Source of the DNA: Ostrea edulis
Taxonomy: Eukaryota
NCBI RefSeq assembly: GCF_947568905.1
Contig: NC_079171.1
Span: forward strand, 25,172,001-25,236,000
Reading direction: 5' to 3'
Length of the DNA stretch: 64,000 nt
The notes under the pieces are model-generated. The model was given only the letters and a program-made list of their open reading frames with translations. It did no database searches and was not told the DNA's origin. Positions 1 through 64,000 of this stretch are shown piece after piece. Both the position numbers and the translations under genes were made by a program. Positions within the stretch are counted from its first letter, which is position 1; each line of letters opens with the position of its first letter.

Positions 1-905
1 TCATTCATAGGTGTGGAACATAAATTTGCCAATGTCGATAAAGGAACAAATGTTTCACTAGACTGCATAGATGTTTGCACAGTTGACGTGAATGCACTAT
101 CAGTGAATTGCACACGAGGTCGCACAGCTGATGTGAACGTGCTATCAGTGGACTGTACAGGCGGTTGCACAGCGGATGTCAAAGTACTTGTAATTGCTTG
201 CACAGGTGGCTGAACAGAAGTGTTAGTGGAATTCACAAAATGTTGTTGAATAAATTCACTTGTCCTTGCTTGTCGAGCTTCAGTAATAGATTCTGTTTCT
301 ATATCATCTAACTGTTCTGCATTTTCCATCACATTCAGTGCTGATTGTAAGGCTTCGGTTTCTTGTTGGATTTCAAGTAGACTGATTTCCGCTTCCAATG
401 CTGCCTTTTGGGTCATAATGGCAGCTTGTTTCTCGACGTATTTCATTTTCACTTTCGCAGCCTCAAGTGCAGCTCTTTTCTGAATAATCGCAGACTGAGT
501 AGATGAAAGGATTGATCGGCCTGATCCAGATTTAACGCTTTGTCTGTCACAGCTAGGATCTTTTGTTGCAACTTGTGTGCGTTGAGTGAGAACCTCGGTA
601 ACAGCCCTCGTTACATTATCTCTTAATTTCAAATGTGAAATCCTTTCTGTTTCGCTTTCAACTGATCTGTGTTTTACAAGAAAGTCAACATAATGATCTG
701 AAAGTCTTTTAAAATCACCACTAGCTTGTTTTATCTGCTTATGTACCATCTCTGCATCCGATATTTCTGGATATTCCTGAAGAGTGGATATTAGGACATC
801 AATTTCCTTTTGAATATGTTTTATTTCCCGATCATATTTCCTGCATCTGTCCATGAACAACTCGGCTCCAGCCTCTGTGAGTTTCCTTTCCCGTTCCATA
901 GCCAT
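1..905 (-). mobile_element. BEL/Pao LTR-retrotransposon gag N-terminus (partial, runs off window)
   Basis: Hand translation from ATG at 905 (MAMERERKLTEAGAELF...) stays open to the window edge. It contains a Ser-rich tract followed by SAIIQKRAALEAAKVKMKYVEKQAAIMTQKAALEAEISLL, the coiled-coil pattern typical of BEL/Pao Gag. Confidence 0.6.
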
Positions 906-926
906 GTCGAAGTTATTTTACTATTC

Positions 927-1817
927 TGTCACAAGAAAGACGATGTATGTTTCTTTACTTTTAATGGCAGAGAGACAACCTCCAGGGAGGGTAAAATACT
1001 GTAAACAAAAATAAGATCCTATTACAACAGGTTCTGCACAAAAGATAAGTGGCATGGTTTATAATAAACATGTAATATGTTATTCAGAACATATCTACAC
1101 ATTTCATGCTAAAGATATCAAATTTCAGTAAATCAAGAATAACATGCACCAAAAGCTTTACAAAGTTATCAAAAATCTTGAATTCTAAATACACACACTA
1201 GAAGACTTATAAAATATTGATACTGATATGTGAAAACTTAAATGTAATCATCACAACCTTTGAGAAAAAATTTAAACTGTGAGCAATTTACACAGAGCGA
1301 TTTACATATCGAACACGTGAAAGGTCAATATATAGTACGTTCAGAAAATAAGCGAGCGTGCCCCATTTACACAGAAAGAAATAATAACAGCAATGAATAA
1401 CATCATTAAAGATCTATCAGAGATAAGATAACCATGAAATATCAATTAATCAAATTTAGACAATATAAACTACCTGCATGTCACGATATACTGGCTGCTT
1501 ATCACATCGGGGTCAACAAGTGTACAATAACAAATATGCGTATGCATTCTTAATATGACTTGCATTTAACATAAAAGTTAATAAAGAGATTAAAAACTTA
1601 CACTTTGGTGCCATGAAGTTGTGGAAAGTTGGAAGTCAAAATGCATGAGTACGGGTACCATGCCGTGAACGTGCTGGGAGCTTTTTGTAACATACAAAAC
1701 AAAACCAATCCCGGACAAATATAAAAAAAAAAATCCGGAATCCAGCACAGATCTCCTTAAACTCTTGATTTGTTGAATATCTCCATGGAATATGTAAGAA
1801 AAAATCCTTCTATGACA
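927..1817 (-). repeat. Putative 5' LTR of the BEL/Pao element
   Basis: Non-coding stretch just upstream of gag with inverted termini TGTCA(927)...TGACA(1817). The partner LTR is outside the window. Confidence 0.4.
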
Positions 1818-1829
1818 GCATTGTAATTG

Positions 1830-2036
1830 TGGTGATCCGGGTTAGAATAGGTCCTCAGTACCCCCTTGCTTATCGTAGGAGGCGACTAAATGGGGCGGTC
1901 CTTCGGATGAGACCGCAAAAAACCGAGATCCCGTGTCAGAATGTGTGGCACGATAAAGATCCCTTCCTGCTCAATGGCCAGAAACGCCAAGCATAGGCCT
2001 AAAAATTTTGAAGCCCTTCACCGGCAGTGGTGACGA
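1830..2036 (+). mobile_element. SINE fragment resembling an abundant oyster/bivalve (MetaSINE-like) repeat
   Basis: Sequence AATAGGTCCTCAGTACCCCCTTGCTTATCGTAGGAGGCGACTAAATGGGGCGGTCCTTCGGATGAGACCGC... recognised from recall only, not from a search. Confidence 0.55.
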
Positions 2037-2860
2037 TATTCAATCCAACACATCCTTTTGCAGGGTCAGTCACACAACAACAATACTTGTTTAACTTCAA
2101 TGTTAAACTTTCCACGAGGAGAAACCTGCTTCATTATGCAAATTTTAATGGTTATAAGGGAGAGGGCATGTCCTCTATGTTAACTGCATCATGCTGTGTA
2201 CAATATTGCTTTATATATTACATGTGAAGTTGCTGCCCTCCATTTAACCCTTCGTAGTTGCTAATTGTTTGGATTATTGTGTATTTTGCGCAGTTTTTGT
2301 GTAAAGCTCGTGTTATTGAGGCGCTTGTGTGTGTTAGTTGTGTTGGTTGTGTTACTTTGTGTCAGTTTTGTGTTACTCTGTGTCAGTTTTGTGTTAGCTG
2401 TTGCTCGAACCATTCGCATGTCCTATGTCGAGTGTTTGTTTTTTACCCAAATTATTCGGCTGCATCAGACATTTGTTTAAAAACAGTCTGAGTTTTTTTT
2501 AAGGCGGTTATTCGATCGCAAGATAGTTTTGCGTTGGTGATAAAAATTTCCCAAGTTTTAAATCCAAGTTTGCTGCGTAATCCATTTGTGTTGTTATATA
2601 TTGTTTCCGACTGCACTCAGTCATGATTGCCAGTTTGATACTCCTTTGGCATGTTTAAATCCTGTTGGTTGTTTTTTTTACCCATTTGATAACTAATGTC
2701 GTGAGTTTAGTTTTCATTTTTTTTATATAATGATAACATGTTTTACATACAAAGTTACATACATATATATACATACAGTGTTATACGATATAAAACGAAT
2801 ACAAAAATGTGAGATGGCACACGTTTGAAAGAAAGTCTTGGCTTCATTTGGCAAAGTATA

Positions 2861-3889
2861 TTATGATGGGTTAAATCCCCTCATTCTAAGACACAAATTC
2901 AGTGTCTGCATGTCCAGTTTGAACTGTTCGATTTCGCGATCCACCTCCGCTCCCCAGTCTTCACTCATGCTACAGCGGCGAATGGTGACTCCCGCGTCCC
3001 AGTCGATAACTTCTGGTTGTTGTTGCGATTGGGGTTCTACATCCCAGTCTTCGATTGGGGTATCGAGATCATTGGAATCTTCGGCGGATTCGTCGCACAT
3101 GGCAACCTGTTTGTACGCGTTCGCCAGTTCGGCAACTTGTTCACATAAAATTTCCTCGTCCCAATCTTCCCCGGCTGCGTTGTATGGGTCCTCGTAATAC
3201 ATTTCCTTGGGTTCTTCCATGTTGGGCCCCAGTGGGTAACTGTCCGTAAATCCGTTACGGATCTCTTTCCGTTCAAACTCTTCACATGCGAGTTCCTCGT
3301 CCCAGTCTTCTCCGGATGACTGGTATGGGTCCTCGTAATACATTTCCTTGGGTTCTTCCACGTTGGGTCCCAGTGGGTAGACGTCCGTAAATCCGTTACG
3401 ATGTTTAGCATTTTCGGATTCAATGTTCATTTTACGGATTTCTTCCAGTTCAAACTCTTCACATGCGATCTGATCGTCCCAGTCTTCTCCGGACGACAGG
3501 TATGGGTTCTCGTAATAAACTTCTTCTGGCGCTTCCACCCTGTGTCCCAATGGGTATCTATCGGTGAATCCCGTAGGCGTCCTAGTGCTAGTTGTAACAC
3601 TGCTAGCTCCCGTAAAGTTCTTAGTAACGGTGGTAGTACCACGAGATACCGTAGACTTCTTAGCCTTCTTAGACTTCTTAGAAGACTTACTGTTGGCGCT
3701 TGGCAATGTCGGCCAATCGTGCTCATTGGAATCAAACTGTTGCACATCCTCCGTATACCAATCATCCACGGTGGCGTTGTAATACATTTTGTGGTCTCGC
3801 TCCCACTCGGTGCTACTATCGTTTTCGAATGTTGCGTACATTCCATTAAACTCGTGACACTCCTTCTTAAGCAACATATTCATATCCAT
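2861..3889 (-). CDS. 342-aa acidic protein with 3 internal repeats (GFTDxYPLG...EDWD) and an LxCxE motif
   Basis: Long ORF with promoter palindrome about 130 bp upstream. N-terminus paralogous to 32679-33312. Confidence 0.8.
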   Translation of the reverse strand: MDMNMLLKKECHEFNGMYATFENDSSTEWERDHKMYYNATVDDWYTEDVQQFDSNEHDWPTLPSANSKSSKKSKKAKKSTVSRGTTTVTKNFTGASSVTTSTRTPTGFTDRYPLGHRVEAPEEVYYENPYLSSGEDWDDQIACEEFELEEIRKMNIESENAKHRNGFTDVYPLGPNVEEPKEMYYEDPYQSSGEDWDEELACEEFERKEIRNGFTDSYPLGPNMEEPKEMYYEDPYNAAGEDWDEEILCEQVAELANAYKQVAMCDESAEDSNDLDTPIEDWDVEPQSQQQPEVIDWDAGVTIRRCSMSEDWGAEVDREIEQFKLDMQTLNLCLRMRGFNPS

Positions 3890-4408
3890 GATTGTAGTAA
3901 TAAAAGATCCTGAAGCAATACTCTGTAGGTAAATGGTACTATTATGCTGGAAGGCAGAAGTTATGATTTTCTAATTAGACGAATGAAAGTATATATAGGT
4001 TTGCGGTCGGTGTTATGTCGAACGCGTTCAATTTTTTGGACCGGTGTTGGCGCGTCGTTGTTTGTTTGGCGATTGGAATCGTGACCAAATCGAGTTTTTT
4101 TAAGGTGCGATATCCCGCGTGGGTGTTTGATAAAAAAAATCTCCAAGTATAGAAGGCAAGTGTTGGTTTGTTATTTTCTGTGCCTGTAACAGAGCACGTT
4201 TTTTTTGGCGAATATCAATCCATTGTTTTGTGTGACAAGAATAAATCATTTGTTTTGGTTTGTAACAAGTTTTATTAAAGGATATTATGTTGCGTATGTA
4301 CGTACATTGTAAATACAACAGTTTTTATATAGCAAGTGGTATATAACAAAGATACATATATAAAATAGACATGTGTACACAGAATTTGAGTGTTTTTTTT
4401 GAAGTCGA

Positions 4409-4846
4409 TCATGCGTCCGCCACAGCCTCGCTTAACGATTGTTCTGCATCTGCGACCGTGTCCACTCTCACAGGTGGTTGTATGTCTGGCATCTCGATTA
4501 TTTCGAAGTGTTCTTGGTCTAGCCATTCTGAGTCTTGGTATCTGTCTTTATGTTCTGTGCATGCAGACTCGGGATTGGCGTTGTTCACGTATACGACTTC
4601 GAAGTCGGGCGAGAACGACAGTTCAGCACACTCATTCGGCGCGTAATTAGGTTTATCGAAGCCTTGCGCCAGTGGTCTCCATGTCGGTTGATACACGTCT
4701 GGAGAGTCGTTGTCATCATTACTATCGGATTCCTCCGCGTGCGGGTTGTATCTGACACTATGTCGGTCGTCTATGACCACCGGTTGTGCATTTTGTTTGG
4801 CGTATTCATGATCTATGTCAGTTTCTCCGATATTGTATGAATTCAT
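4409..4846 (-). CDS. 145-aa acidic hypothetical protein
   Basis: ORF with a truncated paralogue at 33830-33961. Confidence 0.7.
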   Translation of the reverse strand: MNSYNIGETDIDHEYAKQNAQPVVIDDRHSVRYNPHAEESDSNDDNDSPDVYQPTWRPLAQGFDKPNYAPNECAELSFSPDFEVVYVNNANPESACTEHKDRYQDSEWLDQEHFEIIEMPDIQPPVRVDTVADAEQSLSEAVADA

Positions 4847-5043
4847 CTTGGTTTGTGCTTTTTGTTGTTGTGATATAGATATATATATTGATCGATTGGT
4901 GTGGTCTGATAATAATAATATAAAGTACTTTCAGAGGTATATATATACAGTTTAATGCGAGAACTTGTTCGTTATTTCTATCTGGGGAGAAGTTTTGGCG
5001 TATATTGTGCCGTACTGGATAACCTCCGGAGGACAGTAAGTTG

Positions 5044-5231
5044 CGGTATATAATATATATATATTATTGGAGAGGCACGGAGGGCAACTCCGCAGTTAAA
5101 TAATCGAACGTGTTCTAGGCTGGGGGAAAACCCACTTTTGAAGAATCGAACGAGTTCGAGCTTTAGTAACAGCAGCTGTGGAGGGCCGCCCTCCGTGCCT
5201 CTCCAATAATATATATATATATATTACACCG
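5044..5231. repeat. Palindromic pair of origin-like repeat units (P1)
   Basis: About 40-bp inverted arms CGGT(AT)nTATTGGAGAGGCACGGAGGGC enclosing two TCGAAC palindromes and a GGGG-AAAA-CCC hairpin. Confidence 0.85.
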
Positions 5232-5904
5232 TTAGTTTATGGCCTCCACAGTAAATCGACCGGTTGTAGTTTTGGGGACGATTTTGATGTTAAACCTCAT
5301 GTTATTGAGGACCTGTGCATGGTTTTGTGCGTGTTGTGTGTAGTTGTCTAATACAATTTACAAGTATAGAACACAAGTATATGGTTGGCGTTTGATAAAT
5401 TTACAAGTATAGAACACAAGTATATGGTTGGCGATTGATGAAGTTTTTTTTACAAGTCCACGGTTGATGATATAAAAAAATTGCAAGTGTATAACACAAG
5501 TCCACGGTCAGTGTATGATTTGATGATTTGATGGTTTGATAAAGTTACAAGTATATATATAACACAACTACATGGTTAGCGGTTAGATTGAAGTCGCAAG
5601 AAAAACACCAGTCTAGCGTTCATGTTCTAAGTGCGTGTTTTAAATGGGTCAGGTATAACCCGACTAGATGGGTGGTTCAACTGAGTGCACTTTTGAGGTC
5701 AAAGGTCAAATTTTAGATAGCTCGTACTAGGACTGTGTCTGTCGTGCTATTTCGTAAACAAAATGGTAACAACCACAAAGTCGTGCACAAAAGAGATAGG
5801 GGATATTCTCTCCCGGATTTTTCTAAGTATGTGTTGGTGTTTTTGAAATAATATCGCAAGAAAACGTAAGTCCAGAGTTGGTAAGTAAAGTTTCGATAAA
5901 TAAC

Positions 5905-6585
5905 CAAGTTTAACCACCAAAAACTACACACAAAAACAGACAACTAGTGCCTTTCTAATGGATTTTTTCTAAGTATACGATGTACTGTGGAGGGCACATA
6001 GTGACGGTATATAATATATATATATTATTGGAGAGGCACGGAGGGCGGACCTCCACAGCTAAAAGATTGAACACGTTCGAGGCTGGGGATTCCCCGTTTC
6101 TTCGTTTGATAATGCTAAAGATATAGAACACAAGTCCAGGGTTGGTGTTTGATAAAGTTAAAAATATAGAACGCAAGTCCAGGGTTGGCGTTTGATAACG
6201 TTACAAGTTCGTGCTTGACGTTTGATAAAGTTTTAAAAATATAGAACACAAGTCCAAGGTTGGTGTTTTAAATTGAGACCACAGGAAACACAAGTTCGGG
6301 GTTGGGGTTCTAAGTGATATTATAAACAAACACGAGTTCACTTTTATATATGCTAAGTGCGTGCTTTAACGTTTACAACTATATATCCCAGTAAATTTTA
6401 AATAAAGACGAGTTTAACCACTAAAACTACACACAAAAACAGACAACTAGTGCCTTTCTAATGGATTTTTTCTAAGTATACGATGTACTGTGGAGGGCAC
6501 ATAGTGACGGTATATAATATATATATATTATTGGAGAGGCACGGAGGGTAACTCCGCAGTTAAAAAATCGAACGAGTCCGAGCTC
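5905..6585 (+). repeat. About 150-bp direct repeat carrying single origin-like units (6005-6080, 6508-6585) plus about 40-bp tandem repeats
   Basis: AACCACYAAAACTACACACAAAAACAGACAACTAGTGCC...GGCACGGAGGG occurs at about 5905 and about 6410. ATATAGAACRCAAGTCC units at 6120-6260. Confidence 0.8.
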
Positions 6586-6830
6586 GGGATGATCTTCGTA
6601 GCTCTATGTTTCCTTTTTATACAAACACTCGCTTACTGGAGTGAAACTTAGACCTTTTCTCAAAACCCAGTGTGTAATCCTATACACACACACCTCAACA
6701 ATAAGGAGTCATGTTTTTTTTAAGTTTCAAACATTTTATATAAAGCAATATCAAACAACATGAAATAAAATTTACAAGAACATATATACACACATCATAT
6801 AGCATTACAGAAATCAAATGTGACAAAAGT

Positions 6831-7270
6831 TTATCGTCGGGGTCCCAATACACGCCTCAATCTTAACCGCCGTACGGGGATTTCTGGTAAATTGTCATTA
6901 GCATTATCGGCTTCGGTATTTTCGACAACAGCAGGCACATTATCATTGTCAGTTTTGCTAACAGCATCATTGTCAGTTTTGCTAACCACATCAGTATCAG
7001 TTACAGTTTCGCTAACGACATCAGTTTCGGTTACAGTCTCGGCTGTCTCCTCGACATCCGGATTCATCGTCTCGGCCGTCCTAGTATATCGTATCGGACG
7101 ACCACGCCGACGACCGCCTGCTCCAACACGTCTCTTTCTGCGGGCAGGCGGGTTTGATTCTCCACCGATATACGTGAATGTACCATCGGGTTCCTCCCTC
7201 ACGATCACATTGTCTGAGTCGTTATCACTGCTGAGATCTCTGTAGGCGTTGGGGTCGCGCAGCTCGGCGT
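6831..7270 (-). pseudogene. 3' remnant of a paralogue of the 873-aa gene, cut at the inverted-repeat boundary
   Basis: LRDPNAYRDLSSD.DSDNV...RRGRPIRYTR...RRVLGPR matches the C-terminus of 35393-38014. Upstream sequence is the IR. Confidence 0.75.
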
Positions 7271-7293
7271 ACACATGAACATTGCACACACAA

Positions 7294-8286
7294 TTAAAAT
7301 AGTTCCTTGAAGGTTAGCGCCAACCGTCTGGCCTTCATTGATTTGGTAGCACTAACCTTCGATTTCGAAATGTTAGAGTGTGTGTACTTCGTCAGGGCTG
7401 AGTTTTGATGCTGTGGCGAGAACATCTCCGGCGAGCCACACACTCTCGTTGCCTGAATCACACGTTTAAGTTTATTGTCGTTGACCACGACTTTGGGTCC
7501 CGGTGTTCTTGCAGACTTCTTACCGCCCGTCGATTTCTCCGCCGTCGTCTTTAGTATCGCGTTATCCCTGCTGAGATTGTGTTTATTAATAAATTTCCCC
7601 AAGGTGTTGATGGCGGCGGATACCTCCGACAAATCCTTAAATTGCGCCCTGGACGCATCTATACAATTATCCAAGTCGGCCAGAATGGCCTTGATGCTAC
7701 CCAATCTACTGGATAGATCGTTTTCGATCTGTGTTGTACGGTCGTTCACTAACTCTTGCAGATGATTGACTTTAGTGTAATATACACTCTTGACGAAAAT
7801 GCTGCATTTGTCACCATATAAAAAATTGTTAAAAATGCACCACCTATTTCTAATGTGGTGATCAATGATGGGCAATGTCTCGTCCAGATATTTATCTTTG
7901 GGATTCGGTGTATCGATCGATATCCCACAGAAGAAGCACGTGGATTTGGAACAGCTGTTATCGTGGAATAATCCGGATGTTACAAGTTCGTCTATCACAT
8001 TAGCCTTCAATCCGCATCCAACATATGTCTCGCGCCTACGATCTTCGTGGGCGAAGAATTTGTGGGCCGAAGGATGAATGTATTCATGTTTCACACTATC
8101 TTCTGTCGTAATAACTTGGCGTACATTCCCATCAAACGTTAAGCTATAATCGTTTGCACTCTTCACAGTCTTACGGTCGTGCTGTCCCAATTTCACGGCA
8201 TCTGTCGATTTACCCCAAGGGTTCACACACTTAGAGTACGGCTTGGTCCGATTGTTGCCCAAAACTTTAGATTTCATCGCTGACAT
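7294..8286 (-). CDS. 330-aa protein with a divergent BIR-like zinc domain
   Basis: RRETY...LVTSGLF...CFFC-X22-H-X6-C (canonical BIR is CX2CX16HX6C). No RING. Confidence 0.75.
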   Translation of the reverse strand: MSAMKSKVLGNNRTKPYSKCVNPWGKSTDAVKLGQHDRKTVKSANDYSLTFDGNVRQVITTEDSVKHEYIHPSAHKFFAHEDRRRETYVGCGLKANVIDELVTSGLFHDNSCSKSTCFFCGISIDTPNPKDKYLDETLPIIDHHIRNRWCIFNNFLYGDKCSIFVKSVYYTKVNHLQELVNDRTTQIENDLSSRLGSIKAILADLDNCIDASRAQFKDLSEVSAAINTLGKFINKHNLSRDNAILKTTAEKSTGGKKSARTPGPKVVVNDNKLKRVIQATRVCGSPEMFSPQHQNSALTKYTHSNISKSKVSATKSMKARRLALTFKELF

Positions 8287-8435
8287 CGTGGTAAATGATT
8301 AAAAATGATACGATAATAATCTGTCTATAGTTATATTACATAAATCGCACAATACGTTGTGATAATATTATGCGCTACGGAGGATATATATAATCATTAT
8401 AAATCGAACACGTTCATTTTCTTTTACTTTCACTT

Positions 8436-10793
8436 TCACTTTCTCACTGTTGTCTTAATTCGTTTAGCTCTATCGGCCTTCTTCCGAGCATCAATACCTC
8501 GTTGTTTTATGACATGTCGAGCCTCTGCCAAATCTTCGGATACATGTCTAGCGAGTTGTGCAGCCGTAATCATAGTATATTTAAATTCTGGATCATTGTG
8601 ATGAGCTAAATTTTCCTCGTGGATCAGCTGATACCATTTAGCTTCGTTTAGTGCCATGATAGCAATAGCCATCGAACGATGCTTTAATGTTGCCTCACGA
8701 ATTTCGGGAGTATCACCGAACAATTTATCGAGAACATGGGTCATTAGCGAAGCTTTCTTCTGGCCGAGGTTACATAATGCACATGATTGCCGATCCCTTT
8801 GAGCCTCCTCGCGAAACTTGGCGCGCATACTGTTGCGGACTTCAGTAGACTTTCCGATATATCTTGATGGATTGTCGATACCATTTTTAAAACATTTGTC
8901 ACACAGGATCCAGAACTCATTTTTATCGCTGTTCTCGAAATATCTATCTAATACGGCATGTCTAGCACTGTTCGATGTTTCACCTATATCATGATTATCT
9001 AGAATCTGCCTAACCGCTTCTTTCTCAGCCTGGTTATCTATGCGTCTATTCGAGTTAGTATGTCTTGTGTAAAACTCGCTGAATGCCCACAACTCTGGCG
9101 GTTTGAACGGTAAGATTTGAGGTATCTTTATCGGTTTCGATGTTATTATGGCACTAGGCATATATGTACCAATACTTTTCCCCACTTCTTCCGGATCTGC
9201 TGTTTCGAAAAACTTTAACTTATTTGCCCACAGATCCTCGGTTAATCCGAAATTACTGAGGGCCTGACATTGGTACATTTGCGCCACTTGTTCCACTGTA
9301 GATATCGGTATTTTTTTGAACATCGATGTACGTTTGATTTTACTCAACCTTTTGTTGACGTACGCGATGCGTTCTGTGACATAATCATCACTCTTTTCAC
9401 TTTCATCGGCCGGTTCCGCAATGTGTAGAGATCTAAAATCGTCCGATACATCGGTTGCGACATCTATATCTGACAGTATACGATCTTGCACAAGGTTGTC
9501 ATTAGACGGACTCCCCCCTTCGAACATCATACTAGAGAAATCGTGATCGTGTAGATCCACGGTACCATGGTCGACTTGGGTAGGTGAATAACCGTTTCTG
9601 CTTTTAAGATCGCTCTCGTACAACGATCTTTGGGGAATGAACTCGATGTCTCCTATATCGACATTTGTCTCCTTCTGACCATTCTTCATTTCATAGTATT
9701 TTACTACTATTCTTTCCTGATCTAATTGGGCGGTTTTATTCGCTACCGACCGACTTCGTTTTCGTCCATCCCCAACACCAATCGCGACATCATCCTCTCG
9801 ATCTTCTTTAGTTTCCGCGAAGTGTTTGTTCACACTCCGAATTTGATCGTTCATCTGCTTCCACAGGTGTATGGTAGCTCCAGTTATGGAAGTTGTAACT
9901 ATTCTGATAGCGTGTGTGCTAATGACGTCTCGTCTTTCTGCCATTTCTTCTTCATTAAACTTAATGACCTTTATCAAAGTGTCACCAGTCACTCTCTTGG
10001 CAGCCGGATTCAATGGTATGGGTACGGCTACATATCGACCACGATCGTCCGGTCTCAACAACACATGTCCGTGTTCATCTAGTTCCGATATAGCTATCAA
10101 ATCCGCCATCATGTTAGCCAGGTATGAGATCGGAGGTGGCGAGTAGACTGTTTCACCTTTACTATTCAATAGCGTGGCGCTGAGCACCATCTGAGGAGAC
10201 AAGTATCTATCTGGATTATAAATTCCAGATACTACGTGCATGAATTCGAATAGTTTGTAATAGTTAAAGTGACCATAACCAGTAGCTCCTCTCGAAGTCT
10301 TCGGATACTTATGAAGCTTCATCATGTTGGTCACTATTCTAGTATACTGGTCGCCATTAAAGGCTTTCTTGGCACTTGCTACGGTAATCTGTTTAAAGAT
10401 ATCCCGTGGTATTTCCGATATACAAAAACCTTTCCTGAGGTTTGTTTCTAGTGGAATTCCAGAGAAGTTGTAGAAGGCTCTAAGTTTATGAGCTTCATCC
10501 ATATCTGGAGGACACACTCTCCTGTATCTGGTTTGTATACCTTCAGTATTAGCGATATGGTTGGCAACTTCATCGTACCCCAAGCGTTTAGCCATAGCTA
10601 CGCAGAAATGGGCATCATAATCAACTTTCATTTGATAACATCCGCCACACACCATAGCTTCACCATGACAGGCTGGTCGGATGAATATTTCGTCCGACTC
10701 ATTGTAGAACAGTAGCTTTTTATTCTTGGCGAAATATCGTTTGGCAGACATGATTATTTTGGTCGAAAATATCCTTACAACGACTGTGTTCAT
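8436..10793 (-). CDS. 785-aa hypothetical protein with Cys/His clusters
   Basis: Long ORF; CHGEAMVCGGC..HFC, LCDKC and CALC clusters. Confidence 0.85.
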   Translation of the reverse strand: MNTVVVRIFSTKIIMSAKRYFAKNKKLLFYNESDEIFIRPACHGEAMVCGGCYQMKVDYDAHFCVAMAKRLGYDEVANHIANTEGIQTRYRRVCPPDMDEAHKLRAFYNFSGIPLETNLRKGFCISEIPRDIFKQITVASAKKAFNGDQYTRIVTNMMKLHKYPKTSRGATGYGHFNYYKLFEFMHVVSGIYNPDRYLSPQMVLSATLLNSKGETVYSPPPISYLANMMADLIAISELDEHGHVLLRPDDRGRYVAVPIPLNPAAKRVTGDTLIKVIKFNEEEMAERRDVISTHAIRIVTTSITGATIHLWKQMNDQIRSVNKHFAETKEDREDDVAIGVGDGRKRSRSVANKTAQLDQERIVVKYYEMKNGQKETNVDIGDIEFIPQRSLYESDLKSRNGYSPTQVDHGTVDLHDHDFSSMMFEGGSPSNDNLVQDRILSDIDVATDVSDDFRSLHIAEPADESEKSDDYVTERIAYVNKRLSKIKRTSMFKKIPISTVEQVAQMYQCQALSNFGLTEDLWANKLKFFETADPEEVGKSIGTYMPSAIITSKPIKIPQILPFKPPELWAFSEFYTRHTNSNRRIDNQAEKEAVRQILDNHDIGETSNSARHAVLDRYFENSDKNEFWILCDKCFKNGIDNPSRYIGKSTEVRNSMRAKFREEAQRDRQSCALCNLGQKKASLMTHVLDKLFGDTPEIREATLKHRSMAIAIMALNEAKWYQLIHEENLAHHNDPEFKYTMITAAQLARHVSEDLAEARHVIKQRGIDARKKADRAKRIKTTVRK

Positions 10794-10914
10794 ATATTGA
10801 AAGTGATACTGTATTAATAATATAAAATCGGTTTATTACAAATAACATGTGTGCGGTATATAGTACAATTGACTACATAATACATTTTTGTTACAATTTG
10901 CATCAATGGTGATA

Positions 10915-11685
10915 TCACAAAATACTAAGAGGTGACTTGGATCTGGGGCGTTTTCTTGTCTTTTTCTTTGATTCTCTACGTGTTTTCGGTCGTGGTTGTG
11001 GTGCTGGTGATGATAATGCTGAAAATGTTATTAAATCGTCTTCTTCGTCCAACTCTACATCGCTCGTCTTCGACTGTATGTCTGCATCAAAAGACGTTGT
11101 TGTGATAGTTTCCACAACAGAGTTTTCGAGTTCCATATCATCGTCACACTGGTCGTCTCGACAGAGGTGTGGCGTCGTGCTCGGATTATCAACATCCTCT
11201 AATTGAATAGGACAATTGTCAAATCTCATTTTTTTCCGTATATTATCTAACGAACTCGTTGCTGAGCGTTTCTTTAATCTGGCGTCTCGTCGTCTAATGA
11301 TAGTCATAAACACATCGTGATCTTTCTCGGCATCGTACACTACGCTATGTAACTCGGGTACATCCTTAACGACGCTAGCTATTTTCACTTGAGTTACGGG
11401 TTCGACGTCAATATCTACATCATCATCATCACCATAATCTTCTTGGTATCCTAACATACAATGTATACTCGTCAGACCACTATTGTTAATTGCAGTATAG
11501 CCTCGCTTCTGTGGCGATCGTGTTTCATTTACATTGCTATCGTAATCACTATCGTTATCAGGATCGGCATAATCGTCTACTTCACGCTCGTCGTCGGCAT
11601 CATCGAAGCATTCGGTATTATCGTTTTCATGGTCGTCACCATATACAAATTCTTCGTCTGGATCCATGATGGTTTTTTTGTACAC
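10915..11685 (-). CDS. 256-aa acidic protein with basic NLS-like C-terminus
   Basis: ORF with promoter palindrome at about 11758. Confidence 0.8.
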   Translation of the reverse strand: MYKKTIMDPDEEFVYGDDHENDNTECFDDADDEREVDDYADPDNDSDYDSNVNETRSPQKRGYTAINNSGLTSIHCMLGYQEDYGDDDDVDIDVEPVTQVKIASVVKDVPELHSVVYDAEKDHDVFMTIIRRRDARLKKRSATSSLDNIRKKMRFDNCPIQLEDVDNPSTTPHLCRDDQCDDDMELENSVVETITTTSFDADIQSKTSDVELDEEDDLITFSALSSPAPQPRPKTRRESKKKTRKRPRSKSPLSIL

Positions 11686-12015
11686 ACTGTTGATTTGGGT
11701 TGTATATATGTTTTACTAATGTTGGACAACTTATAAATACAATGTGATATATTAAAGGTCGAACACGTTGGATATAAATATCGTTTCTAATAGTAAGTTT
11801 TTAAATCATCACATCCTCTGTGTTTGTAAGTTTGTAAAAATAACTGAAATTCTGTTTTAAATTTGTCGATACATATATTTAGCAAAACATCAAGCATACA
11901 CACGAATATATATAACAGTACAATACGATCATAAAATAAACTAATGTTGAATTATACACACGTTATCATAACATAAAGTTTTTCACAAATGATTCAGTTT
12001 GGCGAAGAGTCATAT

Positions 12016-13935
12016 TCAAGATTCATCGGCATCTTTGGACACTTTTGTAGATTTGGTGGAAATGGTTTCGGTAGTCTTGCGTTTACAACCACAAGTTGAC
12101 ACCCGTGGTCCTATAGGTCGGCGAACCAATGATTCACGATCGACATACCGCATATGCATATCATCGATGTGTAGGGGTTCGGAGAACTGATGGGTACGAG
12201 TTTCGGAAGTCTGAGACTCTGTATCATCTCGCTTGTTTTTCGCACCACTAAACCACCCGTTGGGGTCGTGATACGAATCGCGTTTATCATCTGAATCGTC
12301 CGAATCGGAATCTGAATCGGGGTATTCAGAATCCGAATGTTCTCGTTCTGAATCACGATCGCAGTTTTGATCGGCACGTCGATCATTTTGGTCGCCTGGT
12401 TGATATTCCATCTCCTCCTCACACTTGTTCATGCAATACATGTGACATGGTACTCTAAGTTCAACAATTTCGTGACCTTGATAGTACAGATCCTTAATCG
12501 GTGCTATTGGATGCAACTCAAAGTCGCGCAAGACCAACAGCATAGGTCTGTTCATTCGCTCCCGCATGCGAGCACGACCATCGTTTTTGATCATGTATCC
12601 GTTAGATAATACTGTCAGAATCCTGTCGAGCTTATGTCCGCGGCGTACCTGATTTAACGTGTCCCCAGACGACGTTTGTGCTACCACAATCACAATATCT
12701 GCGTTCCAAGCCGAGTCGAACGCGTATTCTACATTATCTATCCCAACAGATACTGTTAATAATTTATGAAATTCCGACCATTTCTTAACACTGTCGGTGA
12801 TGAAATGGTAATATTGGGTAGGCGTCGATATTATCAAGGGTTGTCCTTCGCCTGATAATGACAACGCGTTAAGGATCGTGTTGCTCACATGAGAACAGTT
12901 CTCTTGCTTGGAACCCGGCGATCTGATGGCTCGTATTCTGTTGGTATTCAGGTGATCATCTGAACCGGCTGTCATTACGTGTACTATTTCGGGGTCGATC
13001 GTGTATACGTCTGGATACGTGGGTTGCGTTACGCGATGCGCATGTACGGTAGTCGACACATTCATATCCACTTCAAATCGAGCCCCGGGTCTCGCCAGAC
13101 TCCTAAAATTCAAATCTTTAGCATCGATCCATGTCATGTCGGTTGGACCTACAGAAACAACCTCCGTGGATAGCACGATAATTTTGGGTTTCCCAACCTC
13201 CTTTAACCGGATGATGTCTGTTCCATTGATATAGGCATATCCCGAGTCAAGGCACACCATGGTTTTCCTGAGCACTTCTCGTTTCGATGAATTCGTGTCA
13301 CCAGAGTCAGCTTCCATTGGTGGGACGAGCAGGACTATGATGTCGTGTCCTTTGGCTTCTAACCATTTTTTACCAGCGTGAATGAAGGGTTTCTCGAGTC
13401 CCATAACATAGACCGTTTGGTTATCCGATCTGGTACTCGGTGCGATATCCGCATCAGCAACATTCGATTGTGGCAAAATTCTTTCGTGCTTGATCAACTG
13501 TACCAGTCTATGCCACTCAGATTCTGGGGCGACAATTCCAGTCTTCATCCTCGTGGAAGCTTTGGCGACCGTGTCTATGATGGCATCGATCGCAGCTCGA
13601 TTGTTCAGCATAGCATTCGCCCCGTTTAAAATCCTGTGCGCCATGTCCAATTCGAGCATTTCGAGCCTTAGATCACGATGCATATCATTAATGTAGAGTG
13701 TATCTGGAGGTTGGCTGTTAATGTAATGCTCGTGCATGCCCATACTTCGGATGAATTCTGGAATTAGCGATCCTGATCCGCGTGCCAATTCTTTGCGAAC
13801 CCTGGTCACCTCTTCCATAACGGTAACCCATCCACTACTTCTTCTCATTTTGCCGCATTGGTTGCTACACCCAAACATAGTGATTTTGTTGTGAATGTAT
13901 CGTATTTTATGAAATGAGACAAGATTATTCAGCAA
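12016..13935 (-). CDS. 639-aa protein with two degenerate CRESS-Rep SF3-helicase-like domains (likely start 13878)
   Basis: SDNQTVYVMG..VCLD..KPKIIVLS, and DNVEYAF..DIVIVV..VLSNGYMIK..RPMLLVL..HEIVEL, follow the motif order of Rep helicase domains. No Walker A GKS. Confidence 0.75.
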   Translation of the reverse strand: MLNNLVSFHKIRYIHNKITMFGCSNQCGKMRRSSGWVTVMEEVTRVRKELARGSGSLIPEFIRSMGMHEHYINSQPPDTLYINDMHRDLRLEMLELDMAHRILNGANAMLNNRAAIDAIIDTVAKASTRMKTGIVAPESEWHRLVQLIKHERILPQSNVADADIAPSTRSDNQTVYVMGLEKPFIHAGKKWLEAKGHDIIVLLVPPMEADSGDTNSSKREVLRKTMVCLDSGYAYINGTDIIRLKEVGKPKIIVLSTEVVSVGPTDMTWIDAKDLNFRSLARPGARFEVDMNVSTTVHAHRVTQPTYPDVYTIDPEIVHVMTAGSDDHLNTNRIRAIRSPGSKQENCSHVSNTILNALSLSGEGQPLIISTPTQYYHFITDSVKKWSEFHKLLTVSVGIDNVEYAFDSAWNADIVIVVAQTSSGDTLNQVRRGHKLDRILTVLSNGYMIKNDGRARMRERMNRPMLLVLRDFELHPIAPIKDLYYQGHEIVELRVPCHMYCMNKCEEEMEYQPGDQNDRRADQNCDRDSEREHSDSEYPDSDSDSDDSDDKRDSYHDPNGWFSGAKNKRDDTESQTSETRTHQFSEPLHIDDMHMRYVDRESLVRRPIGPRVSTCGCKRKTTETISTKSTKVSKDADES

Positions 13936-14061
13936 TCAGTGAAATGATCGTTCTCCAGTAAACCTGAGCTTGTTTATATATCCCAAATTTGGTTTATTAA
14001 CATGAACGTGTTAAATGCTTTAAATCGATCGGAGTTCAGCGAAAGGAGGGCAGCCCTTTGA

Positions 14062-14135
14062 CGGTGTATATATATATATATTATTAGAGCGGCACGGAGG
14101 GCAACTCCGCAGCTAAAGAATCGAACGTGTTCGAC
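14062..14135 (+). repeat. Single origin-like repeat unit between divergent Rep-derived genes
   Basis: CGGTG(TA)nTTATTAGAGCGGCACGGAGGGCAACTCCGCAGCTAAAGAATCGAACGTGTTCGA. Confidence 0.85.
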
Positions 14136-14242
14136 AGTCCTTTGGGTATATATACCAAAAATGAAAATCAAAATCAAAAACTCCAGTCTTAGAACATCGA
14201 TTGCTATTTATGTGTATACATATCTGCTTTTATTAAGAAACC

Positions 14243-14956
14243 ATGTCAGATTTGTCACAAGCAATGCTCGACGCCGACGCCATGGCTGAGTACGAAAATA
14301 ATATGATCATCAAGGCGGCCACTGATCTGAATTCTGGACGTTTGACATCTCAGATGTACGATATGTATGGAGATTGGTATGGGAGGAATATGTCGCGCAT
14401 AATGCTTAAAGCGAGCTATCTGAGGGATCCAGCGACGTACGTCGCAAGGGAGTTGAGACTTAAACGACCCATGTTACCCGATCTGAGAAATGCAGCCGTT
14501 CAGCGAAGGGGAACTCGTTTGGCAAACAGAGAGAAGGCGGTGAAGTCTGCACATGAAAGTAAACCGGAGGTTCACGACACGACCCAATCGATGTTACAAT
14601 GGCAGATTCGTGTGGCCGATTTAGCTGCGTTTACTAACTCTGACAATAGAGTCCTGTTTGTGGTGGGCAAGACTAAAGGACAAGGAAAATCTTGGATGGC
14701 GCAGTATTTGCACAAAACACTGAATTCAAACATGTTTCGTACGTGTTGTTCTGACTATTTGGCGCTATCTGGTAACATCACCAAGTATTCCGTGTTTGAC
14801 GTGGATTGTGACGAGTGCGATTTCGTCTACAGCACCTTCTACAGACACCTGGATGATACCGACGTGAAGGCTATAGTGTTTTGTAACTTCTTCCCGACGA
14901 AAATGCCGCATAGTGATGTGTTTTACATCGATCAGTACGATAAGTACCATGTGTGA
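14243..14956 (+). CDS. 237-aa CRESS-Rep-like oligomerisation plus SF3 P-loop protein lacking the endonuclease domain
   Basis: LQWQ...DNRVLFVVGKTKGQGKSWMAQYL (Walker A at 14666-14692), VFDV (Walker B), IVFCNFFP (motif C). Resembles the nanovirus-type Rep C-terminus. Confidence 0.8.
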   Translation: MSDLSQAMLDADAMAEYENNMIIKAATDLNSGRLTSQMYDMYGDWYGRNMSRIMLKASYLRDPATYVARELRLKRPMLPDLRNAAVQRRGTRLANREKAVKSAHESKPEVHDTTQSMLQWQIRVADLAAFTNSDNRVLFVVGKTKGQGKSWMAQYLHKTLNSNMFRTCCSDYLALSGNITKYSVFDVDCDECDFVYSTFYRHLDDTDVKAIVFCNFFPTKMPHSDVFYIDQYDKYHV

Positions 14957-15133
14957 GACATTTGTTATCTGTTATATGTATTGTCAATGTTTATGAACTT
15001 ATATTTCAATGTACGCATGTGTTTCAATAAAAATTGCTTGAATTCAATACGACTGTTCTGTGGTTAAAGTTTGGGTATAAAAATGATTCCGTTTTGATGA
15101 TCATGGAGGCTAATATGGAGGGCAGCCCTTTGA

Positions 15134-15320
15134 CAGTGTATATATATATATATTATTAGAGCGGCACGGAGGGCAACTCCGCAGCTAAATGATCGAACGT
15201 GTTCGAGACCTGGGGGAAACCCACTATCAAAAAATCGAAGCTGTTCGAGGTTTTAAGAGAACAATAGCTATGGAGGATGCCCTCCGTGCCTCTCCAATAA
15301 TATATATATATTATATACCG
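15134..15320. repeat. Palindromic pair of origin-like repeat units (P5)
   Basis: Inverted arms with the same spacer orientation as P1. Confidence 0.85.
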
Positions 15321-15577
15321 GCAATGTGGCCCTCCGTAGTTAATTGGATGGTGATAAAAATGTGTACCGTCGTATCAAATAACCGCTCATGAGAGAGAAA
15401 AAACTAGCTATATCTTTGTAACAATCGCTTTTATTTATATGTGTTCATTTTTATATATACGCATACATATATAGCAACGATGTATAATTACAATCAATCG
15501 TATCACACAGTGTTCTTAAAATTTCATAGCTTAATAACAGTCTTATACTATATGTTTCTGTAACAAATCTAGTTTCA

Positions 15578-16159
15578 TCACAGTCCAACTTTCATTCTAT
15601 ATATAGTCGACAGTTCCTCCCTAAGCATTCTAGATCTAGACAAACGGAGAGGTTTGGCCTCCGATAGTACGGACCGCTTTCTCTTCACTATCTTAGCCAA
15701 TTGTTCAATCAACCTATCCTGTTCGATGTTTGCAGACACGACTTCTAATAAGATGTCAATGACGTCGTCCGTGCGCAACTTGTGTATTTCTTCTGGCCTA
15801 CAACCATACATCTGTGCGATTGCTTGATGAATGGTATCCTTGTCGACGGTTTCAGTTATCATTTCTACAGTATGATCTCCCGACCCAAATCCACTTCCTT
15901 CATTCCCATTTTCTGTAGCAGGTTTAGCCTTGTGTCGAGAATCATCGTGATCTATGCTTATATGATGAACGTCCTTATGAGAATCCTTATGGTGATGGAT
16001 GTTAGGCTTGTGGATAAATTCACCCCCGGAACCTTCTTCAATCTCGACACGATGATCTTTATCTGCCACTAAAAAATCACCATCTATAGGTTGGCGAACG
16101 GCAGCAGATAATGCTCCACTCACACATAGTGCTACGATAACTACACCAAACTTAACCAT
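15578..16159 (-). CDS. 193-aa secreted protein (signal peptide, acidic Ser-Gly motifs, KRKRS)
   Basis: MVKFGVVIVALCVSGALSA; EEGSGG; EGSGFGSGD. Confidence 0.8.
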   Translation of the reverse strand: MVKFGVVIVALCVSGALSAAVRQPIDGDFLVADKDHRVEIEEGSGGEFIHKPNIHHHKDSHKDVHHISIDHDDSRHKAKPATENGNEGSGFGSGDHTVEMITETVDKDTIHQAIAQMYGCRPEEIHKLRTDDVIDILLEVVSANIEQDRLIEQLAKIVKRKRSVLSEAKPLRLSRSRMLREELSTIYRMKVGL

Positions 16160-16244
16160 GTTTTCTTGTGAATGTACTTTTCGACAGAATAATGACTAGT
16201 CATGTTTTACGACAACATCATCTCATCCATTTAAATAAAAGAAA

Positions 16245-17084
16245 TTACACAGATTGACTACATAGCATGTCGTAATCTGTTAGAAGTGCAACTATGTCGT
16301 TTATACATTTGAGAATAAATGTTACGTCGTCTATAGACATATCCTTGTACTGTTCCTGCACGAGTATGCCAGCTACCGCCATGGCTTCCTTAAACCCGGT
16401 CATGGGCATGTTTATAAACCTATCGTTATTTAACACATCTAACTTAGTCAAGAGTGGTTCTACTGCCTTAACGCCCACCAAGTTGGTAAAGTGTTCGCCG
16501 TTTGCGTTACAGTTCGGTCCAGCACCATCTAACAACGCTCCCAAGTTATGTATAAAGGCTCCAATATGTGCGTTTTTTTTATACGACAACTTAGTACTCG
16601 ATGCCAATCGCTTGTCTCTAGCTTCTTGTATAGCAGCGATAAACCCGTTCTTTCTCATGCGAACGTTGTCGTTGAGATTATGAGGACCGTATGCTACCAA
16701 ATCCCTAATGATATAGCGCTTATCTTTAGACTTCCCACGCCTTTGCAACTTTCCGGTCTCTTCATATTCCATCCCATTACGTTTCATTCTCTTGACAACT
16801 GCTATAGGATCCAAAGTCGGAACTATCCAAGTTATAGTCGGACATAGTCTAGTCAAGCTTTTCCAACGGCGTTTTAGTTCTAATTGCACGTACCCGGTTA
16901 GAACAGGAACGTCATTGTCACCGAGAGTCTTAACGACTAACCTATAATACGAGTCTAGAGATGATAATTTCTCGTAGTCGCTATAATCCCAATCTACGAT
17001 TCGAAAAATCCAATTACACTTGGGGCAATCCATTTTGTAAAAAAAAATATCTGTGACACCCTCTTGCAGATGAATTGAATACAA
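16245..17084 (-). CDS. Protein with inactivated CRESS-Rep HUH-endonuclease-like N-terminal domain (likely start 17033)
   Basis: NWIFRIVD (motif I), PVLTGYVQL (motif II, PHLQG equivalent with His lost), KRRWKSLTRLCP..W, VKRMKRNG..EETG (motif III position, Tyr lost). Confidence 0.75.
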   Translation of the reverse strand: MYSIHLQEGVTDIFFYKMDCPKCNWIFRIVDWDYSDYEKLSSLDSYYRLVVKTLGDNDVPVLTGYVQLELKRRWKSLTRLCPTITWIVPTLDPIAVVKRMKRNGMEYEETGKLQRRGKSKDKRYIIRDLVAYGPHNLNDNVRMRKNGFIAAIQEARDKRLASSTKLSYKKNAHIGAFIHNLGALLDGAGPNCNANGEHFTNLVGVKAVEPLLTKLDVLNNDRFINMPMTGFKEAMAVAGILVQEQYKDMSIDDVTFILKCINDIVALLTDYDMLCSQSV

Positions 17085-17240
17085 TCGTGTTCTGTTTATA
17101 CATAGATTTATTTTAATATATTTTATGTAACTTATACATATAGATATATATCGATGTAGTACAAATTATACAGGTATAAAACATATAACTAACAATCATG
17201 ATCGCATACACACATATACATAATGTTCTACACATATAGC

Positions 17241-18317
17241 TTAAAGTTCTTCCACAAATTCCTCGTCACAACTGTCACCATCCTCCTCGCATATCGACTC
17301 TTCAATACTCTCGATGGTGTTGAAGGTATTTATGATATTATACATCGCAAGTTCAGATCGCGAGAGCGGTTGCTTGCGGAGTTTCAGTATGTCCATGTTT
17401 ATCTTAACTACGTTGCCCAAGAACCAAACGATTCTCCAAACGCCATGTCGGGCAGCAGCGGTCGACATAAAATCCATATGAACAGAGGTGATTTCACCAC
17501 ACACAAGTTCCAACATAGGCTTCAATGCGATAATCGCATTAGTCCTGATCTCTGCAGCCTCGGGTGAATTGTCAGGTTTATTGTACGCTACGTCGTCCAT
17601 GTACCGAGCGAAATCCATGAGGCGAGTCAGCAATTCGATCCAGAAATCTTCCTTGGTTGGATCACCATTCCTCTCATCACATCTCTGCTTATGCCATTTC
17701 AAGATACGCGAACTGGCAACCGTAGAATTCTCAACGTTCTCGATCTCCAACTGTGATAATATATCTTCCATGGAATCAGCTGTGATGAAATCTTCAAACG
17801 ATATGATTCTATTGATGTGCGATTTCACATCTGGTAGTATATCGATACTACTCCTGAACATGTCGGCAGGCTTAAACTTCTTGGACTCGTGTGCTGGAAC
17901 TTGGAAATTTAACGACTTTGTAGACTCGCTAAATACAGCCCCGTCATCATACTTTCTTTTACGGCCGGTCTCAACATTTGCCACAACTGATTCGTCGCTC
18001 TGAGAATGTTTCTTTGTAGAACAGATCGTGATTTTAGGAGCCAACCCGGCTCGCGTCTCCTTTGAGTATATATCATTGAGAGCAGCTTCGATTTCCGAAA
18101 CCCTAGCGGCAGCATTTCGAGTTAAAATATTTACACAATCGTTATAGCTCTCTAGCGCTTTCACAATTTTTCGCAACCCCTTATACTTAACATCCAATGA
18201 TACAACCCGTTTACCACGAACCATCTGTTGAAGTGGAGCCGGGTATTCAATGGGTAACCTCAATATATCGTTACAGTACGCTATGAAATCGGTCGTACTA
18301 ATGCTTTGGTTCATCAT
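17241..18317 (-). CDS. 358-aa hypothetical protein
   Basis: Long ORF; RKRK NLS-like; promoter palindrome at about 18416. Confidence 0.8.
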   Translation of the reverse strand: MMNQSISTTDFIAYCNDILRLPIEYPAPLQQMVRGKRVVSLDVKYKGLRKIVKALESYNDCVNILTRNAAARVSEIEAALNDIYSKETRAGLAPKITICSTKKHSQSDESVVANVETGRKRKYDDGAVFSESTKSLNFQVPAHESKKFKPADMFRSSIDILPDVKSHINRIISFEDFITADSMEDILSQLEIENVENSTVASSRILKWHKQRCDERNGDPTKEDFWIELLTRLMDFARYMDDVAYNKPDNSPEAAEIRTNAIIALKPMLELVCGEITSVHMDFMSTAAARHGVWRIVWFLGNVVKINMDILKLRKQPLSRSELAMYNIINTFNTIESIEESICEEDGDSCDEEFVEEL

Positions 18318-18618
18318 GGTTATTATTTAGTTCGTATGTACTAAATACAAGGTGAGCTGGAATAATCCTTGGGTTGTCACGAATGTATTAATATACACCA
18401 CAAAACTCCAATATATCGAACGTGTTGAACACTTCATTAAAGCAAACTATGAGTGTTCTCTGAAGATGTTACGACACTAAATAATCACATAGATATCAAA
18501 TGCTATATGTAACATGGTTTATTATTTAACTACATGATCATATATAATAAACATACATGCGATATAAGTATTATATATACACACAAACAATAATGTTGCC
18601 ATTGATTGATATAAAGTT

Positions 18619-19086
18619 TCACAAAGAGTCTGTATCATCTTCGTTCCCCACAACGGCGTTGTATCTCTCATAGTCATCTTCGGTCATTTCCTCATGGTTG
18701 ATATCACGCCAGAATCTTTTATACTGCTCGTAGTCATACAAGTTCACCTCCGGATTGCGAGACACGAGTTCCTTAATGAAATCGTCAGGCGATTCACTAG
18801 ATTCATCAGACTCCACATCGGCACCATTAGATTTAATATCATTTATGATATCCCCCAGTAACTTTTTGCATGTGGCTGTTATAGCAAAAATGTGGTCTGC
18901 ACTAACACCATCATCGCATTCATCATCAATATCGCTATCGTCACAACAATCATCCGTATCAACTTCTGGGTCAGACTTGTAATCTGTACCGAGACTCATG
19001 ACATTCTGGACTTCTAGGAGACCTTCTTGATTCTCTGGTATATCCATAATAACGTCTTCTGAAACTTCAATATCCTGACCATCCAT
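18619..19086 (-). CDS. 155-aa acidic hypothetical protein
   Basis: ORF with D/E bias like its neighbours. Confidence 0.75.
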   Translation of the reverse strand: MDGQDIEVSEDVIMDIPENQEGLLEVQNVMSLGTDYKSDPEVDTDDCCDDSDIDDECDDGVSADHIFAITATCKKLLGDIINDIKSNGADVESDESSESPDDFIKELVSRNPEVNLYDYEQYKRFWRDINHEEMTEDDYERYNAVVGNEDDTDSL

Positions 19087-19186
19087 GTTATCAATCTCCT
19101 TTTATATATGGTGATACGACCAAGTTCGTATAATTAAGATGCTGAGTTGTGCTAGGTATTAATTAACACGTATATATATATACAAT

Positions 19187-19972
19187 TTATAATTTGTAGT
19201 CTGTAACACGTTTAATATTTTCAGTATCGAATTCGTGACGTTCCTTATCTAACTCATCCCGAACATTTCTGTAGTCCAATTTGTGCACGTGATAAACTGC
19301 TAGTGGTGAAGGAAGTATTTGGAGGAGGTGGTACACAGAACATTTGTCCTCATCGTGTGTCGCGATAAAACTTTCTTTTTCATCTGTCGGGTAAGAATCT
19401 TTCATGAAATCGTCCATCGCAAAATTGAGGTACCGATCTTTCGACAAACGTTGTACACGGGTCGATTTGACATGAGGTGCAAACAACAGATCTGTCACTC
19501 GGAGCACAATTGAAGTATCGATCTTGGCTCCACGCAGTATAGAGTTATAGCTATCGAGATCGAAAGCCGGAACATCGTGTAGTTGAGGCTCATAGTTGTT
19601 GAAATGAGCATTGACGTTTTGGACACCAGCGATAGCTGTATAATGAATTAATGCGGGATTATTATTCTGCAATCGCTTAACCGTCATCATATATCCCCAG
19701 TCTATGCGGGTATATATAATCACATACATGGTTCCAGTTTGATATAGTTGTGCGCTATCGTTGTTAGCAGCACGACTCCGTACAGCAAATTTCTTCAGCT
19801 CCGGTAACCTAACTATGCGATGTTTGTCCAATTCTGTATCATCGAAATTCTCGCGATTGGCGGGACAATGGAAATAATCGTCCATACACACGCCATAGTC
19901 ATCATCATACGACTCTATTTTTTCAATCACATCCTTGGTGACATAGTAGTCGTGAGACATATTGGATCCCAT
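19187..19972 (-). CDS. 261-aa hypothetical protein (possibly a very degenerate Rep-helicase fold)
   Basis: ORF with palindrome at about 20060. VPAFDL weakly resembles Walker B. Confidence 0.75.
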   Translation of the reverse strand: MGSNMSHDYYVTKDVIEKIESYDDDYGVCMDDYFHCPANRENFDDTELDKHRIVRLPELKKFAVRSRAANNDSAQLYQTGTMYVIIYTRIDWGYMMTVKRLQNNNPALIHYTAIAGVQNVNAHFNNYEPQLHDVPAFDLDSYNSILRGAKIDTSIVLRVTDLLFAPHVKSTRVQRLSKDRYLNFAMDDFMKDSYPTDEKESFIATHDEDKCSVYHLLQILPSPLAVYHVHKLDYRNVRDELDKERHEFDTENIKRVTDYKL

Positions 19973-20291
19973 TTTGTTAGCGTATAGTCGAACAATACAA
20001 TCGTTTGAGTGCAGATTGTAAGAGTCATTAAATGAAGCGAGTTCTTTATAATCAAAATGTCGAACTCGTTCATTATTTACTGAAGACAGTCGTCATTCTG
20101 TGACTCACCAAATATTAAATGATTCAATACGTATATATGTTTACCAATAGTTTTTATTATACAAGTGATTATATAAAACAATATCAAACCAACAGGTTAA
20201 CATGATTCAGAAGCATTCCATAACATAAGATTAAATGCACATTTAGTTTCACGGTATACACATATTAACAAAAACGAATTTCCATAATAGT

Positions 20292-20801
20292 CTAGATACG
20301 CGACCGTTTCTGTACATCTGAGGAACATCCAGGGTTTGCATCGTCCATAACGTCCAATTTGCGTTTAGATGGCCGACTTGTGAATGTTCTCCCGTCATGG
20401 ACTGGATATACGACATATTCGTGTGGCACCAATGATCCCATCTCGACCGCAACAATATCTTGTTCGGAAACGATGTCGAAATGTCTAAGTAAAAATACAC
20501 ATTTCTTAGCACATTCGTTCAATTTTATCATCTGCTTCAGTACATTTTCGTATAGTTCAATGTTAGCACCGCTACGCCCGGACACAACCCAACCACTGTT
20601 CACCATGGTTGATAATAGATTTGTGACCGACGGTGTGTCGCGAGTATCCGCACCCATCATTTTACGAACTATTTTCAATGTCAAGTTGAGATCGAGTCTG
20701 GCCACCAACATATCATCGATTGTATCTTGAACTATCATATTAGCTCCAGAATAATTAGACAGGATCCTGTAGATTGTAATTAACTTCAATTTAGTATCCA
20801 T
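20292..20801 (-). CDS. 169-aa hypothetical protein
   Basis: ORF; palindrome at about 20882; KRKL NLS-like. Confidence 0.75.
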   Translation of the reverse strand: MDTKLKLITIYRILSNYSGANMIVQDTIDDMLVARLDLNLTLKIVRKMMGADTRDTPSVTNLLSTMVNSGWVVSGRSGANIELYENVLKQMIKLNECAKKCVFLLRHFDIVSEQDIVAVEMGSLVPHEYVVYPVHDGRTFTSRPSKRKLDVMDDANPGCSSDVQKRSRI

Positions 20802-20892
20802 ATTCTCTGATTAGTCTTCTTGCTGGTTTTGATTTTTTATTTTGGAATGACCGGTGTGCTTATATTTATACTACATATAAATCGAACGTGTT

Positions 20893-21345
20893 CTAGTAAT
20901 CAAGACTATCTGCGGACATTTCTACATCATTAGTCGATGGGTAAAATCTAGCAATCCTTCTTTTAGCATTGATCCTACGTTTATCGGGTTTTTTATATCG
21001 TCTCATAGTAGGTATGGGCGATTCTCGACGAGGTTCAACCAAGTCTTCGACCACACGTGTATATCTCCTTTTACAAACTTCTCGTTCACATTCTTGTTGG
21101 TGACATTCTTGGTCATCTTGATTTATGGGTGTGCGATAATAGTAATTATCAGCATCGTCGCCAGACTCGTAATCGGACTCAACTTCATCATCCTTATTAC
21201 GTATTCGTGTTGGTAGAGCAACGCTTGCTTCCAGAGCTTCCACGAGCTCGGCCATATTCATAGATCTAGCCCGTTTTTGGGGTTTGTTTTTTTGGTCGAA
21301 TTTTGGTGCCGACACATTCATGATTGTGCACGTTAATACCAACAA
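20893..21345 (-). CDS. 150-aa hypothetical basic/acidic protein
   Basis: ORF sharing a bidirectional palindrome (about 21452) with the IAP gene. Confidence 0.7.
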   Translation of the reverse strand: MLVLTCTIMNVSAPKFDQKNKPQKRARSMNMAELVEALEASVALPTRIRNKDDEVESDYESGDDADNYYYRTPINQDDQECHQQECEREVCKRRYTRVVEDLVEPRRESPIPTMRRYKKPDKRRINAKRRIARFYPSTNDVEMSADSLDY

Positions 21346-21556
21346 ATGATAGATGTTAAATTTTGTGATAAAATATGGAGGAAATATTTTAGAATTGTCA
21401 GTTGTAGTAATATCTATAAATAATATTGTTTAACGCCAGAATTATATAAAATCGAACACGTTAGATGTTATTTCTCATACAGATAGATTTTTAGTGTCGG
21501 TGTATATATGCGTTCATTATTATTAATGTTCGATATCAATCGAATGCAACCGATGA

Positions 21557-23350
21557 TTGACGATGGAGTCCCCTTTCGATTCATATGTGAAGCGTAAGAA
21601 TGACGGTTGTAGCGAAGACTTATTGATGGATAACGTAATGATTCGAATTAGCACATTTGCCAATTACCCATCGAACAGTATATCTACATTTAGGCTTGCG
21701 AGAGAAGGGTTTTATGTTGTCAGTGGTACCAGTGACACATTGGCATGTTTTGAGTGTAAAGCTAAAGGTGCTGGTTTCATGACCGACGCTGATAATGTAA
21801 ATGGTATTCACAATACGACATGCTCGTTCAAGAAAATACTCCCTAACCAGCCGGTGGTCGAGCCACTCGATCCCATGGAGAGACGTATCGCAGGAGCCGC
21901 AGCAGCTATAGCGCTACAACAAGTACGACCACCCGAAGATCTAACGATGCCTCAACCCAAAGAGTCAACGCCACCTTCGCATACAGAACTCACACTACCT
22001 AAACCCAAAGAGTCAAGGTCGCCTCCAGTCGATGACCTAACAGCACGTCCACCCAGGACGTCAAAAAGATCTCCACCCGAAGAACTACCGTTACCTTCGC
22101 ACGAAGAGCTAATGCTACAGCCGCCCAAAATACCATCTCCCACAAAGGCTCCCGCAGCAACGTTTGTGCTGTTTACTCCCTATACACAATCCACTCCAGC
22201 GATATTCCGCCCAACATTCGATAAAACTTTGGATGTCATTGAAGATCCTCCATCACCGGCACCAACAGACGTTCTTCCACCACCAATCGATAAAACTTTG
22301 GATATCATCGAAGCTCCTTTATCACCGATGCCAACAGACGTTCTTCCACCGCTAATCGATAGGACTTTGGACTACATCGGTCCCGATCCAGAAATTGTTA
22401 GCGAGTCGTCTGTACCGACACCAGAGCAAAGATCGCCAGACGTTCTAAAATATGCCGACATACAATACGAGGTCGCCAAGTTAATGGCTGGATATAAACG
22501 AGAAATGTGGAGTACGGAACCAATTCATAATGGTATGGTGAATGAACCCGATCGTCTCAAATCGTTTTCAATGTGGCGATGTGTTACCGGAACGACGCCA
22601 ACGACACATAGCTTAGCGAACTCAGGTTTTTTTTATATCGGAGACAACGACTCTACATCATGTCACCACTGTGATCTTAAGTTAAAGAACTGGGAACCCA
22701 AAGATAACCCTTGGATCGAGCATGCTCGCTGGCAACCACGTTGTGATTTTTTACTTAAGGCGGTGGGGTCACGATATATCGCCACTGTACAAGCCGCAGC
22801 CAAGACCGATTCGCATATGTCATGTTCCAAAATCTCACAGATATTAAAGGAAGCTAGAGTCGGGAATAATGTCGCAACAGATCTTGCGAATCACCCTGCT
22901 GTGATAGACCATATTAGCAAAGGGTATGATAGTAATCGAATAGCAATTACGCATAAGATGATAATTGCCGATGCATCATTTAAACATGTTACAATGAATG
23001 ATGTCGCGAACGCCATTCTAGACAATACATTTACACAAGCTCGAGTGGGATCTCAACAGAATGGAATTACTAAAGATGAGCTGAGACTAGTCAAGGAATC
23101 CAAACTTGCTGATTTGGAAAAATTATTGAATGACAATTCTAATGATTCCTTGTCAGATGTACAAAAACAATACATCGAGTTAAAGCGTCGGATAATTTGC
23201 AAAATCTGTAAGAAAGAAGACGCTTGTCTCGTTTTTTTACCATGTGCACACTTGTCTGCGTGTAGCCCGTGTTATTCTAAAATGAAAGGTCGCAAATGTC
23301 CATTATGTAACGCTACTCACAGGAGCACCGTAAAGGCTTTCTTGACGTAA
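21557..23350 (+). CDS. iap: Inhibitor of apoptosis: degenerate BIR, Pro-rich repeats, canonical BIR, RING
   Basis: CHHC-X16-H-X6-C BIR (NWEPKDNPWIEHARWQPRC); C-terminal CKIC..PCAH..C..C..CPLC RING. Confidence 0.92.
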   Translation: MTMESPFDSYVKRKNDGCSEDLLMDNVMIRISTFANYPSNSISTFRLAREGFYVVSGTSDTLACFECKAKGAGFMTDADNVNGIHNTTCSFKKILPNQPVVEPLDPMERRIAGAAAAIALQQVRPPEDLTMPQPKESTPPSHTELTLPKPKESRSPPVDDLTARPPRTSKRSPPEELPLPSHEELMLQPPKIPSPTKAPAATFVLFTPYTQSTPAIFRPTFDKTLDVIEDPPSPAPTDVLPPPIDKTLDIIEAPLSPMPTDVLPPLIDRTLDYIGPDPEIVSESSVPTPEQRSPDVLKYADIQYEVAKLMAGYKREMWSTEPIHNGMVNEPDRLKSFSMWRCVTGTTPTTHSLANSGFFYIGDNDSTSCHHCDLKLKNWEPKDNPWIEHARWQPRCDFLLKAVGSRYIATVQAAAKTDSHMSCSKISQILKEARVGNNVATDLANHPAVIDHISKGYDSNRIAITHKMIIADASFKHVTMNDVANAILDNTFTQARVGSQQNGITKDELRLVKESKLADLEKLLNDNSNDSLSDVQKQYIELKRRIICKICKKEDACLVFLPCAHLSACSPCYSKMKGRKCPLCNATHRSTVKAFLT

Positions 23351-23489
23351 TTATCTAATCAAAGACTGAATAAAGATTTGTATAAAGTTTGTCAATACTT
23401 GTATTTTATAATTAAGTCATATGCATATTTCAACAGTTATGTCAAATATGTACAAAAATAAACAGTCATCAAAATGATCACATTGGAGT

Positions 23490-24521
23490 TCAAATCTTGT
23501 ATTCACTCTTATTCCCACTGTTTGGACGCGCAGGGAATTCCTGTCTGGGAAAATCGTCATTGTCACGATTGGGCACCATTTCTTTCTCAGCAACACCTTT
23601 GCTTATAACTTGCAAGGATCGTGCGACCAGCTTACGTTTATCATCTTCGCTCAGGGTAGAACTCTTCTTAGATACAGCAGGTCGCTTTCCGGTACCATCA
23701 AACAATCCTAATAATTGCGCCGATGTATCGGACGGTTTGGACTTTTGCCGCTTAACAGATTTTTCCCTTGGTCTCACCTCTGGCGTTTCAACACGAGTCT
23801 TGTATACGGCCACGTTCGGTACATCCTCTGAACTCACAGGGGTTTCACGGACTTTGTGTTTTTTATACATATAACCGTCACACGTATCAGTTCTCCTTTT
23901 CTGAATCCTACTCTGATACATCAGTTTCGCTTGAACCCTGTCTTCTTCGGTCATCGTGTTGTTACTAACATCATACGATCCAACCTCAATTTCTGTAACA
24001 ATGTCTGTCAATCCTTCGAATTTGACATCGTAGTCTTGTACGGGAACAGTCTCATCTGTATAGATCAGGATATGGATGTCAGATTCGATAGCTACACCTT
24101 CACCATCGCAAATTCTAAATCTCTCTGTGAGATTTCTAACAAATGTCACAAACGCCTTATGTTGGCGAGTTTGCATTGTCACATCTTTGTTGTAACGAAT
24201 TACAACTAACCGCTTATCCGTCAAATTTCTAAATATCTCGTCATATCTCTGTGACTCGGTGGGCATCCCGACATATCCAACCTCCCCGTATACAAGCTTG
24301 TGCTTCAGATACATAACAAATTTCATAAATTGAGAACTCTTCGCGATGACTGCGAGCGGTTTTCCATTCTTCAGTTTTAGAGTCTCCATCGTATTGTCGA
24401 ACCAATATGGGGTCGCATGTGTATATTCCGAACATTGTCGATCGACATCCGCATGTTCGGCGCTCCCAAATTCAACTCTGCTCATCAATACGTTGGTCTT
24501 AGTGCGCATCGGTTGCTCCAT
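23490..24521 (-). CDS. 343-aa protein with probable degenerate Rep-helicase-like N-terminal domain
   Basis: YWF..PLAVIAK..FVMYL..LVVIRY..FVRNLTERF..IHILIYTD motif order; palindrome at about 24625. Confidence 0.75.
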   Translation of the reverse strand: MEQPMRTKTNVLMSRVEFGSAEHADVDRQCSEYTHATPYWFDNTMETLKLKNGKPLAVIAKSSQFMKFVMYLKHKLVYGEVGYVGMPTESQRYDEIFRNLTDKRLVVIRYNKDVTMQTRQHKAFVTFVRNLTERFRICDGEGVAIESDIHILIYTDETVPVQDYDVKFEGLTDIVTEIEVGSYDVSNNTMTEEDRVQAKLMYQSRIQKRRTDTCDGYMYKKHKVRETPVSSEDVPNVAVYKTRVETPEVRPREKSVKRQKSKPSDTSAQLLGLFDGTGKRPAVSKKSSTLSEDDKRKLVARSLQVISKGVAEKEMVPNRDNDDFPRQEFPARPNSGNKSEYKI

Positions 24522-24756
24522 GATGATATATAACGTTGTAGAACACTACCAAAGTTCACTCGTGTATAACAATGTGTTATGATTCGTATTGAGCTGTCCT
24601 CCGGTATATATAGACGATAATGTTGAACGCGTTCGTTTTTTTGTAAACGATCGTAAACGCAAATTAATATAGTAAGATTTTTAATTAAATTGGTTATTGG
24701 TACACAAATTTCGAAGTGGATTTTGCATGTGTCGACATGTCCCCAACCATTCACCG

Positions 24757-25050
24757 TTATGTATGATCATCTTCATGATGCCGTGCGATGTTGCACAATA
24801 CACATGTATCTACATTTTCATCAGAAGTTTTAACACGTCTAGCGGGTGTAAGTTCCCTTTTAATTTTTCTGGGATTTTCACGATGGTCCGGTGGGTCTTG
24901 AAATTGTACCACACGAGATCTTTTTACATTTCTAAGTTCGATATCATCATCATCATCGATTCGTTTACGTTTATTGTCAGTCATGTCGGTGTTGTGTTTT
25001 TGATATCCGAGTGTGCGGAATGTGTTTCCAATATATAAATAACTGTACAC
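24757..25050 (-). CDS. 97-aa basic hypothetical protein
   Basis: Short ORF with KRKR/KRSR and C-terminal CVLC..H. Confidence 0.5.
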   Translation of the reverse strand: MYSYLYIGNTFRTLGYQKHNTDMTDNKRKRIDDDDDIELRNVKRSRVVQFQDPPDHRENPRKIKRELTPARRVKTSDENVDTCVLCNIARHHEDDHT

Positions 25051-25163
25051 TTGTAGTTCATAATAATAGTTTGTTTTAATTTGTTACAAACATCGCATGG
25101 TGAATATAAAATCAATTCATAGTATACACATATACAGATATAAAATCAATCTACATGCACATA

Positions 25164-25523
25164 TCATGTCCACTGAGGAACATCTAGGTCTGGTATAATT
25201 TGATTGTTTATGATAAAAAATCTACAAGGATGTGCACATCCTTCCCCGTGCGCATTCGTCGATTTAAACTCGCCCCCTCGCACTTGTATGCCAATCTCCT
25301 CGCCCTGATCAATGTACGTAGTGTAGCCCACATAATATTTCGCCACGTCAACATCTCGTTTGTCATCAGCGATTTCTTCAACATCAGTGACTTCTTCAAC
25401 ATCAGTGACTTCTTCAACATCAGTGACTTGTTCCACGTCTGTAACCAACTCAATGTTGGTAATTAGTTCGATATCTGTAACCTGATTCATGGTGGTAATT
25501 TCGTCAACGTTATTATGTGACAT
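25164..25523 (-). CDS. 119-aa protein with EEVTDV (18-bp) repeats
   Basis: ORF; bidirectional palindrome at about 25598. Confidence 0.65.
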   Translation of the reverse strand: MSHNNVDEITTMNQVTDIELITNIELVTDVEQVTDVEEVTDVEEVTDVEEIADDKRDVDVAKYYVGYTTYIDQGEEIGIQVRGGEFKSTNAHGEGCAHPCRFFIINNQIIPDLDVPQWT

Positions 25524-25696
25524 GTTAGATCTGATCTATTTTTTATACATATCAGTTAAATATAAGTATACTTTATACATATATGTAACTCGATTTCTTG
25601 AACGCGTTCGATGTAACGTCGTACAAACCGTGTGTATAATGCTATTCATTTAATGACAACTCCATAACTCTATCATACATTTACACAAGAGGAGCC

Positions 25697-26308
25697 ATGG
25701 ATGACATGAATTCTTTCCCAACCCATAACCGTGAGGAAGAAATACTTGATAGGACAGGTATCGATATTACTACACTTTCAGCCTTCACGACTATGTTGGA
25801 GATGGAGTTCGATCGCCGCTCGGTGATAGAAGCATTTGGATCTTTGATTGGTGACAGTTACGACAGTAGTTATATACAAAGTATCAGTGCTGAATGTGTC
25901 TTAGACAGTCTGCTCGCAATGAACGCGACTACCAAGATTGCGAGTGAGGATGTAGATGAAACTGCGCTTCAGACAATTATCACCGAAAGCGAAGCTACTG
26001 CCAAAGCTACAGTTGGGACTACAGCCGAGACTTCGTTGGGACTTGCAGGTCTTGCGGAAGAGCCTAATATCAGATACGATTTTGAGCGCGCAGTTTATGA
26101 TATGGATGCTGGTCTATTATTAACTCAGACCAAACACTTGAAAGATATGTTAATTTGTAAAATTTGTATGGTTAAGAGCGCCTACGTATTGTTACAACCT
26201 TGTGGACATTTGTGCGCTTGCGCCGAGTGTGCTAAACAACTTAAACGTTGTCCCATGTGTCGTATTCGTGTTCATCTAAACAAATCTATACATGTAGATT
26301 TGATGTGA
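25697..26308 (+). CDS. IAP-type RING finger protein without BIR
   Basis: CKICMVKSAYVLLQPCGHLCACAECAKQLKRCPMCR. Confidence 0.88.
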   Translation: MDDMNSFPTHNREEEILDRTGIDITTLSAFTTMLEMEFDRRSVIEAFGSLIGDSYDSSYIQSISAECVLDSLLAMNATTKIASEDVDETALQTIITESEATAKATVGTTAETSLGLAGLAEEPNIRYDFERAVYDMDAGLLLTQTKHLKDMLICKICMVKSAYVLLQPCGHLCACAECAKQLKRCPMCRIRVHLNKSIHVDLM

Positions 26309-26615
26309 TTTGCGATCTACACATTTTGTTATATTTGGTAACTCTGCATATATGTTTACAATATTGTCAAATCAATAAAATTGTCAGCAATCATACCATT
26401 TGTGTTAGGAATTTTTATATAATATATAAACTACGATACAAGTTTATATAACCAAGCACAGGATATCGACGTGGTAAAAGACGCACAGTTCTTTAAACTC
26501 GTATTTATGGAAGAACTCATAATATATATTTTTGTATCGAATCGTATTGATATCGTTCGATACTCAATGAAATTATACCAATTGATAACTAATGTCATAA
26601 GTTCGATTTCATTTT

Positions 26616-27428
26616 TTATATAGTGATAACATTTTGTTTTACATGATTATGTATACAGCGTACAAGAATATGAAGTTTGTTATATATATACAATAGACAT
26701 GACCGTATCGCACTTCCTATTGGCGTGGCATTCGCAAATCTTTTTTTCATTAATGAGCTGTCTTTGACATCCATAAGGGTCAATCTAGGTCTCTTTACAA
26801 TCTTCGGTGGTAAATCTTCGTCTTCAGATTCACTGTCTTCAGATTCACTATCGTCCGATTCATACAATCCGTACGACTCGCCCGACTGCCCATCTCGCTC
26901 CAAGATTTTCAATTCTTGACCCAACATCGATCGCTCCGCCTCTAGTAATTCCTGTTTAAATGCGAACACGGTCCGATCCTGGGTATGCCTGTGTTTAGAC
27001 TGTTCCAGTCGACTTTGTCTCTTAGCCAGTACTTCTTTATCAGGTATCACACCACGATGCGAGTTCATACGTGTTACTATTGACCATTTCAGGTCATATA
27101 TCCACTGGTCCAACAATTCCATATACCGACAAGAAACGACTAGTTGTTGTTTCAACACATCGTGATTTCGTACCATGTGTGCATACACGCGCATAGATCG
27201 TCCGTTCGGATCCAATCGTTTTTGCAGCGTGGTAATTTCCAGAGCCAAAGTGGACCTTTTCACTTTCAGCATATCGTGTTCTTGTTGTAACTCTCCAATA
27301 AATTTCATTTCCTTACTTTTGAAGTACATCGTGGTGTTGTAATGTAAATTGGGTTGACGAAAGTACAAGTTGAATGTGTGGAATTGACATTTTATACAGT
27401 TTACCAGTTCAATATCGAACGCGTTCAA
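26616..27428 (-). CDS. Coiled-coil family member 1 (likely start 27329)
   Basis: MYFKSKEMKFIGELQQEHDMLK...; paralogous to the next three genes. Confidence 0.75.
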   Translation of the reverse strand: MNAFDIELVNCIKCQFHTFNLYFRQPNLHYNTTMYFKSKEMKFIGELQQEHDMLKVKRSTLALEITTLQKRLDPNGRSMRVYAHMVRNHDVLKQQLVVSCRYMELLDQWIYDLKWSIVTRMNSHRGVIPDKEVLAKRQSRLEQSKHRHTQDRTVFAFKQELLEAERSMLGQELKILERDGQSGESYGLYESDDSESEDSESEDEDLPPKIVKRPRLTLMDVKDSSLMKKRFANATPIGSAIRSCLLYIYNKLHILVRCIHNHVKQNVITI

Positions 27429-27561
27429 TTGAATTGTACCAAGTGATAACTAATGCTGTAAGTTCGTTTTCATTTTTTATATAATGATAACATTTGTTTA
27501 CATGAAATTATATACAGACACATAGTACAAAGATAATATATATACAATAAACATGACCAAA

Positions 27562-29793
27562 TTACACATCTTTTTTGATCGCAGATCTTCTTCTTTGCAT
27601 TAATAAACTGTCCTTAAAGGACACATCGCATGTTTTTAAACTTTTTAATTTTTTCAGCAAAATTAATTCATTTCATGCCTAAAACTACTTTACTTGTGTT
27701 TTAAATGAAACAGTTTGCGTAGTTTTCGAGTTTAAAAGCGATGAAATTCAAATCTTGCGATATGCATATTTTCTTCGATATTTTACGCGCCATTATCTGT
27801 GACGTCATATGCGACCTCGAGCGAGAAGATTTGAAAACAGTTGATAGCCATTTCATAAACAGATTAGATTTAATTGACAAACAAACAATTATCACATTAA
27901 CAGCTTGTAAATAACACTGCATTAGGGTGTTTTGTGCCGTTTAAGGGTGTACTTGCTGTCAGTAGAGAGGATTTGGACTGTGTTTTTTATCAATTTTCGA
28001 AGGAAGGTATGAGGGACAAGACGTGAATATTTTTTGTCGGCTCAACGACTTTTCCATAAAAACCCCCAGTAGAATTTGTCCCTGTACTTTTTCTAACAAG
28101 CACTTGGACAAATACGTAGATAAACTGCGAGAAAGTGGTTCTATCGAAGCTACGCACTGTAACATATAGGCCTACGGCATATGCTTTCCGTTCTGCTCTC
28201 GAATTCAATACACACTCGCACCAACTGACCTTCACCTTGTAACAACATAAGCAGAACTTTGCTAGCAGTGTCTACCAACTGGTAGTTTTAAAAAAGAAAT
28301 TTAAAGATAAAAGATAATTGGACTTTCAATTATAAATAATAAAATGTAATATTTCCCGACTTTGAATTGAATTATAATGCTTTCATTTTTTTTTAAGGAA
28401 CGCGTATGTGTTTACAACAACAGCACGCCGCGCTCCCACTTCCTACGTAACAACGTGTTGATAACAAAAAATAATGATTAGGCCTAATAAAATTGCTTTA
28501 ATAAAATAATTTAAAAGTATTGTGATTTTCACAATAAGTTTGATCATTATTATTATTTTTTTTTCTTTTTCGAAATGCACCCGTGACAGTAGGCCTGGTT
28601 GTCAATGATACATAATCGTATCATAATTTAGGCCTATCTAACTTCTCCAAAAATAAATTTAATAATAATTGCACTGTTTATTTTAGAAAAGCAACAACGC
28701 TAATTACAGTTGTTTACAGAAATGGCATTACCAAATTGTGTTTAAACAGGGATCCGATGTAAACATTATTTACTCGCAAATTTATGCAGATTTCATACTC
28801 GCTTTTCTCGCTACATTTGGGTCGCTATTTGTATGCACTGGTGGCTAAAAGATATAAGACTCTGGAAATTTGTCAACATCGAAATAAATGTTATCCATGG
28901 TAAATAAATTAGGCCCCTAAAACCCGAGTTTTAAAAAATATCTAACACTACTTTTACAACAAGTTGATCGACGAAGGTCGCATATGACGTCACTGTACCA
29001 CGTGACTACCTATCTAATTAACTAGGCTTTTTGAAATCGGGGCTTAGATTTAAGTCCGTATTGTGGCTAATTATCGCAATACTTCAGCGAACGAACTATT
29101 ACAATTAATTTCTATAAGCATAAGGAAGACAAAATGCATATAATTCTGTATACTTTGAAAACACGAGATGTGTCCTTTAATGTCCATAAGTGTTACTCTA
29201 GTTTCACCATCTTCCAATTCGACGTTCGACCCATCGAATTTATACTGGTCTAAATCTTGTCCCAACATTGTGACTCTGTCTCCTAACGCCTCCGATTCTT
29301 GTTCTAGCCTCGCTCGATCCAACACTTCTTGATCAAATGAAAATGCGGTTACTTCGTGGTACAATGTGCTATATCCTTCATAATATTTTATGCTCGTATA
29401 CTCATCTATGTCCTTGATTACCACATTCAACCGCTGATTCAACCATCCGATATCCCGACATATCATGGATCTGTGCTTTTCCAACATACTATACTTGCGC
29501 CCCGCACGATCACACATATACATGGATCGTCCGCTCGAGTTCAGTAGAACATTCAGCGCAACAAGTTCCTGATTCAAAGTGAATATATGTTGATTCAACA
29601 TATCATATTCTCGTTCCAACTCGTCAATAACTTCCATTACAGCTTTGAAGAACATCTTGGTGTGTGGAATGATATTTTGATGAGAACAAGTTTTGATGGT
29701 GCTATAATTTTTTATTTTGGAATTTGTTATTTTATACATTTTGACAGTTTGATATCGAACACGTTCGATTATATAAAGTTCACACTCCAACAT
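27562..29793 (-). pseudogene. Coiled-coil family member 2 split by a DNA transposon (likely start 29655)
   Basis: Removing the insert and one TTAA restores ...ETRVTLMDIKDSLLMQRRRSAIKKDV*, matching RLTLMDVKDSSLMKKR of member 1. Confidence 0.88.
27618..29176. mobile_element. Non-autonomous host DNA transposon, Kolobok-like (TTAA target duplication)
   Basis: TTAA|AGGACACATC ... GATGTGTCCT|TTAA. Sub-terminal inverted repeat GTGACGTCATATGCGACC (about 27738 / 28975). AT-rich, no long ORF. Confidence 0.85.
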
Positions 29794-30121
29794 CGTTCAA
29801 TCCAAACTCGATACTTCTTGTTTTTTTTTTATCAGACATCTCATCACGATGCGCGTGCGCATATACATCTATAGCTATCTCCAGCACATTCAGCTCCCGG
29901 TCCAACGATGCCATATCCCGATCCAAAGTGGCTCTATGCGTCTTCAACATATTATAATCTTGCTCCATGTTCGCATACGCATATATAGCTTGTTCGGCCG
30001 AAGTCAGTCGTTGTTGCAGCAAGGCGATTGTCTGAGCCAAATCCGTCTTCCGTTTCTTCAACATAGACAGTTCTTGTTTTAGATCTTCAACGTATTTCAT
30101 TTCAGCCTTGCGAGTCATCAT
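29780..30121 (-). CDS. Coiled-coil family member 3 (113 aa)
   Basis: KAEMKYVEDLKQELSMLK aligns with member 1. Confidence 0.75.
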   Translation of the reverse strand: MMTRKAEMKYVEDLKQELSMLKKRKTDLAQTIALLQQRLTSAEQAIYAYANMEQDYNMLKTHRATLDRDMASLDRELNVLEIAIDVYAHAHRDEMSDKKKTRSIEFGLNDVGV

Positions 30122-30450
30122 GGTTGTAATAAAATGATTTGACGAGAGAACAAATTGTGGATGTTTTATAGTTTTTGAAGTTCGGTAATGATTGTATATT
30201 TATACAGTTCAATCCTTTGTGATACCAAACACGTTCGATTTGTAAAGCTTATTGTGTCTGTAACAGATCAAGTTTTTTGGTCGATCCGAATCCCCTTATT
30301 TTGTGTTACAAGAAGAATGCAGTTTTGGTTTATAACAAGTTTTATTAAATGGTATCATGTTGCATATGAACGCACATTGTATAACATCACCAGTTTTATA
30401 TGACAATTGGTATATATATAAAATATAATGAATATACATATATGATCGAG

Positions 30451-31065
30451 TTATAAAAGTTTGTTGAGTTCATCCACAGTTCTTTCGTGCAGTGCTATTT
30501 TTTTTGTAGACTTCGCAAGCCTATCTATAGCCTTTCTCAAAGTAATCAATTCCGATTCGATGCAGTAATCATCACCAGACGATAGAATTTCGGGCACTAG
30601 AGCCGGTTCTTCGTCGACCGATTTGACCGGTTCTTCGTCGACCGATTTGACCGGTTCTTCGTCGACCATTTGATCCCATTCTGCCGGTCGTGCTTTTCGT
30701 CTCATCATCACCGTTTTTTTACCAAACACAATCGATTCTCGCCTATGCCTAAGCATTGCTCGTTCCAGATCACATATATCTTCATGAGTTCTAAATATTT
30801 CTCTGCGCGTAAGCATTGCGCTCACTTCTTCTCGATCAGGATCGAATTCTTCTCCATATTCATCCCCCTCAATAACGTGTTTGCGCTCACAATCGTGTAT
30901 ATGTTTCTCAACATCATCCATGAATTCGTCCAAACGTTTCAGTTGCTGTTTCAAATCCCACTTCTGTACACTCAAGATGGAAAACTCTTTTCGCATCGAT
31001 TTGATTATACCCATATTATTTTGTTTAAACATTGTGGTATCGTTGTGTAAAAATGATTTTACCAA
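30451..31065 (-). CDS. Coiled-coil family member 4 with DEEPVKSV repeats
   Basis: MFKQNNMGIIKSMRKEFSIL...; 24-bp tandem repeat at about 30603-30665. Confidence 0.7.
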   Translation of the reverse strand: MVKSFLHNDTTMFKQNNMGIIKSMRKEFSILSVQKWDLKQQLKRLDEFMDDVEKHIHDCERKHVIEGDEYGEEFDPDREEVSAMLTRREIFRTHEDICDLERAMLRHRRESIVFGKKTVMMRRKARPAEWDQMVDEEPVKSVDEEPVKSVDEEPALVPEILSSGDDYCIESELITLRKAIDRLAKSTKKIALHERTVDELNKLL

Positions 31066-31429
31066 CAGTACAAGTTTGATGCTGTTATAATTTGAGAATG
31101 GTTACATATCTTATATGATTTGACCGTGTAACATCGAACACGTTCGTGTCTTTTTAATCCGAGTCAATCCCAAATTATATAATCTATTTCTGACTCCATC
31201 AGTGTGTTTTTATGAAAATGATTAATAAGTCTTGTAGTTATTTTTTCATATTTTATTACTGTAACAAGGTTTATGCGATAATACAATTGGCACTCGTACA
31301 AGGTACAAGGCACTCTATTACTAAGATACAAGATACAATGTTCAATATACAAGTTATTAAGCACAAGTTGTATTATCAGGTAGACATATAGCAAATATAT
31401 CAATGGTTGGTACGTTTTATCTGTAAAAT

Positions 31430-32083
31430 TTAATCATCTTTTTCGTAAAAGTGCCACGATCCAGCATCGTCTAGACAGCGTTCTTCAGCTGGCTCTTCAA
31501 CCGGTTTTTCGCGGACCACCAATTCCTCATGTTGACCATGTTGTTCAGCCACGTGTTCGGCACCAACACGATCTCCGTGATCAGGTTCGTCACCATCGAT
31601 AGCCGAGCGTCGACTATTAAGTCGACGTTTAAGTTTGAAGTTTAAATTCTGACGAATTTCCTCCGATACCAATTCTTCACCCAGATCTCTATCTGCCGAT
31701 TCTTCCACATCTGCAAACTCTGCTTCTGAGACATCTGTGTCTGATGTATCGACGTTTGATACACCAGAGTCTATCCTATCGGCATCGTGGTCTAGTTCCT
31801 CAGTTCCTGACCAATCGCTGTCAGTTTCTTCGTCATCTAGATCCTCGTTTACCGGCTCTTCGTTCGCCGGCGCTTCGTTCGCTGGCGCTTCGTCATTTAT
31901 AACTTCGATCGATTCATCATCATCTGAATACTCGCCATCCGTGAGAACAAGGTTCTCATGATTGTCGACTTCGTCATCGTCGACGAATCCATGTGCGAGG
32001 AATTGGTTGACGACCAATTCTTCATCATGTTGTCTACTTGGTGCTTCGTCAATCATTTTGTCGATTATGGTTTGTAGTTTCAA
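31430..32083 (-). CDS. 217-aa acidic hypothetical protein
   Basis: ORF; palindrome at 32190-32205. Confidence 0.75.
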   Translation of the reverse strand: MKLQTIIDKMIDEAPSRQHDEELVVNQFLAHGFVDDDEVDNHENLVLTDGEYSDDDESIEVINDEAPANEAPANEEPVNEDLDDEETDSDWSGTEELDHDADRIDSGVSNVDTSDTDVSEAEFADVEESADRDLGEELVSEEIRQNLNFKLKRRLNSRRSAIDGDEPDHGDRVGAEHVAEQHGQHEELVVREKPVEEPAEERCLDDAGSWHFYEKDD

Positions 32084-32678
32084 AAACTAGGAGTCGTTTT
32101 ATAACTTTGTAGTTATGGAATACGATGCTAGTGAAGGTATGATTTCTACTTGAATATGTTTGGTTATATGCGGTTTGCACCCCGATTATATCGAACTCGT
32201 TCGATTTTATAAAGGGAGTTTCCGGTCTAGAACTTCTTCAGTTTATTAATCTGTGGAGGATTGTGTACTTGGTCATTCTATTAATAATACATACTATATT
32301 GTAATTTTCGATCGTCATCCTCACAGTTTCGCGTCGGCCTGTTCGCCAGACGTTCGTATTTGAGTATTAGTTCGTTTTTAGTTATGGTGAGCGTGACCAT
32401 CGTTATAAACTCTATGTTTAAAGGCGATATCGGTTTGTAATTGCTCCGTGTGCGTTTTAGAGCTCCTTTTGCATTTGTAATCCCTTTGTTAAATCCTTTC
32501 GTATCAGTTTAAAACTCCTGTTTGTTGCTTTGATAACTCTAACGACATGATTTCGTTTTAGATGTTTTTATATAATAAAGGTTGGTGCATTTTATAAACA
32601 TGGTTACATGATTCAATATATACAAACATTCGATGATACAATGACAATATGTGATATTATACATAAGTGTTACATAGT

Positions 32679-33312
32679 TCACATTGCGATTTCTGCGTCC
32701 CAGTCTTCTTCTTCTTCTTCGTCGGTGTCGAAGGATAGCTGATAGTGAGCATCCGTGTAGCCACTCTCCAGCATCTCCTCGATGTCCCTGTCTTCCTGCG
32801 AAGCTGCAGCTTTTTTTTTTACGTCTTGGGACTTCTGTGGTATTTCCGGTATACATCCAGTGGTGTGCTTTGAAAGCGATTGTGCCGCGTCGTCCGTCGT
32901 TGACGGGTTGCTCGTTGCCGTCTTGCGTATCATCTCCGGTATATATCCAGTGGTGCGGTTTGTAAGTGATTGTGATGTCTCGTTCGTCGTCGTCGAAGAG
33001 TCGGTCGTTCTCGTCTTCTGTACCATCTCCGGTATACATCCAGTGTTGTGGTTGGTAAGTGATCGTACCACGGCCGTCTTGCGTTTTGTTGTTCGAACTC
33101 TTTGAATTCTTGGCGGATGCTTTAACGAGTTTCTCCCATTGTTGCTCTCTCGCTTCTGCTGCCAGGGATTCCTCTGACACCCAGTCATCCACGGCGTAGT
33201 TGAGCAACATGGTGTTATTGCGGTTGAATATTTCCGCATCATCGGTATCGAACATGACGAACATGCCATTGAGCTCGTTGCCGGATTTCCTCAGGAGTCT
33301 ATTCATATCCAT
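32679..33312 (-). pseudogene. Paralogue of the 342-aa gene with apparent frameshift at an A10 tract
   Basis: Shared MDMN.LL.K N-terminus. The acidic EDWD C-terminus is in another frame after T10 at 32811-32820. Confidence 0.65.
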
Positions 33313-33467
33313 AGTGATAGTAGTAGTAGTAGTAAAAATCCTTAGAGGTATGAATGGTGAATCGGTAGAGATCACGTAGACTGTGATAATCTTAAAATGC
33401 TGGAAGGCAGAGTTGATGATTTGTAATTCGACGATGAAGGTATATATATGTTTTGCGCCGGTGTTAT

Positions 33468-33483
33468 ATCGAACGCGTTCGAT
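33468..33483. promoter_or_regulatory. Perfect 16-bp copy of the recurrent promoter palindrome ATCGAACGCGTTCGAT
   Basis: About 20 bp from a TATA-like tract toward the ATG at 33312. Similar copies at 29754, 32190, 58872, 61179, 62887 and others. Confidence 0.75.
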
Positions 33484-33691
33484 TTTTTGGGTATGGTTGT
33501 TAGCGCGTCGTTGTTCGTTTGTGGCTCTGGATGGGTGTTATAATCGCCGTTTTTGCTGGGTACGATGCATGTATCCTGCGCGTGTGTTTGATAAAAATAA
33601 ATCTCCGTCTGGAAGACTAGTGCTTTCTATCTGGGAGAAGTTTTGGTGCTTATGGTGGTTCCCGAGTGCCCTCCGGAGGCCAGCTCTCTGA

Positions 33692-33745
33692 CGGTGTATA
33701 TATATATATATTATTAGAGCGGCACGGAGGACGGCCCTCCGCAGA
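33692..33745 (+). repeat. Single origin-like repeat unit within a ~140-bp direct repeat (partner at about 34110-34250)
   Basis: CTTTCTATCTGGGAGAAGTTTTGG...GGACGGCCCTCCGCAGACAG is duplicated. Confidence 0.8.
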
Positions 33746-33829
33746 CAGTGTTGGTTTGGTGTTTCTGTGCGAGAGCACGTTTTTGTGTAAGAAGAAGAAT
33801 GTCGTTTTTTTGGGTTTATAACAAGTTTT

Positions 33830-33961
33830 TTATTGATTGAATGCCATGGTGTTGTACCTGACAGTTTGTCGGTCGTCGGCTATGACTACCGATTGTGTGT
33901 CATTTTGTTTGGTACATTCGTACTCCATGTCAGTTTCTTGAGGGATATTGTGTGAGTTCAT
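33830..33961 (-). pseudogene. 43-aa truncated paralogue of the 145-aa gene
   Basis: MNSHNIPQETDMEYECTKQNDTQSVVIADDRQTVRYN vs MNSYNIGETDIDHEYAKQNAQPVVIDDRHSVRYN. Confidence 0.7.
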
Positions 33962-34183
33962 CTTGATATATTTTGTTGTGGTTGGAATATGGTTGCGTGC
34001 GTGTGTATATATTTTATATATATTTTATATAAATAATATTGACGACTCGGTGTGATGCCCGATATACAGAGGTAAATATATATATACGGTTGATGCGAGA
34101 ATATGTACGTGTTCCTTTCTATCTGGGAGAAGTTTTGGTGCTTATCGTGGCTACCGAGTGCCCTCCGGAGGCCAGCTCTCTGA

Positions 34184-34368
34184 CGGTGTATATATATATA
34201 TATTATTAGAGCGGCACGGAGGACGGCCCTCCGCAGACAGCCTCGATAAAACCTCGAACAGCTTCGATTTTTTAGAAGTGGGTTTTCCCCGCTGCTAGAA
34301 CACGTTCGATTCTTTAGCTGCGGAGTTGCCCTCCTTGCCGCTCTAATAATATATATATATATACACCG
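34184..34368. repeat. Palindromic pair of origin-like units (P7), core inverted relative to P1
   Basis: Spacer reads GTGGGTTTTCCCC instead of GGGGAAAACCCAC. Confidence 0.85.
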
Positions 34369-35077
34369 TCAGAAAGCTGTCCTCCGGAGGTCACTCGGTC
34401 GGTCGTGTTGATGTGGATGATTTTGGCGTAAAACTCGAGTTATTGAGGCCTTTTGCTTGCCTTTGTGTCGTGTCTCTGTGTGTGTTTTTGGGTAGTTGTT
34501 TAATAAATTTTCTAACAAGTATAGAACACAAGCATACCATCGACGTTTGATAAGTCGCAAGTATAGAAACACAAGCATACGGTTGGTGATTTTGATGAAG
34601 TTTTTTTTACAAGCGCACATATCATTTGCCGAACTTGCTAGTGTGTGTATCTGCATCTATATAATCTCTATATATCTGACAAAAACTCCATGGTCTTAGC
34701 GTGCGTGTTCTAAGTGCGTGTTATATACGCAGAGAGAGAGAGAGATGGTCAGGCATAACCCGACTACATGGGTGGTTCAACCGAGTGCACTTTTGAGGTC
34801 GAAGGTCGGAGTTTTTCAAGATAGATAACTCGTGATAGGACTGTGTTCTGTCGCGCGATTTCTCTAAGTATGACTTGGTGGTTTTTTTTTGGAAATGATA
34901 GCATCGCCCAGAACACAACCTCAGTCCAGAGTTACTAAGTACCAAAACTTCGACGAACGACCGAGTTCGACTACCCAAAAAAAATACACATAAAAACAAG
35001 CAACTAGTGCCTTTCTGATGGGTTTTTCGTAAGTTTATCATTTCGCTGTGGAGTCTATAAGAGGGCAGCTCTTTGCC

Positions 35078-35152
35078 AGTGTATATATATATATATTATT
35101 AGAGCGGCACGGAGGGCAACTCCGCAGCTAAAATAATCCAACGTGTTCGAGC
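35078..35152 (+). repeat. Single origin-like repeat unit
   Basis: Same consensus as 14062. Confidence 0.85.
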
Positions 35153-35392
35153 TCGGGATGATTGTCTTCGCAGCTCTATGTATTTCCCAGTTTCAACCCA
35201 CAAAATCCCCCTTCGAGAAAACCAGTGCATAATCTTTATACACTCCAACAATAAAGAGTCGTGTTTTGTTTAGTTTCAAACTTTTATATATAAAACATAT
35301 CAACGAAATACAATACAACAAGAACATATATACATACATACAATAAAAATCATCACAGGAATTCATTCGATAAGTTTTACACAAAAAAAAGT

Positions 35393-38014
35393 CTATTTGC
35401 GGGGTCCCAGGACGCGTCTGGTCGTTAATCTTAGAGTCCGCGCACGAACTACGGGTGGTTCGGGGGCTTCGGGCATTTCGGGGTCTTCGGGGACTTCGGG
35501 AACTACGGGCACCTTTGGAGCTACCGACACTTTGTCCACTACAGGGGCTGCGGAAACATCGTCTATGTCCGGCAAATCGTTTTCGCCGGTATTATCGAAT
35601 TGTACAGTAACGGGAGCTTCGGCACTGGCTCCCACATTCTCGCACACATCGTCAGCTGCAGTCGGCGCATTCACCACGATCACATTCGCATCAACCACGG
35701 GCTCCACCGGCCTGGTGTAGCGTATGGGGCGACCCCGACGACGACGACGAGTACCGGCACTAACACACCTCCTTCGGCGAGCGGGAGGATTCCTCTCCTC
35801 GTAAGTGAAGTCGCCATCGATGCCCTCACGCACCACCACGTTGTCGGAATCGTCGTCACTACTCAAGTCTCTGTATGCGTTAGGGTCGCGCAAGGCCGGG
35901 TGGACACTCTCCAACAGGGCCTCACGCAACGCTGCATCGTCCTCGTCCACAACACGCTTTCGCTTACGACTCATCGGGGTCACACGACACATCAGCTTAT
36001 CCGACTGCCTACACCTGTACTCTGCCGAACACACATTGCATCTACACATGGGTCCGCGAGATCTACCATCGGCGCCGTCCCCATTGTAGACCGACGGCAA
36101 AACGTCGTGACACACGAATTGGATTATCGGTGTGCACTTGGGGTAAGTAACATCCTGCTCACGAAACACGACCACTACTGGCTTGTGTGTCAGAAACATC
36201 AATTCGGTACCATCATCAACAGGCGTAAATCCCCCAGATATAAACTTCAAGAATTTCACCAAGTTGAAATCGTCACCTCCCACATCGTCACAACTCGTGT
36301 ACACGAAGATAAACTTGGCGTTCTGCACCTTCTTGAACACGCGATGGAAATTCTTCGGGGAAGGAGCGGCCACACACACTAAGTCCTTCAGCGGACACTC
36401 CAAGAAATCCCCGAAGTACGCATAGAAGTCGCGCCATTCACTCTGGGGTGCACTGATGGAATATCTCTCGCCCGCACTGGCACTCAGGGTCACGCGCATC
36501 GAGGAGAACCAGGCGGGGACAGACTTCTCTGCATACTGCCGAAGAATCAGCTGGGTGTTCAAGAATTCGTGATGACTCGAACCCAGCTGAATCGCGGTCT
36601 CGTACTCCGTTCGCAGTGGACCAGTCAACGCCAAATGTGTATCTCCGTTCTCGCCAGGCTTTTCGATGGCATCGCGATCACGATCGGCGTTAATGTAATA
36701 CCGCAGTCCATCGTCGTTTTCTCTCAACTGCTCCAGTTTGCCTTCGGCCGCACCAAGTTCACCCAAACTTGCACATATTAACTTGGGGTTCTCTTTAAAA
36801 CCCGGAGCCACCGATACGGGCGACTTGTGTAAGACATAGCGTTTTACAAAACCGTCACATCCCGCCAATTCCATCACCACATTATCCTCATCATCCTCGT
36901 CATCATCATCAACAACCTCAACCACGTACACGTCCTCCTCGTCATCATCACCATCGATCTCCACAGCTGCAGTCTTAGCCGCGGACACGGGACTAAAATC
37001 CTCACAATCATCTTCGGTATCTCCGTCGTACTCCATGTGAACACTGCTGTCCATATCGTCACTGTACAATCCACTATCCACACTCACGTTACAATCTCTA
37101 TCGTCATCTTCGTCGTCCACAACACAAATATTCTCATCCTCGGAATCAGACTCCCCAAAAGCAGGATCAGACGCAAAGTTTTTGATTACGCACCCGAAGT
37201 AGTTCGGCCGGTTTGTCAACAAACAAACGCTCTTCGCACGAGAACCCTCGGGAGGAGGAGGACAATTCACGTCCGTCTCCGCACAGTCATTGGGGTCCTC
37301 GTGCACCCACGATGCATCGTATACCCTCGGAAGCCAATTGCCAATGTGCCCGTCCGTATCCGGGTAATCGAAGCGAGGGCCAGCGGGACTCACACTATCA
37401 TTGTTATTGCTCGGAGACAAGTACTCCCGCTCGTCCTCGTCACTACTTATGTCCGAATACTCCCCGCCAGACACGGAACCATCATTCACACGTCCCGCCA
37501 CACTGCTACCATCCTCGTCCTCGGCATCGCTGATGTCCGAGTAAGTCGAGGGGTCGCCCACCTCGCAGGTAACGGCGGCAACGGCCACACTCTCGTCCTT
37601 ATCCTCCGTCTTCTTATCCTCCTCCGGTAAGAACACATCGTCACTCAACGTGGTTATATCGCTAATGTCACTGTCGTCATCACTATCCATATCGCTGGCA
37701 CAACTATCACAACTGCAGCTCTCGGAACTCTCGGAACCATCGGAACCATCGGGAGTCTCGGGCACAACACCGTCGCCGAAATCGACACCCTCCACGTCCA
37801 CATCCGGACTCTCAACATCGCCACCACTGCTCTCGCTGTCGCTAACGGTCGCACCCGCTGCAGGCTCGCCATCGGACAACTTAGCCAACAGCGAATCCAC
37901 GTCCTCGTGAGCATCCATCCAACTGGTCAGATCAACCCGGTTCTCCTGCTCGGCCGCTTCCAACAGATGACCACCTCCCATAACAAACGCCATCAAGTCA
38001 ACAGTGTCAGCCAT
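35393..38014 (-). CDS. 873-aa highly acidic putative regulatory protein with AT-hook-like motif
   Basis: Longest ORF in the window, GC-rich, RRRRRGRP near the C-terminus. Four tandem palindromes upstream. Confidence 0.85.
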   Translation of the reverse strand: MADTVDLMAFVMGGGHLLEAAEQENRVDLTSWMDAHEDVDSLLAKLSDGEPAAGATVSDSESSGGDVESPDVDVEGVDFGDGVVPETPDGSDGSESSESCSCDSCASDMDSDDDSDISDITTLSDDVFLPEEDKKTEDKDESVAVAAVTCEVGDPSTYSDISDAEDEDGSSVAGRVNDGSVSGGEYSDISSDEDEREYLSPSNNNDSVSPAGPRFDYPDTDGHIGNWLPRVYDASWVHEDPNDCAETDVNCPPPPEGSRAKSVCLLTNRPNYFGCVIKNFASDPAFGESDSEDENICVVDDEDDDRDCNVSVDSGLYSDDMDSSVHMEYDGDTEDDCEDFSPVSAAKTAAVEIDGDDDEEDVYVVEVVDDDDEDDEDNVVMELAGCDGFVKRYVLHKSPVSVAPGFKENPKLICASLGELGAAEGKLEQLRENDDGLRYYINADRDRDAIEKPGENGDTHLALTGPLRTEYETAIQLGSSHHEFLNTQLILRQYAEKSVPAWFSSMRVTLSASAGERYSISAPQSEWRDFYAYFGDFLECPLKDLVCVAAPSPKNFHRVFKKVQNAKFIFVYTSCDDVGGDDFNLVKFLKFISGGFTPVDDGTELMFLTHKPVVVVFREQDVTYPKCTPIIQFVCHDVLPSVYNGDGADGRSRGPMCRCNVCSAEYRCRQSDKLMCRVTPMSRKRKRVVDEDDAALREALLESVHPALRDPNAYRDLSSDDDSDNVVVREGIDGDFTYEERNPPARRRRCVSAGTRRRRRGRPIRYTRPVEPVVDANVIVVNAPTAADDVCENVGASAEAPVTVQFDNTGENDLPDIDDVSAAPVVDKVSVAPKVPVVPEVPEDPEMPEAPEPPVVRARTLRLTTRRVLGPRK

Positions 38015-38734
38015 AGCTATAAGTCTTCCAATCGCAAATAATCAAATCTCTCCCAAAATACAAACTATCACCTACGATGCACAAACGCAAATCACGCACT
38101 CGGACTGCCCTCCGTCTATTATACCCACACAAACATCCAACGCGTTCGACATTTTACAAACACCAACACCCAACGCGTTCGACACTTTACAAACACCAAC
38201 ACCCAACGCGTTCCACATTTTTACAAAACACTCAACGCGTTACACACGCCGGGGCCACCGATCGCCAACACGGACACACCGGGGACCCACTACCCAACCA
38301 ATACACACCCGGGGGTACCCTCCCCGCAAACAAACACTCCTCCACACCACACTCGCCCCAGCAAACCATACTCTCAGAACATCGGAACGCACTACACTCC
38401 CCCCAGCCACACCAAACCACCCACACTCAACCCCAAAACACTACCATCCCCACACACTACCATCCCCACACTCACCCAATCCACACTCCATCCCCACACA
38501 CACCACCCCCATCCCACAACACACAACCCAAAAAACAAGGGGGGGGGGGTCTACCACAAAACAGGCCACCCCTTCAAACCACACACACAAACAACACTAC
38601 TCACTAACATCTCACCCGTATTCGTTGCATTTTTTTTTGTGCGGGAGTCGGACGGGGCGGTGGCGGAGGGGACGGTCGTGCGGGCGGCGGCGCTCCGGTC
38701 CGCGCGACAACAAAACACACACGCAACCGGGCTA

Positions 38735-38914
38735 GAGAGTTGTTGGGTATAAGTTTGGTTTATTTTTTTTTGCGCGGGGTGCGGGTTGTGTGTTGAGAGA
38801 GTTGTTGGGTATAAGTTTGGTTTATTTTTTTTTGCGCGGGGTGCGGGTTGTGTGTTGAGAGAGTTGTTGGGTATAAGTTTGGTTTATTTTTTTTTGCGCG
38901 GGGTGCGGGTTGTG
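38735..38914 (+). repeat. 62-bp tandem repeat, about 2.9 copies
   Basis: GAGAGTTGTTGGGTATAAGTTTGGTTTA(T)9GCGCGGGGTGCGGGTTGTG at 38735, 38797, 38859. Confidence 0.92.
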
Positions 38915-38976
38915 GTTTGTGGTTTGTGTTTTTTTATTGTTTTTTTTTAATGGTGGTAGGGGGTGTTGTGATTGGA

Positions 38977-39050
38977 GTGGACACTGGGGTCGGTGGACAC
39001 TGGATTCGGTGGACACTAGTTGAGTGGACACTGGATTCGGTGGACACTAG
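38977..39050 (+). repeat. Five iteron-like GTGGACACT(G/A)G direct repeats, 15-16 bp period
   Basis: Copies at 38977, 38993, 39009, 39024, 39040. Confidence 0.9.
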
Positions 39051-40164
39051 TGGGGGACGAGTATGCCGGTAGCGATAGTCGCGGGACGGATAACCGACCG
39101 ACGACTAGGGCCGAATGTACACCGACTGCGGGCACACTGGTCGCATGCACACTAGCGAACCTGTACACTCCCGCTACTTACAGTACTCTCAACAAAACTA
39201 CAGGGTTAAAAAAGGCCCTGCTCTGGATTTGGTCGTTCTTGACTGGGAATGGTGTTTAAGAGTGATGTCTTGATGGGGGACGTTTTTGAGTGGGGGGACT
39301 GTGTTTTTTAAAAAGCTGGGACTGGTTTTATGTTTGGTAGTAGTAGTAGTTAGTAACAGCAGCAGTTGTTTCTGATCGGAGAGATAGATGCGGATGTGGT
39401 TTGTAGAGAGTAGACTGAGCAGAAGTAAAATCGGTGCGTGTTATACACTCGGACGAGGGTTGGTCGAACGGGTGATTAATTGGGTGTTTTTGGTGTATTT
39501 TGGGCCGGATTGGGTCGTTCCGATGGATCGCTGTGGAGGGTAATATGGAGGGCAGAGCTTTGCCGGTGTATATATATATATATTATTAGAGCGGCACGGA
39601 GGGCAACTCCGCAGCGGTAAATATCGAACGTGTTCGACAGGGGGTGTGGTCGGTGGGGATTCCCCGTTGGCGAAACCGGGGCGAGTTGGCGGTAAGAGAT
39701 ATGTAGATATGTAGAGAGAGATATGTAGAGAGAGATATGTAGCAGCCAAATGGGGGGTGGAATAGAATAGATGTTCACGGGGAAGTTTCCGTGCACTCGG
39801 TACTCCAATTCGCATCCATTCCGACGCGATTTGCCACCCATTCACCACACTAACGGCATGGTGCGACGGGGAACGACGACGGGGAACCATGGCGGACAGC
39901 GGAGGACGACGGAGGCCAGCTCTCTGCGGTGTATAATATATATATATTATTAGAGCGGCAAGGAGGGCGGACCTCCATAGCGAACGTTAAAACAACTAAC
40001 GGCCGGACACTAAACACGAACACATTAAGCATATATATCGATACCGGTGTATAACTGCGAATGGGAAAAACTTTAATATTATATAGAAAATATAATTGAC
40101 TTAATGATAGTGTTTTTTTTACACTGTTCGCATTATCAGCTGCTTAAATTGATTCCGCATAACA

Positions 40165-41244
40165 ATGGCAAGTTCATTAAAAGCAAAGCGTGCCGCATTA
40201 TACGCTAAATATAAACGTTTATACAACGCAAGGTTACTCGACGTAGACGACCCAATGACAAAAAACCTATATGATAGGTTTCAATCGTATGTGGAAGCTA
40301 ACCCTGATGAAGAGGATACGAGAGCTCATAAACCATGGATGGATAATACCAAGTACACACTGAATTCAAAACATGCGAGAGCCTTGTGTGTGGACAACGT
40401 ATCTGAGGACTCAGACTCAGAATCAGAATATTGTGATTCGGATGAATCTGATTACGAATTCGACGATGAAATTCATCTCAAAATAGGGTCGTGTGCGGAC
40501 TGTATAGATTGTAAAGGTATAAAGTACGTAAGTCATGCTGCTCCGAACACAGTGATACAAGGCGGTCTAAGATTCGATATGATACTAGACCCTCAGTCGT
40601 TGTTTTATGCGATAGGTGACGTATTTGAGATGGACGATCGGCTAAAAGATAGTGCGTACGGGCTTTCAATAGCTCAAAAGATCGCACTGTACCAGAAGGT
40701 TATACCCGTGGTTGGACAATACATCGCTCGTATCGTCAATTGTTCGATGTGGAGTCGTAAGAGGTTCTATAGTAATAGTAATTTGGTACTAACTGCAAAC
40801 TCTACAATCAGTGAGCTCATCCAATCTGATCCAAGTTTTGCTACAGGTAATGCTGAAGAGAAACGACTAGTGGCACTTGCATATGACGCTATCGGTAGAA
40901 CATGCGCTAAGTTCATAGTTAAGCGAATGATGAATGATAACCCCGGATTGCATATGTTTGATGATGACGTATCATGTAAAACATACGACGAATTGGACCT
41001 CAGTGCGGAAGATGATTGCATGGCTATGGACGCACTAAGAGAGCAGTTAAGAACAATGCCGTTGACTGATGACCGTAGAGCGAAAGTGCGATCAGGAGAA
41101 TACGAGGAAGATGAAGAGAGTGTTACTGACAGTGACGATGATTATAAAGATGAGCTTGATAGAAATAGTGATGGGACACCCGAAATTGTGACCGATGTAA
41201 TTGACGACCTGGAATACTACAGATATCATGAAAAATATATATAA
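40165..41244 (+). CDS. 359-aa hypothetical protein
   Basis: Long ORF with acidic tracts and CADCIDC. Confidence 0.82.
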   Translation: MASSLKAKRAALYAKYKRLYNARLLDVDDPMTKNLYDRFQSYVEANPDEEDTRAHKPWMDNTKYTLNSKHARALCVDNVSEDSDSESEYCDSDESDYEFDDEIHLKIGSCADCIDCKGIKYVSHAAPNTVIQGGLRFDMILDPQSLFYAIGDVFEMDDRLKDSAYGLSIAQKIALYQKVIPVVGQYIARIVNCSMWSRKRFYSNSNLVLTANSTISELIQSDPSFATGNAEEKRLVALAYDAIGRTCAKFIVKRMMNDNPGLHMFDDDVSCKTYDELDLSAEDDCMAMDALREQLRTMPLTDDRRAKVRSGEYEEDEESVTDSDDDYKDELDRNSDGTPEIVTDVIDDLEYYRYHEKYI

Positions 41245-41324
41245 TAAGATCCAAATATGTCTATGTACGATCATTTTTAAAAAAAAACTAAACACATCTT
41301 AAAAATCGAACACGTTGGTTATAT

Positions 41325-42074
41325 ATGTTATATATACTTGGTAGCGGTCGCTGTGGATGGTATGCAGCTCGAGTCGCAACTATGACTATTGAAGAAATTC
41401 ACGATGATTCTGAATCTGAATCAACTATATTTAGAGGTTTCACCTCTGGGTTTGACAGTATCGATAGTGATGTCGGACCACTAATCATAGATCTATCTGG
41501 TGCGTTAAAAAGCTCGTCATCAGATTCAACATCGGACATCGCACAAAGATTCAGCGTTATTTTGAGAGATGAACACGATACTACAGAAATGGAAGCTGAA
41601 GACCTTCGTATAGAATCAGCTATTAAAATAGAAGCGGAAATTAAATCGGAGATGGATACAATGTCGAGTGCTCCGAGTCACGATTCTCGTATGGATGATG
41701 ATGATATCAACCACGATTGTGACGCGAGACATTTCAACTTTGACAATGTGAACAGTGCGAGTAGTGAAACGTCGAGTGATGAGAAGACTACAACCGGCTC
41801 GCGTGCGAGATCGTCGGACGCGAGCCGGTCGTGTAAACGGGCCAAGAAATATAAACTGTGCAACATATGTTGTAAAGAGTACGATACGCATAATTGGAGT
41901 CGACACCACAGACGATGTTCTGCTAGATACGGCAAACAGTTATCTGTGAACCCAACTATATCTTTAGGAAAAGAACTGTGTAATGTGTGCAAAATTTTAT
42001 ATACACCAAATAATATTGAGAGACATAGAGTTGCGTGTATCAAGAGATTGAAACTAAAGCAATTTGGTGTGTGA
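41325..42074 (+). CDS. Protein with two C-terminal C2HC zinc fingers (likely start 41382)
   Basis: CNICCKEYDTHNWSRHHRRC and CNVCKILYTPNNIERHRVAC; acidic N-terminus. Confidence 0.8.
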   Translation: MLYILGSGRCGWYAARVATMTIEEIHDDSESESTIFRGFTSGFDSIDSDVGPLIIDLSGALKSSSSDSTSDIAQRFSVILRDEHDTTEMEAEDLRIESAIKIEAEIKSEMDTMSSAPSHDSRMDDDDINHDCDARHFNFDNVNSASSETSSDEKTTTGSRARSSDASRSCKRAKKYKLCNICCKEYDTHNWSRHHRRCSARYGKQLSVNPTISLGKELCNVCKILYTPNNIERHRVACIKRLKLKQFGV

Positions 42075-42360
42075 CAGTATTAATTTTGTGATGTACTGTG
42101 TAATATTCTTAATGTGTACGATATGTCCTTTATATGTGTATATGCAAAATATATTTTATCAATACTACATTTTCATCGTTGAGTTATTTTATCACAATAT
42201 CCGAATATACAAGATATTCGAGATATGGTAAAAAAAATATATTAAAAAAAACGAAGCAGTTCGATATTTTAACACACGATGTGAATATAAACGGCAACAT
42301 TGTTATAGTATATTATCACAAAACGTCGAGCAGTATCACAATACACACAAGACTAAAACT

Positions 42361-43077
42361 ATGGAATCAAACAAATCTGAGGTAACTATAGTAATGGATG
42401 TCAATGATGTCACAGACTCAGCTTTGTCTTATACTGAAGACGAATTTACGTTAGGCGCCCGTTCCAATATAGCCGAGCAATTCGTCGATAATGCGGCAGA
42501 TTCAGAAAGTTCCGACGACGAAATAATCGATCACACACAATCGACCGACGACGAACCATCAAAGCTAAATTCACTTTCGGAAGTGATGTCGAACGTACAA
42601 AAAAAGACCCTCCAAACTCTACAGGATTTAGAAACATCCTTAGAAGCTGTGAGTGTGCAGAAAGAGTCGCCAAGTGGTGGTAACGACCATGGTGAAAATA
42701 GTGACGCGGTGAAACCTTGTGTCGAAGATAAATTGATAGACGAGATTGAGACGGTGTTAGCAGGTCGCGAATCGCCAGTCTCAGAACCCGGCGATGTGAA
42801 AGATGAACCGCAGATGATCCCATCGGCACTCAAAGTCTTGAACAGACCTTGTCGACCTGCCAGTTTAAACTTCACTTATACACAGAGAAATTTTTCCAAG
42901 AATCCTTTGACAGTCTGCATACCGGGACAACCTCTCAAGATCGTATCAGAATCGCCGCCAGCATTCGTAACAACATTTAAAGAACCCGTGAGGACAAGGG
43001 GTGCGAATGAGGTACGACAAGCTCTGGAGAACATCATGAATCCAAAGAAACCCGAGAAGGCTCCCGCGCAGTTATAG
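42361..43077 (+). CDS. 238-aa acidic hypothetical protein
   Basis: ORF. Confidence 0.75.
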   Translation: MESNKSEVTIVMDVNDVTDSALSYTEDEFTLGARSNIAEQFVDNAADSESSDDEIIDHTQSTDDEPSKLNSLSEVMSNVQKKTLQTLQDLETSLEAVSVQKESPSGGNDHGENSDAVKPCVEDKLIDEIETVLAGRESPVSEPGDVKDEPQMIPSALKVLNRPCRPASLNFTYTQRNFSKNPLTVCIPGQPLKIVSESPPAFVTTFKEPVRTRGANEVRQALENIMNPKKPEKAPAQL

Positions 43078-43224
43078 AAATATGTCTGTAAAATTTCTAT
43101 ATGCTATAATATATATATAAAACACTGTCTTATACTTCATATCTTGTTATATAAAGTTTTTTTATCATATTAAAATGTTTTAACGAATTGAATAAACCGT
43201 ATAATCAATACTACTGACTTAAAA

Positions 43225-44175
43225 ATGTTGCTTATACCATTATTATGCGTGTTGTTACAATACAGTGTTGTAATGGCAGAAACTGTAATTGACTACAGCA
43301 CAGTCTGCAATAATGATAATTTGTACCCCATGAAAGGTCATACGTCTAGAATTGTAGAGTGTGAAGTCGAGGTTGGTAGAGCAGATTTGATATATAGATT
43401 CAACATAGCAGGTGATGAATCTAGAGTTGCGGATTTTAACATACACAAATCTTGTGGCGGATTGTGTGTAAGCTGGCACGCTATAGGTATGCCTGGATAC
43501 GTAATTACCCGAGATATGATGTCTGCTACACCATCACCGTATACTAAGATCTTGGCGGAGCAAGCTAATAACGGTGGGGTATTCACCCATTCGCACATAA
43601 CGAATACCTGGATCACTGACGTTGCTTCGGTAGCTATTCCGGAAATTTTATATACCAGATCAGAATACATGTCGTCAGTGTTCAAACTCATACCTGTAGA
43701 ATACGACGTGCAGCTAAAATCATTTCAAGATTCAATCCTCGTTATCTCGTTAGTATCCAAACATTACAGACACGTTGCCAAATATGGAACGGTTACGATT
43801 GGTGAAAATAAGGATTGTTCATGGCCGGTTAGAGGGTCAGATTTAGTTTTCAACATGGATAGTGAACCGTGTAAAGAAGCGATTCATTCAGGCACCGTTG
43901 TGGTATATTACGACAACGAAAGTCCAGAGGCTAGAAGTGTGAGAAGTACCGTATTACAATTAAGTATACCACACGTATATGTATCTACACGATTGAGCTC
44001 CATATATACAAACTCTTCCTTAAAACAAATTTGTGGATCATTGCATCAGTTACCAGACGGTGGTTACGATGTAACAATTAACGATTGCGACAACAAACGC
44101 CATATGACAGATATACTCGATGTTATAGAGGTACGTGCAATTAGAACTAAAACGCCGTTGGAAAAGCTTGACTAG
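43225..44175 (+). CDS. 316-aa secreted Cys-containing protein; last ~15 aa come from the IR
   Basis: Signal peptide MLLIPLLCVLLQYSVVMA. Crosses the IR boundary at 44130. Confidence 0.8.
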   Translation: MLLIPLLCVLLQYSVVMAETVIDYSTVCNNDNLYPMKGHTSRIVECEVEVGRADLIYRFNIAGDESRVADFNIHKSCGGLCVSWHAIGMPGYVITRDMMSATPSPYTKILAEQANNGGVFTHSHITNTWITDVASVAIPEILYTRSEYMSSVFKLIPVEYDVQLKSFQDSILVISLVSKHYRHVAKYGTVTIGENKDCSWPVRGSDLVFNMDSEPCKEAIHSGTVVVYYDNESPEARSVRSTVLQLSIPHVYVSTRLSSIYTNSSLKQICGSLHQLPDGGYDVTINDCDNKRHMTDILDVIEVRAIRTKTPLEKLD

Positions 44176-44779
44176 ACTATGTCCGACTATAACTTGGATA
44201 GTTCCGACTTTGGATCCTATAGCAGTTGTCAAGAGAATGAAACGTAATGGGATGGAATATGAAGAGACCGGAAAGTTGCAAAGGCGTGGGAAGTCTAAAG
44301 ATAAGCGCTATATCATTAGGGATTTGGTAGCATACGGTCCTCATAATCTCAACGACAACGTTCGCATGAGAAAGAACGGGTTTATCGCTGCTATACAAGA
44401 AGCTAGAGACAAGCGATTGGCATCGAGTACTAAGTTGTCGTATAAAAAAAACGCACATATTGGAGCCTTTATACATAACTTGGGAGCGTTGTTAGATGGT
44501 GCTGGACCGAACTGTAACGCAAACGGCGAACACTTTACCAACTTGGTGGGCGTTAAGGCAGTAGAACCACTCTTGACTAAGTTAGATGTGTTAAATAACG
44601 ATAGGTTTATAAACATGCCCATGACCGGGTTTAAGGAAGCCATGGCGGTAGCTGGCATACTCGTGCAGGAACAGTACAAGGATATGTCTATAGACGACGT
44701 AACATTTATTCTCAAATGTATAAACGACATAGTTGCACTTCTAACAGATTACGACATGCTATGTAGTCAATCTGTGTAA
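44130..44779 (+). pseudogene. 5'-truncated copy of the HUH-like gene
   Basis: Begins at G64 of 16245-17084 and lacks motif I and most of motif II. Confidence 0.75.
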
Positions 44780-44864
44780 TTTCTTTTATTTAAATGGATG
44801 AGATGATGTTGTCGTAAAACATGACTAGTCATTATTCTGTCGAAAAGTACATTCACAAGAAAAC

Positions 44865-45446
44865 ATGGTTAAGTTTGGTGTAGTTATCGTAGCACTATGT
44901 GTGAGTGGAGCATTATCTGCTGCCGTTCGCCAACCTATAGATGGTGATTTTTTAGTGGCAGATAAAGATCATCGTGTCGAGATTGAAGAAGGTTCCGGGG
45001 GTGAATTTATCCACAAGCCTAACATCCATCACCATAAGGATTCTCATAAGGACGTTCATCATATAAGCATAGATCACGATGATTCTCGACACAAGGCTAA
45101 ACCTGCTACAGAAAATGGGAATGAAGGAAGTGGATTTGGGTCGGGAGATCATACTGTAGAAATGATAACTGAAACCGTCGACAAGGATACCATTCATCAA
45201 GCAATCGCACAGATGTATGGTTGTAGGCCAGAAGAAATACACAAGTTGCGCACGGACGACGTCATTGACATCTTATTAGAAGTCGTGTCTGCAAACATCG
45301 AACAGGATAGGTTGATTGAACAATTGGCTAAGATAGTGAAGAGAAAGCGGTCCGTACTATCGGAGGCCAAACCTCTCCGTTTGTCTAGATCTAGAATGCT
45401 TAGGGAGGAACTGTCGACTATATATAGAATGAAAGTTGGACTGTGA
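44865..45446 (+). CDS. IR copy of the 193-aa secreted protein
   Basis: Identical translation. Confidence 0.8.
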   Translation: MVKFGVVIVALCVSGALSAAVRQPIDGDFLVADKDHRVEIEEGSGGEFIHKPNIHHHKDSHKDVHHISIDHDDSRHKAKPATENGNEGSGFGSGDHTVEMITETVDKDTIHQAIAQMYGCRPEEIHKLRTDDVIDILLEVVSANIEQDRLIEQLAKIVKRKRSVLSEAKPLRLSRSRMLREELSTIYRMKVGL

Positions 45447-46067
45447 TGAAACTAGATTTGTTACAGAAACATATAGTATAAGACTGTTATTAAGCTATGA
45501 AATTTTAAGAACACTGTGTGATACGATTGATTGTAATTATACATCGTTGCTATATATGTATGCGTATATATAAAAATGAACACATATAAATAAAAGCGAT
45601 TGTTACAAAGATATAGCTAGTTTTTTCTCTCTCATGAGCGGTTATTTGATACGACGGTACACATTTTTATCACCATCCAATTAACTACGGAGGGCCACAT
45701 TGCCGGTATATAATATATATATATTATTGGAGAGGCACGGAGGGCATCCTCCATAGCTATTGTTCTCTTAAAACCTCGAACAGCTTCGATTTTTTGATAG
45801 TGGGTTTCCCCCAGGTCTCGAACACGTTCGATCATTTAGCTGCGGAGTTGCCCTCCGTGCCGCTCTAATAATATATATATATATACACTGTCAAAGGGCT
45901 GCCCTCCATATTAGCCTCCATGATCATCAAAACGGAATCATTTTTATACCCAAACTTTAACCACAGAACAGTCGTATTGAATTCAAGCAATTTTTATTGA
46001 AACACATGCGTACATTGAAATATAAGTTCATAAACATTGACAATACATATAACAGATAACAAATGTC

Positions 46068-46781
46068 TCACACATGGTACTTATCGTACTGATCGATGTA
46101 AAACACATCACTATGCGGCATTTTCGTCGGGAAGAAGTTACAAAACACTATAGCCTTCACGTCGGTATCATCCAGGTGTCTGTAGAAGGTGCTGTAGACG
46201 AAATCGCACTCGTCACAATCCACGTCAAACACGGAATACTTGGTGATGTTACCAGATAGCGCCAAATAGTCAGAACAACACGTACGAAACATGTTTGAAT
46301 TCAGTGTTTTGTGCAAATACTGCGCCATCCAAGATTTTCCTTGTCCTTTAGTCTTGCCCACCACAAACAGGACTCTATTGTCAGAGTTAGTAAACGCAGC
46401 TAAATCGGCCACACGAATCTGCCATTGTAACATCGATTGGGTCGTGTCGTGAACCTCCGGTTTACTTTCATGTGCAGACTTCACCGCCTTCTCTCTGTTT
46501 GCCAAACGAGTTCCCCTTCGCTGAACGGCTGCATTTCTCAGATCGGGTAACATGGGTCGTTTAAGTCTCAACTCCCTTGCGACGTACGTCGCTGGATCCC
46601 TCAGATAGCTCGCTTTAAGCATTATGCGCGACATATTCCTCCCATACCAATCTCCATACATATCGTACATCTGAGATGTCAAACGTCCAGAATTCAGATC
46701 AGTGGCCGCCTTGATGATCATATTATTTTCGTACTCAGCCATGGCGTCGGCGTCGAGCATTGCTTGTGACAAATCTGACAT
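46068..46781 (-). CDS. IR copy of the 237-aa Rep-like P-loop protein
   Basis: Identical translation. Confidence 0.8.
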   Translation of the reverse strand: MSDLSQAMLDADAMAEYENNMIIKAATDLNSGRLTSQMYDMYGDWYGRNMSRIMLKASYLRDPATYVARELRLKRPMLPDLRNAAVQRRGTRLANREKAVKSAHESKPEVHDTTQSMLQWQIRVADLAAFTNSDNRVLFVVGKTKGQGKSWMAQYLHKTLNSNMFRTCCSDYLALSGNITKYSVFDVDCDECDFVYSTFYRHLDDTDVKAIVFCNFFPTKMPHSDVFYIDQYDKYHV

Positions 46782-47088
46782 GGTTTCTTAATAAAAGCAG
46801 ATATGTATACACATAAATAGCAATCGATGTTCTAAGACTGGAGTTTTTGATTTTGATTTTCATTTTTGGTATATATACCCAAAGGACTGTCGAACACGTT
46901 CGATTCTTTAGCTGCGGAGTTGCCCTCCGTGCCGCTCTAATAATATATATATATATACACCGTCAAAGGGCTGCCCTCCTTTCGCTGAACTCCGATCGAT
47001 TTAAAGCATTTAACACGTTCATGTTAATAAACCAAATTTGGGATATATAAACAAGCTCAGGTTTACTGGAGAACGATCATTTCACTGA

Positions 47089-49008
47089 TTGCTGAATAAT
47101 CTTGTCTCATTTCATAAAATACGATACATTCACAACAAAATCACTATGTTTGGGTGTAGCAACCAATGCGGCAAAATGAGAAGAAGTAGTGGATGGGTTA
47201 CCGTTATGGAAGAGGTGACCAGGGTTCGCAAAGAATTGGCACGCGGATCAGGATCGCTAATTCCAGAATTCATCCGAAGTATGGGCATGCACGAGCATTA
47301 CATTAACAGCCAACCTCCAGATACACTCTACATTAATGATATGCATCGTGATCTAAGGCTCGAAATGCTCGAATTGGACATGGCGCACAGGATTTTAAAC
47401 GGGGCGAATGCTATGCTGAACAATCGAGCTGCGATCGATGCCATCATAGACACGGTCGCCAAAGCTTCCACGAGGATGAAGACTGGAATTGTCGCCCCAG
47501 AATCTGAGTGGCATAGACTGGTACAGTTGATCAAGCACGAAAGAATTTTGCCACAATCGAATGTTGCTGATGCGGATATCGCACCGAGTACCAGATCGGA
47601 TAACCAAACGGTCTATGTTATGGGACTCGAGAAACCCTTCATTCACGCTGGTAAAAAATGGTTAGAAGCCAAAGGACACGACATCATAGTCCTGCTCGTC
47701 CCACCAATGGAAGCTGACTCTGGTGACACGAATTCATCGAAACGAGAAGTGCTCAGGAAAACCATGGTGTGCCTTGACTCGGGATATGCCTATATCAATG
47801 GAACAGACATCATCCGGTTAAAGGAGGTTGGGAAACCCAAAATTATCGTGCTATCCACGGAGGTTGTTTCTGTAGGTCCAACCGACATGACATGGATCGA
47901 TGCTAAAGATTTGAATTTTAGGAGTCTGGCGAGACCCGGGGCTCGATTTGAAGTGGATATGAATGTGTCGACTACCGTACATGCGCATCGCGTAACGCAA
48001 CCCACGTATCCAGACGTATACACGATCGACCCCGAAATAGTACACGTAATGACAGCCGGTTCAGATGATCACCTGAATACCAACAGAATACGAGCCATCA
48101 GATCGCCGGGTTCCAAGCAAGAGAACTGTTCTCATGTGAGCAACACGATCCTTAACGCGTTGTCATTATCAGGCGAAGGACAACCCTTGATAATATCGAC
48201 GCCTACCCAATATTACCATTTCATCACCGACAGTGTTAAGAAATGGTCGGAATTTCATAAATTATTAACAGTATCTGTTGGGATAGATAATGTAGAATAC
48301 GCGTTCGACTCGGCTTGGAACGCAGATATTGTGATTGTGGTAGCACAAACGTCGTCTGGGGACACGTTAAATCAGGTACGCCGCGGACATAAGCTCGACA
48401 GGATTCTGACAGTATTATCTAACGGATACATGATCAAAAACGATGGTCGTGCTCGCATGCGGGAGCGAATGAACAGACCTATGCTGTTGGTCTTGCGCGA
48501 CTTTGAGTTGCATCCAATAGCACCGATTAAGGATCTGTACTATCAAGGTCACGAAATTGTTGAACTTAGAGTACCATGTCACATGTATTGCATGAACAAG
48601 TGTGAGGAGGAGATGGAATATCAACCAGGCGACCAAAATGATCGACGTGCCGATCAAAACTGCGATCGTGATTCAGAACGAGAACATTCGGATTCTGAAT
48701 ACCCCGATTCAGATTCCGATTCGGACGATTCAGATGATAAACGCGATTCGTATCACGACCCCAACGGGTGGTTTAGTGGTGCGAAAAACAAGCGAGATGA
48801 TACAGAGTCTCAGACTTCCGAAACTCGTACCCATCAGTTCTCCGAACCCCTACACATCGATGATATGCATATGCGGTATGTCGATCGTGAATCATTGGTT
48901 CGCCGACCTATAGGACCACGGGTGTCAACTTGTGGTTGTAAACGCAAGACTACCGAAACCATTTCCACCAAATCTACAAAAGTGTCCAAAGATGCCGATG
49001 AATCTTGA
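47089..49008 (+). CDS. IR copy of the 639-aa protein
   Basis: Identical translation. Confidence 0.78.
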   Translation: MLNNLVSFHKIRYIHNKITMFGCSNQCGKMRRSSGWVTVMEEVTRVRKELARGSGSLIPEFIRSMGMHEHYINSQPPDTLYINDMHRDLRLEMLELDMAHRILNGANAMLNNRAAIDAIIDTVAKASTRMKTGIVAPESEWHRLVQLIKHERILPQSNVADADIAPSTRSDNQTVYVMGLEKPFIHAGKKWLEAKGHDIIVLLVPPMEADSGDTNSSKREVLRKTMVCLDSGYAYINGTDIIRLKEVGKPKIIVLSTEVVSVGPTDMTWIDAKDLNFRSLARPGARFEVDMNVSTTVHAHRVTQPTYPDVYTIDPEIVHVMTAGSDDHLNTNRIRAIRSPGSKQENCSHVSNTILNALSLSGEGQPLIISTPTQYYHFITDSVKKWSEFHKLLTVSVGIDNVEYAFDSAWNADIVIVVAQTSSGDTLNQVRRGHKLDRILTVLSNGYMIKNDGRARMRERMNRPMLLVLRDFELHPIAPIKDLYYQGHEIVELRVPCHMYCMNKCEEEMEYQPGDQNDRRADQNCDRDSEREHSDSEYPDSDSDSDDSDDKRDSYHDPNGWFSGAKNKRDDTESQTSETRTHQFSEPLHIDDMHMRYVDRESLVRRPIGPRVSTCGCKRKTTETISTKSTKVSKDADES

Positions 49009-49338
49009 ATATGACTCTTCGCCAAACTGAATCATTTGTGAAAAACTTTATGTTATGATAACGTGTGTATAATTCAACATTAGTTTATTTTATGATCGTA
49101 TTGTACTGTTATATATATTCGTGTGTATGCTTGATGTTTTGCTAAATATATGTATCGACAAATTTAAAACAGAATTTCAGTTATTTTTACAAACTTACAA
49201 ACACAGAGGATGTGATGATTTAAAAACTTACTATTAGAAACGATATTTATATCCAACGTGTTCGACCTTTAATATATCACATTGTATTTATAAGTTGTCC
49301 AACATTAGTAAAACATATATACAACCCAAATCAACAGT

Positions 49339-50109
49339 GTGTACAAAAAAAACATCATGGATCCAGACGAAGAATTTGTATATGGTGACGACCATGAAAA
49401 CGATAATACCGAATGCTTCGATGATGCCGACGACGAGCGTGAAGTAGACGATTATGCCGATCCTGATAACGATAGTGATTACGATAGCAATGTAAATGAA
49501 ACACGATCGCCACAGAAGCGAGGCTATACTGCAATTAACAATAGTGGTCTGACGAGTATACATTGTATGTTAGGATACCAAGAAGATTATGGTGATGATG
49601 ATGATGTAGATATTGACGTCGAACCCGTAACTCAAGTGAAAATAGCTAGCGTCGTTAAGGATGTACCCGAGTTACATAGCGTAGTGTACGATGCCGAGAA
49701 AGATCACGATGTGTTTATGACTATCATTAGACGACGAGACGCCAGATTAAAGAAACGCTCAGCAACGAGTTCGTTAGATAATATACGGAAAAAAATGAGA
49801 TTTGACAATTGTCCTATTCAATTAGAGGATGTTGATAATCCGAGCACGACGCCACACCTCTGTCGAGACGACCAGTGTGACGATGATATGGAACTCGAAA
49901 ACTCTGTTGTGGAAACTATCACAACAACGTCTTTTGATGCAGACATACAGTCGAAGACGAGCGATGTAGAGTTGGACGAAGAAGACGATTTAATAACATT
50001 TTCAGCATTATCATCACCAGCACCACAACCACGACCGAAAACACGTAGAGAATCAAAGAAAAAGACAAGAAAACGCCCCAGATCCAAGTCACCTCTTAGT
50101 ATTTTGTGA
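49339..50109 (+). CDS. IR copy of the 256-aa protein
   Basis: One difference (T5N). Confidence 0.8.
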   Translation: MYKKNIMDPDEEFVYGDDHENDNTECFDDADDEREVDDYADPDNDSDYDSNVNETRSPQKRGYTAINNSGLTSIHCMLGYQEDYGDDDDVDIDVEPVTQVKIASVVKDVPELHSVVYDAEKDHDVFMTIIRRRDARLKKRSATSSLDNIRKKMRFDNCPIQLEDVDNPSTTPHLCRDDQCDDDMELENSVVETITTTSFDADIQSKTSDVELDEEDDLITFSALSSPAPQPRPKTRRESKKKTRKRPRSKSPLSIL

Positions 50110-50230
50110 TATCACCATTGATGCAAATTGTAACAAAAATGTATTATGTAGTCAATTGTACTATATACCGCACACATGTTATTTGTAATAAACCGATTTT
50201 ATATTATTAATACAGTATCACTTTCAATAT

Positions 50231-52588
50231 ATGAACACAGTCGTTGTAAGGATATTTTCGACCAAAATAATCATGTCTGCCAAACGATATTTCGCCAAGA
50301 ATAAAAAGCTACTGTTCTACAATGAGTCGGACGAAATATTCATCCGACCAGCCTGTCATGGTGAAGCTATGGTGTGTGGCGGATGTTATCAAATGAAAGT
50401 TGATTATGATGCCCATTTCTGCGTAGCTATGGCTAAACGCTTGGGGTACGATGAAGTTGCCAACCATATCGCTAATACTGAAGGTATACAAACCAGATAC
50501 AGGAGAGTGTGTCCTCCAGATATGGATGAAGCTCATAAACTTAGAGCCTTCTACAACTTCTCTGGAATTCCACTAGAAACAAACCTCAGGAAAGGTTTTT
50601 GTATATCGGAAATACCACGGGATATCTTTAAACAGATTACCGTAGCAAGTGCCAAGAAAGCCTTTAATGGCGACCAGTATACTAGAATAGTGACCAACAT
50701 GATGAAGCTTCATAAGTATCCGAAGACTTCGAGAGGAGCTACTGGTTATGGTCACTTTAACTATTACAAACTATTCGAATTCATGCACGTAGTATCTGGA
50801 ATTTATAATCCAGATAGATACTTGTCTCCTCAGATGGTGCTCAGCGCCACGCTATTGAATAGTAAAGGTGAAACAGTCTACTCGCCACCTCCGATCTCAT
50901 ACCTGGCTAACATGATGGCGGATTTGATAGCTATATCGGAACTAGATGAACACGGACATGTGTTGTTGAGACCGGACGATCGTGGTCGATATGTAGCCGT
51001 ACCCATACCATTGAATCCGGCTGCCAAGAGAGTGACTGGTGACACTTTGATAAAGGTCATTAAGTTTAATGAAGAAGAAATGGCAGAAAGACGAGACGTC
51101 ATTAGCACACACGCTATCAGAATAGTTACAACTTCCATAACTGGAGCTACCATACACCTGTGGAAGCAGATGAACGATCAAATTCGGAGTGTGAACAAAC
51201 ACTTCGCGGAAACTAAAGAAGATCGAGAGGATGATGTCGCGATTGGTGTTGGGGATGGACGAAAACGAAGTCGGTCGGTAGCGAATAAAACCGCCCAATT
51301 AGATCAGGAAAGAATAGTAGTAAAATACTATGAAATGAAGAATGGTCAGAAGGAGACAAATGTCGATATAGGAGACATCGAGTTCATTCCCCAAAGATCG
51401 TTGTACGAGAGCGATCTTAAAAGCAGAAACGGTTATTCACCTACCCAAGTCGACCATGGTACCGTGGATCTACACGATCACGATTTCTCTAGTATGATGT
51501 TCGAAGGGGGGAGTCCGTCTAATGACAACCTTGTGCAAGATCGTATACTGTCAGATATAGATGTCGCAACCGATGTATCGGACGATTTTAGATCTCTACA
51601 CATTGCGGAACCGGCCGATGAAAGTGAAAAGAGTGATGATTATGTCACAGAACGCATCGCGTACGTCAACAAAAGGTTGAGTAAAATCAAACGTACATCG
51701 ATGTTCAAAAAAATACCGATATCTACAGTGGAACAAGTGGCGCAAATGTACCAATGTCAGGCCCTCAGTAATTTCGGATTAACCGAGGATCTGTGGGCAA
51801 ATAAGTTAAAGTTTTTCGAAACAGCAGATCCGGAAGAAGTGGGGAAAAGTATTGGTACATATATGCCTAGTGCCATAATAACATCGAAACCGATAAAGAT
51901 ACCTCAAATCTTACCGTTCAAACCGCCAGAGTTGTGGGCATTCAGCGAGTTTTACACAAGACATACTAACTCGAATAGACGCATAGATAACCAGGCTGAG
52001 AAAGAAGCGGTTAGGCAGATTCTAGATAATCATGATATAGGTGAAACATCGAACAGTGCTAGACATGCCGTATTAGATAGATATTTCGAGAACAGCGATA
52101 AAAATGAGTTCTGGATCCTGTGTGACAAATGTTTTAAAAATGGTATCGACAATCCATCAAGATATATCGGAAAGTCTACTGAAGTCCGCAACAGTATGCG
52201 CGCCAAGTTTCGCGAGGAGGCTCAAAGGGATCGGCAATCATGTGCATTATGTAACCTCGGCCAGAAGAAAGCTTCGCTAATGACCCATGTTCTCGATAAA
52301 TTGTTCGGTGATACTCCCGAAATTCGTGAGGCAACATTAAAGCATCGTTCGATGGCTATTGCTATCATGGCACTAAACGAAGCTAAATGGTATCAGCTGA
52401 TCCACGAGGAAAATTTAGCTCATCACAATGATCCAGAATTTAAATATACTATGATTACGGCTGCACAACTCGCTAGACATGTATCCGAAGATTTGGCAGA
52501 GGCTCGACATGTCATAAAACAACGAGGTATTGATGCTCGGAAGAAGGCCGATAGAGCTAAACGAATTAAGACAACAGTGAGAAAGTGA
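50231..52588 (+). CDS. IR copy of the 785-aa protein
   Basis: Identical translation. Confidence 0.85.
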   Translation: MNTVVVRIFSTKIIMSAKRYFAKNKKLLFYNESDEIFIRPACHGEAMVCGGCYQMKVDYDAHFCVAMAKRLGYDEVANHIANTEGIQTRYRRVCPPDMDEAHKLRAFYNFSGIPLETNLRKGFCISEIPRDIFKQITVASAKKAFNGDQYTRIVTNMMKLHKYPKTSRGATGYGHFNYYKLFEFMHVVSGIYNPDRYLSPQMVLSATLLNSKGETVYSPPPISYLANMMADLIAISELDEHGHVLLRPDDRGRYVAVPIPLNPAAKRVTGDTLIKVIKFNEEEMAERRDVISTHAIRIVTTSITGATIHLWKQMNDQIRSVNKHFAETKEDREDDVAIGVGDGRKRSRSVANKTAQLDQERIVVKYYEMKNGQKETNVDIGDIEFIPQRSLYESDLKSRNGYSPTQVDHGTVDLHDHDFSSMMFEGGSPSNDNLVQDRILSDIDVATDVSDDFRSLHIAEPADESEKSDDYVTERIAYVNKRLSKIKRTSMFKKIPISTVEQVAQMYQCQALSNFGLTEDLWANKLKFFETADPEEVGKSIGTYMPSAIITSKPIKIPQILPFKPPELWAFSEFYTRHTNSNRRIDNQAEKEAVRQILDNHDIGETSNSARHAVLDRYFENSDKNEFWILCDKCFKNGIDNPSRYIGKSTEVRNSMRAKFREEAQRDRQSCALCNLGQKKASLMTHVLDKLFGDTPEIREATLKHRSMAIAIMALNEAKWYQLIHEENLAHHNDPEFKYTMITAAQLARHVSEDLAEARHVIKQRGIDARKKADRAKRIKTTVRK

Positions 52589-52731
52589 AAGTAAAAGAAA
52601 ATGAACGTGTTCGATTTATAATGATTATATATATCCTCCGTAGCGCATAATATTATCACAACGTATTGTGCGATTTATGTAATATAACTATAGACAGATT
52701 ATTATCGTATCATTTTTAATCATTTACCACG

Positions 52732-53724
52732 ATGTCAGCGATGAAATCTAAAGTTTTGGGCAACAATCGGACCAAGCCGTACTCTAAGTGTGTGAACCCT
52801 TGGGGTAAATCGACAGATGCCGTGAAATTGGGACAGCACGACCGTAAGACTGTGAAGAGTGCAAACGATTATAGCTTAACGTTTGATGGGAATGTACGCC
52901 AAGTTATTACGACAGAAGATAGTGTGAAACATGAATACATTCATCCTTCGGCCCACAAATTCTTCGCCCACGAAGATCGTAGGCGCGAGACATATGTTGG
53001 ATGCGGATTGAAGGCTAATGTGATAGACGAACTTGTAACATCCGGATTATTCCACGATAACAGCTGTTCCAAATCCACGTGCTTCTTCTGTGGGATATCG
53101 ATCGATACACCGAATCCCAAAGATAAATATCTGGACGAGACATTGCCCATCATTGATCACCACATTAGAAATAGGTGGTGCATTTTTAACAATTTTTTAT
53201 ATGGTGACAAATGCAGCATTTTCGTCAAGAGTGTATATTACACTAAAGTCAATCATCTGCAAGAGTTAGTGAACGACCGTACAACACAGATCGAAAACGA
53301 TCTATCCAGTAGATTGGGTAGCATCAAGGCCATTCTGGCCGACTTGGATAATTGTATAGATGCGTCCAGGGCGCAATTTAAGGATTTGTCGGAGGTATCC
53401 GCCGCCATCAACACCTTGGGGAAATTTATTAATAAACACAATCTCAGCAGGGATAACGCGATACTAAAGACGACGGCGGAGAAATCGACGGGCGGTAAGA
53501 AGTCTGCAAGAACACCGGGACCCAAAGTCGTGGTCAACGACAATAAACTTAAACGTGTGATTCAGGCAACGAGAGTGTGTGGCTCGCCGGAGATGTTCTC
53601 GCCACAGCATCAAAACTCAGCCCTGACGAAGTACACACACTCTAACATTTCGAAATCGAAGGTTAGTGCTACCAAATCAATGAAGGCCAGACGGTTGGCG
53701 CTAACCTTCAAGGAACTATTTTAA
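52732..53724 (+). CDS. IR copy of the BIR-like 330-aa protein
   Basis: Identical translation. Confidence 0.78.
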   Translation: MSAMKSKVLGNNRTKPYSKCVNPWGKSTDAVKLGQHDRKTVKSANDYSLTFDGNVRQVITTEDSVKHEYIHPSAHKFFAHEDRRRETYVGCGLKANVIDELVTSGLFHDNSCSKSTCFFCGISIDTPNPKDKYLDETLPIIDHHIRNRWCIFNNFLYGDKCSIFVKSVYYTKVNHLQELVNDRTTQIENDLSSRLGSIKAILADLDNCIDASRAQFKDLSEVSAAINTLGKFINKHNLSRDNAILKTTAEKSTGGKKSARTPGPKVVVNDNKLKRVIQATRVCGSPEMFSPQHQNSALTKYTHSNISKSKVSATKSMKARRLALTFKELF

Positions 53725-53855
53725 TTGTGTGTGCAATGTTCATGTGTGTAAAATGGAACACAAGACTAGAAATGATGTAAATATGTTTGATTGTATATAT
53801 CGTTGTATTATTTTTAAATCTTGTTTTTGAAAAATGTAGCTTGTGATTTTATGAT

Positions 53856-54746
53856 GTGGTGAAAAAAAATATATATATTAGAATATACTCAAGTTTTTAT
53901 ATTGTATTTCATATCGTTAAAACTATCTGGAAGTGTCAGAAAGAAACATACGACATGCTTCTGTTTATCATATCGTTCGTGCTGACATTTACAGCTATAA
54001 ACAGCGAACACTGTATATGCTTTGATCATGGAGGGTTTGACATCTGTTCTGGATATTTCGACACGTGTGCCTACCTACCATTGAACGATCAAGGGTATCA
54101 TGTCTTAGCAATTTTTAACGATACTTATGCACGACGGAGATTCGGCATGTGTTCGCCCGGCGGGGATATGGTGTTATCACCCAAGGGATTTCAACCTTAC
54201 TTCAGACACGATTGTAGACCAGCTCCCAAAATTTCCCAATGCAAGTTAGACATTGAGGCTCGCCACAGCGATTGTGAAGTTAAATTTGTCAAGGATATTC
54301 CAGTCAAAACTGTAACTGAGCAATACGACACTAAATCGTATATAGACGTTCGGAGTGTATGTAGTGACGATTGTTCATCTCGAATTAAAGGTGTTGTACT
54401 ATACGACCATCATACTAAAACATATCGATGTATAACCCATGAAGTCGGAGCCTCCAACAACTGGTTACCATTGCGTGTTAAACCACATATGTACGAATTG
54501 GTGACTAGTTACTATGCTTACCATGGACTTTCGGTCATGTTTCCGTATAATAAACTAGGATATATACACGTAACTCCGACTCCGCATATGAAGACGACTT
54601 CCGCAAGTAATATCCTTCAAACACACAATTGGTATTGGTGTAGTAACATTGGGGCAGATGCCGAATTCAAATGGTATGGTGTGCGCAACGTATACGACAC
54701 TAAACCGCGATTTACAGCAAATATTGATGATTGTGATAAAACATAA
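53856..54746 (+). CDS. Secreted Cys-rich protein (likely start at MLLFIISF, about 53955)
   Basis: Signal peptide-like MLLFIISFVLTFTAINS followed by many Cys. Confidence 0.78.
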   Translation: MVKKNIYIRIYSSFYIVFHIVKTIWKCQKETYDMLLFIISFVLTFTAINSEHCICFDHGGFDICSGYFDTCAYLPLNDQGYHVLAIFNDTYARRRFGMCSPGGDMVLSPKGFQPYFRHDCRPAPKISQCKLDIEARHSDCEVKFVKDIPVKTVTEQYDTKSYIDVRSVCSDDCSSRIKGVVLYDHHTKTYRCITHEVGASNNWLPLRVKPHMYELVTSYYAYHGLSVMFPYNKLGYIHVTPTPHMKTTSASNILQTHNWYWCSNIGADAEFKWYGVRNVYDTKPRFTANIDDCDKT

Positions 54747-54759
54747 CTCTCGGCGAGAG

Positions 54760-54769
54760 AAAAAAAAAA
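54760..54769 (-). terminator. Pol III oligo-T terminator of tRNA-Ile
   Basis: T10 on the minus strand, 1 nt after the discriminator base. Confidence 0.8.
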
Positions 54770-54770
54770 G

Positions 54771-54844
54771 TGATCAGTGTGGGACTTGAACCCACGACTT
54801 TCGTGTTATTAGCACGACGCTCTAACCAACTGAGCCAACCGATC
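54771..54844 (-). tRNA. trnI-AAT: tRNA-Ile (anticodon AAT)
   Basis: GATCGGT TG GCTC AGTTGGTTA GAGC G TCGTG CTAATAA CACGA AAGTC GTGGG TTCAAGT CCCAC ACTGATC A. Full cloverleaf followed by a T10 Pol III terminator. Confidence 0.95.
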
Positions 54845-55018
54845 ATTGAGAAAATTACTACTAACAAATGTATATATCAGGTCATGTGTTTTTATTCGAT
54901 TGATTATATAACATATGCAAATTAAATACTATACAAATACACACACGGGTTTTCTTTATACTACAAAATATAAGACGACGATTCGGTTTTGTAAAATAAT
55001 ACTAGCAAGTTTTTTACA

Positions 55019-56857
55019 TCAAGCGTAACATCCTGACGTCTGAGTCTCACAGAGACGAATTGGCACTTGCGATTCGATCTTGGCTCTACACAGTGGACAC
55101 GTAGCGTATGGATTACCCATGTTACAATTGGTACAAGTAACCATGTGTCCACACGGTATAAATGCTATACAGCTGGGTGCAGACATACACACCGCACAAG
55201 TATACGATTGTAGCAAATTCTCGAGCTTGTCAATAGCTTGCTCTCTCGTATATTTCTTGTACTCCTCGTTTGCGAACATATTTGCTCGATTGGTGGATGG
55301 TAACTGTGCATATGGTAAAGTCTTGGGCGGCTCGGGTTTTGGCATTGGTAAACTTAACAATTCTTCGATGCTAGGAGGTTCGACCTCGTCTATTTCGAAA
55401 TCTTTGACTTCGGTACCAGATATTCCCGGTTTATCATCGATTCCTATCGATTCTTGACATTCGCACAATGTAGGCTTCCTAACGCACCTCGCTGTTAAAC
55501 GTGCCTCGAGATCTTCTCGTGTGATATTGAGCACCATCGATAACATCCCATCCCGGTTTAAACCATCGGCTGATATCTTATAAAATAACTCATTCACGAT
55601 TTCGGTAATGGTGAACTTTCCTATCAGTGCTAATAATTCCGGCCTACGTTCCAAGCTGCGAAATATGAGCGATTTAACTGCCATATCGTCTTGAGAACAG
55701 GATTTCAGATCTAAAATGTTCTCAAGAACAGACCGTTTGAAATTTAGATCGAAAGTCTTCGCTAATGCATCCTTGTAGAAGTGGTACAGGATGGACTTCA
55801 TTTGTGGTTTATTCAACTTCGTTCTAATGTATCCACAGCCATTAGACCATTTTACATGTTCGTGATACGGATCATCGTCTTCTGTCCAGTTTTCCCCACA
55901 TAATCCGCAAAAGAAACAATAACAGCTATCAATGGCATCACCATCTTCAATATCTTCAGTACCTTTAGGTAATCTATAAAATCCAGCCATGGCAAAAGCT
56001 TCGGCATTTTTCGTCAGAAATGGGGTTGCATTATCATTAAACGTCGCCAATCTGTTAGTGACTATACACAAATCCTTTCTGCCAGTCTTTACACACATCG
56101 CCTTATCTGCAGCTGCGATATATCCATTAGCTTCGACATAAGTCTTGTTCACATACCACCAAATTTTTCGACGAATCATCGTCTCTAACTCGCCAGCAAC
56201 AATTTTGCTATTAAACAATATCCAATCTAACAGTCGCGTCGTATCATCGCAATAGATGGGTCGTTCGCTCAAGATTAACGGTGGGAACTGAGCCCTGTGG
56301 TCTACGTTAAGATTCACCGAATCATACAACCACGCTACAGAATTGCGGATGTGCTTAATAAAATTGCGTGGATATGGAAACTCGCGGTCCCAACTTCCGT
56401 CATCTACTAATCTATTGTACAGCATTGACTGTTTCTCCCTAATCAACACACATTCGGCTATGGTAGCCTCGCATCCACTATCTGATCTTATGTCGTACTT
56501 CATCCACTTACAATCTGGACTCAATCGATTATGAATTTCTACTGGATCGTCTCTCTTGCACCAATATCCCTTCTCCAGCATGCAGTAAAAACATTTTACC
56601 AAATCCCTCGGTTGGTCTCTAGCGAAATTTTCAGTGCTGCGATAAAATCCAGCCATCGCAAGTCGTGCCCATCCGGGCGTATTACATTCAATAAATTTAT
56701 CTCCATTAAGTGACAGCATTCTATCATAACACTTCTGCATGTGAATTCCTCCGTGAATGTTTTTCATATTGTTTTCCATTATCGGTATATATATATATAT
56801 TAACAGCCGAATTTGACGATGTATAAAAACGTTCGATATTTTAAAAGAACCAATCAA
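55019..56857 (-). CDS. iap: IAP array gene 1: 2 BIR + RING (likely start 56779)
   Basis: Two CX2CX16HX6C BIRs; RING CAVC..PCGH..C..C..CPLC. Confidence 0.92.
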   Translation of the reverse strand: MIGSFKISNVFIHRQIRLLIYIYIPIMENNMKNIHGGIHMQKCYDRMLSLNGDKFIECNTPGWARLAMAGFYRSTENFARDQPRDLVKCFYCMLEKGYWCKRDDPVEIHNRLSPDCKWMKYDIRSDSGCEATIAECVLIREKQSMLYNRLVDDGSWDREFPYPRNFIKHIRNSVAWLYDSVNLNVDHRAQFPPLILSERPIYCDDTTRLLDWILFNSKIVAGELETMIRRKIWWYVNKTYVEANGYIAAADKAMCVKTGRKDLCIVTNRLATFNDNATPFLTKNAEAFAMAGFYRLPKGTEDIEDGDAIDSCYCFFCGLCGENWTEDDDPYHEHVKWSNGCGYIRTKLNKPQMKSILYHFYKDALAKTFDLNFKRSVLENILDLKSCSQDDMAVKSLIFRSLERRPELLALIGKFTITEIVNELFYKISADGLNRDGMLSMVLNITREDLEARLTARCVRKPTLCECQESIGIDDKPGISGTEVKDFEIDEVEPPSIEELLSLPMPKPEPPKTLPYAQLPSTNRANMFANEEYKKYTREQAIDKLENLLQSYTCAVCMSAPSCIAFIPCGHMVTCTNCNMGNPYATCPLCRAKIESQVPIRLCETQTSGCYA

Positions 56858-57012
56858 GAATATTTGAGTTCAATGCTAATAATTTATTTTGCACATATGT
56901 CAAGTTAAACAATATACAACATATTAAAAATATACATCAATGATAACTACGTAGTCTGAGTATGAGTAAGAACATTGGGTCATTTTGTAACACGATATCA
57001 GCAAGTTTCACA

Positions 57013-58761
57013 TCAATTGTCCCATCCCAACATCTGAGTATCACAGAGACGAACTGATACTTGTGTGGAAATTTTGGTATTGCACAGTGGGCACACAGCG
57101 TATGGATCGTCCATGTTACAACTGTCACAAGTAACCATGTGTCTACACGGTACAAATACCACACAGCTGGGCGCAGACATGCATATCGTACAAGTATACG
57201 ATTTCATCAAATTCTCGAGCATTTCGACAGCTTGCTCTTGTGTATATAGCTTGTATGTATCGTTTGCGAACATATTTGCTCGAGCGGTGCATGGTAATTG
57301 TGCATATGGTAAAATCTTGGGTGGTTCGGGTTCTGGTATTGGTGCACTTAGAAACTCTAGGATGGTAGGAGGACGAGCGTCTGAGTTCACATAAGGAAGT
57401 TTGATTTGAGTACCAGATTCGTTTAGTTCATCGAACTCTATTGTCGGTCTCGATTCTGGACATTCGCACGACATATGAAGACCATCGCGTCTCAGGAGTA
57501 AAAGTGTTATAAGTTCAACTCGTGTCGTGTTGCGCAATTTCGCACTCCGGTATATATCAGCATCATCATCGGTTGGGTGCATATGAAAAATCTCATTCAC
57601 AATTTCGGTAACTGTGAAAAACTGCAGCATTTTTACTAAATCCGGTCTTTTATCAAGATTGTCCAATATGCACAATTTAACTACAGTTTCGTTTTGAGAA
57701 CTAGATTGGTTATCTAGAATGGTCTCAAGAACATGCCGTCTGAAAGATTGATCGACGGTCCCCATAATCCCGGTCTTGTAGTAGTGGTACAAGATAGATC
57801 TGATTTGGTTCCTATTCATCTTCGCTCTAATGTGTCCACAATTGTTAGACCTTATCGCATGTACGTGATACGGATCATCGTCTTCTTTCCAGCTCTCCAC
57901 ATTAACTCCGCAAAAAAAACATCTGCAGTATTCAGTATCGGGATACAGTTTATCTCGGTAAAATCCGGCCCTAGCTACAGCTTCGGCATTTCTCTTCAGG
58001 TATGGGCTTGAACCATCATTAAATGACATGATTCTGTTAGCAAGTACACACATTTCTTCGTCTCCATTCTTTCTACACACAGCCTTATCTGAAGCTGCGA
58101 CGAAACCATTATCTTCAACATAAGTCTCGTTGACATGCCACCAAACCCGTCGGTGCGTAAGCATATCGAACACTTCAGTAAAGATGTCGCTATGGTCTAA
58201 TGTCCAATCTAACAGTCGTATTAGATCGTCACGATCGATGGGTTGTTCACTCAATATTAACGGTACAAGCTGAGGCCGATCATTTTGATCAAAATCTGGA
58301 CCGTACGACCACGCTACAGAATTGCGGATGTATGTCATAAAATATTGTGGATATGGATAGACGCAACGCCGCATTCCCTCATGTATACATCTATCGTATA
58401 TCAGCGATTGTTTCTCCCTAATCAACTCGCATTCGGCTATGGTCGCTACGCATCCATCATCGTCTGAAGTTATGTTGTACTTCCTCCACTGACAATTTGG
58501 GCTCAATCGCAAATAGACCTCTACTGGATCATCTGTCTTGCGCCAATGCCCCTTCTCCATCATGCAGTAAAAACACTTTAGCAAATCGTCCGGTTGATCC
58601 TTAGCGAAATTTTTAGTGCTGCGATAAAATCCAGCGCCCGCAAGTCGTACCCATCCGGATTCATCGGGACCAACGATTCTAGCGTTAAGAAGCGACTTCA
58701 TTCTATCCACTCCTCTCTGCATATGGATTCCTCCGCGAACATTTTGCATATTGTTATACAT
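57013..58761 (-). CDS. iap: IAP array gene 2: BIR1 (His to Tyr), BIR2, RING
   Basis: DPVEVYLRLSPNC at the zinc-ligand His position. Confidence 0.92.
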   Translation of the reverse strand: MYNNMQNVRGGIHMQRGVDRMKSLLNARIVGPDESGWVRLAGAGFYRSTKNFAKDQPDDLLKCFYCMMEKGHWRKTDDPVEVYLRLSPNCQWRKYNITSDDDGCVATIAECELIREKQSLIYDRCIHEGMRRCVYPYPQYFMTYIRNSVAWSYGPDFDQNDRPQLVPLILSEQPIDRDDLIRLLDWTLDHSDIFTEVFDMLTHRRVWWHVNETYVEDNGFVAASDKAVCRKNGDEEMCVLANRIMSFNDGSSPYLKRNAEAVARAGFYRDKLYPDTEYCRCFFCGVNVESWKEDDDPYHVHAIRSNNCGHIRAKMNRNQIRSILYHYYKTGIMGTVDQSFRRHVLETILDNQSSSQNETVVKLCILDNLDKRPDLVKMLQFFTVTEIVNEIFHMHPTDDDADIYRSAKLRNTTRVELITLLLLRRDGLHMSCECPESRPTIEFDELNESGTQIKLPYVNSDARPPTILEFLSAPIPEPEPPKILPYAQLPCTARANMFANDTYKLYTQEQAVEMLENLMKSYTCTICMSAPSCVVFVPCRHMVTCDSCNMDDPYAVCPLCNTKISTQVSVRLCDTQMLGWDN

Positions 58762-59055
58762 TATCGCTTGTATATATTTAACAGCTGACTTGGTGAGGTA
58801 TGATGTCGAAGGTTGATATGACTATATAAGCTATACTGTGAGTTTATATACCAATCGATCCGAATGATATGTCGAACACGTTCGATCTTTGCAAGCACCA
58901 ATCAAAATGTTGAAGTTAATGATAATAATTTATTTTGAACATGTCAAGTTAAACAATATATACAACATATTAAAAAAATATACATCAATGATAACCACGT
59001 AGTATGGTTAAGAACCTTGGGTCATTTTGTAACATAATACTAGCAAGGTTTCACA

Positions 59056-61071
59056 TCAAGCGTCACATCCTAACATCTGAGTCTCACAGAGACGAACTGG
59101 CACTTGGGTGGTGATTTTGGTTCTACACAGTGGACACTTAGCGTATGGATTGCCCATGTTACAATTGTTACAAGTGACCATGTGTCCACACGGCATAAAT
59201 ACTATACAGCTGCAGGGCCGTAACTGCCGATGAGGCAGACGAGGCAACTGCCTCGTCTGATTTTTTGGCAAAAAAGAAAATAAAATTATATAAATGTTAT
59301 ATTATAGGATATATGTTTAAAATGAAGACAAGCACCTTTGTCTTTGACACCATATTACGATTCTTTACATAGTACAAATGAAACACAAACATGATAAATT
59401 GGGATTTAAAAAGTGTCATTTTCAGTCGTAAAGTCAATCGGCGGCCCCCAATCCCCTGCCTCCCCTGATTTAGAACCCTACTTACGGCCCTGAGCTGGGT
59501 GCAGACATACACACCGCACAAGTATAAGATTGTAGCAAATTCTCGAGCTTTTCAATAGCTTGCTCTCTCGTATAGTCCTTGTACTCCTCGTTTGCGAACA
59601 TATTTGCTCGAGCGGTGGATGGTAATTGTGCATACGGTAAAATCTTGGGTGGCTCGGGTTCTGGTATTGGTGCACTTAGAAATTCTAGGATGGTAGGAGC
59701 AACGTGCGTGCCCACATGAGGAAGTTTGACTTGAGTACCAGATTCGTTTGGTCTATTATCGAACCCTATTACCGATCTCGCTTTTTGACATTCGCACAAT
59801 ATATGGAGGCTATTGCGTCTCAAGACTAAACGTGTCTCAAGTTGGTCTCGTGTCGTTTTGCGTATCATCTCATTCCGGCACGCACCATCGGCTGGGTGCA
59901 TATAAAAAATCTCATTCACAATTTCAGTAATGGTGAAATTTTTCATCAGTTCTAACAAGTCCGATCTACCCTCCAAATTGCGCAATATGGTCAATTTAAC
60001 TATCGTGTCGCTTTGAGAACTAGAATTGTGATCTAGAATGGTCTCAAGAACATACCGTCTGTGATTCTGGTCGATGGTTCCCATAATCTCGGTCTTGTAG
60101 TGGTGGTACAAGATGGATCTGATTTGTACTTTGTTCATCTTCGTTCTAATGTATCCACAAGCATTAGACCATTTCACATGTTCGTGATACGGATCATCGT
60201 CTTCTTCCCAGCTCTCCACATTAACTCCGCAAAAAAAACATCTGCAGCGGTCGATATCACCAGGCACTTTATGTCGGTAAAATCCAGCCCTAGCCAAATA
60301 TTCGGCGTTTCTCTTCAGATATGGGGTTGAGTCATCATTAAACGACACCGCTCTGTTATGGACTATACACATTTCGTCTTCACCACTCCGTCTACACACC
60401 GCCTTATCTGAAGGTACGATAAATCCATTAGCTTCGACATAAGTCTTGTCGACATGCCACCAAATTCGTCGGCGCATGAGCATATCGAACTCGTTAGTAA
60501 AGATATCGCTGTGCTCCAATGTCCAATCTAACAGTCGTATTAGATCGTCACGATCGATGGGTTGTTCACTCAATATTAACGGTACAAGCTGAGGCCGAGC
60601 ATTTTGATCAAAATCCGGACCGTACGCCCACGATGCATAAGAATGGATACATTCCATAAAATATTGTGAATTTGGATAACCGAATTCCTGTGTTCCTACA
60701 CATCTAGCATGTATCAGTGATTGTTTCTCCCTAATCAACTCACATTCGGCTAAGGTCGCTATGCATCCATCATCGTCTGAAATTATGTCGTACTTCTTCC
60801 ACTGACAATTTGGGCTCAATCGCATATGAACCTCTACTGGATCGTCTGTCTCGCACCAATACCCCTTCTCCATCATGCAGTAGAAACACTTCACCAGACC
60901 TTTCGGTTGGGACTTAGCGAAATATTTAGTGCTGTGATAAAATCCAGCCCTCGCAAGTCGTGCCCATCCGGGCGTATTGGCAATCGATTTATCTTCAATA
61001 AGTGACAGCAGTCTATCAGAATACCTTTGCATATGAATTCCTCCGCGAACATCTTGCCTATTGTTATACAT
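59056..61071 (-). pseudogene. iap: IAP array gene 3 with RING split by a MITE
   Basis: ...YTCAVCMSAPS|insert|CIVFMPCGHMVTCNNC...CPLC. Confidence 0.9.
59213..59492. mobile_element. 280-bp MITE with 11-bp TIR and 5-bp TSD
   Basis: AGCTG|CAGGGCCGTAA...TTACGGCCCTG|AGCTG. Internal hairpin CAGACGAGGCA-AC-TGCCTCGTCTG. Empty site seen in the paralogue near 55170. Confidence 0.9.
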
Positions 61072-61306
61072 TATCGCTGTATATATTTAACAGCTGACTT
61101 GATGATGTATTATGTTGAAGGTTGATATGACTATGAACTATATTGTGAGTTTACATATCAATCGATTCGAGCGATATGTCGAACACGTTCGATCTTTGTA
61201 AAGTACCAATCAATATGTTTGAAGTTGATTATAACAATTTATTTTGCACATATGTCAAGTTTAAAAAAATACATACAACATACTAAAACATATACATCAA
61301 TGTTAA

Positions 61307-62827
61307 TCACATAGAGTAACTAAGAACCTTGGGTGGTTCCAACTCTGGCACAAGTCCAGTTAAGAATTCGGGACCAGTATATGCCTCTAACTCGGGGTGT
61401 ACAATCCTGTTGCTGAAATGCGGTCTACCGTCTTGCAAGGTTGGCGTTTCGGCATCTTGACATACGCATTTAGAAGAACTGCATCTTTTGCAGACACCAT
61501 CTCGATTCGCCAAACGATTTAATAGAATACAGTGCGAAATATTGTATACTCGTATATCTATATCTACAAGCTTGCGCATCTCGTCCACCACGTCCGATAC
61601 TGAAAACCTCTCTAACAGTGGATGTAAGGACGTCATTCTCAGCAATTCTGCAGTCAATCGTTCTTTAGTTTGCGGCGATCTTGCTGCGGATCCGTATAAC
61701 TCTTCAATGTAATCCTGCACGATCGCATGGTCTCGGAATGTCAATCCTAGAATGCTCTCGATGATCGAGCGTCTTTCGTCTTGTGTGACAGATCCCATAA
61801 CGTTATCCTTGTAGTAGTGATACAAGATAGATTTGATCTGAGGCGTTGTAAGTTTCGATCTGATGTGTCCACAAGCGTTAGAACGTATCGCATGTTCGCG
61901 ATAAGGATCGGATTTTTCGTCCTCCCAATTCAACACATTGACCCCACAAAAAAAGCATTTTATCTCACACTCTTCGATATTACTATGTGGTTGATCACAG
62001 TAAAATCCAGCCTTGGCCCATTTTTCATTGTAACCTAGTTTATTTGCGACACTACTCAAGGGTTTAAACGATCTCGTCCTGGTCGGACACGAGATCATTT
62101 TGAACATGTTGTTTTTTTCGCAATCTGGGTTTGTAGCTGCAACGATCCTATAATTATCAACAAATGTTTTGTTCACCAACCACCAAATTCGTCGACGCAT
62201 AACATCATCGAACTTGCGAGCAACCGGGGCGACATTCGCAAACGCCCAGTCTAACATTCGTATGTGATCTTCGTACGCAACTGTCCGTTCGCTCAAAATC
62301 AATGGCGGAAATTGGGGTAGATCCTTTGGGGCGACTTCTGGGCCGTACATCCACGATATAGAATCTACTATAGACGATATGTACATGCGTAGTCCAAATT
62401 TATTATCTTCGTTCATACACCTGCTGCGCATTAGCGCGATTTTATCCCTAAGCATCAAGCACTCCATTGCGGATGCGGCACATTCTTCAGATTGTGTAGG
62501 TATATTATATTTCTTGAACTGACAATTTGGATTCATGCGCAAGTGAATCTCTCTTGGATCGTCATCCTTTGACCAATTACCCTTCTCTAGCTGGCAGTAG
62601 AAACACTTTAGTAAGTCGTCGGGCTCATTGTAGGTGAGATTTTCAGAGCTACGATAAAATCCAGCATTCGCAAGCTTTACCAGGTCCGGTTTATTCTCGC
62701 CTACAATATTATCGTACATCGTGTGCAAAGCGCCACTGTTCATCATCGATAGCATTCTATCAACCACCCGTTGCATGTGAATTTTTACGGGACACCCTCC
62801 GTTAACATCGCTCATGTTGTTAGCCAT
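61307..62827 (-). CDS. iap: IAP array gene 4: 2 BIR, RING deleted
   Basis: Two BIRs; ends at EPPKVLSYSM*. Confidence 0.85.
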   Translation of the reverse strand: MANNMSDVNGGCPVKIHMQRVVDRMLSMMNSGALHTMYDNIVGENKPDLVKLANAGFYRSSENLTYNEPDDLLKCFYCQLEKGNWSKDDDPREIHLRMNPNCQFKKYNIPTQSEECAASAMECLMLRDKIALMRSRCMNEDNKFGLRMYISSIVDSISWMYGPEVAPKDLPQFPPLILSERTVAYEDHIRMLDWAFANVAPVARKFDDVMRRRIWWLVNKTFVDNYRIVAATNPDCEKNNMFKMISCPTRTRSFKPLSSVANKLGYNEKWAKAGFYCDQPHSNIEECEIKCFFCGVNVLNWEDEKSDPYREHAIRSNACGHIRSKLTTPQIKSILYHYYKDNVMGSVTQDERRSIIESILGLTFRDHAIVQDYIEELYGSAARSPQTKERLTAELLRMTSLHPLLERFSVSDVVDEMRKLVDIDIRVYNISHCILLNRLANRDGVCKRCSSSKCVCQDAETPTLQDGRPHFSNRIVHPELEAYTGPEFLTGLVPELEPPKVLSYSM

Positions 62828-63006
62828 AGTCGAAATACTTTTTATGACTTTGATGGTACACTTATTTCATTATAAATAGCATAAATATCGAACGTGTTCG
62901 ATTACAATAATGACTTTAAGATAGTATTATAATTATATCATCAAATTTATTACAATGAATGTGTTAAATACATATATATACGATAGTACAAATGCCAACA
63001 ACAATT

Positions 63007-63468
63007 TTAGTCTATCATGCGAAGCTTGCCACCGGATATGTGTAATGGTTCATCATCAGTATCGTCATCTTCATCAACTTCTTCCATTAAGCGAATTTTA
63101 CCACCTGATAAATATAACGGTTCGTCATCCGAATCGTCATCTTCGTCAATTTCATCCATTAAGCGAAGCTTACCATCGGATAACTGCGATGTATCACTAT
63201 CTACATCGTCATCCTCGTCAATTTCTTCAAGTCTTAGCGCCATGCGCTGCTCATCATATTTACGCAACTCTTCCTTCAATAGTAGCAGTTCATGATGTGT
63301 GTCCTCAGCGAGATTCGCTTGCTCCGCCATTCTCTCTTTTTTTGTACACCACATTGCAAATGTTACTACACATCGACCAAGTAGTGACGATTCGGCCCAG
63401 CGTATAAGAGCTATCGTTATCGATAGACTCAAATATGTCAGATCTGGTGTTTCTTGGTGAGACTTCAT
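63007..63468 (-). CDS. 153-aa acidic protein with ~24-aa repeats
   Basis: RLM(D/E)E(I/V)DEDDD..DEPL..SGGK repeats; palindrome at about 63580. Confidence 0.7.
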   Translation of the reverse strand: MKSHQETPDLTYLSLSITIALIRWAESSLLGRCVVTFAMWCTKKERMAEQANLAEDTHHELLLLKEELRKYDEQRMALRLEEIDEDDDVDSDTSQLSDGKLRLMDEIDEDDDSDDEPLYLSGGKIRLMEEVDEDDDTDDEPLHISGGKLRMID

Positions 63469-63828
63469 TTTAACAGACGTTTGTAATAATATATTTTATA
63501 TATGTATTACTACCGTATTGGTATATTGGAATTATTCGAAGTTTTTAACCGGTTTATACCAAACACTGTAATATATAAATCCAACGTGTTCGAGGTTACC
63601 CATATTGGGTCAATTGTGATATTATATCCACAATATATACCATAAAGACAGATTTAAATTTGTCGATACTTATATTTGGTTTGATAAATAGACATGAAAA
63701 AAATGCACATGTGAACATACATATATAAAATTACAATTTTGGTTACAATCCATAATGTTTTCATAAATGTTCTTTCACGAAATCCAGAATGCCCCAATGT
63801 TCATCAGCTCGGTATATAATCGATCACT

Positions 63829-64000
63829 CTATCTAAAATGTAGAAATTTGGGCACTTTCTCGTGTCTAACAGTGAAGACTCTCTTCTTGGACTTGACTTT
63901 ATCACCAGCCTTAGCCATCTTCAATGGGGATCGGATATTTTCCTTCCCAGGATGTTCGATGTTGTCAAAATCCAGTCTTCTGCGGGTAGCCCTCCTCCTG
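63829..64000 (-). CDS. 3' end of an ORF entering from the right
   Basis: Hand translation RRRATRRRLDFDNIEHPGKENIRSPLKM...FLHFR*. Confidence 0.55.
   Translation of the reverse strand, partial: RRRATRRRLDFDNIEHPGKENIRSPLKMAKAGDKVKSKKRVFTVRHEKVPKFLHFR

Follow-up and report, generated by a model that had tools for sequence, protein, structure and literature searches.

A probable gB-encoding member of the Herpesvirales, from a lineage next to Orthoherpesviridae, embedded in the chromosomes of Ostrea edulis

INTRODUCTION

Several groups of herpesviruses resemble the element described here. The Malacoherpesviridae (OsHV-1, HaHV-1, and BaHV) have mollusc hosts, genomes of ~200 kb, two pairs of inverted repeats, and IAP/RING genes, so that layout and size are similar to those of the oyster virus (PMC11092209), a likeness that is not diagnostic. 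A viral homologue of CLCC1 is present in four malacoherpesviruses (PMC12639132), and BelcheriHV-1 of the lancelet is integrated in some individuals only (PMC12373286). The Teratorn-like alloherpesviruses of fish are multi-copy endogenous herpesviruses with intact genes and subtypes, and the accessible part of one source sets out a model of piggyBac-assisted integration for them (PMC10175614). According to the accessible part of a preprint, starfish and ribbon worm genomes hold embedded Herpesvirales regions, whose polymerases branch between Ortho- and Malacoherpesviridae (bioRxiv 10.1101/2025.04.19.649669). Soft-shell clam herpesvirus 1 (unclassified Herpesvirales, taxid 1621983) is bivalve-associated and has a terminase (A0A140ZYM8) similar in length to that of the oyster virus.

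Here, we analyzed 64,000 nucleotides of the Ostrea edulis genome (RefSeq GCF_947568905.1, contig NC_079171.1, positions 25,172,001 to 25,236,000; the window), together with the viral DNA found beyond this stretch. Like the Orthoherpesviridae (HSV-1, CMV, and EBV), the oyster virus has gB, UL9-like and UL5-like proteins, and UL/US isomers, and the terminases of the two are sisters. It differs in its invertebrate rather than amniote host, in ~20 dispersed palindromic repeats per viral genome, in that most viral genes are without detectable homologues and gH/gL were not found, and in a terminase gene that is a single 718-codon frame, whereas that of Orthoherpesviridae is spliced. From the malacoherpesviruses, it is set apart by core proteins far from those of OsHV-1, by the presence of gB, and by the lack of a CLCC1 match. 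It shares with BelcheriHV-1 its integration and its presence in some individuals only, but it lies in arrays of several strains, not in the one or two copies of that virus and the malacoherpesviruses. Unlike Teratorn, it has no piggyBac transposase in the ORFs scanned and no TTAA-bounded ends, and its copies are truncated and rearranged. The starfish and ribbon worm regions are likewise chromosome-embedded invertebrate herpesviruses; the accessible part of that study names no oyster case, gB, layout, or multi-strain arrays, and overlap is possible. Our literature search, with subscription journals and bioRxiv supplements outside its scope, turned up neither an account of this element nor one of a family of invertebrate herpesviruses with gB. 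Related viruses may reportedly be covered by Rosani et al. 2023 (Front Mar Sci).

RESULTS

Host flank, junction, and transposons

The viral DNA is chromosomal, because some of its genes are interrupted by host transposons that have target-site duplications. A sequence-only reading had taken the window for a large endogenous DNA virus in an oyster-like genome, with a host retroelement and SINE flank and two host insertions inside viral genes, and each of these points holds. The host features are as follows.

1 to 1749, minus strand: terminal part of a host LTR retrotransposon of the BEL/Pao type, with a gag-like ORF at 3-905 and the LTR at 922-1749
1828 to 2035, plus strand: host SINE-like repeat of very high copy number, by copy number and read depth
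2219 to 2220, no strand: host-virus junction, spanned by a short-read contig (2163-3211); host sequence ends at 2219
27618 to 29176, no strand: host non-autonomous DNA transposon with TTAA duplications, in the 3' part of a viral gene
59213 to 59492, no strand: host MITE, flanked by a 5-bp duplication, that cuts the third IAP short of its RING

Left of the junction, the BEL/Pao element is followed by the SINE-like repeat. The element has Peptidase_A17, RVT_1, and DUF5641 domains in L028, and its LTR in the window is 99.6% identical to its other LTR; the SINE-like repeat reaches a depth of more than 2,000-fold in each of three read sets. The short-read contig over the junction contains no mismatch, and the run that it comes from may be that of the assembled individual. 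A second copy of the flank (L041:2414) has the same host base joined to different viral DNA, and 21 bp of the filler at that junction exactly match host DNA close by. The larger transposon, which we take to be Kolobok-like, has 2,945 candidates genome-wide, including a 100% identical copy on C9. The MITE, which severs the RING end from one IAP gene, has 447 candidates, many of them 100% identical. Telomeric integration of the HHV-6 type was rejected, as no run of three TTAGGG units was present in the window or in 90 scanned stretches.

Extent, copies, and strains

The endogenous element is not limited to 64 kb. The window is only one part of a ~480-kb mosaic, as viral DNA runs ~420 kb further on contig C8, and three other loci carry further copies. 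At least five viral strains are distributed across the four loci in all. Most ORFs had been described as intact, and for 33 of the 34 main ORFs in the window, a homologue is present in another copy. The window ORFs with homologues are collinear with locus B, and ORFs of at least 130 aa cover 69% of positions 2240-64000. The dN/dS between copies is 0.07-0.15 in three conserved UL genes, and the divergence of the strains under purifying selection points to repeated insertion.

A comparison of read depth with the host, proposed with the original reading, gave values near host level rather than those of a high titre: 1.1, 3.9, and 0.2 viral copies per haploid genome in three WGS runs. Viral copy number differs between samples, and three other samples have almost none of the junction-side fragment. 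Part of the locus A mosaic may consist of two haplotypes assembled one after the other, because this locus contains a 200-N gap and near-identical inverted blocks.

Genome layout and inverted repeats

The window likely comprises the US, RS, and RL part of a herpesvirus genome with the layout TRL-UL-IRL-IRS-US-TRS. The viral segment lengths sum to ~205 kb. The viral features of the window are listed below.

2220 to 7270, minus strand: fragment of RS (short inverted repeat) from a second strain, with ORFs at 2861-3889 and 4409-4846 and the 3' remnant of an 873-aa gene
5025 to 46979, no strand: 16 cores of a dispersed repeat, (TA)n with GC flanks, many of them arranged in pairs that form 200-bp palindromes; putatively origin-like
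7271 to 16894, minus strand: arm 1 of a 9.6-kb inverted duplication, with short-unique-region genes; a rearrangement product
16895 to 32686, minus strand: first part of US (short unique region), inverted relative to the remainder of US
21563 to 23350, plus strand: IAP with two BIR domains and a RING (Pfam)
25697 to 26308, plus strand: RING-finger protein (Pfam)
32687 to 38763, minus strand: native short inverted repeat RS, with 257-aa and 873-aa ORFs
38630 to 38653, minus strand: motif containing an A-run, located at the L-S junction; a putative packaging terminus
38764 to 40054, no strand: native RL (repeat of the long segment), which recurs at the opposite end of the long unique region
40165 to 44129, plus strand: end of the long unique region, with genes of 359, 249, and 238 aa and a gene for a membrane protein that is interrupted at 44129
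44130 to 53747, plus strand: second arm of the inverted duplication, beginning inside a 262-aa gene; the context to its right is native
53748 to 64000, no strand: US continued, with a 263-aa gene (N-terminus hydrophobic) and four IAPs in tandem at 55019-62827

Large inverted repeats had been cited as a likeness to OsHV-1. The 9.6-kb repeat is real (9,624 bp, arms 99.93% identical with one mismatch and one 6-bp gap), but it is not a genomic repeat of the OsHV-1 type, because its ends fall inside genes; on the same ground (cuts at 7270/7271 and 44129/44130), we rejected it as a native herpesvirus repeat. A pure assembly artefact is unlikely, as the depth of the arms is ~1.5 times that of the single-copy part in run X1 and a contig breaks at 7271. 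The native inverted repeats are other, shorter blocks and occur in herpes-type isomers: three of the four possible L-S junction types were observed, and the Herpesvirales trait of unique segments flanked by inverted repeats with isomers is thus present. Two other copies end 14 and 19 nt past the motif at 38630-38653. At one of these two ends, the neighbour is a Maverick that lacks a target-site duplication, so this end may be a secondary deletion.

The (TA)n palindromic repeat has 104 exact matches genome-wide, and the 100 matches listed are all at the four viral loci; a reversed-sequence control gave none. The IAP/RING richness described earlier was confirmed by five BIR proteins that pass the Pfam cut-off, beside which the window has one further BIR protein with a weak score and one RING-only protein.

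Hallmark genes

As originally read, the window itself contains no hallmark gene (no core-gene match in 36 ORFs). The adjoining contig was the suggested place to look for DNA polymerase, terminase, MCP, or PIF genes: the first two were found, no MCP gene was confirmed, and no PIF family was present among the scanned ORFs. The hallmarks beyond the window are a terminase, a family B polymerase, a UL9-like origin-binding helicase, a UL5-like helicase, a kinase, and glycoprotein B. The herpes-type terminase ATPase/nuclease subunit (DNA_pack_N E 9e-11, DNA_pack_C E 8e-16) is present in four open copies, and its best PDB match is HSV-1 UL15 (5e-29). The polymerase (PF00136 E 4e-16, exonuclease E 6e-9) had no PDB match at 1e-5, and a search for its relatives returned one. 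The UL9-like protein matches Herpes_ori_bp (E 3e-13), and the UL5-like helicase matches Herpes_Helicase (2e-7, above the curated cut-off), with no herpes match in the PDB. Glycoprotein_B was matched at 2.6e-13, above the curated cut-off, by a single-copy, 1,236-codon open frame among viral genes, and all 14 of its PDB matches are herpes gB. Fusogens like gB also pass between virus groups (chuviruses and some BEL/Pao elements). A 1,186-aa gene lies head-to-head with the polymerase across palindromes, an arrangement reminiscent of UL29-oriL-UL30. Assemblin (PF00716) gave a weak match below the cut-off (E 0.009), followed by a Q-rich tail. The only additions from PHROGs and NCBIfam searches were polB and, for the UL9-like protein, a match to CyRepA1, and scans of IMG/VR, phage, and metagenome data returned 0, 0, and 1 weak locus.

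For the capsid, PDB sequence searches of five candidate genes gave nothing useful. A 986-aa candidate adjoins the terminase; it had no sequence match, its structure model failed (pLDDT 24), and its only ESM Atlas matches, at 0.87 to microvirus capsids, are a lead at best. A 1,283-aa protein had no usable ESM Atlas match. No Pfam matches to gH/gL, tegument, or nuclear egress core genes were found in the scanned ORFs, where divergence may hide them, nor was a CLCC1 homologue matched by Pfam among these ORFs, not all of which were scanned whole. The X region, a malacoherpesvirus feature, was not found either. Transposase and integrase matches among the scanned ORFs belong to host elements (Tc1, Gypsy, and Maverick).

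Phylogenetic placement

The virus probably belongs to the Herpesvirales, outside Malacoherpesviridae, in a gB-encoding invertebrate lineage next to Orthoherpesviridae. The family, unresolved in the sequence-only reading, is now narrowed to this order, while the suggested likeness to malacoherpesviruses was not upheld by a terminase far from that of OsHV-1. An undescribed lineage had also been proposed, and the terminase indeed falls in an unnamed clade sister to Orthoherpesviridae. This placement rests on one gene and on a tree of 22 terminases that includes four long-branched outgroup proteins and no malacoherpesvirus. The invertebrate clade (Mytilus, Elysia, and other contigs; two members carry a host name) is monophyletic at 89/97 and groups with Orthoherpesviridae at 96/97. 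The Orthoherpesviridae clade has support of 100/100, with the oyster virus as sister and not member. The alternatives of ortho+allo (p = 0.028) and invertebrate+allo (p = 0.016) were rejected, the latter placing the oyster terminase outside the Alloherpesviridae clade. A Foldseek search, using a terminase model of mean pLDDT 53, ranked soft-shell clam herpesvirus 1 first (E 5e-30), rhesus CMV second, and OsHV-1 fifth, with structural-alignment identities of 22%, 17%, and 11%. At 22% identity, compared by one protein entry only, the clam virus is a different virus. None of 27 terminase-cluster look-ups gave a malacoherpesvirus name.

Maverick contacts

An unexpected feature of the short repeat is ~62 bp resembling a host Maverick/Polinton terminus, found in 6/6 whole copies and in a seventh, partial one.

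5653 to 5717, plus strand: ~62-bp element like a host Maverick/Polinton terminus (66-column alignment, 97%), without the terminal bases
near 34753-34815: second Maverick-end-like element, in the native RS at 32687-38763

Mavericks also touch viral DNA at five places. Two are internal insertions with 6-bp duplications, one abuts the locus A terminus, one is truncated at the left end of locus C, and one lies within ~0.7-1.4 kb of a viral fragment on C7. Mavericks are abundant, with 246 capsid candidates genome-wide, and the family closest to the RS element is concentrated on C8.

DISCUSSION

We propose that the germ line was invaded several times by an infectious virus that persisted in nuclei, and that linear or concatemeric viral DNA would have been joined into chromosome breaks by host end-joining, without an integrase of its own. 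The inserts would later have been rearranged, by an inversion with a 9.6-kb duplicated breakpoint, deletions, and flank duplications, and host transposons would then have inserted into them. The dispersed palindromes are most likely origins or enhancers bound by the UL9-like protein, and the IAP array may block host apoptosis, judging from the known function of BIR-RING proteins.

The same virus could instead have integrated with help from Mavericks, as in the piggyBac model for Teratorn, with the Maverick integrase acting on inserted Mavericks or on the RS element and so carrying the virus into chromosomes. The five contacts and the terminus copy in RS fit this idea, which we nonetheless consider unlikely: no mapped virus-host junction lies at the RS element, whose viral copies are without terminal bases, no Maverick is present at the 2219 junction, at both ends of locus B, or at the right end of locus C, and none of the viral copies is flanked by a shared target-site duplication. 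Mavericks are in any case common in this genome, including on C8. More doubtful still is a very divergent malacoherpesvirus that gained gB separately. The mollusc host, IAP/RING genes, layout, and size all agree, and malacoherpesviruses are absent from the terminase tree; against this stand the closer terminases of rhesus CMV and the clam virus, the cluster look-ups, and the lack of a CLCC1 match among the scanned ORFs.

That free replicating viral DNA was co-assembled into the chromosome, a chimeric join named at the outset as what would undo the endogenous reading, is very improbable. The complex near-identical duplications and N gap of locus A, and the near absence of the junction-side fragment from three samples, would suit such a join, but it is largely refuted by transposons identical to genome-wide copies inside viral genes, with their duplications, by the junction-spanning contig without mismatch (possibly from the assembled individual), and by depth near host level over four loci and at least five strains. 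A relative of baculo-, nudi-, or nimaviruses (Naldaviricetes), to which the hr-like palindromes and IAP genes had pointed, is the least credible source, given homologues of herpes terminase, gB, UL9, and UL5 within one collinear unit and no PIF family among the scanned ORFs.

Returning to a herpesvirus joined by host end-joining, we lean toward a fourth family of Herpesvirales, composed of gB-bearing viruses of molluscs and other marine invertebrates and sister to the herpesviruses of mammals, birds, and reptiles. A tentative extension, for which we hold out a lesser chance, adds a helper-satellite or decoy relation with host Maverick viruses through a selected copy of the 62-bp terminus. The Maverick-end element in the viral repeats may point to a herpesvirus-Polinton interaction, and a helper-satellite relation, if true, would give an animal herpesvirus a pairing of the virophage kind.

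The accessible part of a structure-based survey of an alloherpesvirus reports that the gB-gH/gL entry system was not found (PMC13030845), and how the three herpesvirus families branched is not settled. With an invertebrate lineage that has gB, UL9, and an ortho-adjacent terminase, the origin of Orthoherpesviridae and of their fusion machinery would become testable on genome-scale data. In this farmed shellfish, polymorphic and mostly intact herpesvirus DNA amounts to hundreds of kilobases, and its type would be missed by searches based on OsHV-1.

Viral loci and gene content

The window, taken in the sequence-only reading for a large endogenous DNA virus in a probable, oyster-like bivalve, is indeed one. 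Past position 2219 it is gene-dense, with 69% of the sequence within ORFs of at least 130 amino acids. The IAP/RING richness noted earlier was borne out, as BIR and RING are the sole firm Pfam matches among 36 window ORFs. A viral palindromic repeat has 104 exact matches, and all 100 listed fall at four loci, around which ~0.93 Mb was read as separate stretches (L numbers).

Places with viral DNA in the Ostrea edulis assembly (contigs C7 and C8)
Locus A: C8, from the window (25,172,001-25,236,000) to ~25,653,900
Locus B: 26,937,163-27,053,899
Locus C: 52,194,021-52,437,684
Small viral fragments: C7

Homologues in another copy were found for 33 of the 34 main window ORFs, and gene order is the same at locus B. 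The C7 fragments (18,029,5xx-18,033,xxx and 18,045,xxx) are small duplicated viral short-repeat pieces with a Maverick, a Polinton-type host element, alongside. A 14-bp palindromic motif, likely a binding site, has 60 occurrences in mostly viral stretches totaling 834 kb and none in 90 kb of host stretches; in the window it lies at 4018, 6067, 14121, 15193, 25598, 27415, 29755, 33469, 39624, 45818, 46890, 58872, 61179, and 62888. Within the long unique region (UL), 11 kb is tandemly duplicated, and putative membrane-protein genes form paralogous arrays (L014/L015, L029/L030, L096, L018). A heliorhodopsin-like membrane protein (L021:8481-9260; PF18761, E 1.5e-4, below cut-off) is kept in four copies and, by eye, is missing the retinal-binding lysine.

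Herpesvirus genes

Searching the adjoining contig for hallmark genes, as had been proposed, yielded a family B polymerase and a terminase downstream of the window, together with an origin-binding helicase and a kinase (all by Pfam). The terminase carries both herpes Pfam domains. At locus C, a herpes helicase and glycoprotein B (gB) both exceed curated Pfam cut-offs. The gB is single-copy and embedded in viral sequence, with a signal-like stretch at its N-terminus and a membrane span at its C-terminus; all 14 of its PDB matches are herpes gB chains (best 2e-4). A protease-scaffold gene is likely present (E 0.009, below the cut-off). Motifs point to candidates for the primase, the single-strand binding protein, the portal, and UL32. 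For these and the capsid candidate, PDB and other sequence searches and a structure model of the capsid candidate gave no confirmation.

Placement of the virus

A terminase profile search returned 112 proteins at E ≤0.001. A quick tree of 41 of these placed the query in a clade of 28 beside the orthoherpesviruses, which holds Mytilus galloprovincialis and Elysia chlorotica proteins and otherwise mostly members without names. In a careful tree of 22 rows (10 from the invertebrate clade, four Orthoherpesviridae, four Alloherpesviridae, four unnamed outgroup proteins, and no malacoherpesvirus), the invertebrate clade was supported at 89/97 and its grouping with the orthoherpesviruses at 96/97. 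Grouping Orthoherpesviridae with Alloherpesviridae was rejected (p 0.028), as was grouping the invertebrate clade with Alloherpesviridae (p 0.016). When a terminase structure model (pLDDT 53) was compared with predicted viral structures, the best match was soft-shell clam herpesvirus 1 (22%), followed by rhesus CMV (17%), with the malacoherpesvirus OsHV-1 ORF109 in fifth place (11%). Soft-shell clam herpesvirus 1 is listed in NCBI as unclassified Herpesvirales. A metagenome contig (L104:4080-4355) gave a single weak match resembling a terminase (26%, E 3e-7).

We regard membership in Herpesvirales as almost certain. The virus very probably lies outside Malacoherpesviridae, and a sister relationship to Orthoherpesviridae is the placement we lean toward. 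The virus is endogenous, and its invertebrate lineage is unnamed. The sequence-only reading had left the family open and suspected an undescribed lineage; the order is now reached and the lineage is still unnamed, and the suggested malacoherpesvirus kinship very probably does not hold. A published screen that looked for OsHV-1 and HaHV-1 genes in 209 mollusc assemblies reports a substantial share of them in one snail only (PMC11092209). Two surveys describe gB, gH, and gL as not found in an alloherpesvirus (PMC13030845) and aquatic herpesviruses as having class I, not class III, fusogens (PMC12583693). In our literature search neither this element, nor a gB in a virus of this kind, nor the Maverick-end element discussed below turned up.

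Genome layout

A ~6-kb block (window 32687-38763) flanks the short unique region and has a second copy on its other side, in the opposite direction after allowing for a local inversion. The long unique region is likewise bounded on either side by a 1.3-1.45 kb block (38764-40054). Segment lengths sum to ~205 kb by arithmetic from coordinates. Three of the four possible types of L-S join were seen, one each in the window, at loci A and C, and at locus B; herpesviruses with two repeat pairs have the same isomer pattern (PMC12096621). Since the short segment at locus A is flanked on both sides by long-segment DNA, the source of that insert was circular or concatemeric viral DNA. At loci A and C the right end lies 14 and 19 nt, respectively, beyond the same A-run motif at the L-S join, as expected for a putative packaging terminus. 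As independent evidence the locus A end counts for less, since it directly adjoins a Maverick and shows no duplication.

The large inverted repeats remarked on earlier include a real 9.6-kb repeat (7271-16894 and 44130-53747), yet it is a rearrangement unlike the native repeat blocks. Its arms differ by one mismatch and one gap, it starts within a 262-aa gene, and it borders cut genes at 7270 and 44129. It stems from a recent inversion in which a breakpoint was duplicated. Arm depth in run X1 is ~1.5 times that of the unduplicated part, so the repeat is probably more than an assembly artifact.

A Maverick-end element in the short repeat

Approximately 62 bp matching the end of a widespread Maverick family is whole in six short-repeat copies, three of which are recent duplicates, and partial at locus B.

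Maverick-end-like elements
Window 5653-5717
Window ~34753-34815
L011:6026
L033:4950
L035:4538
L078:4398
L066:2803-2850 (part)

The viral versions are without the terminal bases and show four differences in ~61 bases between strains, with a dS of ~1.2 in the neighboring gene. The matching Maverick terminal repeat has 365 candidates genome-wide, often in pairs ~20.8 kb apart around capsid genes. The element contains a direct repeat resembling a nuclear-receptor DR1 site. Mavericks touch viral DNA at five places, and because no junction lies at the element, we do not take it as an integration signal. It may serve as a decoy or as an enhancer or origin that is shared, or it may reflect a satellite relation. 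For one Maverick capsid, all but four rows at ≥85% identity are on C8 (~4-5, 25, 33, 44.9, 51.6-52.1, and 70 Mb); this virus-rich chromosome also bears three of the four herpes loci.

Host flank, insertion, and copy number

The retroelement and SINE flank was confirmed; the last host base is window 2219, with viral sequence onward.

Host flank of locus A
Window 922-1749: LTR, end of a BEL/Pao retrotransposon at the window start
Window 1828-2035: SINE-like repeat

Both host transposon insertions reported inside viral genes of the window have target-site duplications and copies at 100% identity elsewhere in the genome. Further host elements within viral DNA (L010:6239-L011:5465; L023:5195-6701; L025:2902-L027:4016; L042:3983-L046:1820) are one Gypsy with identical LTRs within a viral palindromic repeat, one Tc1 interrupting a UL9-like gene in one copy, and two Mavericks, each with 6-bp duplications. 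The locus A flank is present three times (window 922-1749; L033/L034; L040/L041): the Pao element is complete in one, reduced to a solo LTR in another, and missing from the third. Either one or more segmental duplications are real, or haplotypes have been mixed.

Most other viral ends are mid-gene. Within the duplicated flanks, one host base meets two different viral sequences, and the filler of one of these junctions includes 21 bp copied from host DNA close by, which suggests end-joining repair. No viral integrase was detected among the ORFs scanned, and no telomeric repeats in the window or the 90 stretches scanned.

Four copies of the terminase share 97-100% identity; locus B represents another strain. 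In comparisons between copies, three conserved UL genes have dN/dS of 0.07-0.15 and eight window genes 0.06-0.9, so divergence of the strains took place in functioning viruses, prior to insertion.

The stretch was partly present in the 20 sequencing runs listed, from seven studies, with at least half of its words in ten. Read depth, a comparison also proposed from the sequence alone, is near the level of the 895-Mb host genome: three WGS runs gave 1.07, 3.89, and 0.22 viral copies per haploid genome (reads mapped at 90% identity, 18 repeat-free bins; a run may come from a pool, and counts for divergent strains are too low). All three runs nearly lack the junction-side fragment. Near-host depth fits inherited, polymorphic inserts, as likewise reported for a lancelet virus (PMC12373286).

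What the first reader, a model, noticed from the sequence alone, without database searches (positions are those of the whole stretch)
4017..63594. A single palindrome (TCGAACNYGTTCGA) marks promoters of about 20 genes
Full or near copies lie about 60-160 bp upstream of probable ATGs, often with a TATA-like tract between. Approximate positions: 4017, 8403, 11758, 14121, 18416, 20060, 20882, 21452, 24625, 25598, 27415, 29754, 30226, 31134, 32190, 33468, 41305, 58872, 61179, 62887, 63580. Two (21452, 25598) serve divergent pairs. The same motif is built into the origin-like repeat, linking transcription and replication control. Inference: a regulon bound by a dimeric factor.
Basis: partly seen in the sequence, partly recalled or inferred. 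Interest (0 to 1): 0.75.

Follow-up and report, generated by a model that had tools for sequence, protein, structure and literature searches.

The report
Palindrome-plus-TATA promoters in virus-like element
A 14-base palindrome sits just upstream of a TATA box in front of about two thirds of the genes of a densely packed, virus-like DNA element in an animal chromosome. Pairs of the same palindrome form the core of hairpin-forming repeats, so one dimeric protein probably switches most of the element's genes on and may also mark its replication origins.

Summary
All 21 listed positions hold the palindrome (pattern TCGAAC-NN-GTTCGA, at most 2 mismatches). The window has 43 such sites against 3.2 expected. 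In intergenic DNA there are 29 against 0.44 expected.

With one arm of a 9.6-kb inverted repeat left out, 23 of 38 sites are centred 50-180 nt upstream of an ATG (p about 1e-15). Of 39 ORFs of at least 100 aa, 25 have such a site. The 24 promoter sites fall into 20 groups with unrelated flanks. A TATA box follows on the gene side (median gap 20 nt), then about 80 nt to the ATG. Four sites serve divergent gene pairs.

Pairs of sites 42 nt apart form the centre of three distinct 220-nt inverted repeats flanked by (TA)n tracts. One of these lies between convergent gene ends, so it is not a coding-gene promoter there.

The host DNA is an intronless, ORFan-rich element with IAP and RING genes, on a 77-Mb contig. 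Its lineage is unresolved, with no hallmark gene in the window.

The best reading is an upstream activator site for a dimeric factor, reused in repeats that resemble baculovirus homologous regions (hrs). The factor, the transcription starts and the origin function are all inferred.

The parts
4018..4031 (.). palindrome site (1 mismatch), 128 nt upstream of the ATG of ORF 2861-3889(-); TATA 20 nt on the gene side
5053..5224 (.). double unit (origin-like inverted repeat): two 90-nt modules head to head, with palindrome copies at 5104-5117 and 5146-5159, 42 nt apart, and (TA)n tracts on both flanks
5355..6310 (.). non-coding zone with about 10 copies of a 43-nt repeat carrying a half-site-like GAACAC. 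Two single 90-nt modules lie here (5989-6079 with site 6067-6080; 6492-6582 with site 6568-6581)
7271..16894 (.). inverted-repeat arm A (9624 nt); identical to arm B except for a 6-nt length difference in a short hexamer run near 8396-8437
8404..8417 (.). site (2 mismatches), 117 nt upstream of ORF 7294-8286(-); duplicate at 52601-52614 before ORF 52732-53724(+)
11759..11772 (.). site (1 mismatch), 91 nt upstream of ORF 10915-11667(-); duplicate at 49252-49265
14045..14134 (.). single 90-nt module with an exact site at 14121-14134. It is shared by divergent ORFs 14243-14956(+) (108 nt) and 12016-13878(-) (242 nt); duplicate at 46890-46979
15114..15338 (.). double unit in the inverted repeat, with sites at 15193-15206 and 15235-15248. 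It lies between the 3' ends of convergent ORFs 14243-14956(+) and 15578-16159(-); duplicate at 45686-45910
18416..18429 (.). site (2 mismatches), 98 nt upstream of ORF 17241-18317(-)
20060..20073 (.). site (2 mismatches), 87 nt upstream of ORF 19187-19972(-)
20882..20895 (.). site (1 mismatch), 80 nt upstream of ORF 20292-20801(-)
21452..21465 (.). site (1 mismatch) shared by divergent ORFs 21563-23350(+) (BIR+RING IAP-like) and 20893-21321(-)
24623..24636 (.). site (2 mismatches), 101 nt upstream of ORF 23490-24521(-) and 90 nt upstream of the small, doubtful ORF 24727-25038(+)
25598..25611 (.). site (1 mismatch) shared by divergent ORFs 25697-26308(+) (RING) and 25164-25523(-)
27415..27428 (.). 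site (1 mismatch), 85 nt upstream of ORF 26616-27329(-) (coiled-coil family)
29755..29768 (.). exact site, 99 nt upstream of the probable start 29655 of ORF 29071-29793(-)
30225..30238 (.). site (2 mismatches), 103 nt upstream of ORF 29780-30121(-)
31134..31147 (.). site (1 mismatch), 101 nt upstream of ORF 30451-31032(-)
32191..32204 (.). exact site, 134 nt upstream of ORF 31430-32056(-)
33469..33482 (.). exact site, 156 nt upstream of ORF 32539-33312(-), a paralogue of 2861-3889; its flanks are 72% like those of site 4018
34167..34385 (.). double unit, with sites at 34254-34267 and 34296-34309; a partial module lies at 33675-33730
35061..35151 (.). single 90-nt module with site 35137-35150 (1 mismatch), 95 nt upstream of ORF 34721-35041(-)
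38127..38236 (.). 33-nt tandem repeat (3.2 copies by TRF) holding four successively degenerate palindrome copies (38136-38149, 38169-38182 and two weaker). It lies upstream of the 873-aa acidic, Cys-rich ORF 35393-38014(-)
39534..39637 (.). single module with an exact site at 39624-39637, inside the 2.1-kb G+C-rich non-coding repeat zone 38015-40164 between divergent ORFs; a partial module lies at 39911-39981
41306..41319 (.). site (2 mismatches) followed at once by a TATA tract. The first ATG (41325) lies in that tract; the next in-frame ATG is at 41382, in ORF 41325-42074(+)
42251..42264 (.). weak site (2 mismatches), 96 nt upstream of ORF 42361-43077(+), with a TATA 21 nt on the gene side
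44130..53747 (.). inverted-repeat arm B (9618 nt), carrying duplicate sites at 45776-45789, 45818-45831, 46890-46903, 49252-49265 and 52601-52614
58872..58885 (.). exact site, 110 nt upstream of IAP-like ORF 57013-58761(-)
61179..61192 (.). exact site, 107 nt upstream of IAP-like ORF 59482-61071(-); its flanks are 82% like those of site 58872
62888..62901 (.). exact site, 60 nt upstream of IAP-like ORF 61307-62827(-)
63580..63593 (.). site (1 mismatch), 111 nt upstream of ORF 63007-63468(-)

Best explanation
The 14-nt palindrome, extended to about 20-24 nt by an A-rich 5' flank and a T-rich 3' flank, is an upstream promoter element of a large virus-like DNA element that is transcribed in the nucleus.

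It lies a few to about 40 nt (median 20) on the 5' side of a TATA box, which is itself about 80 nt before the ATG. That places it roughly 45-65 nt before the expected transcription start. A homodimeric sequence-specific DNA-binding protein most likely binds it and helps the TATA-bound RNA polymerase II machinery assemble, so about two thirds of the element's genes form one co-regulated set. I think the protein is more likely encoded by the element (an early transactivator) than by the host.

Because the site is symmetric, one copy can serve two divergent TATA boxes. Two copies 42 nt apart also form the centre of 220-nt inverted repeats, flanked by easily melted (TA)7-9 tracts and scattered in non-coding repeat zones. 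There the same protein would act as an enhancer-binding and possibly origin-binding factor, as IE-1 does on baculovirus homologous regions.

Shown: the enrichment, position, spacing and symmetry of the sites, conservation of the motif within unrelated flanks, and the anatomy of the repeats. Inferred: the transcription starts, the binding protein, activation rather than repression, and origin function.
For: Site counts: 43 against 3.2 expected; 29 against 0.44 in intergenic DNA.

Position: 23 of 38 independent sites lie 50-180 nt upstream of ATGs (p = 1.6e-15); 25 of 39 ORFs of at least 100 aa carry one.

Oriented alignment gives motif, then TATA, then ATG. The median gaps are 20 and 81 nt, and TATA is enriched on the gene side (18 of 27 against 24.6%, p = 5e-6).

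Core columns are 84-100% conserved, the centre is purine then pyrimidine, and the flanks are symmetric A/T.

The 24 promoter sites fall into 20 groups with unrelated flanks, so the motif itself is what is kept.

Four sites sit between divergent ORFs.

Double units: the conserved anatomy is seen in three distinct copies. The single-strand DNA fold has z = -9. The copy at 15114-15338 lies between convergent gene ends.

Geometry precedent: a palindrome of the same layout (T-nn-AAC-nn-GTT-nn-A) is bound by a dimer of a helix-turn-helix repressor in mycobacteria (PMC1995591).

The element looks like nuclear viral DNA: 72% coding, intronless ORFs, TATA boxes, IAP and RING genes, and 9.6-kb inverted repeats.
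Against: There is no transcript-end data, so the starts are assumed from the TATA boxes.

No ORF in the window has a recognisable DNA-binding domain (Pfam; PDB sequence search). Two structure predictions were unusable (pLDDT 43 and 39).

Fourteen of 39 ORFs lack a good site.

Many sites have a second TATA-like tract directly abutting the motif, so which TATA is used is uncertain.

In the double units the AT tracts are on the flanks, not at the centre. The arms are the same module that acts as a promoter elsewhere, so an origin role is not required.
Confidence: 0.6

Rival explanations
1. The palindrome is a binding site for a host transcription factor (for example a stress- or immunity-induced dimer) that the element has adopted. 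Its genes would then fire when that host factor is active, and no element-encoded binder would exist.
For: No DNA-binding protein is recognisable among about 45 ORFs scanned. The promoters otherwise look like ordinary host-type TATA promoters. The spacer of the double units also holds a conserved short G-run/C-run mini-palindrome that could be a second, host-type site.
Against: Only 64 kb of the element is visible, and most ORFs have no recognisable family at all, so absence of a known fold says little. No paper in the searchable library contains the motif strings. Use at two thirds of genes and in origin-like repeats is typical of virus-encoded master regulators.
Confidence: 0.25
2. The long double units are not origins. 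They would be bidirectional promoters or enhancers built from two promoter modules, perhaps driving non-coding RNAs. The link to replication would then be illusory, while the promoter role of single sites stands.
For: Each arm is the same 90-nt module (motif, a 38-nt conserved stretch, (TA)n, GGAGGRCAG) that precedes ORFs at 14045-14134 and 35061-35151. The left arm of 5053-5224 points at ORF 4409-4846(-).
Against: The unit at 15114-15338 lies between two convergent 3' ends, and both arms would give antisense transcripts. The units form long hairpins with flanking AT tracts and cluster with other tandem repeats in non-coding zones, as known viral origin and enhancer regions do. Lytic origins of herpesviruses are often themselves transcribed, so the two roles do not exclude each other (general knowledge).
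Confidence: 0.35
3. The site is a negative element, either an operator for a repressor or a CpG-rich target for methylation. It would keep an integrated element silent rather than activate it.
For: Each site carries 2-4 CpG. The same palindrome layout is a repressor operator in bacteria (PMC1995591). The element sits in a 77-Mb contig, that is, probably in a chromosome.
Against: The site lies upstream of the TATA box rather than over the TATA or the start, which is the usual place for an activator. CpG is not depleted anywhere in the window (observed/expected 1.03-1.32), which argues against long-term germ-line methylation.
Confidence: 0.1
4. The copies are remnants of a dispersed short repeat (a MITE-like or recombination-prone module) spread through the element, and their position before genes is incidental.
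For: A 90-nt module family does exist in at least nine places.
Against: Twenty of 24 promoter sites have flanks unrelated to any other (median best flank identity 44%). Spacing to the TATA box and the ATG is constrained. Sites are nearly absent from long ORFs: four weak 2-mismatch hits, about the chance number.
Confidence: 0.05

Closest known systems
Baculovirus homologous regions (hrs) and the IE-1 transactivator
   Same: Imperfect palindromes occur both in dispersed non-coding repeat regions (which act as enhancers and putative origins) and singly near early promoters that use host RNA polymerase II and TATA boxes. They are bound by a dimeric virus-encoded activator. IAP genes with BIR and RING domains are present. 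(General knowledge of the system. The hr enhancer role is also stated in PMC13513840, whose abstract appears.)
   Different: No baculovirus or nudivirus core gene and no IE-1 family match in about 45 ORFs. The palindrome is shorter. It sits at a fixed place before the TATA box of most genes rather than mainly in hrs. The genome has 9.6-kb inverted repeats.
[quoted passage not shown]
   Same: A unique region is flanked by long identical inverted repeats (OsHV-1 IRS/TRS 9.7 kb; here 9.6 kb). BIR and RING gene families are present, more than half of the ORFs have no homologues, and TATA-type transcription units are used. A palindromic stem-loop is taken as the candidate origin (PMC9836095; PMC8537636; PMC5552708).
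   Different: The unique region here is 27.2 kb, not 3.5 kb. No protein similarity to any named malacoherpesvirus protein was returned. No herpesvirus hallmark gene is in the window. For the known malacoherpesviruses, a MEME search of the 100 nt before starts found no convincing 5' motif (PMC5552708).
Endogenous nimaviruses of crustaceans (majaniviruses and relatives)
   Same: These are large DNA viruses integrated in animal chromosomes, with expanded BIR-containing gene families and many hypothetical genes (PMC10871703).
   Different: No WSSV-homologue family, tyrosine recombinase or telomere-type flank is seen in the window. That paper calls clearly defined inverted repeats unique to one clade, and those are 46-nt terminal repeats. 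It does not mention a promoter palindrome.
Papillomavirus E2 sites and Epstein-Barr virus EBNA1 sites
   Same: A short palindrome bound by a dimeric viral protein is used both next to promoters and inside the replication origin, coupling transcription and replication (general knowledge; analogy of logic only).
   Different: These are small genomes with a handful of sites and unrelated viruses. No E2 or EBNA1 family match was found here.
KstR-type (TetR family) operators of mycobacteria
   Same: The palindrome layout is identical (T-nn-AAC-nn-GTT-nn-A, 14 nt). It is shown to bind a protein dimer and to mark a regulon of dozens of intergenic sites (PMC1995591).
   Different: This is a bacterial repressor system. 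Here the context is eukaryotic (TATA boxes, BIR/RING genes, a eukaryote-type tRNA-Ile(AAT), a 77-Mb contig), and no TetR-family domain was found. The likeness concerns binding geometry only.

Membership tests
Baculovirus hr / IE-1 system | Dispersed non-coding homologous regions made of repeats that each contain an imperfect palindrome | tested here: met
   There are four non-coding repeat zones (4850-6830, 14957-15577 with its IR copy, 33500-35390, 38015-40164) containing modules with the palindrome. This is a likeness of design, not sequence homology.
Baculovirus hr / IE-1 system | An IE-1 family transactivator and baculovirus core genes | tested here: not met
   Pfam scans of about 45 ORFs gave only BIR and RING domains and weak coiled-coil matches. 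Only 64 kb of the element could be examined.
Malacoherpesviridae | [quoted passage not shown] | tested here: inconclusive
   One unique region of 27.2 kb is flanked by 9.6-kb inverted repeats. The rest of the architecture lies outside the window, and the sizes differ from OsHV-1 (PMC9836095).
Malacoherpesviridae | Herpesvirus hallmark genes (terminase ATPase, capsid protein, DNA polymerase) | tested here: inconclusive
None is in the window.
Malacoherpesviridae | Protein similarity to OsHV-1 or HaHV-1 proteins | tested here: not met
   The 785-aa ORF has no relative in 5.8e9 proteins (word search) or in 1.84e9 representatives (full HMMER). The 620-aa ORF has one unnamed relative (65% identity) on short contigs. 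The nearest hits of the IAP-like ORF are a scallop IAP and an amphioxus IAP.
Malacoherpesviridae | BIR (IAP) and RING gene families | tested here: met
   Five ORFs have BIR domains (three also a RING), one ORF has a RING only, and one has a weak BIR-like match. The feature is not exclusive to this family.
Endogenous Nimaviridae (majanivirus-like) | WSSV-homologue core genes, an integrase and insertion into microsatellite, telomere or rDNA repeats | tested here: inconclusive
   None is seen in the window. The ends of the element are not in the window.
RNA polymerase II TATA promoter with an upstream activator site | A TATA box about 25-35 nt before the transcription start, with the activator site upstream of it | not testable with these tools
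   The TATA position relative to the motif and the ATG fits, but no transcript 5' ends are available.
Viral replication origin | An inverted repeat with an easily melted AT-rich tract and sites for an initiator protein | tested here: inconclusive
   The anatomy is present. Initiator binding and replication cannot be assessed from sequence.

The most novel reading that the evidence does not exclude
The window belongs to an undescribed lineage of large nuclear DNA virus resident in an animal chromosome. Most of its proteins have no detectable relatives. Almost its whole gene set, together with its hr-like origin or enhancer repeats, would be governed by one element-encoded dimeric master regulator acting through a single palindrome. 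That palindrome would be set in helical register with the TATA box (gaps cluster near 0-3, 9-14, 18-23 and 37-41 nt).
Probability: 0.3. Interest if true: 0.8.

Novelty: new variant of a known kind. Interest (0 to 1): 0.62.

Why it matters
A single, easily recognised cis-element in front of most genes gives a direct handle on the regulation of an otherwise opaque element whose proteins are nearly all ORFans. It predicts transcription units and their direction. It separates a motif-bearing from a motif-less gene class, possibly kinetic classes. It also gives a sequence signature for finding related elements in other genomes.

If the same site also marks origins, this would be another independent case of a large DNA virus coupling transcription and replication through one dimeric factor. 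The only motif scan I found for the known invertebrate herpesviruses examined just 100 nt before the starts and found nothing convincing (PMC5552708). The sites here are centred 68-164 nt upstream of the ATG, and most of them lie beyond 100 nt. A wider look at such genomes may therefore be worthwhile.

Tried and rejected
Binding protein. Pfam scans of about 45 ORFs and PDB sequence searches of the 873-, 785-, 620-, 358- and 262-aa ORFs gave nothing useful. AlphaFold2 without an alignment on the 237-aa and 262-aa ORFs of the inverted repeat gave pLDDT 43 and 39. I therefore ran no fold search.

Lineage. The 785-aa ORF has no relative in either protein collection. The IAP-like ORF hits only itself plus a scallop and an amphioxus IAP. 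The 620-aa ORF hits itself plus one unnamed 65% relative.

Second promoter motif. A 12-mer shared upstream of the motif-less ORFs 8436-10793 and 15578-16159 is not enriched (9 hits against 11.4 expected), so I dropped it.

Poly(A) signals. Only 13 of 39 ORFs have AATAAA or ATTAAA within 120 nt of the stop. This is compatible with shared 3' ends but is not evidence either way.

Helical phasing of motif and TATA. The Rayleigh test gives p about 0.003 at a period of 9.5-10 nt. The result depends on which TATA-like tract is chosen and on the periods tried, so I keep it only as a lead.

Literature. No paper holds the motif strings. Searches on malacoherpesvirus promoters and origins gave only the stem-loop remark.

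Rejected readings. The window is not bacterial or phage DNA: it has BIR/RING genes, TATA boxes, a tRNA-Ile(AAT) with a T-run terminator, and lies on a 77-Mb contig. It is not an ordinary host gene cluster: it is 72% coding and intronless, with spacers of 100-300 nt.

Full report
**1. What the window is**

The 64-kb window is 41% G+C with no N runs. With ATG-started ORFs it is 72% coding. It holds about 57 back-to-back, intronless ORFs separated by 100-300 nt.

It contains a large inverted repeat, with arms at 7271-16894 and 44130-53747. The arms are identical except for a 6-nt length difference in a short hexamer run, and they enclose 27.2 kb of unique DNA.

Pfam recognises only BIR and RING domains:
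- a BIR+RING ORF at 21563-23350(+);
- four tandem, diverged IAP-like paralogues at 55019-62827(-), 36-68% identical to one another;
- a RING ORF at 25697-26308(+);
- a weak BIR-like match in 7294-8286(-).

Everything else is unassigned.

The BIR+RING ORF has an identical protein on a 77.1-Mb contig. Its next-best hits are a scallop IAP (29% identity) and an amphioxus IAP. The 785-aa ORF has no relative at all, either in the word search or in a full HMMER pass over 1.84 billion representatives. The 620-aa ORF has one unnamed relative of 65% identity on contigs of about 2.3 kb.

The only RNA gene is a eukaryote-type tRNA-Ile(AAT), followed by a T-run. CpG is not depleted (observed/expected 1.2).

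My reading is a large DNA virus-like element of an animal, transcribed in the nucleus and sitting in (or assembled into) a chromosome. Its lineage is unresolved. It resembles malacoherpesviruses in architecture and gene families, and endogenous nimaviruses in its BIR expansion and chromosomal residence. No hallmark gene of either is in the window.

I did not see obviously broken genes, but I did not survey for them.

**2. The observation**

The search pattern, which is also the sequence of exact copies such as 14121-14134, is TCGAAC-NN-GTTCGA.
- Whole window: 43 sites with at most 2 mismatches, against 3.2 +/- 1.9 in shuffles.
- Intergenic DNA only: 29 sites against 0.44 in Markov simulations.
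- Five sites are copies inside the second repeat arm, leaving 38 independent sites (10 exact, 16 with one mismatch, 12 with two).

Column counts show 84-100% conservation at the twelve specified positions. The centre is purine then pyrimidine (AC 11, GT 9, GC 7). The 5' flank is A-rich and the 3' flank T-rich, so the symmetric site is really about 20-24 nt long.

**3. Position**

Of the 38 sites, 23 are centred 50-180 nt upstream of the first ATG of an ORF of at least 100 aa. That zone is 8.7% of the DNA (p = 1.6e-15). Within intergenic DNA alone the figure is 20 of 29 against 20.8% expected (p = 3e-8).

Of 39 such ORFs, 25 have a site. Two more fit after correcting an over-long ORF start: 29071-29793 probably starts at 29655 (from its paralogues), and 41325-42074 probably starts at 41382 because the first ATG lies in the TATA tract. 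Some motif-less ORFs have a degenerate copy (3-4 mismatches) before a TATA tract, namely 4409-4846, 12016-13878, 18619-19086 and 55019-56779. Others have none.

The few hits inside long ORFs are all 2-mismatch ones, about the number expected by chance.

**4. Promoter grammar**

When oriented by the downstream gene, the order is motif, a short spacer, a TATA box, then about 80 nt to the ATG. A strict TATA hexamer lies within 45 nt on the gene side in 18 of 27 cases, against 24.6% of random intergenic windows (p = 5e-6). The median gap is 20 nt, and the median TATA-to-ATG distance is 81 nt.

The motif is therefore upstream of the TATA box, about 45-65 nt before a presumed start. With a looser TATA definition the gaps cluster near 0-3, 9-14, 18-23 and 37-41 nt (Rayleigh p about 0.003 at a period of 9.5-10 nt). 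This depends on analytical choices and is only a lead.

Four sites lie between divergent ORFs: 14121, 21452, 24623 and 25598.

Clustering the 45-nt flanks shows that the 24 promoter sites form 20 groups with unrelated flanks. Only four pairs share flanks: 4018/33469, 14121/35137, 27415/29755 and 58872/61179. Conservation of the motif therefore does not come from copied promoters.

**5. The origin-like repeat**

A 90-nt module recurs at least nine times. It consists of GGAGGRCAG, a (TA)7-9 tract, a conserved stretch of about 38 nt that can form a small hairpin, and then the palindrome.

Single modules precede ORFs (14045-14134, 35061-35151) or lie in non-coding zones (5989-6079, 6492-6582, 39534-39637). 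Two modules placed head to head give a 220-nt imperfect inverted repeat, with two palindrome copies 42 nt apart at the centre and the (TA)n tracts outside. These double units are at 5053-5224, 15114-15338 (with a copy in the other arm) and 34167-34385. As single-stranded DNA the unit folds with z = -9.

The unit at 15114-15338 lies between the 3' ends of two convergent ORFs, so there it is not the promoter of a protein-coding gene.

The units sit in repeat-rich non-coding zones:
- 4850-6830, which also has about ten copies of a 43-nt repeat with a half-site-like GAACAC;
- 33500-35390;
- the G+C-rich 38015-40164, with several tandem arrays.

GGAGGRCAG itself occurs 10 times against 0.35 expected. 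It lies 2-25 nt beyond the TATA tract, in either orientation.

The 873-aa acidic, cysteine-rich ORF (35393-38014) is preceded by four tandem, progressively degenerate palindrome copies with a 33-nt period.

**6. Mechanism**

I commit to the following. The palindrome is the site of a homodimeric DNA-binding protein that activates TATA-dependent RNA polymerase II promoters from a fixed upstream position, giving one large co-regulated gene set. The same protein occupies paired sites in hr-like repeats that act as enhancers and perhaps origins.

My confidence in each step is:

| Step | Confidence |
|---|---|
| Promoter element | about 0.85 |
| Dimeric binder | about 0.7 |
| Binder encoded by the element rather than the host | about 0.5 |
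| Origin function | about 0.35 |

A precedent for the binding geometry comes from the mycobacterial TetR-type repressor KstR. It binds as a dimer to a palindrome of exactly this layout and marks a regulon of dozens of intergenic sites (PMC1995591).

I could not name the binding protein. No ORF has a known DNA-binding domain, and the two structure predictions I ran were unusable.

**7. Comparison with known systems**

The design is closest to the baculovirus homologous regions and their IE-1 activator, and in logic to papillomavirus E2 and EBV EBNA1. Membership in any of these is not supported, because their proteins are not found here.

[quoted passage not shown] No protein similarity was returned, however. 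A published MEME scan of the 100 nt before their starts found no convincing 5' motif (PMC5552708).

No paper in the searchable library contains the motif strings.

I rate this a new variant of a known kind: palindromic activator sites shared between promoters and origin or enhancer repeats of a large DNA virus.

**8. Steps left out, and a slip**

I therefore did not run the search for related loci, collection scans with the DNA search, the look-up of encoding contigs or accession fetches. This excludes three things:
- the flanks of the window;
- the 2.3-kb contig that carries the identical 600-aa protein;
- the DNA of the 65% relative.

It means that phylogenetic footprinting and any inference of transcript ends could not be done.

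Slip: while reasoning I recalled from memory short recognition strings of several known host and viral DNA-binding factors. I stopped when I noticed. Comparisons with those systems are therefore by name only and are untested.

Noticed in passing
54770-54844 (-): A eukaryote-type tRNA-Ile gene (anticodon AAT, Rfam 68 bits), followed by a run of T on its own strand. It lies inside the gene-dense element, between ORF 53955-54746 and the IAP-like cluster.
   Followed up: partly
7271-16894 and 44130-53747: A 9.6-kb inverted repeat encloses 27.2 kb. The arms are identical except for a 6-nt length difference in a hexamer run near 8396-8437. ORF 16245-17033 crosses the repeat boundary, so its two copies differ at the N-terminus (262 against 180 aa).
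   Followed up: partly
55019-62827 (-): Four tandem IAP-like paralogues (586, 582, 529 and 506 aa; 36-68% identical) share a roughly 240-aa N-terminal part of unknown family. Three of the four have an exact palindrome upstream. The fourth (55019-56779) has only a half-site.
   Followed up: partly
2233, 5028, 14045, 15117, 24594, 34377, 38105, 39547 (and IR copies): GGAGGRCAG occurs 10 times against 0.35 expected. It always lies 2-25 nt beyond a TATA or (TA)n tract, in either orientation. It may be a second element near the transcription start.
   Followed up: partly
5355-5590 and 6100-6310: About ten copies of a 43-nt repeat, tandem and dispersed, each with a GAACAC half-site-like core. They lie in a 2-kb zone without ORFs.
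   Followed up: no
35393-40164: A G+C-rich island (51-53% against 41% overall). It holds an 873-aa acidic, Cys-rich ORF and a 2.1-kb non-coding zone with several tandem arrays, including a perfect 62-nt x 2.9 repeat at 38734-38914. The cumulative GC skew reaches its minimum here, where gene orientation switches from the minus to the plus strand.
   Followed up: no
whole window: CpG observed/expected is 1.03-1.32 in every 8-kb block, so there is no depletion. This argues against long residence under germ-line methylation.
   Followed up: no
12016-13878 (-): The 620-aa ORF has an identical 600-aa protein on a separate 2.3-kb contig, and a 65%-identical, 570-aa relative on contigs of about 2.3 kb from run assemblies. 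Relatives of the element therefore exist, and these short contigs may be transcripts. The DNA was not fetched.
   Followed up: no
26616-27329, 29071-29793, 29780-30121 (-): A small family of predicted coiled-coil proteins (29-32% identical). Each is preceded by the palindrome and a TATAAA box at an 18-20 nt gap.
   Followed up: partly
10868-10879 and 16253-16264 (with IR copies): An identical 12-mer lies upstream of two motif-less ORFs (8436-10793, 15578-16159). It is not enriched overall (9 hits against 11.4 expected).
   Followed up: yes
15209-15222, 5124-5136, 34275-34290: The 28-nt spacer between the two palindrome copies of each double unit keeps a short G-run/A-run/C-run mini-palindrome in all three distinct copies. 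It may be a second protein-binding site.
   Followed up: no
1-2860: 2.8 kb has no ORF above 77 aa and no palindrome site. It does have tandem repeats (77-179, 2347-2399) and one TATA-plus-GGAGGGCAG pair near 2210-2241. It is unclear whether this is a non-coding part of the element or its edge.
   Followed up: no

What the first reader, a model, noticed from the sequence alone, without database searches (positions are those of the whole stretch)
5044..46962. Sixteen copies of a structured origin-like (hr-like) repeat, eight arranged as head-to-head palindromic pairs
Unit: GGAGG-containing leader, CRGT(AT)7-9, TTATT(A/G)GAG(C/A)GGCAC, GGAGGnnnnCTCC hairpin, GCAGCTAAA, ATCGAACRYGTTCGA. Singles at 6005, 6508, 14062, 33692, 35078, 39564, 39927, 46889. 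Pairs at 5044-5231, 15134-15320, 34184-34368, 45704-45890. An AT unwinding tract plus palindromes in dispersed clusters resembles baculovirus/nimavirus homologous regions and herpesvirus origins. None occurs beyond 47 kb.
Basis: partly seen in the sequence, partly recalled or inferred. Interest (0 to 1): 0.8.

Follow-up and report, generated by a model that had tools for sequence, protein, structure and literature searches.

The report
Dispersed origin-like repeats in integrated virus
A roughly 100-base repeat with a fixed A/T tract, occurring alone or as head-to-head pairs, is scattered through the gene-free gaps of a large virus-like element integrated in an animal (probably bivalve) chromosome. 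It looks like the replication-origin/enhancer repeats ("hrs") of other large DNA viruses, but its function is untested.

Summary
A profile of the units finds exactly 16 copies (73-95 bits; next best 18.6), all between 5.0 and 47.0 kb and all between ORFs. The count is inflated, though. The window holds a 9.6-kb near-perfect inverted repeat (7271-16894 / 44130-53747), so three units are mirror copies and 13 are independent. Two repeat-rich gaps (A, 4.9-6.8 kb; B, 34.1-35.3 kb) are also colinear duplicates at about 70% identity.

Each unit has an invariant block of about 46 nt: a pure A/T run of 20-22 nt plus a GC-rich box, followed by two short palindromes. The flanks are variable. Three independent pairs form 190-250-nt imperfect palindromes (ssDNA z-scores -9 to -15) with a constant 102-107-nt asymmetric interior. 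That interior is inverted in B relative to A.

The units are not core promoters, because neighbouring genes have their own TATA motifs. One pair lies between the poly(A) signals of convergent genes. There is no RNA covariation and there are no target-site duplications.

The host element is a dense, intronless set of orphan genes with several IAP/RING genes, on a 77-Mb contig. Its virus family could not be determined.

Best reading (0.5): an hr-type cis-element, that is an origin and/or enhancer. The rule against fetching DNA of animal viruses stopped me from scanning other genomes.

The parts
5023..5117 (+). Repeat unit (short-hairpin form); left arm of pair A
   Evidence: nhmmer 82.5 bits; alignment A1
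5146..5252 (-). Repeat unit (long-hairpin form); right arm of pair A
   Evidence: nhmmer 72.9 bits
5023..5252 (.). Composite pair A: imperfect palindrome with perfect 33-nt arm cores 102 nt apart
   Evidence: ssDNA fold -60.6 kcal/mol, z -11.1; inverted repeats I2 and I5
5984..6080 (+). Single unit (long-hairpin form)
   Evidence: 84.7 bits
6487..6582 (+). Single unit (short-hairpin form); its surroundings (6390-6590) are a local duplicate of 5884-6090
   Evidence: 80.1 bits; 5884-6090 matches 6390-6590 at 89%
14044..14134 (+). Single unit I1, in inverted-repeat arm L, between divergent genes that each have their own TATA motif
   Evidence: 95.4 bits
15114..15339 (.). Composite pair I2 (units 15114-15207 + and 15235-15339 -), in inverted-repeat arm L, between the poly(A) signals of two convergent genes
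   Evidence: 94.9 and 76.4 bits; fold -53.3 kcal/mol, z -8.8
33671..33748 (+). Single truncated unit; local duplicate of the left arm of pair B (98% identical)
   Evidence: 81.3 bits; 33623-33748 matches 34115-34240
34153..34399 (.). Composite pair B (units 34163-34268 + and 34296-34390 -). The arms are 70 nt at 94% complementarity with 107 nt between them. The interior is inverted relative to pair A.
   Evidence: fold -75.9 kcal/mol, z -15.3; I1; interior identity to A is 63% forward and 85% reversed
35060..35151 (+). Single unit (short-hairpin form); counterpart of 5984/6487 in the A-B duplication
   Evidence: 86.9 bits; colinearity
39543..39637 (+). Single unit C1, in the GC-rich, repeat-rich divergent gap
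   Evidence: 88.6 bits
39907..39988 (+). Single unit C2, about 180-260 nt upstream of the ATG at 40165, which has its own TATA motif at -85
   Evidence: 73.6 bits
45685..45910 (.). Mirror copy of pair I2, in inverted-repeat arm R (not independent)
46890..46980 (-). Mirror copy of unit I1, in inverted-repeat arm R (not independent)
7271..16894 (.). Large inverted repeat, arm L (9624 nt)
   Evidence: Differs from arm R by 1 mismatch and one 6-nt indel; sharp ends
44130..53747 (.). Large inverted repeat, arm R (9618 nt)
4847..7293 (.). ORF-poor gap A. It holds four units plus arrays of a second, 43-nt repeat (5359-6310). It is colinear with gap B at about 70% identity.
33313..35392 (.). ORF-poor gap B. 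It holds four units plus two copies of the 43-nt repeat (34520-34600).
38608..40164 (.). Gap C at the point where gene strand switches. It is GC-rich and holds several tandem repeats, including a 62-nt unit repeated 2.9 times at 100% identity, plus units C1 and C2.

Best explanation
The units are protein-bound cis-acting DNA elements of a large, nuclear-type dsDNA virus-like element integrated in an animal chromosome. They are its counterpart of the homologous regions (hrs) or lytic origins of other large DNA viruses.

Proposed working (inferred): a factor encoded by the element or by the host recognises three things. These are the invariant GC-rich box next to the A/T run, the GGAG(G)...(C)CTCC inverted motif, and the small TCGAAC..GTTCGA-type palindrome. 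The adjoining pure A/T run, always 20-22 nt, is the easily melted stretch.

At three loci two units face each other across a constant 102-107-nt interior. This gives a 190-250-nt imperfect palindrome that could extrude as a cruciform. Its arms allow the interior to be inverted by recombination.

Such a site would start DNA synthesis, enhance neighbouring promoters, or both.

Shown: the anatomy, the conservation pattern, the placement outside transcription units, and the inverted interior.
Inferred: protein binding, unwinding, and origin or enhancer activity.
For: - Copy number: 16 copies against 0.31 expected by chance, with a clean score gap.
- Conservation: about 46 invariant columns (A/T run, 15-nt core, GGAGG) lie between flanks with 40-70% column identity.
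- A/T-run length: it is fixed at 20-22 nt in all 13 independent copies, although (TA)n tracts normally drift in length. The units supply 16 of the window's 24 pure A/T runs of 20 nt or more, where 0.66 is expected from base composition.
- GGAGG/CCTCC: 46 of the 124 occurrences in the window lie within 120 nt of a core.
- Placement: all units lie between ORFs. Pair I2 lies between the poly(A) signals of two convergent genes. Genes next to units have their own TATAWA motif 85-102 nt upstream of the ATG.
- Palindromes: the pairs are the longest local inverted repeats in the window, with a spacer of 102, 102 and 107 nt and fold z-scores of -8.8 to -15.3.
- Inversion: the interior of pair B is inverted relative to pair A inside colinear flanks, 85% identity reversed against 63% forward.
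- Age: the units sit inside larger repeat-rich gaps (A, B, C). A and B have diverged to about 70%, so the units predate that duplication.
- Context: copies in a large inverted repeat plus unique sequence, together with large palindromes, are how suspected origins are laid out in OsHV-1 and in alpha- and roseoloherpesviruses (PMC3623871, PMC9836095). A conserved centre with variable flanks, dispersed in intergenic regions in both orientations, is how WSSV hrs are described (PMC2855118). Baculovirus hrs act both as origins and as enhancers (PMC4535591).
Against: - No function can be read from the sequence.
- There are no tandem arrays, unlike classical hrs.
- The A/T tracts lie in the arms and not at the centre of the palindrome.
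- Single units have no significant fold.
- No recognisable origin-binding, IE-1-like or replication gene lies in the window.
- The virus family is unknown: the 785-aa ORF has no relative among 1.84 billion representative proteins.
- Perfect conservation of the core could come from gene conversion rather than selection.
- Distribution outside the window was not examined.
Confidence: 0.5

Rival explanations
1. The units are purely transcriptional elements. They could be shared upstream enhancers, TATA-type promoters of a co-regulated gene class, or small non-coding RNA genes, with the conserved box as the start of the transcript.
For: - The A/T run resembles an extended TATA box.
- Units I1, C2, the left arm of pair A and 33711 lie 130-380 nt from a gene start.
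- Some units are followed by a run of four to six T.
- The element otherwise uses Pol II-type TATA and poly(A) signals.
Against: - Neighbouring genes have their own TATAWA at -85 to -102, and the unit's A/T run lies further upstream.
- Pair I2 lies between two 3' ends, beyond both poly(A) signals.
- In the pairs the units point at each other, so transcripts would converge.
- Unit orientation has no constant relation to gene orientation.
- There is no compensatory change in any stem: covariation term +0.27 and invariant stems.
- Rfam finds nothing there.
Confidence: 0.2
2. The units are a mobile foldback or MITE-like repeat, of the host or resident in the virus lineage. The pairs would be whole elements and the singles would be half elements.
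For: - The pairs look like short elements with 33-70-nt terminal inverted repeats around an interior of about 105 nt.
- Bivalve genomes are rich in such repeats (general knowledge).
- The window is integrated in a 77-Mb contig.
Against: - Seven of the ten independent loci are single units.
- No target-site duplication is seen at the ends of the three pairs (read directly).
- None interrupts an ORF, and none lies in 1-5 kb or 47-64 kb, although those parts have the same composition.
- Copies differ as much as their surroundings. The arms of A and B are 73-76% identical inside flanks at about 68%, so they were present before the A/B duplication and evolved in place.
- The interior spacing is constant and the A/T length is fixed.
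Confidence: 0.12
3. The units are recombination or genome-arrangement signals. They would be sites at which segments are inverted or duplicated, for example helping to form the large inverted repeat or isomers, and would have no role in initiating replication.
For: - The interior of pair B is inverted relative to pair A.
- Units lie in segments that have been duplicated locally and segmentally.
- Herpesvirus-type genomes with inverted repeats do isomerise (PMC9836095).
Against: - No unit lies at either boundary of the 9.6-kb inverted repeat (7271, 16894); the boundaries fall inside ORFs.
- The inversion may be a passive consequence of any palindrome.
- Thirteen copies are more than such a role needs.
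Confidence: 0.08

Closest known systems
Baculovirus homologous regions (hrs), e.g. SpltNPV-II Sphr1-7 (PMC4535591)
   Same: Both are multi-copy families dispersed in intergenic DNA of a large nuclear dsDNA virus, contain imperfect palindromes, and are A/T-rich. In baculoviruses the hrs are shown to act both as origins and as enhancers.
   Different: Baculovirus hrs are tandem arrays of three to eight units of about 64-72 bp, each centred on a 24-30-bp palindrome bound by IE-1. Here the units are about 95-110 nt, occur singly or as one head-to-head pair, and form large palindromes only in pairs. There is no sequence similarity, and no IE-1-like gene was found in the window.
Nimavirus (WSSV) hrs (PMC2855118)
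   Same: Both are dispersed in intergenic regions in both orientations. Both have a highly conserved central domain with an imperfect palindrome, flanked by more variable domains. Both are proposed, without proof, to be origins or enhancers.
   Different: WSSV hrs hold three to eight tandem units of 250-300 bp. There are no tandem arrays here. The window's genes show no detectable relation to nimaviruses.
Herpesvirus origin palindromes, including the large palindrome/stem-loop of OsHV-1 between ORF49 and ORF50 that is suspected to be the origin (PMC3623871, PMC9836095)
   Same: Both are large palindromes with A/T tracts in non-coding DNA. The genome context is also alike: a roughly 10-kb inverted repeat flanking a unique segment, and Pol II-type genes including IAP and RING families.
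   Different: Here the A/T tracts lie in the arms, roughly 140-150 nt apart, and the centre is of mixed sequence. There are 13 copies rather than one to three. No herpesvirus hallmark or origin-binding-protein gene is in the window, so membership of the virus family is unproven.
Foldback/MITE-type transposable elements
   Same: Both are short elements with long terminal inverted repeats, an A/T-rich tract and no coding capacity.
   Different: There are no target-site duplications, most copies are half elements, the copies have diverged in step with their flanks, and they are confined to the gaps of the virus-like element within the window.

Membership tests
Baculovirus hr | Several copies dispersed around the genome in intergenic DNA | tested here: met
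   13 independent units in 5-6 gaps, none inside an ORF
Baculovirus hr | Each hr is a tandem array of 2-8 units of about 60-70 bp | tested here: not met
   Tandem Repeats Finder reports no array of the unit. Units occur singly or as one head-to-head pair. The nearest same-strand copies are 364-503 nt apart.
Baculovirus hr | Each unit is centred on a 24-30-bp imperfect palindrome | tested here: inconclusive
   A unit holds only 13-15-nt and 14-nt palindromes, and single units do not fold significantly. Large palindromes exist only in the pairs.
Baculovirus hr | Bound by IE-1; acts as origin and enhancer | not testable with these tools
   No IE-1-type Pfam hit among about 50 ORFs scanned, but the element runs past both ends of the window. 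Function needs experiments.
Nimavirus (WSSV) hr | Conserved central domain with an imperfect palindrome, flanked by variable domains, in both orientations in intergenic regions | tested here: met
   About 46 invariant columns between flanks at 40-70% column identity; both strands; intergenic
Nimavirus (WSSV) hr | 3-8 tandem units of 250-300 bp per hr | tested here: not met
   No tandem arrays of the unit
Herpesvirus origin palindrome (oriS/oriL type; OsHV-1 stem-loop) | Palindrome with the A/T-rich stretch at its centre, flanked by inverted binding sites | tested here: not met
   The A/T runs lie in the arms. The 116-118-nt interior is of mixed sequence and only 61-66% self-complementary.
Herpesvirus origin palindrome (oriS/oriL type; OsHV-1 stem-loop) | Located in non-coding DNA, with copies in the large inverted repeats and/or the unique region | tested here: met
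   One single and one pair lie in each 9.6-kb arm, with further copies in the unique 27 kb and left of arm L
Herpesvirus origin palindrome (oriS/oriL type; OsHV-1 stem-loop) | The genome encodes herpesvirus hallmark genes and, for this origin type, an origin-binding helicase | tested here: inconclusive
   None in the window by Pfam. The 785-aa ORF has no relatives at all. The rest of the element was not examined.
MITE/foldback transposon | Terminal inverted repeats | tested here: met
   Pairs only: arms of 33-70 nt at 94-100% complementarity
MITE/foldback transposon | Target-site duplication flanking each copy | tested here: not met
   No matching short direct repeats at the outer ends of pairs A, I2 or B (read directly)
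MITE/foldback transposon | Many copies spread through host DNA irrespective of context | not tested
   This would need a scan of the host assembly or public contigs. It was left out under the rule against fetching DNA of animal viruses. Within the window, none lies in an ORF or outside 5-47 kb.

The most novel reading that the evidence does not exclude
The window belongs to an unclassified lineage of large DNA viruses integrated in a bivalve-like genome. Apart from the IAP/RING genes, none of its proteins that I searched has a detectable relative. On this reading the units are that lineage's own type of composite origin: a polar, heterotypic pair (one short-hairpin and one long-hairpin unit) around a constant-length interior that can be inverted, plus solitary half-sites serving as auxiliary or enhancer sites. 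That layout differs from both the tandem-array hrs and the A/T-centred herpesvirus origins.
Probability: 0.25. Interest if true: 0.7.

Novelty: new variant of a known kind. Interest (0 to 1): 0.5.

Why it matters
If the reading is right, these units would be the first defined cis-elements of an otherwise unreadable element. That element is 64 kb or more of orphan genes integrated in an animal chromosome.

The units give a compact sequence signature of about 46 invariant nucleotides. With it, relatives of the element could be recognised and delimited in genome assemblies where protein searches fail.

They would also show a third layout for origin/enhancer repeats in large DNA viruses: solitary half-sites plus polar head-to-head pairs whose interior is found in both orientations. 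The known layouts are tandem hr arrays and A/T-centred palindromes.

If instead the unit proves to be a host repeat, the finding is ordinary.

Tried and rejected
DEAD ENDS
- Protein identification of the element mostly failed. Pfam scans covered about 50 ORFs and found only BIR/RING domains and coiled-coil noise.
- The 785-aa ORF had no hit in the word search and none among 1.84 billion representative proteins.
- Sequence searches of four ORFs against solved structures gave nothing.
- Single-sequence AlphaFold models of the 620-aa ORF and of the central part of the 873-aa ORF were useless (pLDDT 33 and 35.5). No fold search was run on them.
- Rfam found only a tRNA.
- There are no telomere-type repeats.
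- No paper prints the core motif.
- Literature searches for malacoherpesvirus origins gave only indirect statements.

REJECTED READINGS
- Structured RNA gene: no covariation.
- Core promoter: neighbouring genes have their own TATA motifs, and pair I2 lies between two 3' ends.
- Assembly artefact for the large inverted repeat: the arms are 27 kb apart, have sharp ends inside ORFs, and differ by a mismatch and an indel.
- Helitron-type end: considered from the hairpin plus CTAA, but the following base and the hairpin size do not fit. This rests on my own knowledge and was not tested.

NOT DONE, because of the rule against fetching DNA of animal viruses: pattern scans of public contig collections, and look-ups of the contigs that encode the window's proteins or the related IAPs P0004-P0006.

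Full report

Yes. The 15-nt core pattern quoted in the finding matches 16 times with at most one mismatch. One extra 2-mismatch hit at 27287 is not a unit. Dinucleotide-preserving shuffles give 0.31 matches.

I aligned the 13 independent units (alignment A1) and scanned the window with an nhmmer profile of that alignment. The scan finds exactly 16 strong matches (73-95 bits). The next best is 18.6 bits, and those weak hits are reverse-strand echoes of the same sites. Nothing lies before 5.0 kb or after 47.0 kb. The window contains no N.

The window holds a very large inverted repeat: 7271-16894 against 53747-44130. The arms are 9624 and 9618 nt and differ by one mismatch and one 6-nt indel. 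The ends are sharp, and 27.2 kb of unique sequence lies between the arms.

The single unit at 46.9 kb and the pair at 45.7-45.9 kb are therefore the mirror image of the single at 14.1 kb and the pair at 15.1-15.3 kb. This also explains why nothing is found beyond 47 kb. Independent units number 13: seven singles and three pairs.

Independence is lower still.
- The ORF-poor gap A (about 4.9-6.8 kb) is colinear with gap B (about 34.1-35.3 kb) at roughly 70% identity, in four consecutive blocks.
- The flanking genes are paralogous too. ORF 2861-3889 matches 32539-33312. ORF 4409-4846 matches a remnant in B. ORF 6831-7289 matches part of the 873-aa ORF.
- Inside A, 5884-6090 is duplicated at 6390-6590 (89%). 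In B, 33623-33748 duplicates 34115-34240 (98%).

Separate loci are thus the A/B lineage, I1 (14.1 kb), I2 (15.2 kb), C1 (39.6 kb) and C2 (39.9 kb).

3. ANATOMY OF A UNIT

A real copy to read is window:14044-14134:+. Reading 5' to 3':
- a GGAGG-containing leader;
- CGGT or a close variant;
- a pure A/T run that is 20-22 nt long in every copy, holding (TA)5-7;
- the 15-nt core, then GGAGG;
- a small inverted motif in a short form (GGAG, five bases, CTCC; seven units) or a long form (GGAGG, four or five bases, CCTCC; six units);
- a short A-rich linker;
- a 14-nt palindrome of the TCGAAC..GTTCGA kind;
- often a third small, variable palindrome.

About 46 consecutive alignment columns are invariant or nearly so, running from the A/T run through GGAGG. 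Column identity in the flanks is 40-70%.

There are two sequence subtypes of the core. All four copies in gap A and one arm of I2 carry one subtype. The other eight units carry the other subtype.

The units supply 16 of the window's 24 pure A/T runs of at least 20 nt, where 0.66 is expected from base composition. Of the 124 GGAGG/CCTCC pentamers in the window, 46 lie within 120 nt of a core.

4. THE PAIRS

The pairs are the longest local inverted repeats in the window. Their arms are 33-70 nt at 94-100% complementarity. The spacer is 102, 102 and 107 nt. As single-stranded DNA they fold at -60.6, -53.3 and -75.9 kcal/mol, with z-scores of -11.1, -8.8 and -15.3. Single units do not beat shuffled sequence.

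The pairs are not true palindromes. The 116-118 nt between the cores are only 61-66% self-complementary, and each pair joins one short-form unit to one long-form unit. The three pairs are copies of one composite element, with 81-85% interior identity when oriented alike.

Relative to colinear flanks, the interior of pair B is inverted with respect to pair A: 85% identity reversed against 63% forward. This is what recombination between inverted arms would produce. The arms are too alike to tell whether the arms were inverted together with the interior.

5. PLACEMENT

Every unit lies between ORFs. Genes of the element carry eukaryote-type signals, with TATAWA mostly 60-120 nt upstream of the ATG and frequent AATAAA/ATTAAA after the stop.

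The genes beside units have their own TATA motif: at -102 for 12016-13878, -96 for 14243-14956, -101 for 4409-4846 and -85 for 40165-41244. The unit's A/T run lies further out.

Pair I2 lies between the poly(A) signals of two convergent genes, so it is outside both transcription units. Unit orientation has no constant relation to gene orientation. The units are therefore not core promoters.

RNAalifold finds no compensatory change, with invariant stems and a covariation term of +0.27. Rfam finds nothing at the units.

Gaps A, B and C are repeat-rich non-coding regions. They also hold a second repeat family with a 43-nt period (5359-6310 and 34520-34600). Gap C holds several tandem repeats as well.

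6. WHAT CARRIES THE UNITS

The window is densely packed with intronless ORFs, nearly all without any family match.
- Recognisable genes are five BIR-domain (IAP) genes, of which three also have a RING finger and four form a tandem array at 55.0-62.8 kb, a further ORF in each inverted-repeat arm with a weak sub-threshold BIR match (7294-8286 and 52732-53724), and one RING protein (25697-26308).
- CpG observed/expected is 1.05-1.34 from 4 kb onward.
- Tetranucleotide composition is uniform to both ends of the window, apart from a GC-rich island at 36-40 kb and a lesser dip at 12-14 kb. The element is therefore larger than the window.
- The window's own IAPs are recorded on a contig of 77,126,126 bp, so the element is integrated in a chromosome-scale sequence.
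- The nearest cellular IAPs are from bivalves (Ylistrum, Mytilus, Mizuhopecten; 23-29% identity) and amphioxus.
- Relatives of the tandem IAPs at 49-62% identity sit together on one 9.6-kb contig from a sequencing-run assembly. That points to a related element elsewhere.
- The 785-aa ORF in the inverted repeat has no relative among 1.84 billion representative proteins.

The inverted repeat-unique-inverted repeat layout and the IAP/RING content recall Malacoherpesviridae (PMC3623871, PMC9836095). No hallmark gene is in the window, so the virus family is undetermined.

7. INTERPRETATION

The best-supported reading (0.5) is an hr-type cis-element. Sequence-specific boxes sit next to a fixed-length, easily melted A/T run. 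The elements occur as solitary half-sites or as a polar pair that can form a cruciform, and would serve as origin and/or enhancer. The anatomy, conservation pattern and placement are shown. Binding, unwinding and activity are inferred.

Rivals:
- purely transcriptional element or small-RNA gene, 0.2;
- foldback/MITE-type mobile repeat, 0.12;
- recombination or genome-arrangement signal, 0.08.

Against the MITE reading:
- most copies are half elements;
- there are no target-site duplications;
- none interrupts an ORF;
- the A and B copies have diverged in step with their flanks, so they predate a duplication internal to the element.

8. COMPARISON WITH KNOWN SYSTEMS

The element works like baculovirus and nimavirus hrs and like herpesvirus origin palindromes. 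It fails a defining feature of each: it lacks tandem arrays, and it lacks an A/T-rich centre. I therefore do not file it as a member of any of them. I rate it a new variant of a known kind.

9. LIMITS AND DECLARATIONS

- I also did not look up the contigs of the window's proteins or of the related IAPs. It is listed under referred steps.
- For the in-window scan I built an HMM profile and a sub-alignment of the 13 repeat units in the scratch folder.
- Slip: while reasoning about herpesvirus origins I recalled from memory a short recognition motif of an origin-binding protein.
- One tandem IAP paralogue (59482-61071) is cut short. It lacks its RING part, and a RING-like remnant lies downstream of its stop in sequence that contains in-frame stops.

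Noticed in passing
7271-16894 and 44130-53747: A 9.6-kb inverted repeat (1 mismatch and one 6-nt indel) flanks 27.2 kb of unique sequence. Both boundaries fall inside ORFs. The layout resembles the repeat-flanked short segment of herpesvirus genomes, but sequence of the same composition continues on both sides.
   Followed up: partly
54770-54844 (-): A tRNA-Ile gene with anticodon AAT (the eukaryotic type; Rfam 68 bits). It sits between an orphan ORF and the IAP array, 1 kb beyond the right arm of the inverted repeat. Whether it belongs to the element or to the host was not resolved.
   Followed up: no
55019-62827 (-): A tandem array of four IAP paralogues (36-68% identical). Two have BIR x2 plus a RING finger, and two lack a recognisable RING. 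One of those two is cut short, with a detached RING-like remnant downstream. A fifth, distant IAP lies at 21563-23350 (+).
   Followed up: partly
36000-40000: A GC-rich island (51-53% GC against about 40% elsewhere). Its tetranucleotide profile is unlike the rest of the window (r 0.15-0.26). It covers an 873-aa ORF with acidic and basic regions and no known relatives, plus the repeat-rich gap C, which includes a 62-nt unit repeated 2.9 times at 100% identity (38734-38914).
   Followed up: partly
5359-6310 and 34520-34600: A second repeat family with a 43-nt period lies next to the units in gaps A and B: about ten copies in A and two in B. It may be a set of factor-binding sites.
   Followed up: partly
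2861-7289 versus 32539-35500: An old segmental duplication at about 70% nucleotide identity. It includes a gene, a gene remnant, the repeat-rich gap and part of the 873-aa ORF. The left copy abuts the boundary of the inverted repeat.
   Followed up: partly
proteins P0004-P0006: Three IAP relatives (49-62% identity) lie together on one 9,626-bp contig from an assembly of a public sequencing run. This is evidence that a related element exists elsewhere. The contig was not fetched.
   Followed up: no
1-2860 and 27330-29070: Two stretches without ORFs of 80 aa or more. The first has a lower CpG ratio (0.86) and a slightly different composition. The second is the most A/T-rich part of the window. 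Neither holds a unit.
   Followed up: no

Follow-up and report, generated by a model that had tools for sequence, protein, structure and literature searches.

Helicase-type domains without a P-loop in an oyster DNA element, probably derived from a captured CRESS-virus Rep and amplified

The locus raises the question of whether several of its open reading frames (ORFs) descend, by repeated duplication, from one captured Rep helicase domain that has since lost its catalytic residues, as a first-pass annotation had proposed. The window, which is the whole stretch of DNA that was analysed, comprises 64,000 nt of Ostrea edulis (GCF_947568905.1, NC_079171.1 25,172,001-25,236,000, forward strand). 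It probably carries a large IAP-rich DNA virus-like element integrated into oyster DNA, of which the window is only a part. We consider it reasonably likely that this element took up CRESS-Rep sequence, kept it in pieces and amplified one dead helicase domain. A CRESS rather than a cellular origin of the pseudo-helicase family is held with greater confidence and is quite likely.

The repeated structures of the window were as follows (positions are those of the window).

7271-16894: left arm of a 9.6 kb inverted duplication; the other arm lies at 44130-53747 and the arms are 99.9% identical.
Dispersed, 16 copies: AT-rich repeat of ~100 nt, with GGAGG motifs flanking a TA tract.
14043-14138, plus strand: copy of the repeat, between the divergent 639-aa and 237-aa genes.
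15112-15340: two more copies of the repeat, in mutually opposite orientations, which close off the 237-aa cassette.

The element was present in runs from 7 studies. The read depth in run X1 was higher over the left arm of the inverted duplication than over 3336-4669. In two neighbouring ORFs, 10 of 16 and 6 of 7 of the read variants listed fell at the third codon position, an indirect sign of selection. The nonamer of the repeat differs from nanovirus nonamers by one letter; a strong stem-loop, as in a CRESS-type origin, was unsupported: the folding Z was modest, -0.6 to -2.2, in each of the 7 copies tested. Homolog searches returned one close relative per gene, plus one Rep, and no related loci were found in the viral contigs or metagenome contigs searched. 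Pfam analysis of 17 ORFs and PHROGs analysis with 25 queries identified no credible herpesvirus core gene (terminase, polymerase, capsid) in this partial window. The candidate ORFs discussed below had no match in Pfam (the 17 ORFs and 4 more proteins) or in PHROGs, and sequence searches of the PDB gave no significant match for the 237-aa ORF, a 785-aa ORF or the family alignment. Neither the element nor P-loop-less Rep paralogs were found described in the literature searched (few subscription papers, no supplements), and the element is apparently undescribed.

Two clearly Rep-derived ORFs lie within 3 kb, a proximity that counts in favour of a Rep origin of the pseudo-helicases.

14243-14956, plus strand: 237-aa Rep-derived protein with an oligomerisation-like region and an SF3 helicase; a copy lies at 46068-46781.
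16245-17084, minus strand: 279-aa ORF with an ATG at 17033; a Rep HUH endonuclease domain occupies its N-terminal 100 aa.

A profile of 120 Reps, run over the 477 frames of the window, matched only these two. The 237-aa ORF scored 36.7 bits and the 279-aa ORF 17.8 bits (E 4e-5), where the best control reached 4.9 bits. The 237-aa gene is the only one enclosed by two direct repeats, which are 1072 nt apart. Its product aligned to Rep with a profile-profile probability of 98%, which places GQGKS (aa146-150) at Walker A, VFDVD (aa184-188) at Walker B and IVFCN (aa211-215) at motif C; the Walker B Asp and motif C Asn are retained. The protein has no HUH domain, a 13-residue gap spanning motif B', and no Arg finger, with Val where at least 90% of 62 aligned rows have Arg after an invariant Ser and Asp. 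It is 23% identical to Rep P0004. The 279-aa ORF was the only HUH-like match and has no helicase attached, and no chain joining HUH to helicase was present in any of the 477 frames. Aligned to P0078, its HUH domain is without the motif II His and the motif III Tyr and, judged by these residues, is catalytically dead.

The candidate pseudo-helicases were the following.

12016-13935, minus strand: 639-aa ORF with two tandem P-loop-less SF3/AAA+-type domains, then an acidic tail.
47089-49008, plus strand: second, identical copy of the 639-aa ORF, in the inverted duplication.
13111-13578, minus strand: segment 1 (aa ~120-275 of the 639-aa ORF), pseudo-helicase domain.
12466-12903, minus strand: segment 2 (aa ~345-490 of the 639-aa ORF), AAA+/SF3-type fold.
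36080-36502, minus strand: domain of an 873-aa ORF (aa ~505-645 of ORF 35393-38014).
23997-24389, minus strand: domain of a 343-aa ORF (aa ~45-175 of ORF 23490-24521).
19187-19972, minus strand: 261-aa ORF, family membership unsupported.

The ORFs and motifs quoted in the first-pass annotation were all present, including SDNQT (aa170), DNVEY (aa400), DIVIVV (aa413), VLSNG (aa442) and PMLLVL (aa464) in the 639-aa ORF and SDNRV (aa133) in the 237-aa ORF. The 639-aa ORF probably encodes 620 aa, from an ATG at 13878; a relative (P0003, 69% identity), in which the ORF is intact at ~30% divergence, begins at the same Met. Identity to this relative is 75% over segment 1 and 70% over segment 2, against 52% over the tail.

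The annotation had noted loss of the Walker A lysine in all the ORFs that it proposed as degenerate copies, and the loss extends to the whole P-loop: GK[ST] is absent from the 639-, 343-, 873- and 261-aa ORFs and present in 119 of 120 Reps. The strands equivalent to Walker B and motif C end without Asp/Glu or Asn, in a register to Rep taken from the predicted model and from non-significant alignments. The pseudo-helicase domains thus cannot be ATPases, as far as their motifs indicate.

The two segments of the 639-aa ORF proved homologous, as had been claimed. In leave-one-out comparison, segments 1 and 2 and the 873-aa domain formed one family (Z 4.9, 4.4 and 5.2, respectively), all 30 decoys scoring lower in each case, and with domain borders that had been set after inspection of the pairwise alignments. 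Local HMMER recovery was weak, at 2.6 bits for segment 1 and 1.6 bits for segment 2. Likeness to Rep is a separate matter. From sequence alone, neither segment nor the 343-aa ORF matched Rep profiles significantly, the Rep likeness proposed for the 639-, 343- and 261-aa ORFs did not rise above chance, and profile-profile probabilities to Rep were at most 1.4% for the candidates, the same as for decoys. The family profile reached a local probability of 1.1% against the Rep profile, above 40 of 40 column shuffles, over the motif C strand only; the global mode returned nothing. The echo between SDNQTVYVMG of segment 1 and SDNRVLFVVG of the 237-aa protein, which had been cited for common descent, does exist (28.9 bits over 39 aa, in a 15-protein database) but is probably out of register. 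In the family alignment, TVYVMG falls on strand 2, opposite TVSVG of segment 2, and the Walker-A strand is occupied by TGIVAP; the echo is therefore likely to be due to chance.

The AF2 model of segment 2 (pLDDT 70, pTM 0.71) was built from an alignment that included the other candidates and no Rep, and segment 2 was the only domain folded with confidence; the full-length 620-aa model had a pLDDT of 28 and its Foldseek search gave no match at E<=0.001. The segment 2 model runs helix-strand-helix-strand-helix-strand-helix-hairpin-strand, an AAA+-type alpha/beta core in which a beta-hairpin is kept ahead of the motif C strand. At the place of the P-loop there is a 2-residue link, with strand 1 leading straight into the helix. 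A Foldseek search of a viral library, which contains viral comparators only, gave 15 matches at E<=0.001 (best E 7e-5, TMq ~0.5 and up to 0.55); the named ones were all CRESS Reps (6/6), and Reps made up 14 of the 18 named matches among the 50 listed. The test suggested in the annotation, a search for a shared SF3/P-loop fold, thus came out in its favour for segment 2. By homology, the other family members would share this AAA+/SF3-type fold.

The 873-aa ORF domain, which has a long acidic region before it and basic runs after it, is a family member that the annotation had overlooked and is the closest member to Rep. Against 139 Rep domains it scored Z 4.9, above 40 of 40 shuffles, with five controls at -0.5 to 1.3. 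The Atlas language-model search, which covers all clusters, placed it with Cressdnaviricota Rep helicase clusters in 4 of 4 matches listed, at 0.84-0.87, where scores below 0.9 are a lead only.

The 343-aa ORF had been proposed as a member, and here the evidence was borderline. It was the top non-training match to the family profile (11.6 bits, E 0.006) and its family Z was 2.0, with 1 of 30 decoys as high; no direct Rep signal was found against the 139 Rep domains. We lean towards its membership. The 261-aa ORF, put forward as a weaker member, stayed at noise level in every test (Z 0.6, about 0 and 0.5), and its membership is doubtful. Its by-eye alignment to Rep looked good, yet scored like shuffled sequence under three gap settings and was therefore rejected. 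The proposed repeated duplication is consequently supported for segments 1 and 2 and the added 873-aa member, and weakly for the 343-aa ORF, but 19187-19972 has no such support. Nor did the comparison show that the family descends from the 237-aa protein (family profile Z -1.3), and one capture followed by duplication is thus indistinguishable from two captures. Sequence comparison reveals no recognisable kinship between the family and the 237-aa protein; the latter is a distinct piece of a Rep helicase and has diverged less.

Alternatively, the family could represent an AAA+ domain of the MCM, dynein, STAND or D5-like kind, of host or other viral origin, that has been inactivated and has no relation to the neighbouring Rep pieces. 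Comparison of segment 2 with solved structures is compatible with such a source. The best VIA match was an AAA+ protein (MCM, Z 9.1), followed by dynein (8.9); SV40 large T (Z 8.2, rmsd 4.6, 151 aligned) was level with cellular AAA+, and MCM, dynein, Rubisco activase and STAND proteins stood level with or above SF3 helicases, with no circovirus or parvovirus Rep chain among the best 50 matches listed. The Foldseek search of the PDB was headed by p97, HslU, DnaA and ClpA, with TMq of 0.26-0.45 among the matches listed. For this predicted model, SF3 and cellular AAA+ proteins are not separable by solved-structure searches. The Atlas search with segments 1 and 2 together returned unnamed clusters and ResIII/DEAD at 0.87 and no Rep, and the 237-aa protein was invisible to the family profile, which also fits an unrelated source. 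Against it stand the Atlas choice of CRESS Rep helicases for the 873-aa domain, the direct Rep signal in that domain, and a TMq of segment 2 to Reps higher than to the PDB matches listed; moreover, the domain apparently ends in a strand and then a low-complexity tail, without a helical lid. We regard a non-Rep AAA+ source as unlikely.

Marginally less likely is a decoy role, in which the dead domains would disable the Rep ring of co-infecting CRESS viruses, or would co-assemble with the element's own 237-aa protein and so regulate it. Tandem domains in one chain would mimic neighbouring ring subunits, the 639- and 237-aa genes diverge from a common repeat, and the available part of PMC10193959 raises CRESS Rep inhibition of the capturing large virus as a possibility. 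The domains are, however, no longer like the 237-aa protein or the sampled Reps in sequence, which makes a kept interface doubtful, and the 120-Rep profile recognised no oligomerisation domain in them. It is more improbable still that only segment 2 and its tandem twin are helicase-derived, the other ORFs being unrelated alpha/beta proteins or decaying, functionless relics. The borderline score of the 343-aa ORF and the lack of any for the 261-aa ORF accord with this, but the 873-aa domain is backed by three separate tests, and the ORFs are long and intact, the 639-aa ORF even in its diverged relative.

We thus return to capture and amplification of a Rep domain. The loss of all ATP-using motifs with retention of the helicase fold suggests capture, copying and retention for a non-enzymatic job; exaptation is inferred from the intact ORFs and from the domains being better conserved than the tail in the relative. 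The IAP-rich element would have taken up CRESS-virus Rep sequence and retained it in pieces. One old helicase-derived domain would have been stripped of the P-loop, of the Walker B acids and of the motif C Asn before being copied twice into the 639-aa protein, once into the 873-aa protein and probably once into the 343-aa protein. The 237-aa protein, with its nucleotide-binding motifs, and the dead HUH protein would be less diverged pieces and may stem from a later capture. The most likely role, at slightly less than an even chance, is that the pseudo-helicase domains serve as nuclear scaffolds without catalysis. The hairpin that they keep, together with the ring-forming surface, would bind DNA or partner proteins, and the acidic regions would influence chromatin and transcription of host or virus, with the dispersed repeats as a plausible site. 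A bolder and unlikely extension is a group of large mollusc DNA viruses, so far undescribed and able to integrate, with replication control built from a dismantled CRESS Rep, in which the dead HUH domain would recognise the dispersed AT-rich repeats and a nucleotide-binding ring protein would take the P-loop-less domains as accessory subunits. Papilloma- and polyomaviruses went from a rolling-circle Rep to an origin-binding helicase; if true, this extension would be an independent repetition of that step, in split form.

Among known systems, CRESS Reps of nanovirus-alphasatellite type (PF02407 + SF3 helicase) are the source of the 237-aa and HUH pieces and share the fold of segment 2; they differ from the window, which has no HUH-helicase chain and where catalytic residues are missing except for the 237-aa Walker motifs. 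Inactivated host enzymes have reportedly been described in orthopoxviruses (bioRxiv 10.1101/2022.11.22.517515). There, as here, a fold is kept without catalytic sites and is recognisable mainly by structure prediction; whereas those enzymes are host-derived according to the preprint's title, the domain here probably came from another virus and has been amplified.

The closest precedent, within the available part of PMC10193959, is avipoxvirus apvRep-1 to -5, in which a large DNA virus captured CRESS Rep as several genes. These occur in endonuclease-only or helicase-only forms under purifying selection, and share with the oyster element captured, multi-gene, domain-simplified Reps with a dead HUH motif and no Arg finger. 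In contrast to apvRep-2 and -5, which retain Walker B as well as the GK of Walker A and can be detected by sequence, the oyster element has three or four domains that lack the whole P-loop and escape profile detection; two of these are joined in tandem, and the element itself is mollusc-associated and probably integrated. HHV-6 U94, as covered in the same source, is also a small ssDNA virus Rep co-opted by a large DNA virus with its endonuclease inactive, but it derives from a parvovirus, occurs as one gene, and still has Walker A and B along with helicase functions. Malacoherpesviridae, as far as PMC5552708 was available, share the mollusc setting, BIR genes, dense intronless ORFs and a large inverted repeat; the 17 Pfam-scanned ORFs of this partial window differ in including no herpesvirus core gene. 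Known Rep captures, in poxviruses and HHV-6, thus retain helicase motifs, whereas here all catalytic motifs were apparently lost and the domain was then amplified. This combination would isolate any non-enzymatic role open to the SF3 fold, and offers a cleaner system in which to test what apvRep and U94 do.

In pairwise alignments, a consistent register ran across segment 1 (13111-13578) and segment 2 (12466-12903) of the 639-aa ORF (12016-13935), the domain of the 873-aa ORF (36080-36502, minus strand) and the domain of the 343-aa ORF (23997-24389, minus strand). In leave-one-out end-to-end scoring, segment 1 (Z 4.9), segment 2 (Z 4.4) and the 873-aa domain (Z 5.2) each outscored all 400 shuffles and all 30 decoys and ended where expected, the family scores being somewhat inflated because the training borders were set after the pairwise alignments. 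The 343-aa ORF reached Z 2.0, with one of 30 decoys equally high, and the 261-aa ORF (19187-19972) Z 0.6; the 237-aa protein scored Z -1.3 against the family profile. Local HMMER gave an order unlike that of end-to-end scoring: 11.6 bits for the 343-aa ORF (E 0.006), 9.0 bits for the 873-aa ORF (E 0.03; one of 4770 shuffles was higher), and 2.6 and 1.6 bits for segments 1 and 2; the 261-aa ORF was not recovered. The first-pass annotation had proposed a family of degenerate Rep helicases, and its ORFs and quoted motifs were located at the positions it gave. At its core this reading is correct for the 639-aa ORF and is probable for the 343-aa ORF; 19187-19972 has no support as a member, and the 873-aa ORF is to be added.

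The annotation had also seen an echo of the 237-aa protein in SDNQTVYVMG of the 639-aa ORF. The family register pairs TVYVMG (segment 1) with TVSVG (segment 2), and one MAFFT run instead treated SDNQTVYVMG as an insertion; neither alignment sets it on strand 1. Because TVYVMG falls on strand 2 and TGIVAP on the Walker-A strand, the echo is probably accidental.

The full-length model of the 639-aa ORF protein failed (pLDDT 28). Segment 2, modelled from a six-row alignment of family members only, gave a pLDDT of 70 and a pTM of 0.71. In this model, 32-36, 60-63, 80-85 and 131-136 form strands and 113-123 a hairpin, and a link of just two residues joins strand 1 to the helix that follows. Foldseek against a viral library returned 15 matches at E<=0.001, the named ones all being Reps (6/6); Reps made up 14 of the 18 named entries in the 50 viral-library matches listed, and the other four were helicase, primase or AAA+. 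Against solved structures (VIA), almost all matches listed were AAA+ or other P-loop proteins, including MCM (Z 9.1), dynein (Z 8.9), SV40 large T (Z 8.2; rmsd 4.6, 151 aligned), poxvirus D5 (Z 7.3) and hepatitis A 2C (Z 7.1); a second VIA comparison placed cellular AAA+ on top. Foldseek against the PDB found nothing at E<=0.001, with papillomavirus E1 present at E 0.011. An AAA+ fold is thus shown for segment 2, with the solved structures fitting SF3 and cellular AAA+ alike. In an Atlas feature search, all four matches listed for the 873-aa domain were Cressdnaviricota Rep helicase clusters (0.84-0.87), which is a lead only; for both segments together the matches were clusters without a name (0.90-0.91) and ResIII/DEAD clusters (0.87).

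Clear Rep pieces were found in two other ORFs. When the 237-aa protein and its single relative were combined into a profile, one more protein among 1.84 billion matched: P0004 (E 4e-4), a full CRESS Rep (PF02407). A profile of 120 Reps collected via P0004, with window proteins left out, was run against all 477 reading frames and gave 36.7 bits for both copies of the 237-aa ORF and 17.8 bits for the N-terminal part of the 279-aa ORF; no shuffled or reversed control exceeded 4.9 bits. The 237-aa protein retains Walker A, the Walker B Asp and the motif C Asn, and has no HUH domain or Arg finger; a 13-residue gap covers motif B'. The 279-aa ORF has the HUH motif I-III positions, with the His and Tyr absent. 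Two Rep relatives, P0008 and P0088, come from long ENA contigs of 61.6 kb and 5.39 Mb and are possibly other integrated or captured Reps.

The same 120-Rep profile was blind to the 639-, 343-, 261- and 873-aa ORFs among the 477 frames. GK[ST] was absent from all four of these ORFs and present in 119 of 120 Reps. Profile-profile comparison with Rep gave the candidates a probability of <=1.4%, within the decoy range. End-to-end scoring against Rep put segments 1 and 2 and the 873-aa domain at Z 1.2-2.4 and the 343-aa domain at Z 0.8-1.4, with the 261-aa ORF and the relative's segment 2 at Z ~0. By mean pairwise score against 139 Rep domains, just two beat 40 of 40 shuffles, the 237-aa protein and, at Z 4.9, the 873-aa domain; five controls gave Z -0.5 to 1.3, one reaching Z 3.0 on maximum score. 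At the sequence level, the tests of the candidates against Rep were mostly negative.

A relative of the 639-aa ORF, 69% identical, begins at a Met matching the ATG at 13878, which is probably the start. Identity to the relative was 75% in segment 1, 70% in segment 2, 67% in the N-terminus, 64% in the linker and 52% in the tail. Among 40 read differences listed (169 others lay outside the count), third codon positions accounted for 10/16 in the 279-aa ORF, 6/7 in the 785-aa ORF and 1/1 in the 639-aa ORF. These comparisons lend indirect support to the domains having been kept by selection.

Intronless ORFs are densely packed from ~2.8 kb onward, BIR and RING genes (Pfam) among them.

55019-62827, minus strand: four intronless BIR(-RING)-type genes in tandem array
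21557-23350, plus strand: further BIR or RING gene
25697-26308, plus strand: further BIR or RING gene
7294-8286, minus strand: further BIR or RING gene
54770-54844, minus strand: tRNA-Ile(AAT) gene within the element, adjoining the IAP array
26616-27428, 29071-29793 and 29780-30121, minus strand: small unnamed family of related coiled-coil-like ORFs (~30% identity)
15578-16159, minus strand: ORF with a signal-peptide-like hydrophobic start (by eye)
43225-44175, plus strand: ORF with a signal-peptide-like hydrophobic start (by eye)

The last two had no family match and are candidates for secreted or envelope proteins. Oyster IAP gene counts could be raised by such IAP-bearing elements. The arms of a 9.6 kb inverted duplication (7271-16894 and 44130-53747) are 99.9% identical; the right arm truncates the 279-aa ORF, removing its HUH N-terminus. 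Older paralogous blocks (2864-7289 versus 32542-35400) share 67-76% DNA identity and include, at 6831-7289, a truncated copy of the 873-aa ORF tail that is also cut by the duplication.

Up to 2.2 kb, the sequence resembles host DNA. Pfam named no family for the ORF at 3-905, which we take to resemble a retroelement gag, and read depth was very high at ~1830-2035. The span 2163-3211 was bridged by one contig of sequencing run X1, which is possibly the origin of the window sequence and is not independent. All or part of the stretch was present in 20 of 24 sequencing runs listed, from seven studies, with one clear label, 'oyster metagenome'. Run X22, from an independent study (1382 million letters read), covered most of 7.3-19.3 kb at ~1-3 reads. 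We consider a low-copy integrated element likely.

A ~100-nt repeat occurs in 16 copies across 5023-46981 (e.g., 14043-14138, 15112-15215 and 39541-39644), with 0 expected by chance. The repeat carries GGAGG motifs on either side of a TA tract, as well as a short palindrome, and forms head-to-head pairs at four places. Contig depth was higher over bins with the repeat and suggests further copies beyond the window; viral and metagenome contigs held no counterpart, and a CRESS-type stem-loop in the repeat was unsupported. Near the apparent host-element junction, 2213-2243 (minus strand) resembles half a copy (a GGAGG arm and short TA tract), a weak match because the motif search finds it and nhmmer misses it. 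The 639-aa and 237-aa genes diverge from one copy. Candidate roles for the repeats are those of origin, enhancer or promoter. The 237-aa gene is the only one enclosed by a pair of direct repeats spaced 1072 nt (14046-15207), the size of a nanovirus component. P0001, a relative of the 237-aa protein, is on a 1067-nt contig, which fits this layout or assembly breaks at repeats; no circle-forming joint was among the 15 joints listed (102 others lay outside the listing).

The analysis establishes the fold of a single domain, segment 2, common ancestry for three of the domains and the loss of the P-loop. Lacking a P-loop, the Walker B acids and the motif C Asn, the dead domains would be incapable of ATP hydrolysis, and the fold would therefore act as a binding scaffold. 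The segment 2 hairpin carries basic residues; both the 639-aa and the 873-aa protein combine long acidic stretches with runs of basic residues, and these runs could be nuclear signals. Our tentative first choice is a regulatory role in the nucleus, perhaps at the ~100-nt repeats; as a second choice, the domains would be accessory subunits of a Rep ring or decoys for it. We place them outside the active SF3 family because its defining motifs were tested and found absent.

The available parts of PMC5552708 and PMC13159474 make no mention of such an element, nor, supplements aside, did the literature search find a description. As set out in the accessible part of PMC10193959, the five avipoxvirus apvRep genes are endonuclease-only or helicase-only except one, have inactivated HUH motifs with Walker A and B retained, and are likened to HHV-6 U94. 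The element described here resembles that kind of Rep capture but goes beyond it, with P-loop loss, tandem fusion and amplification.
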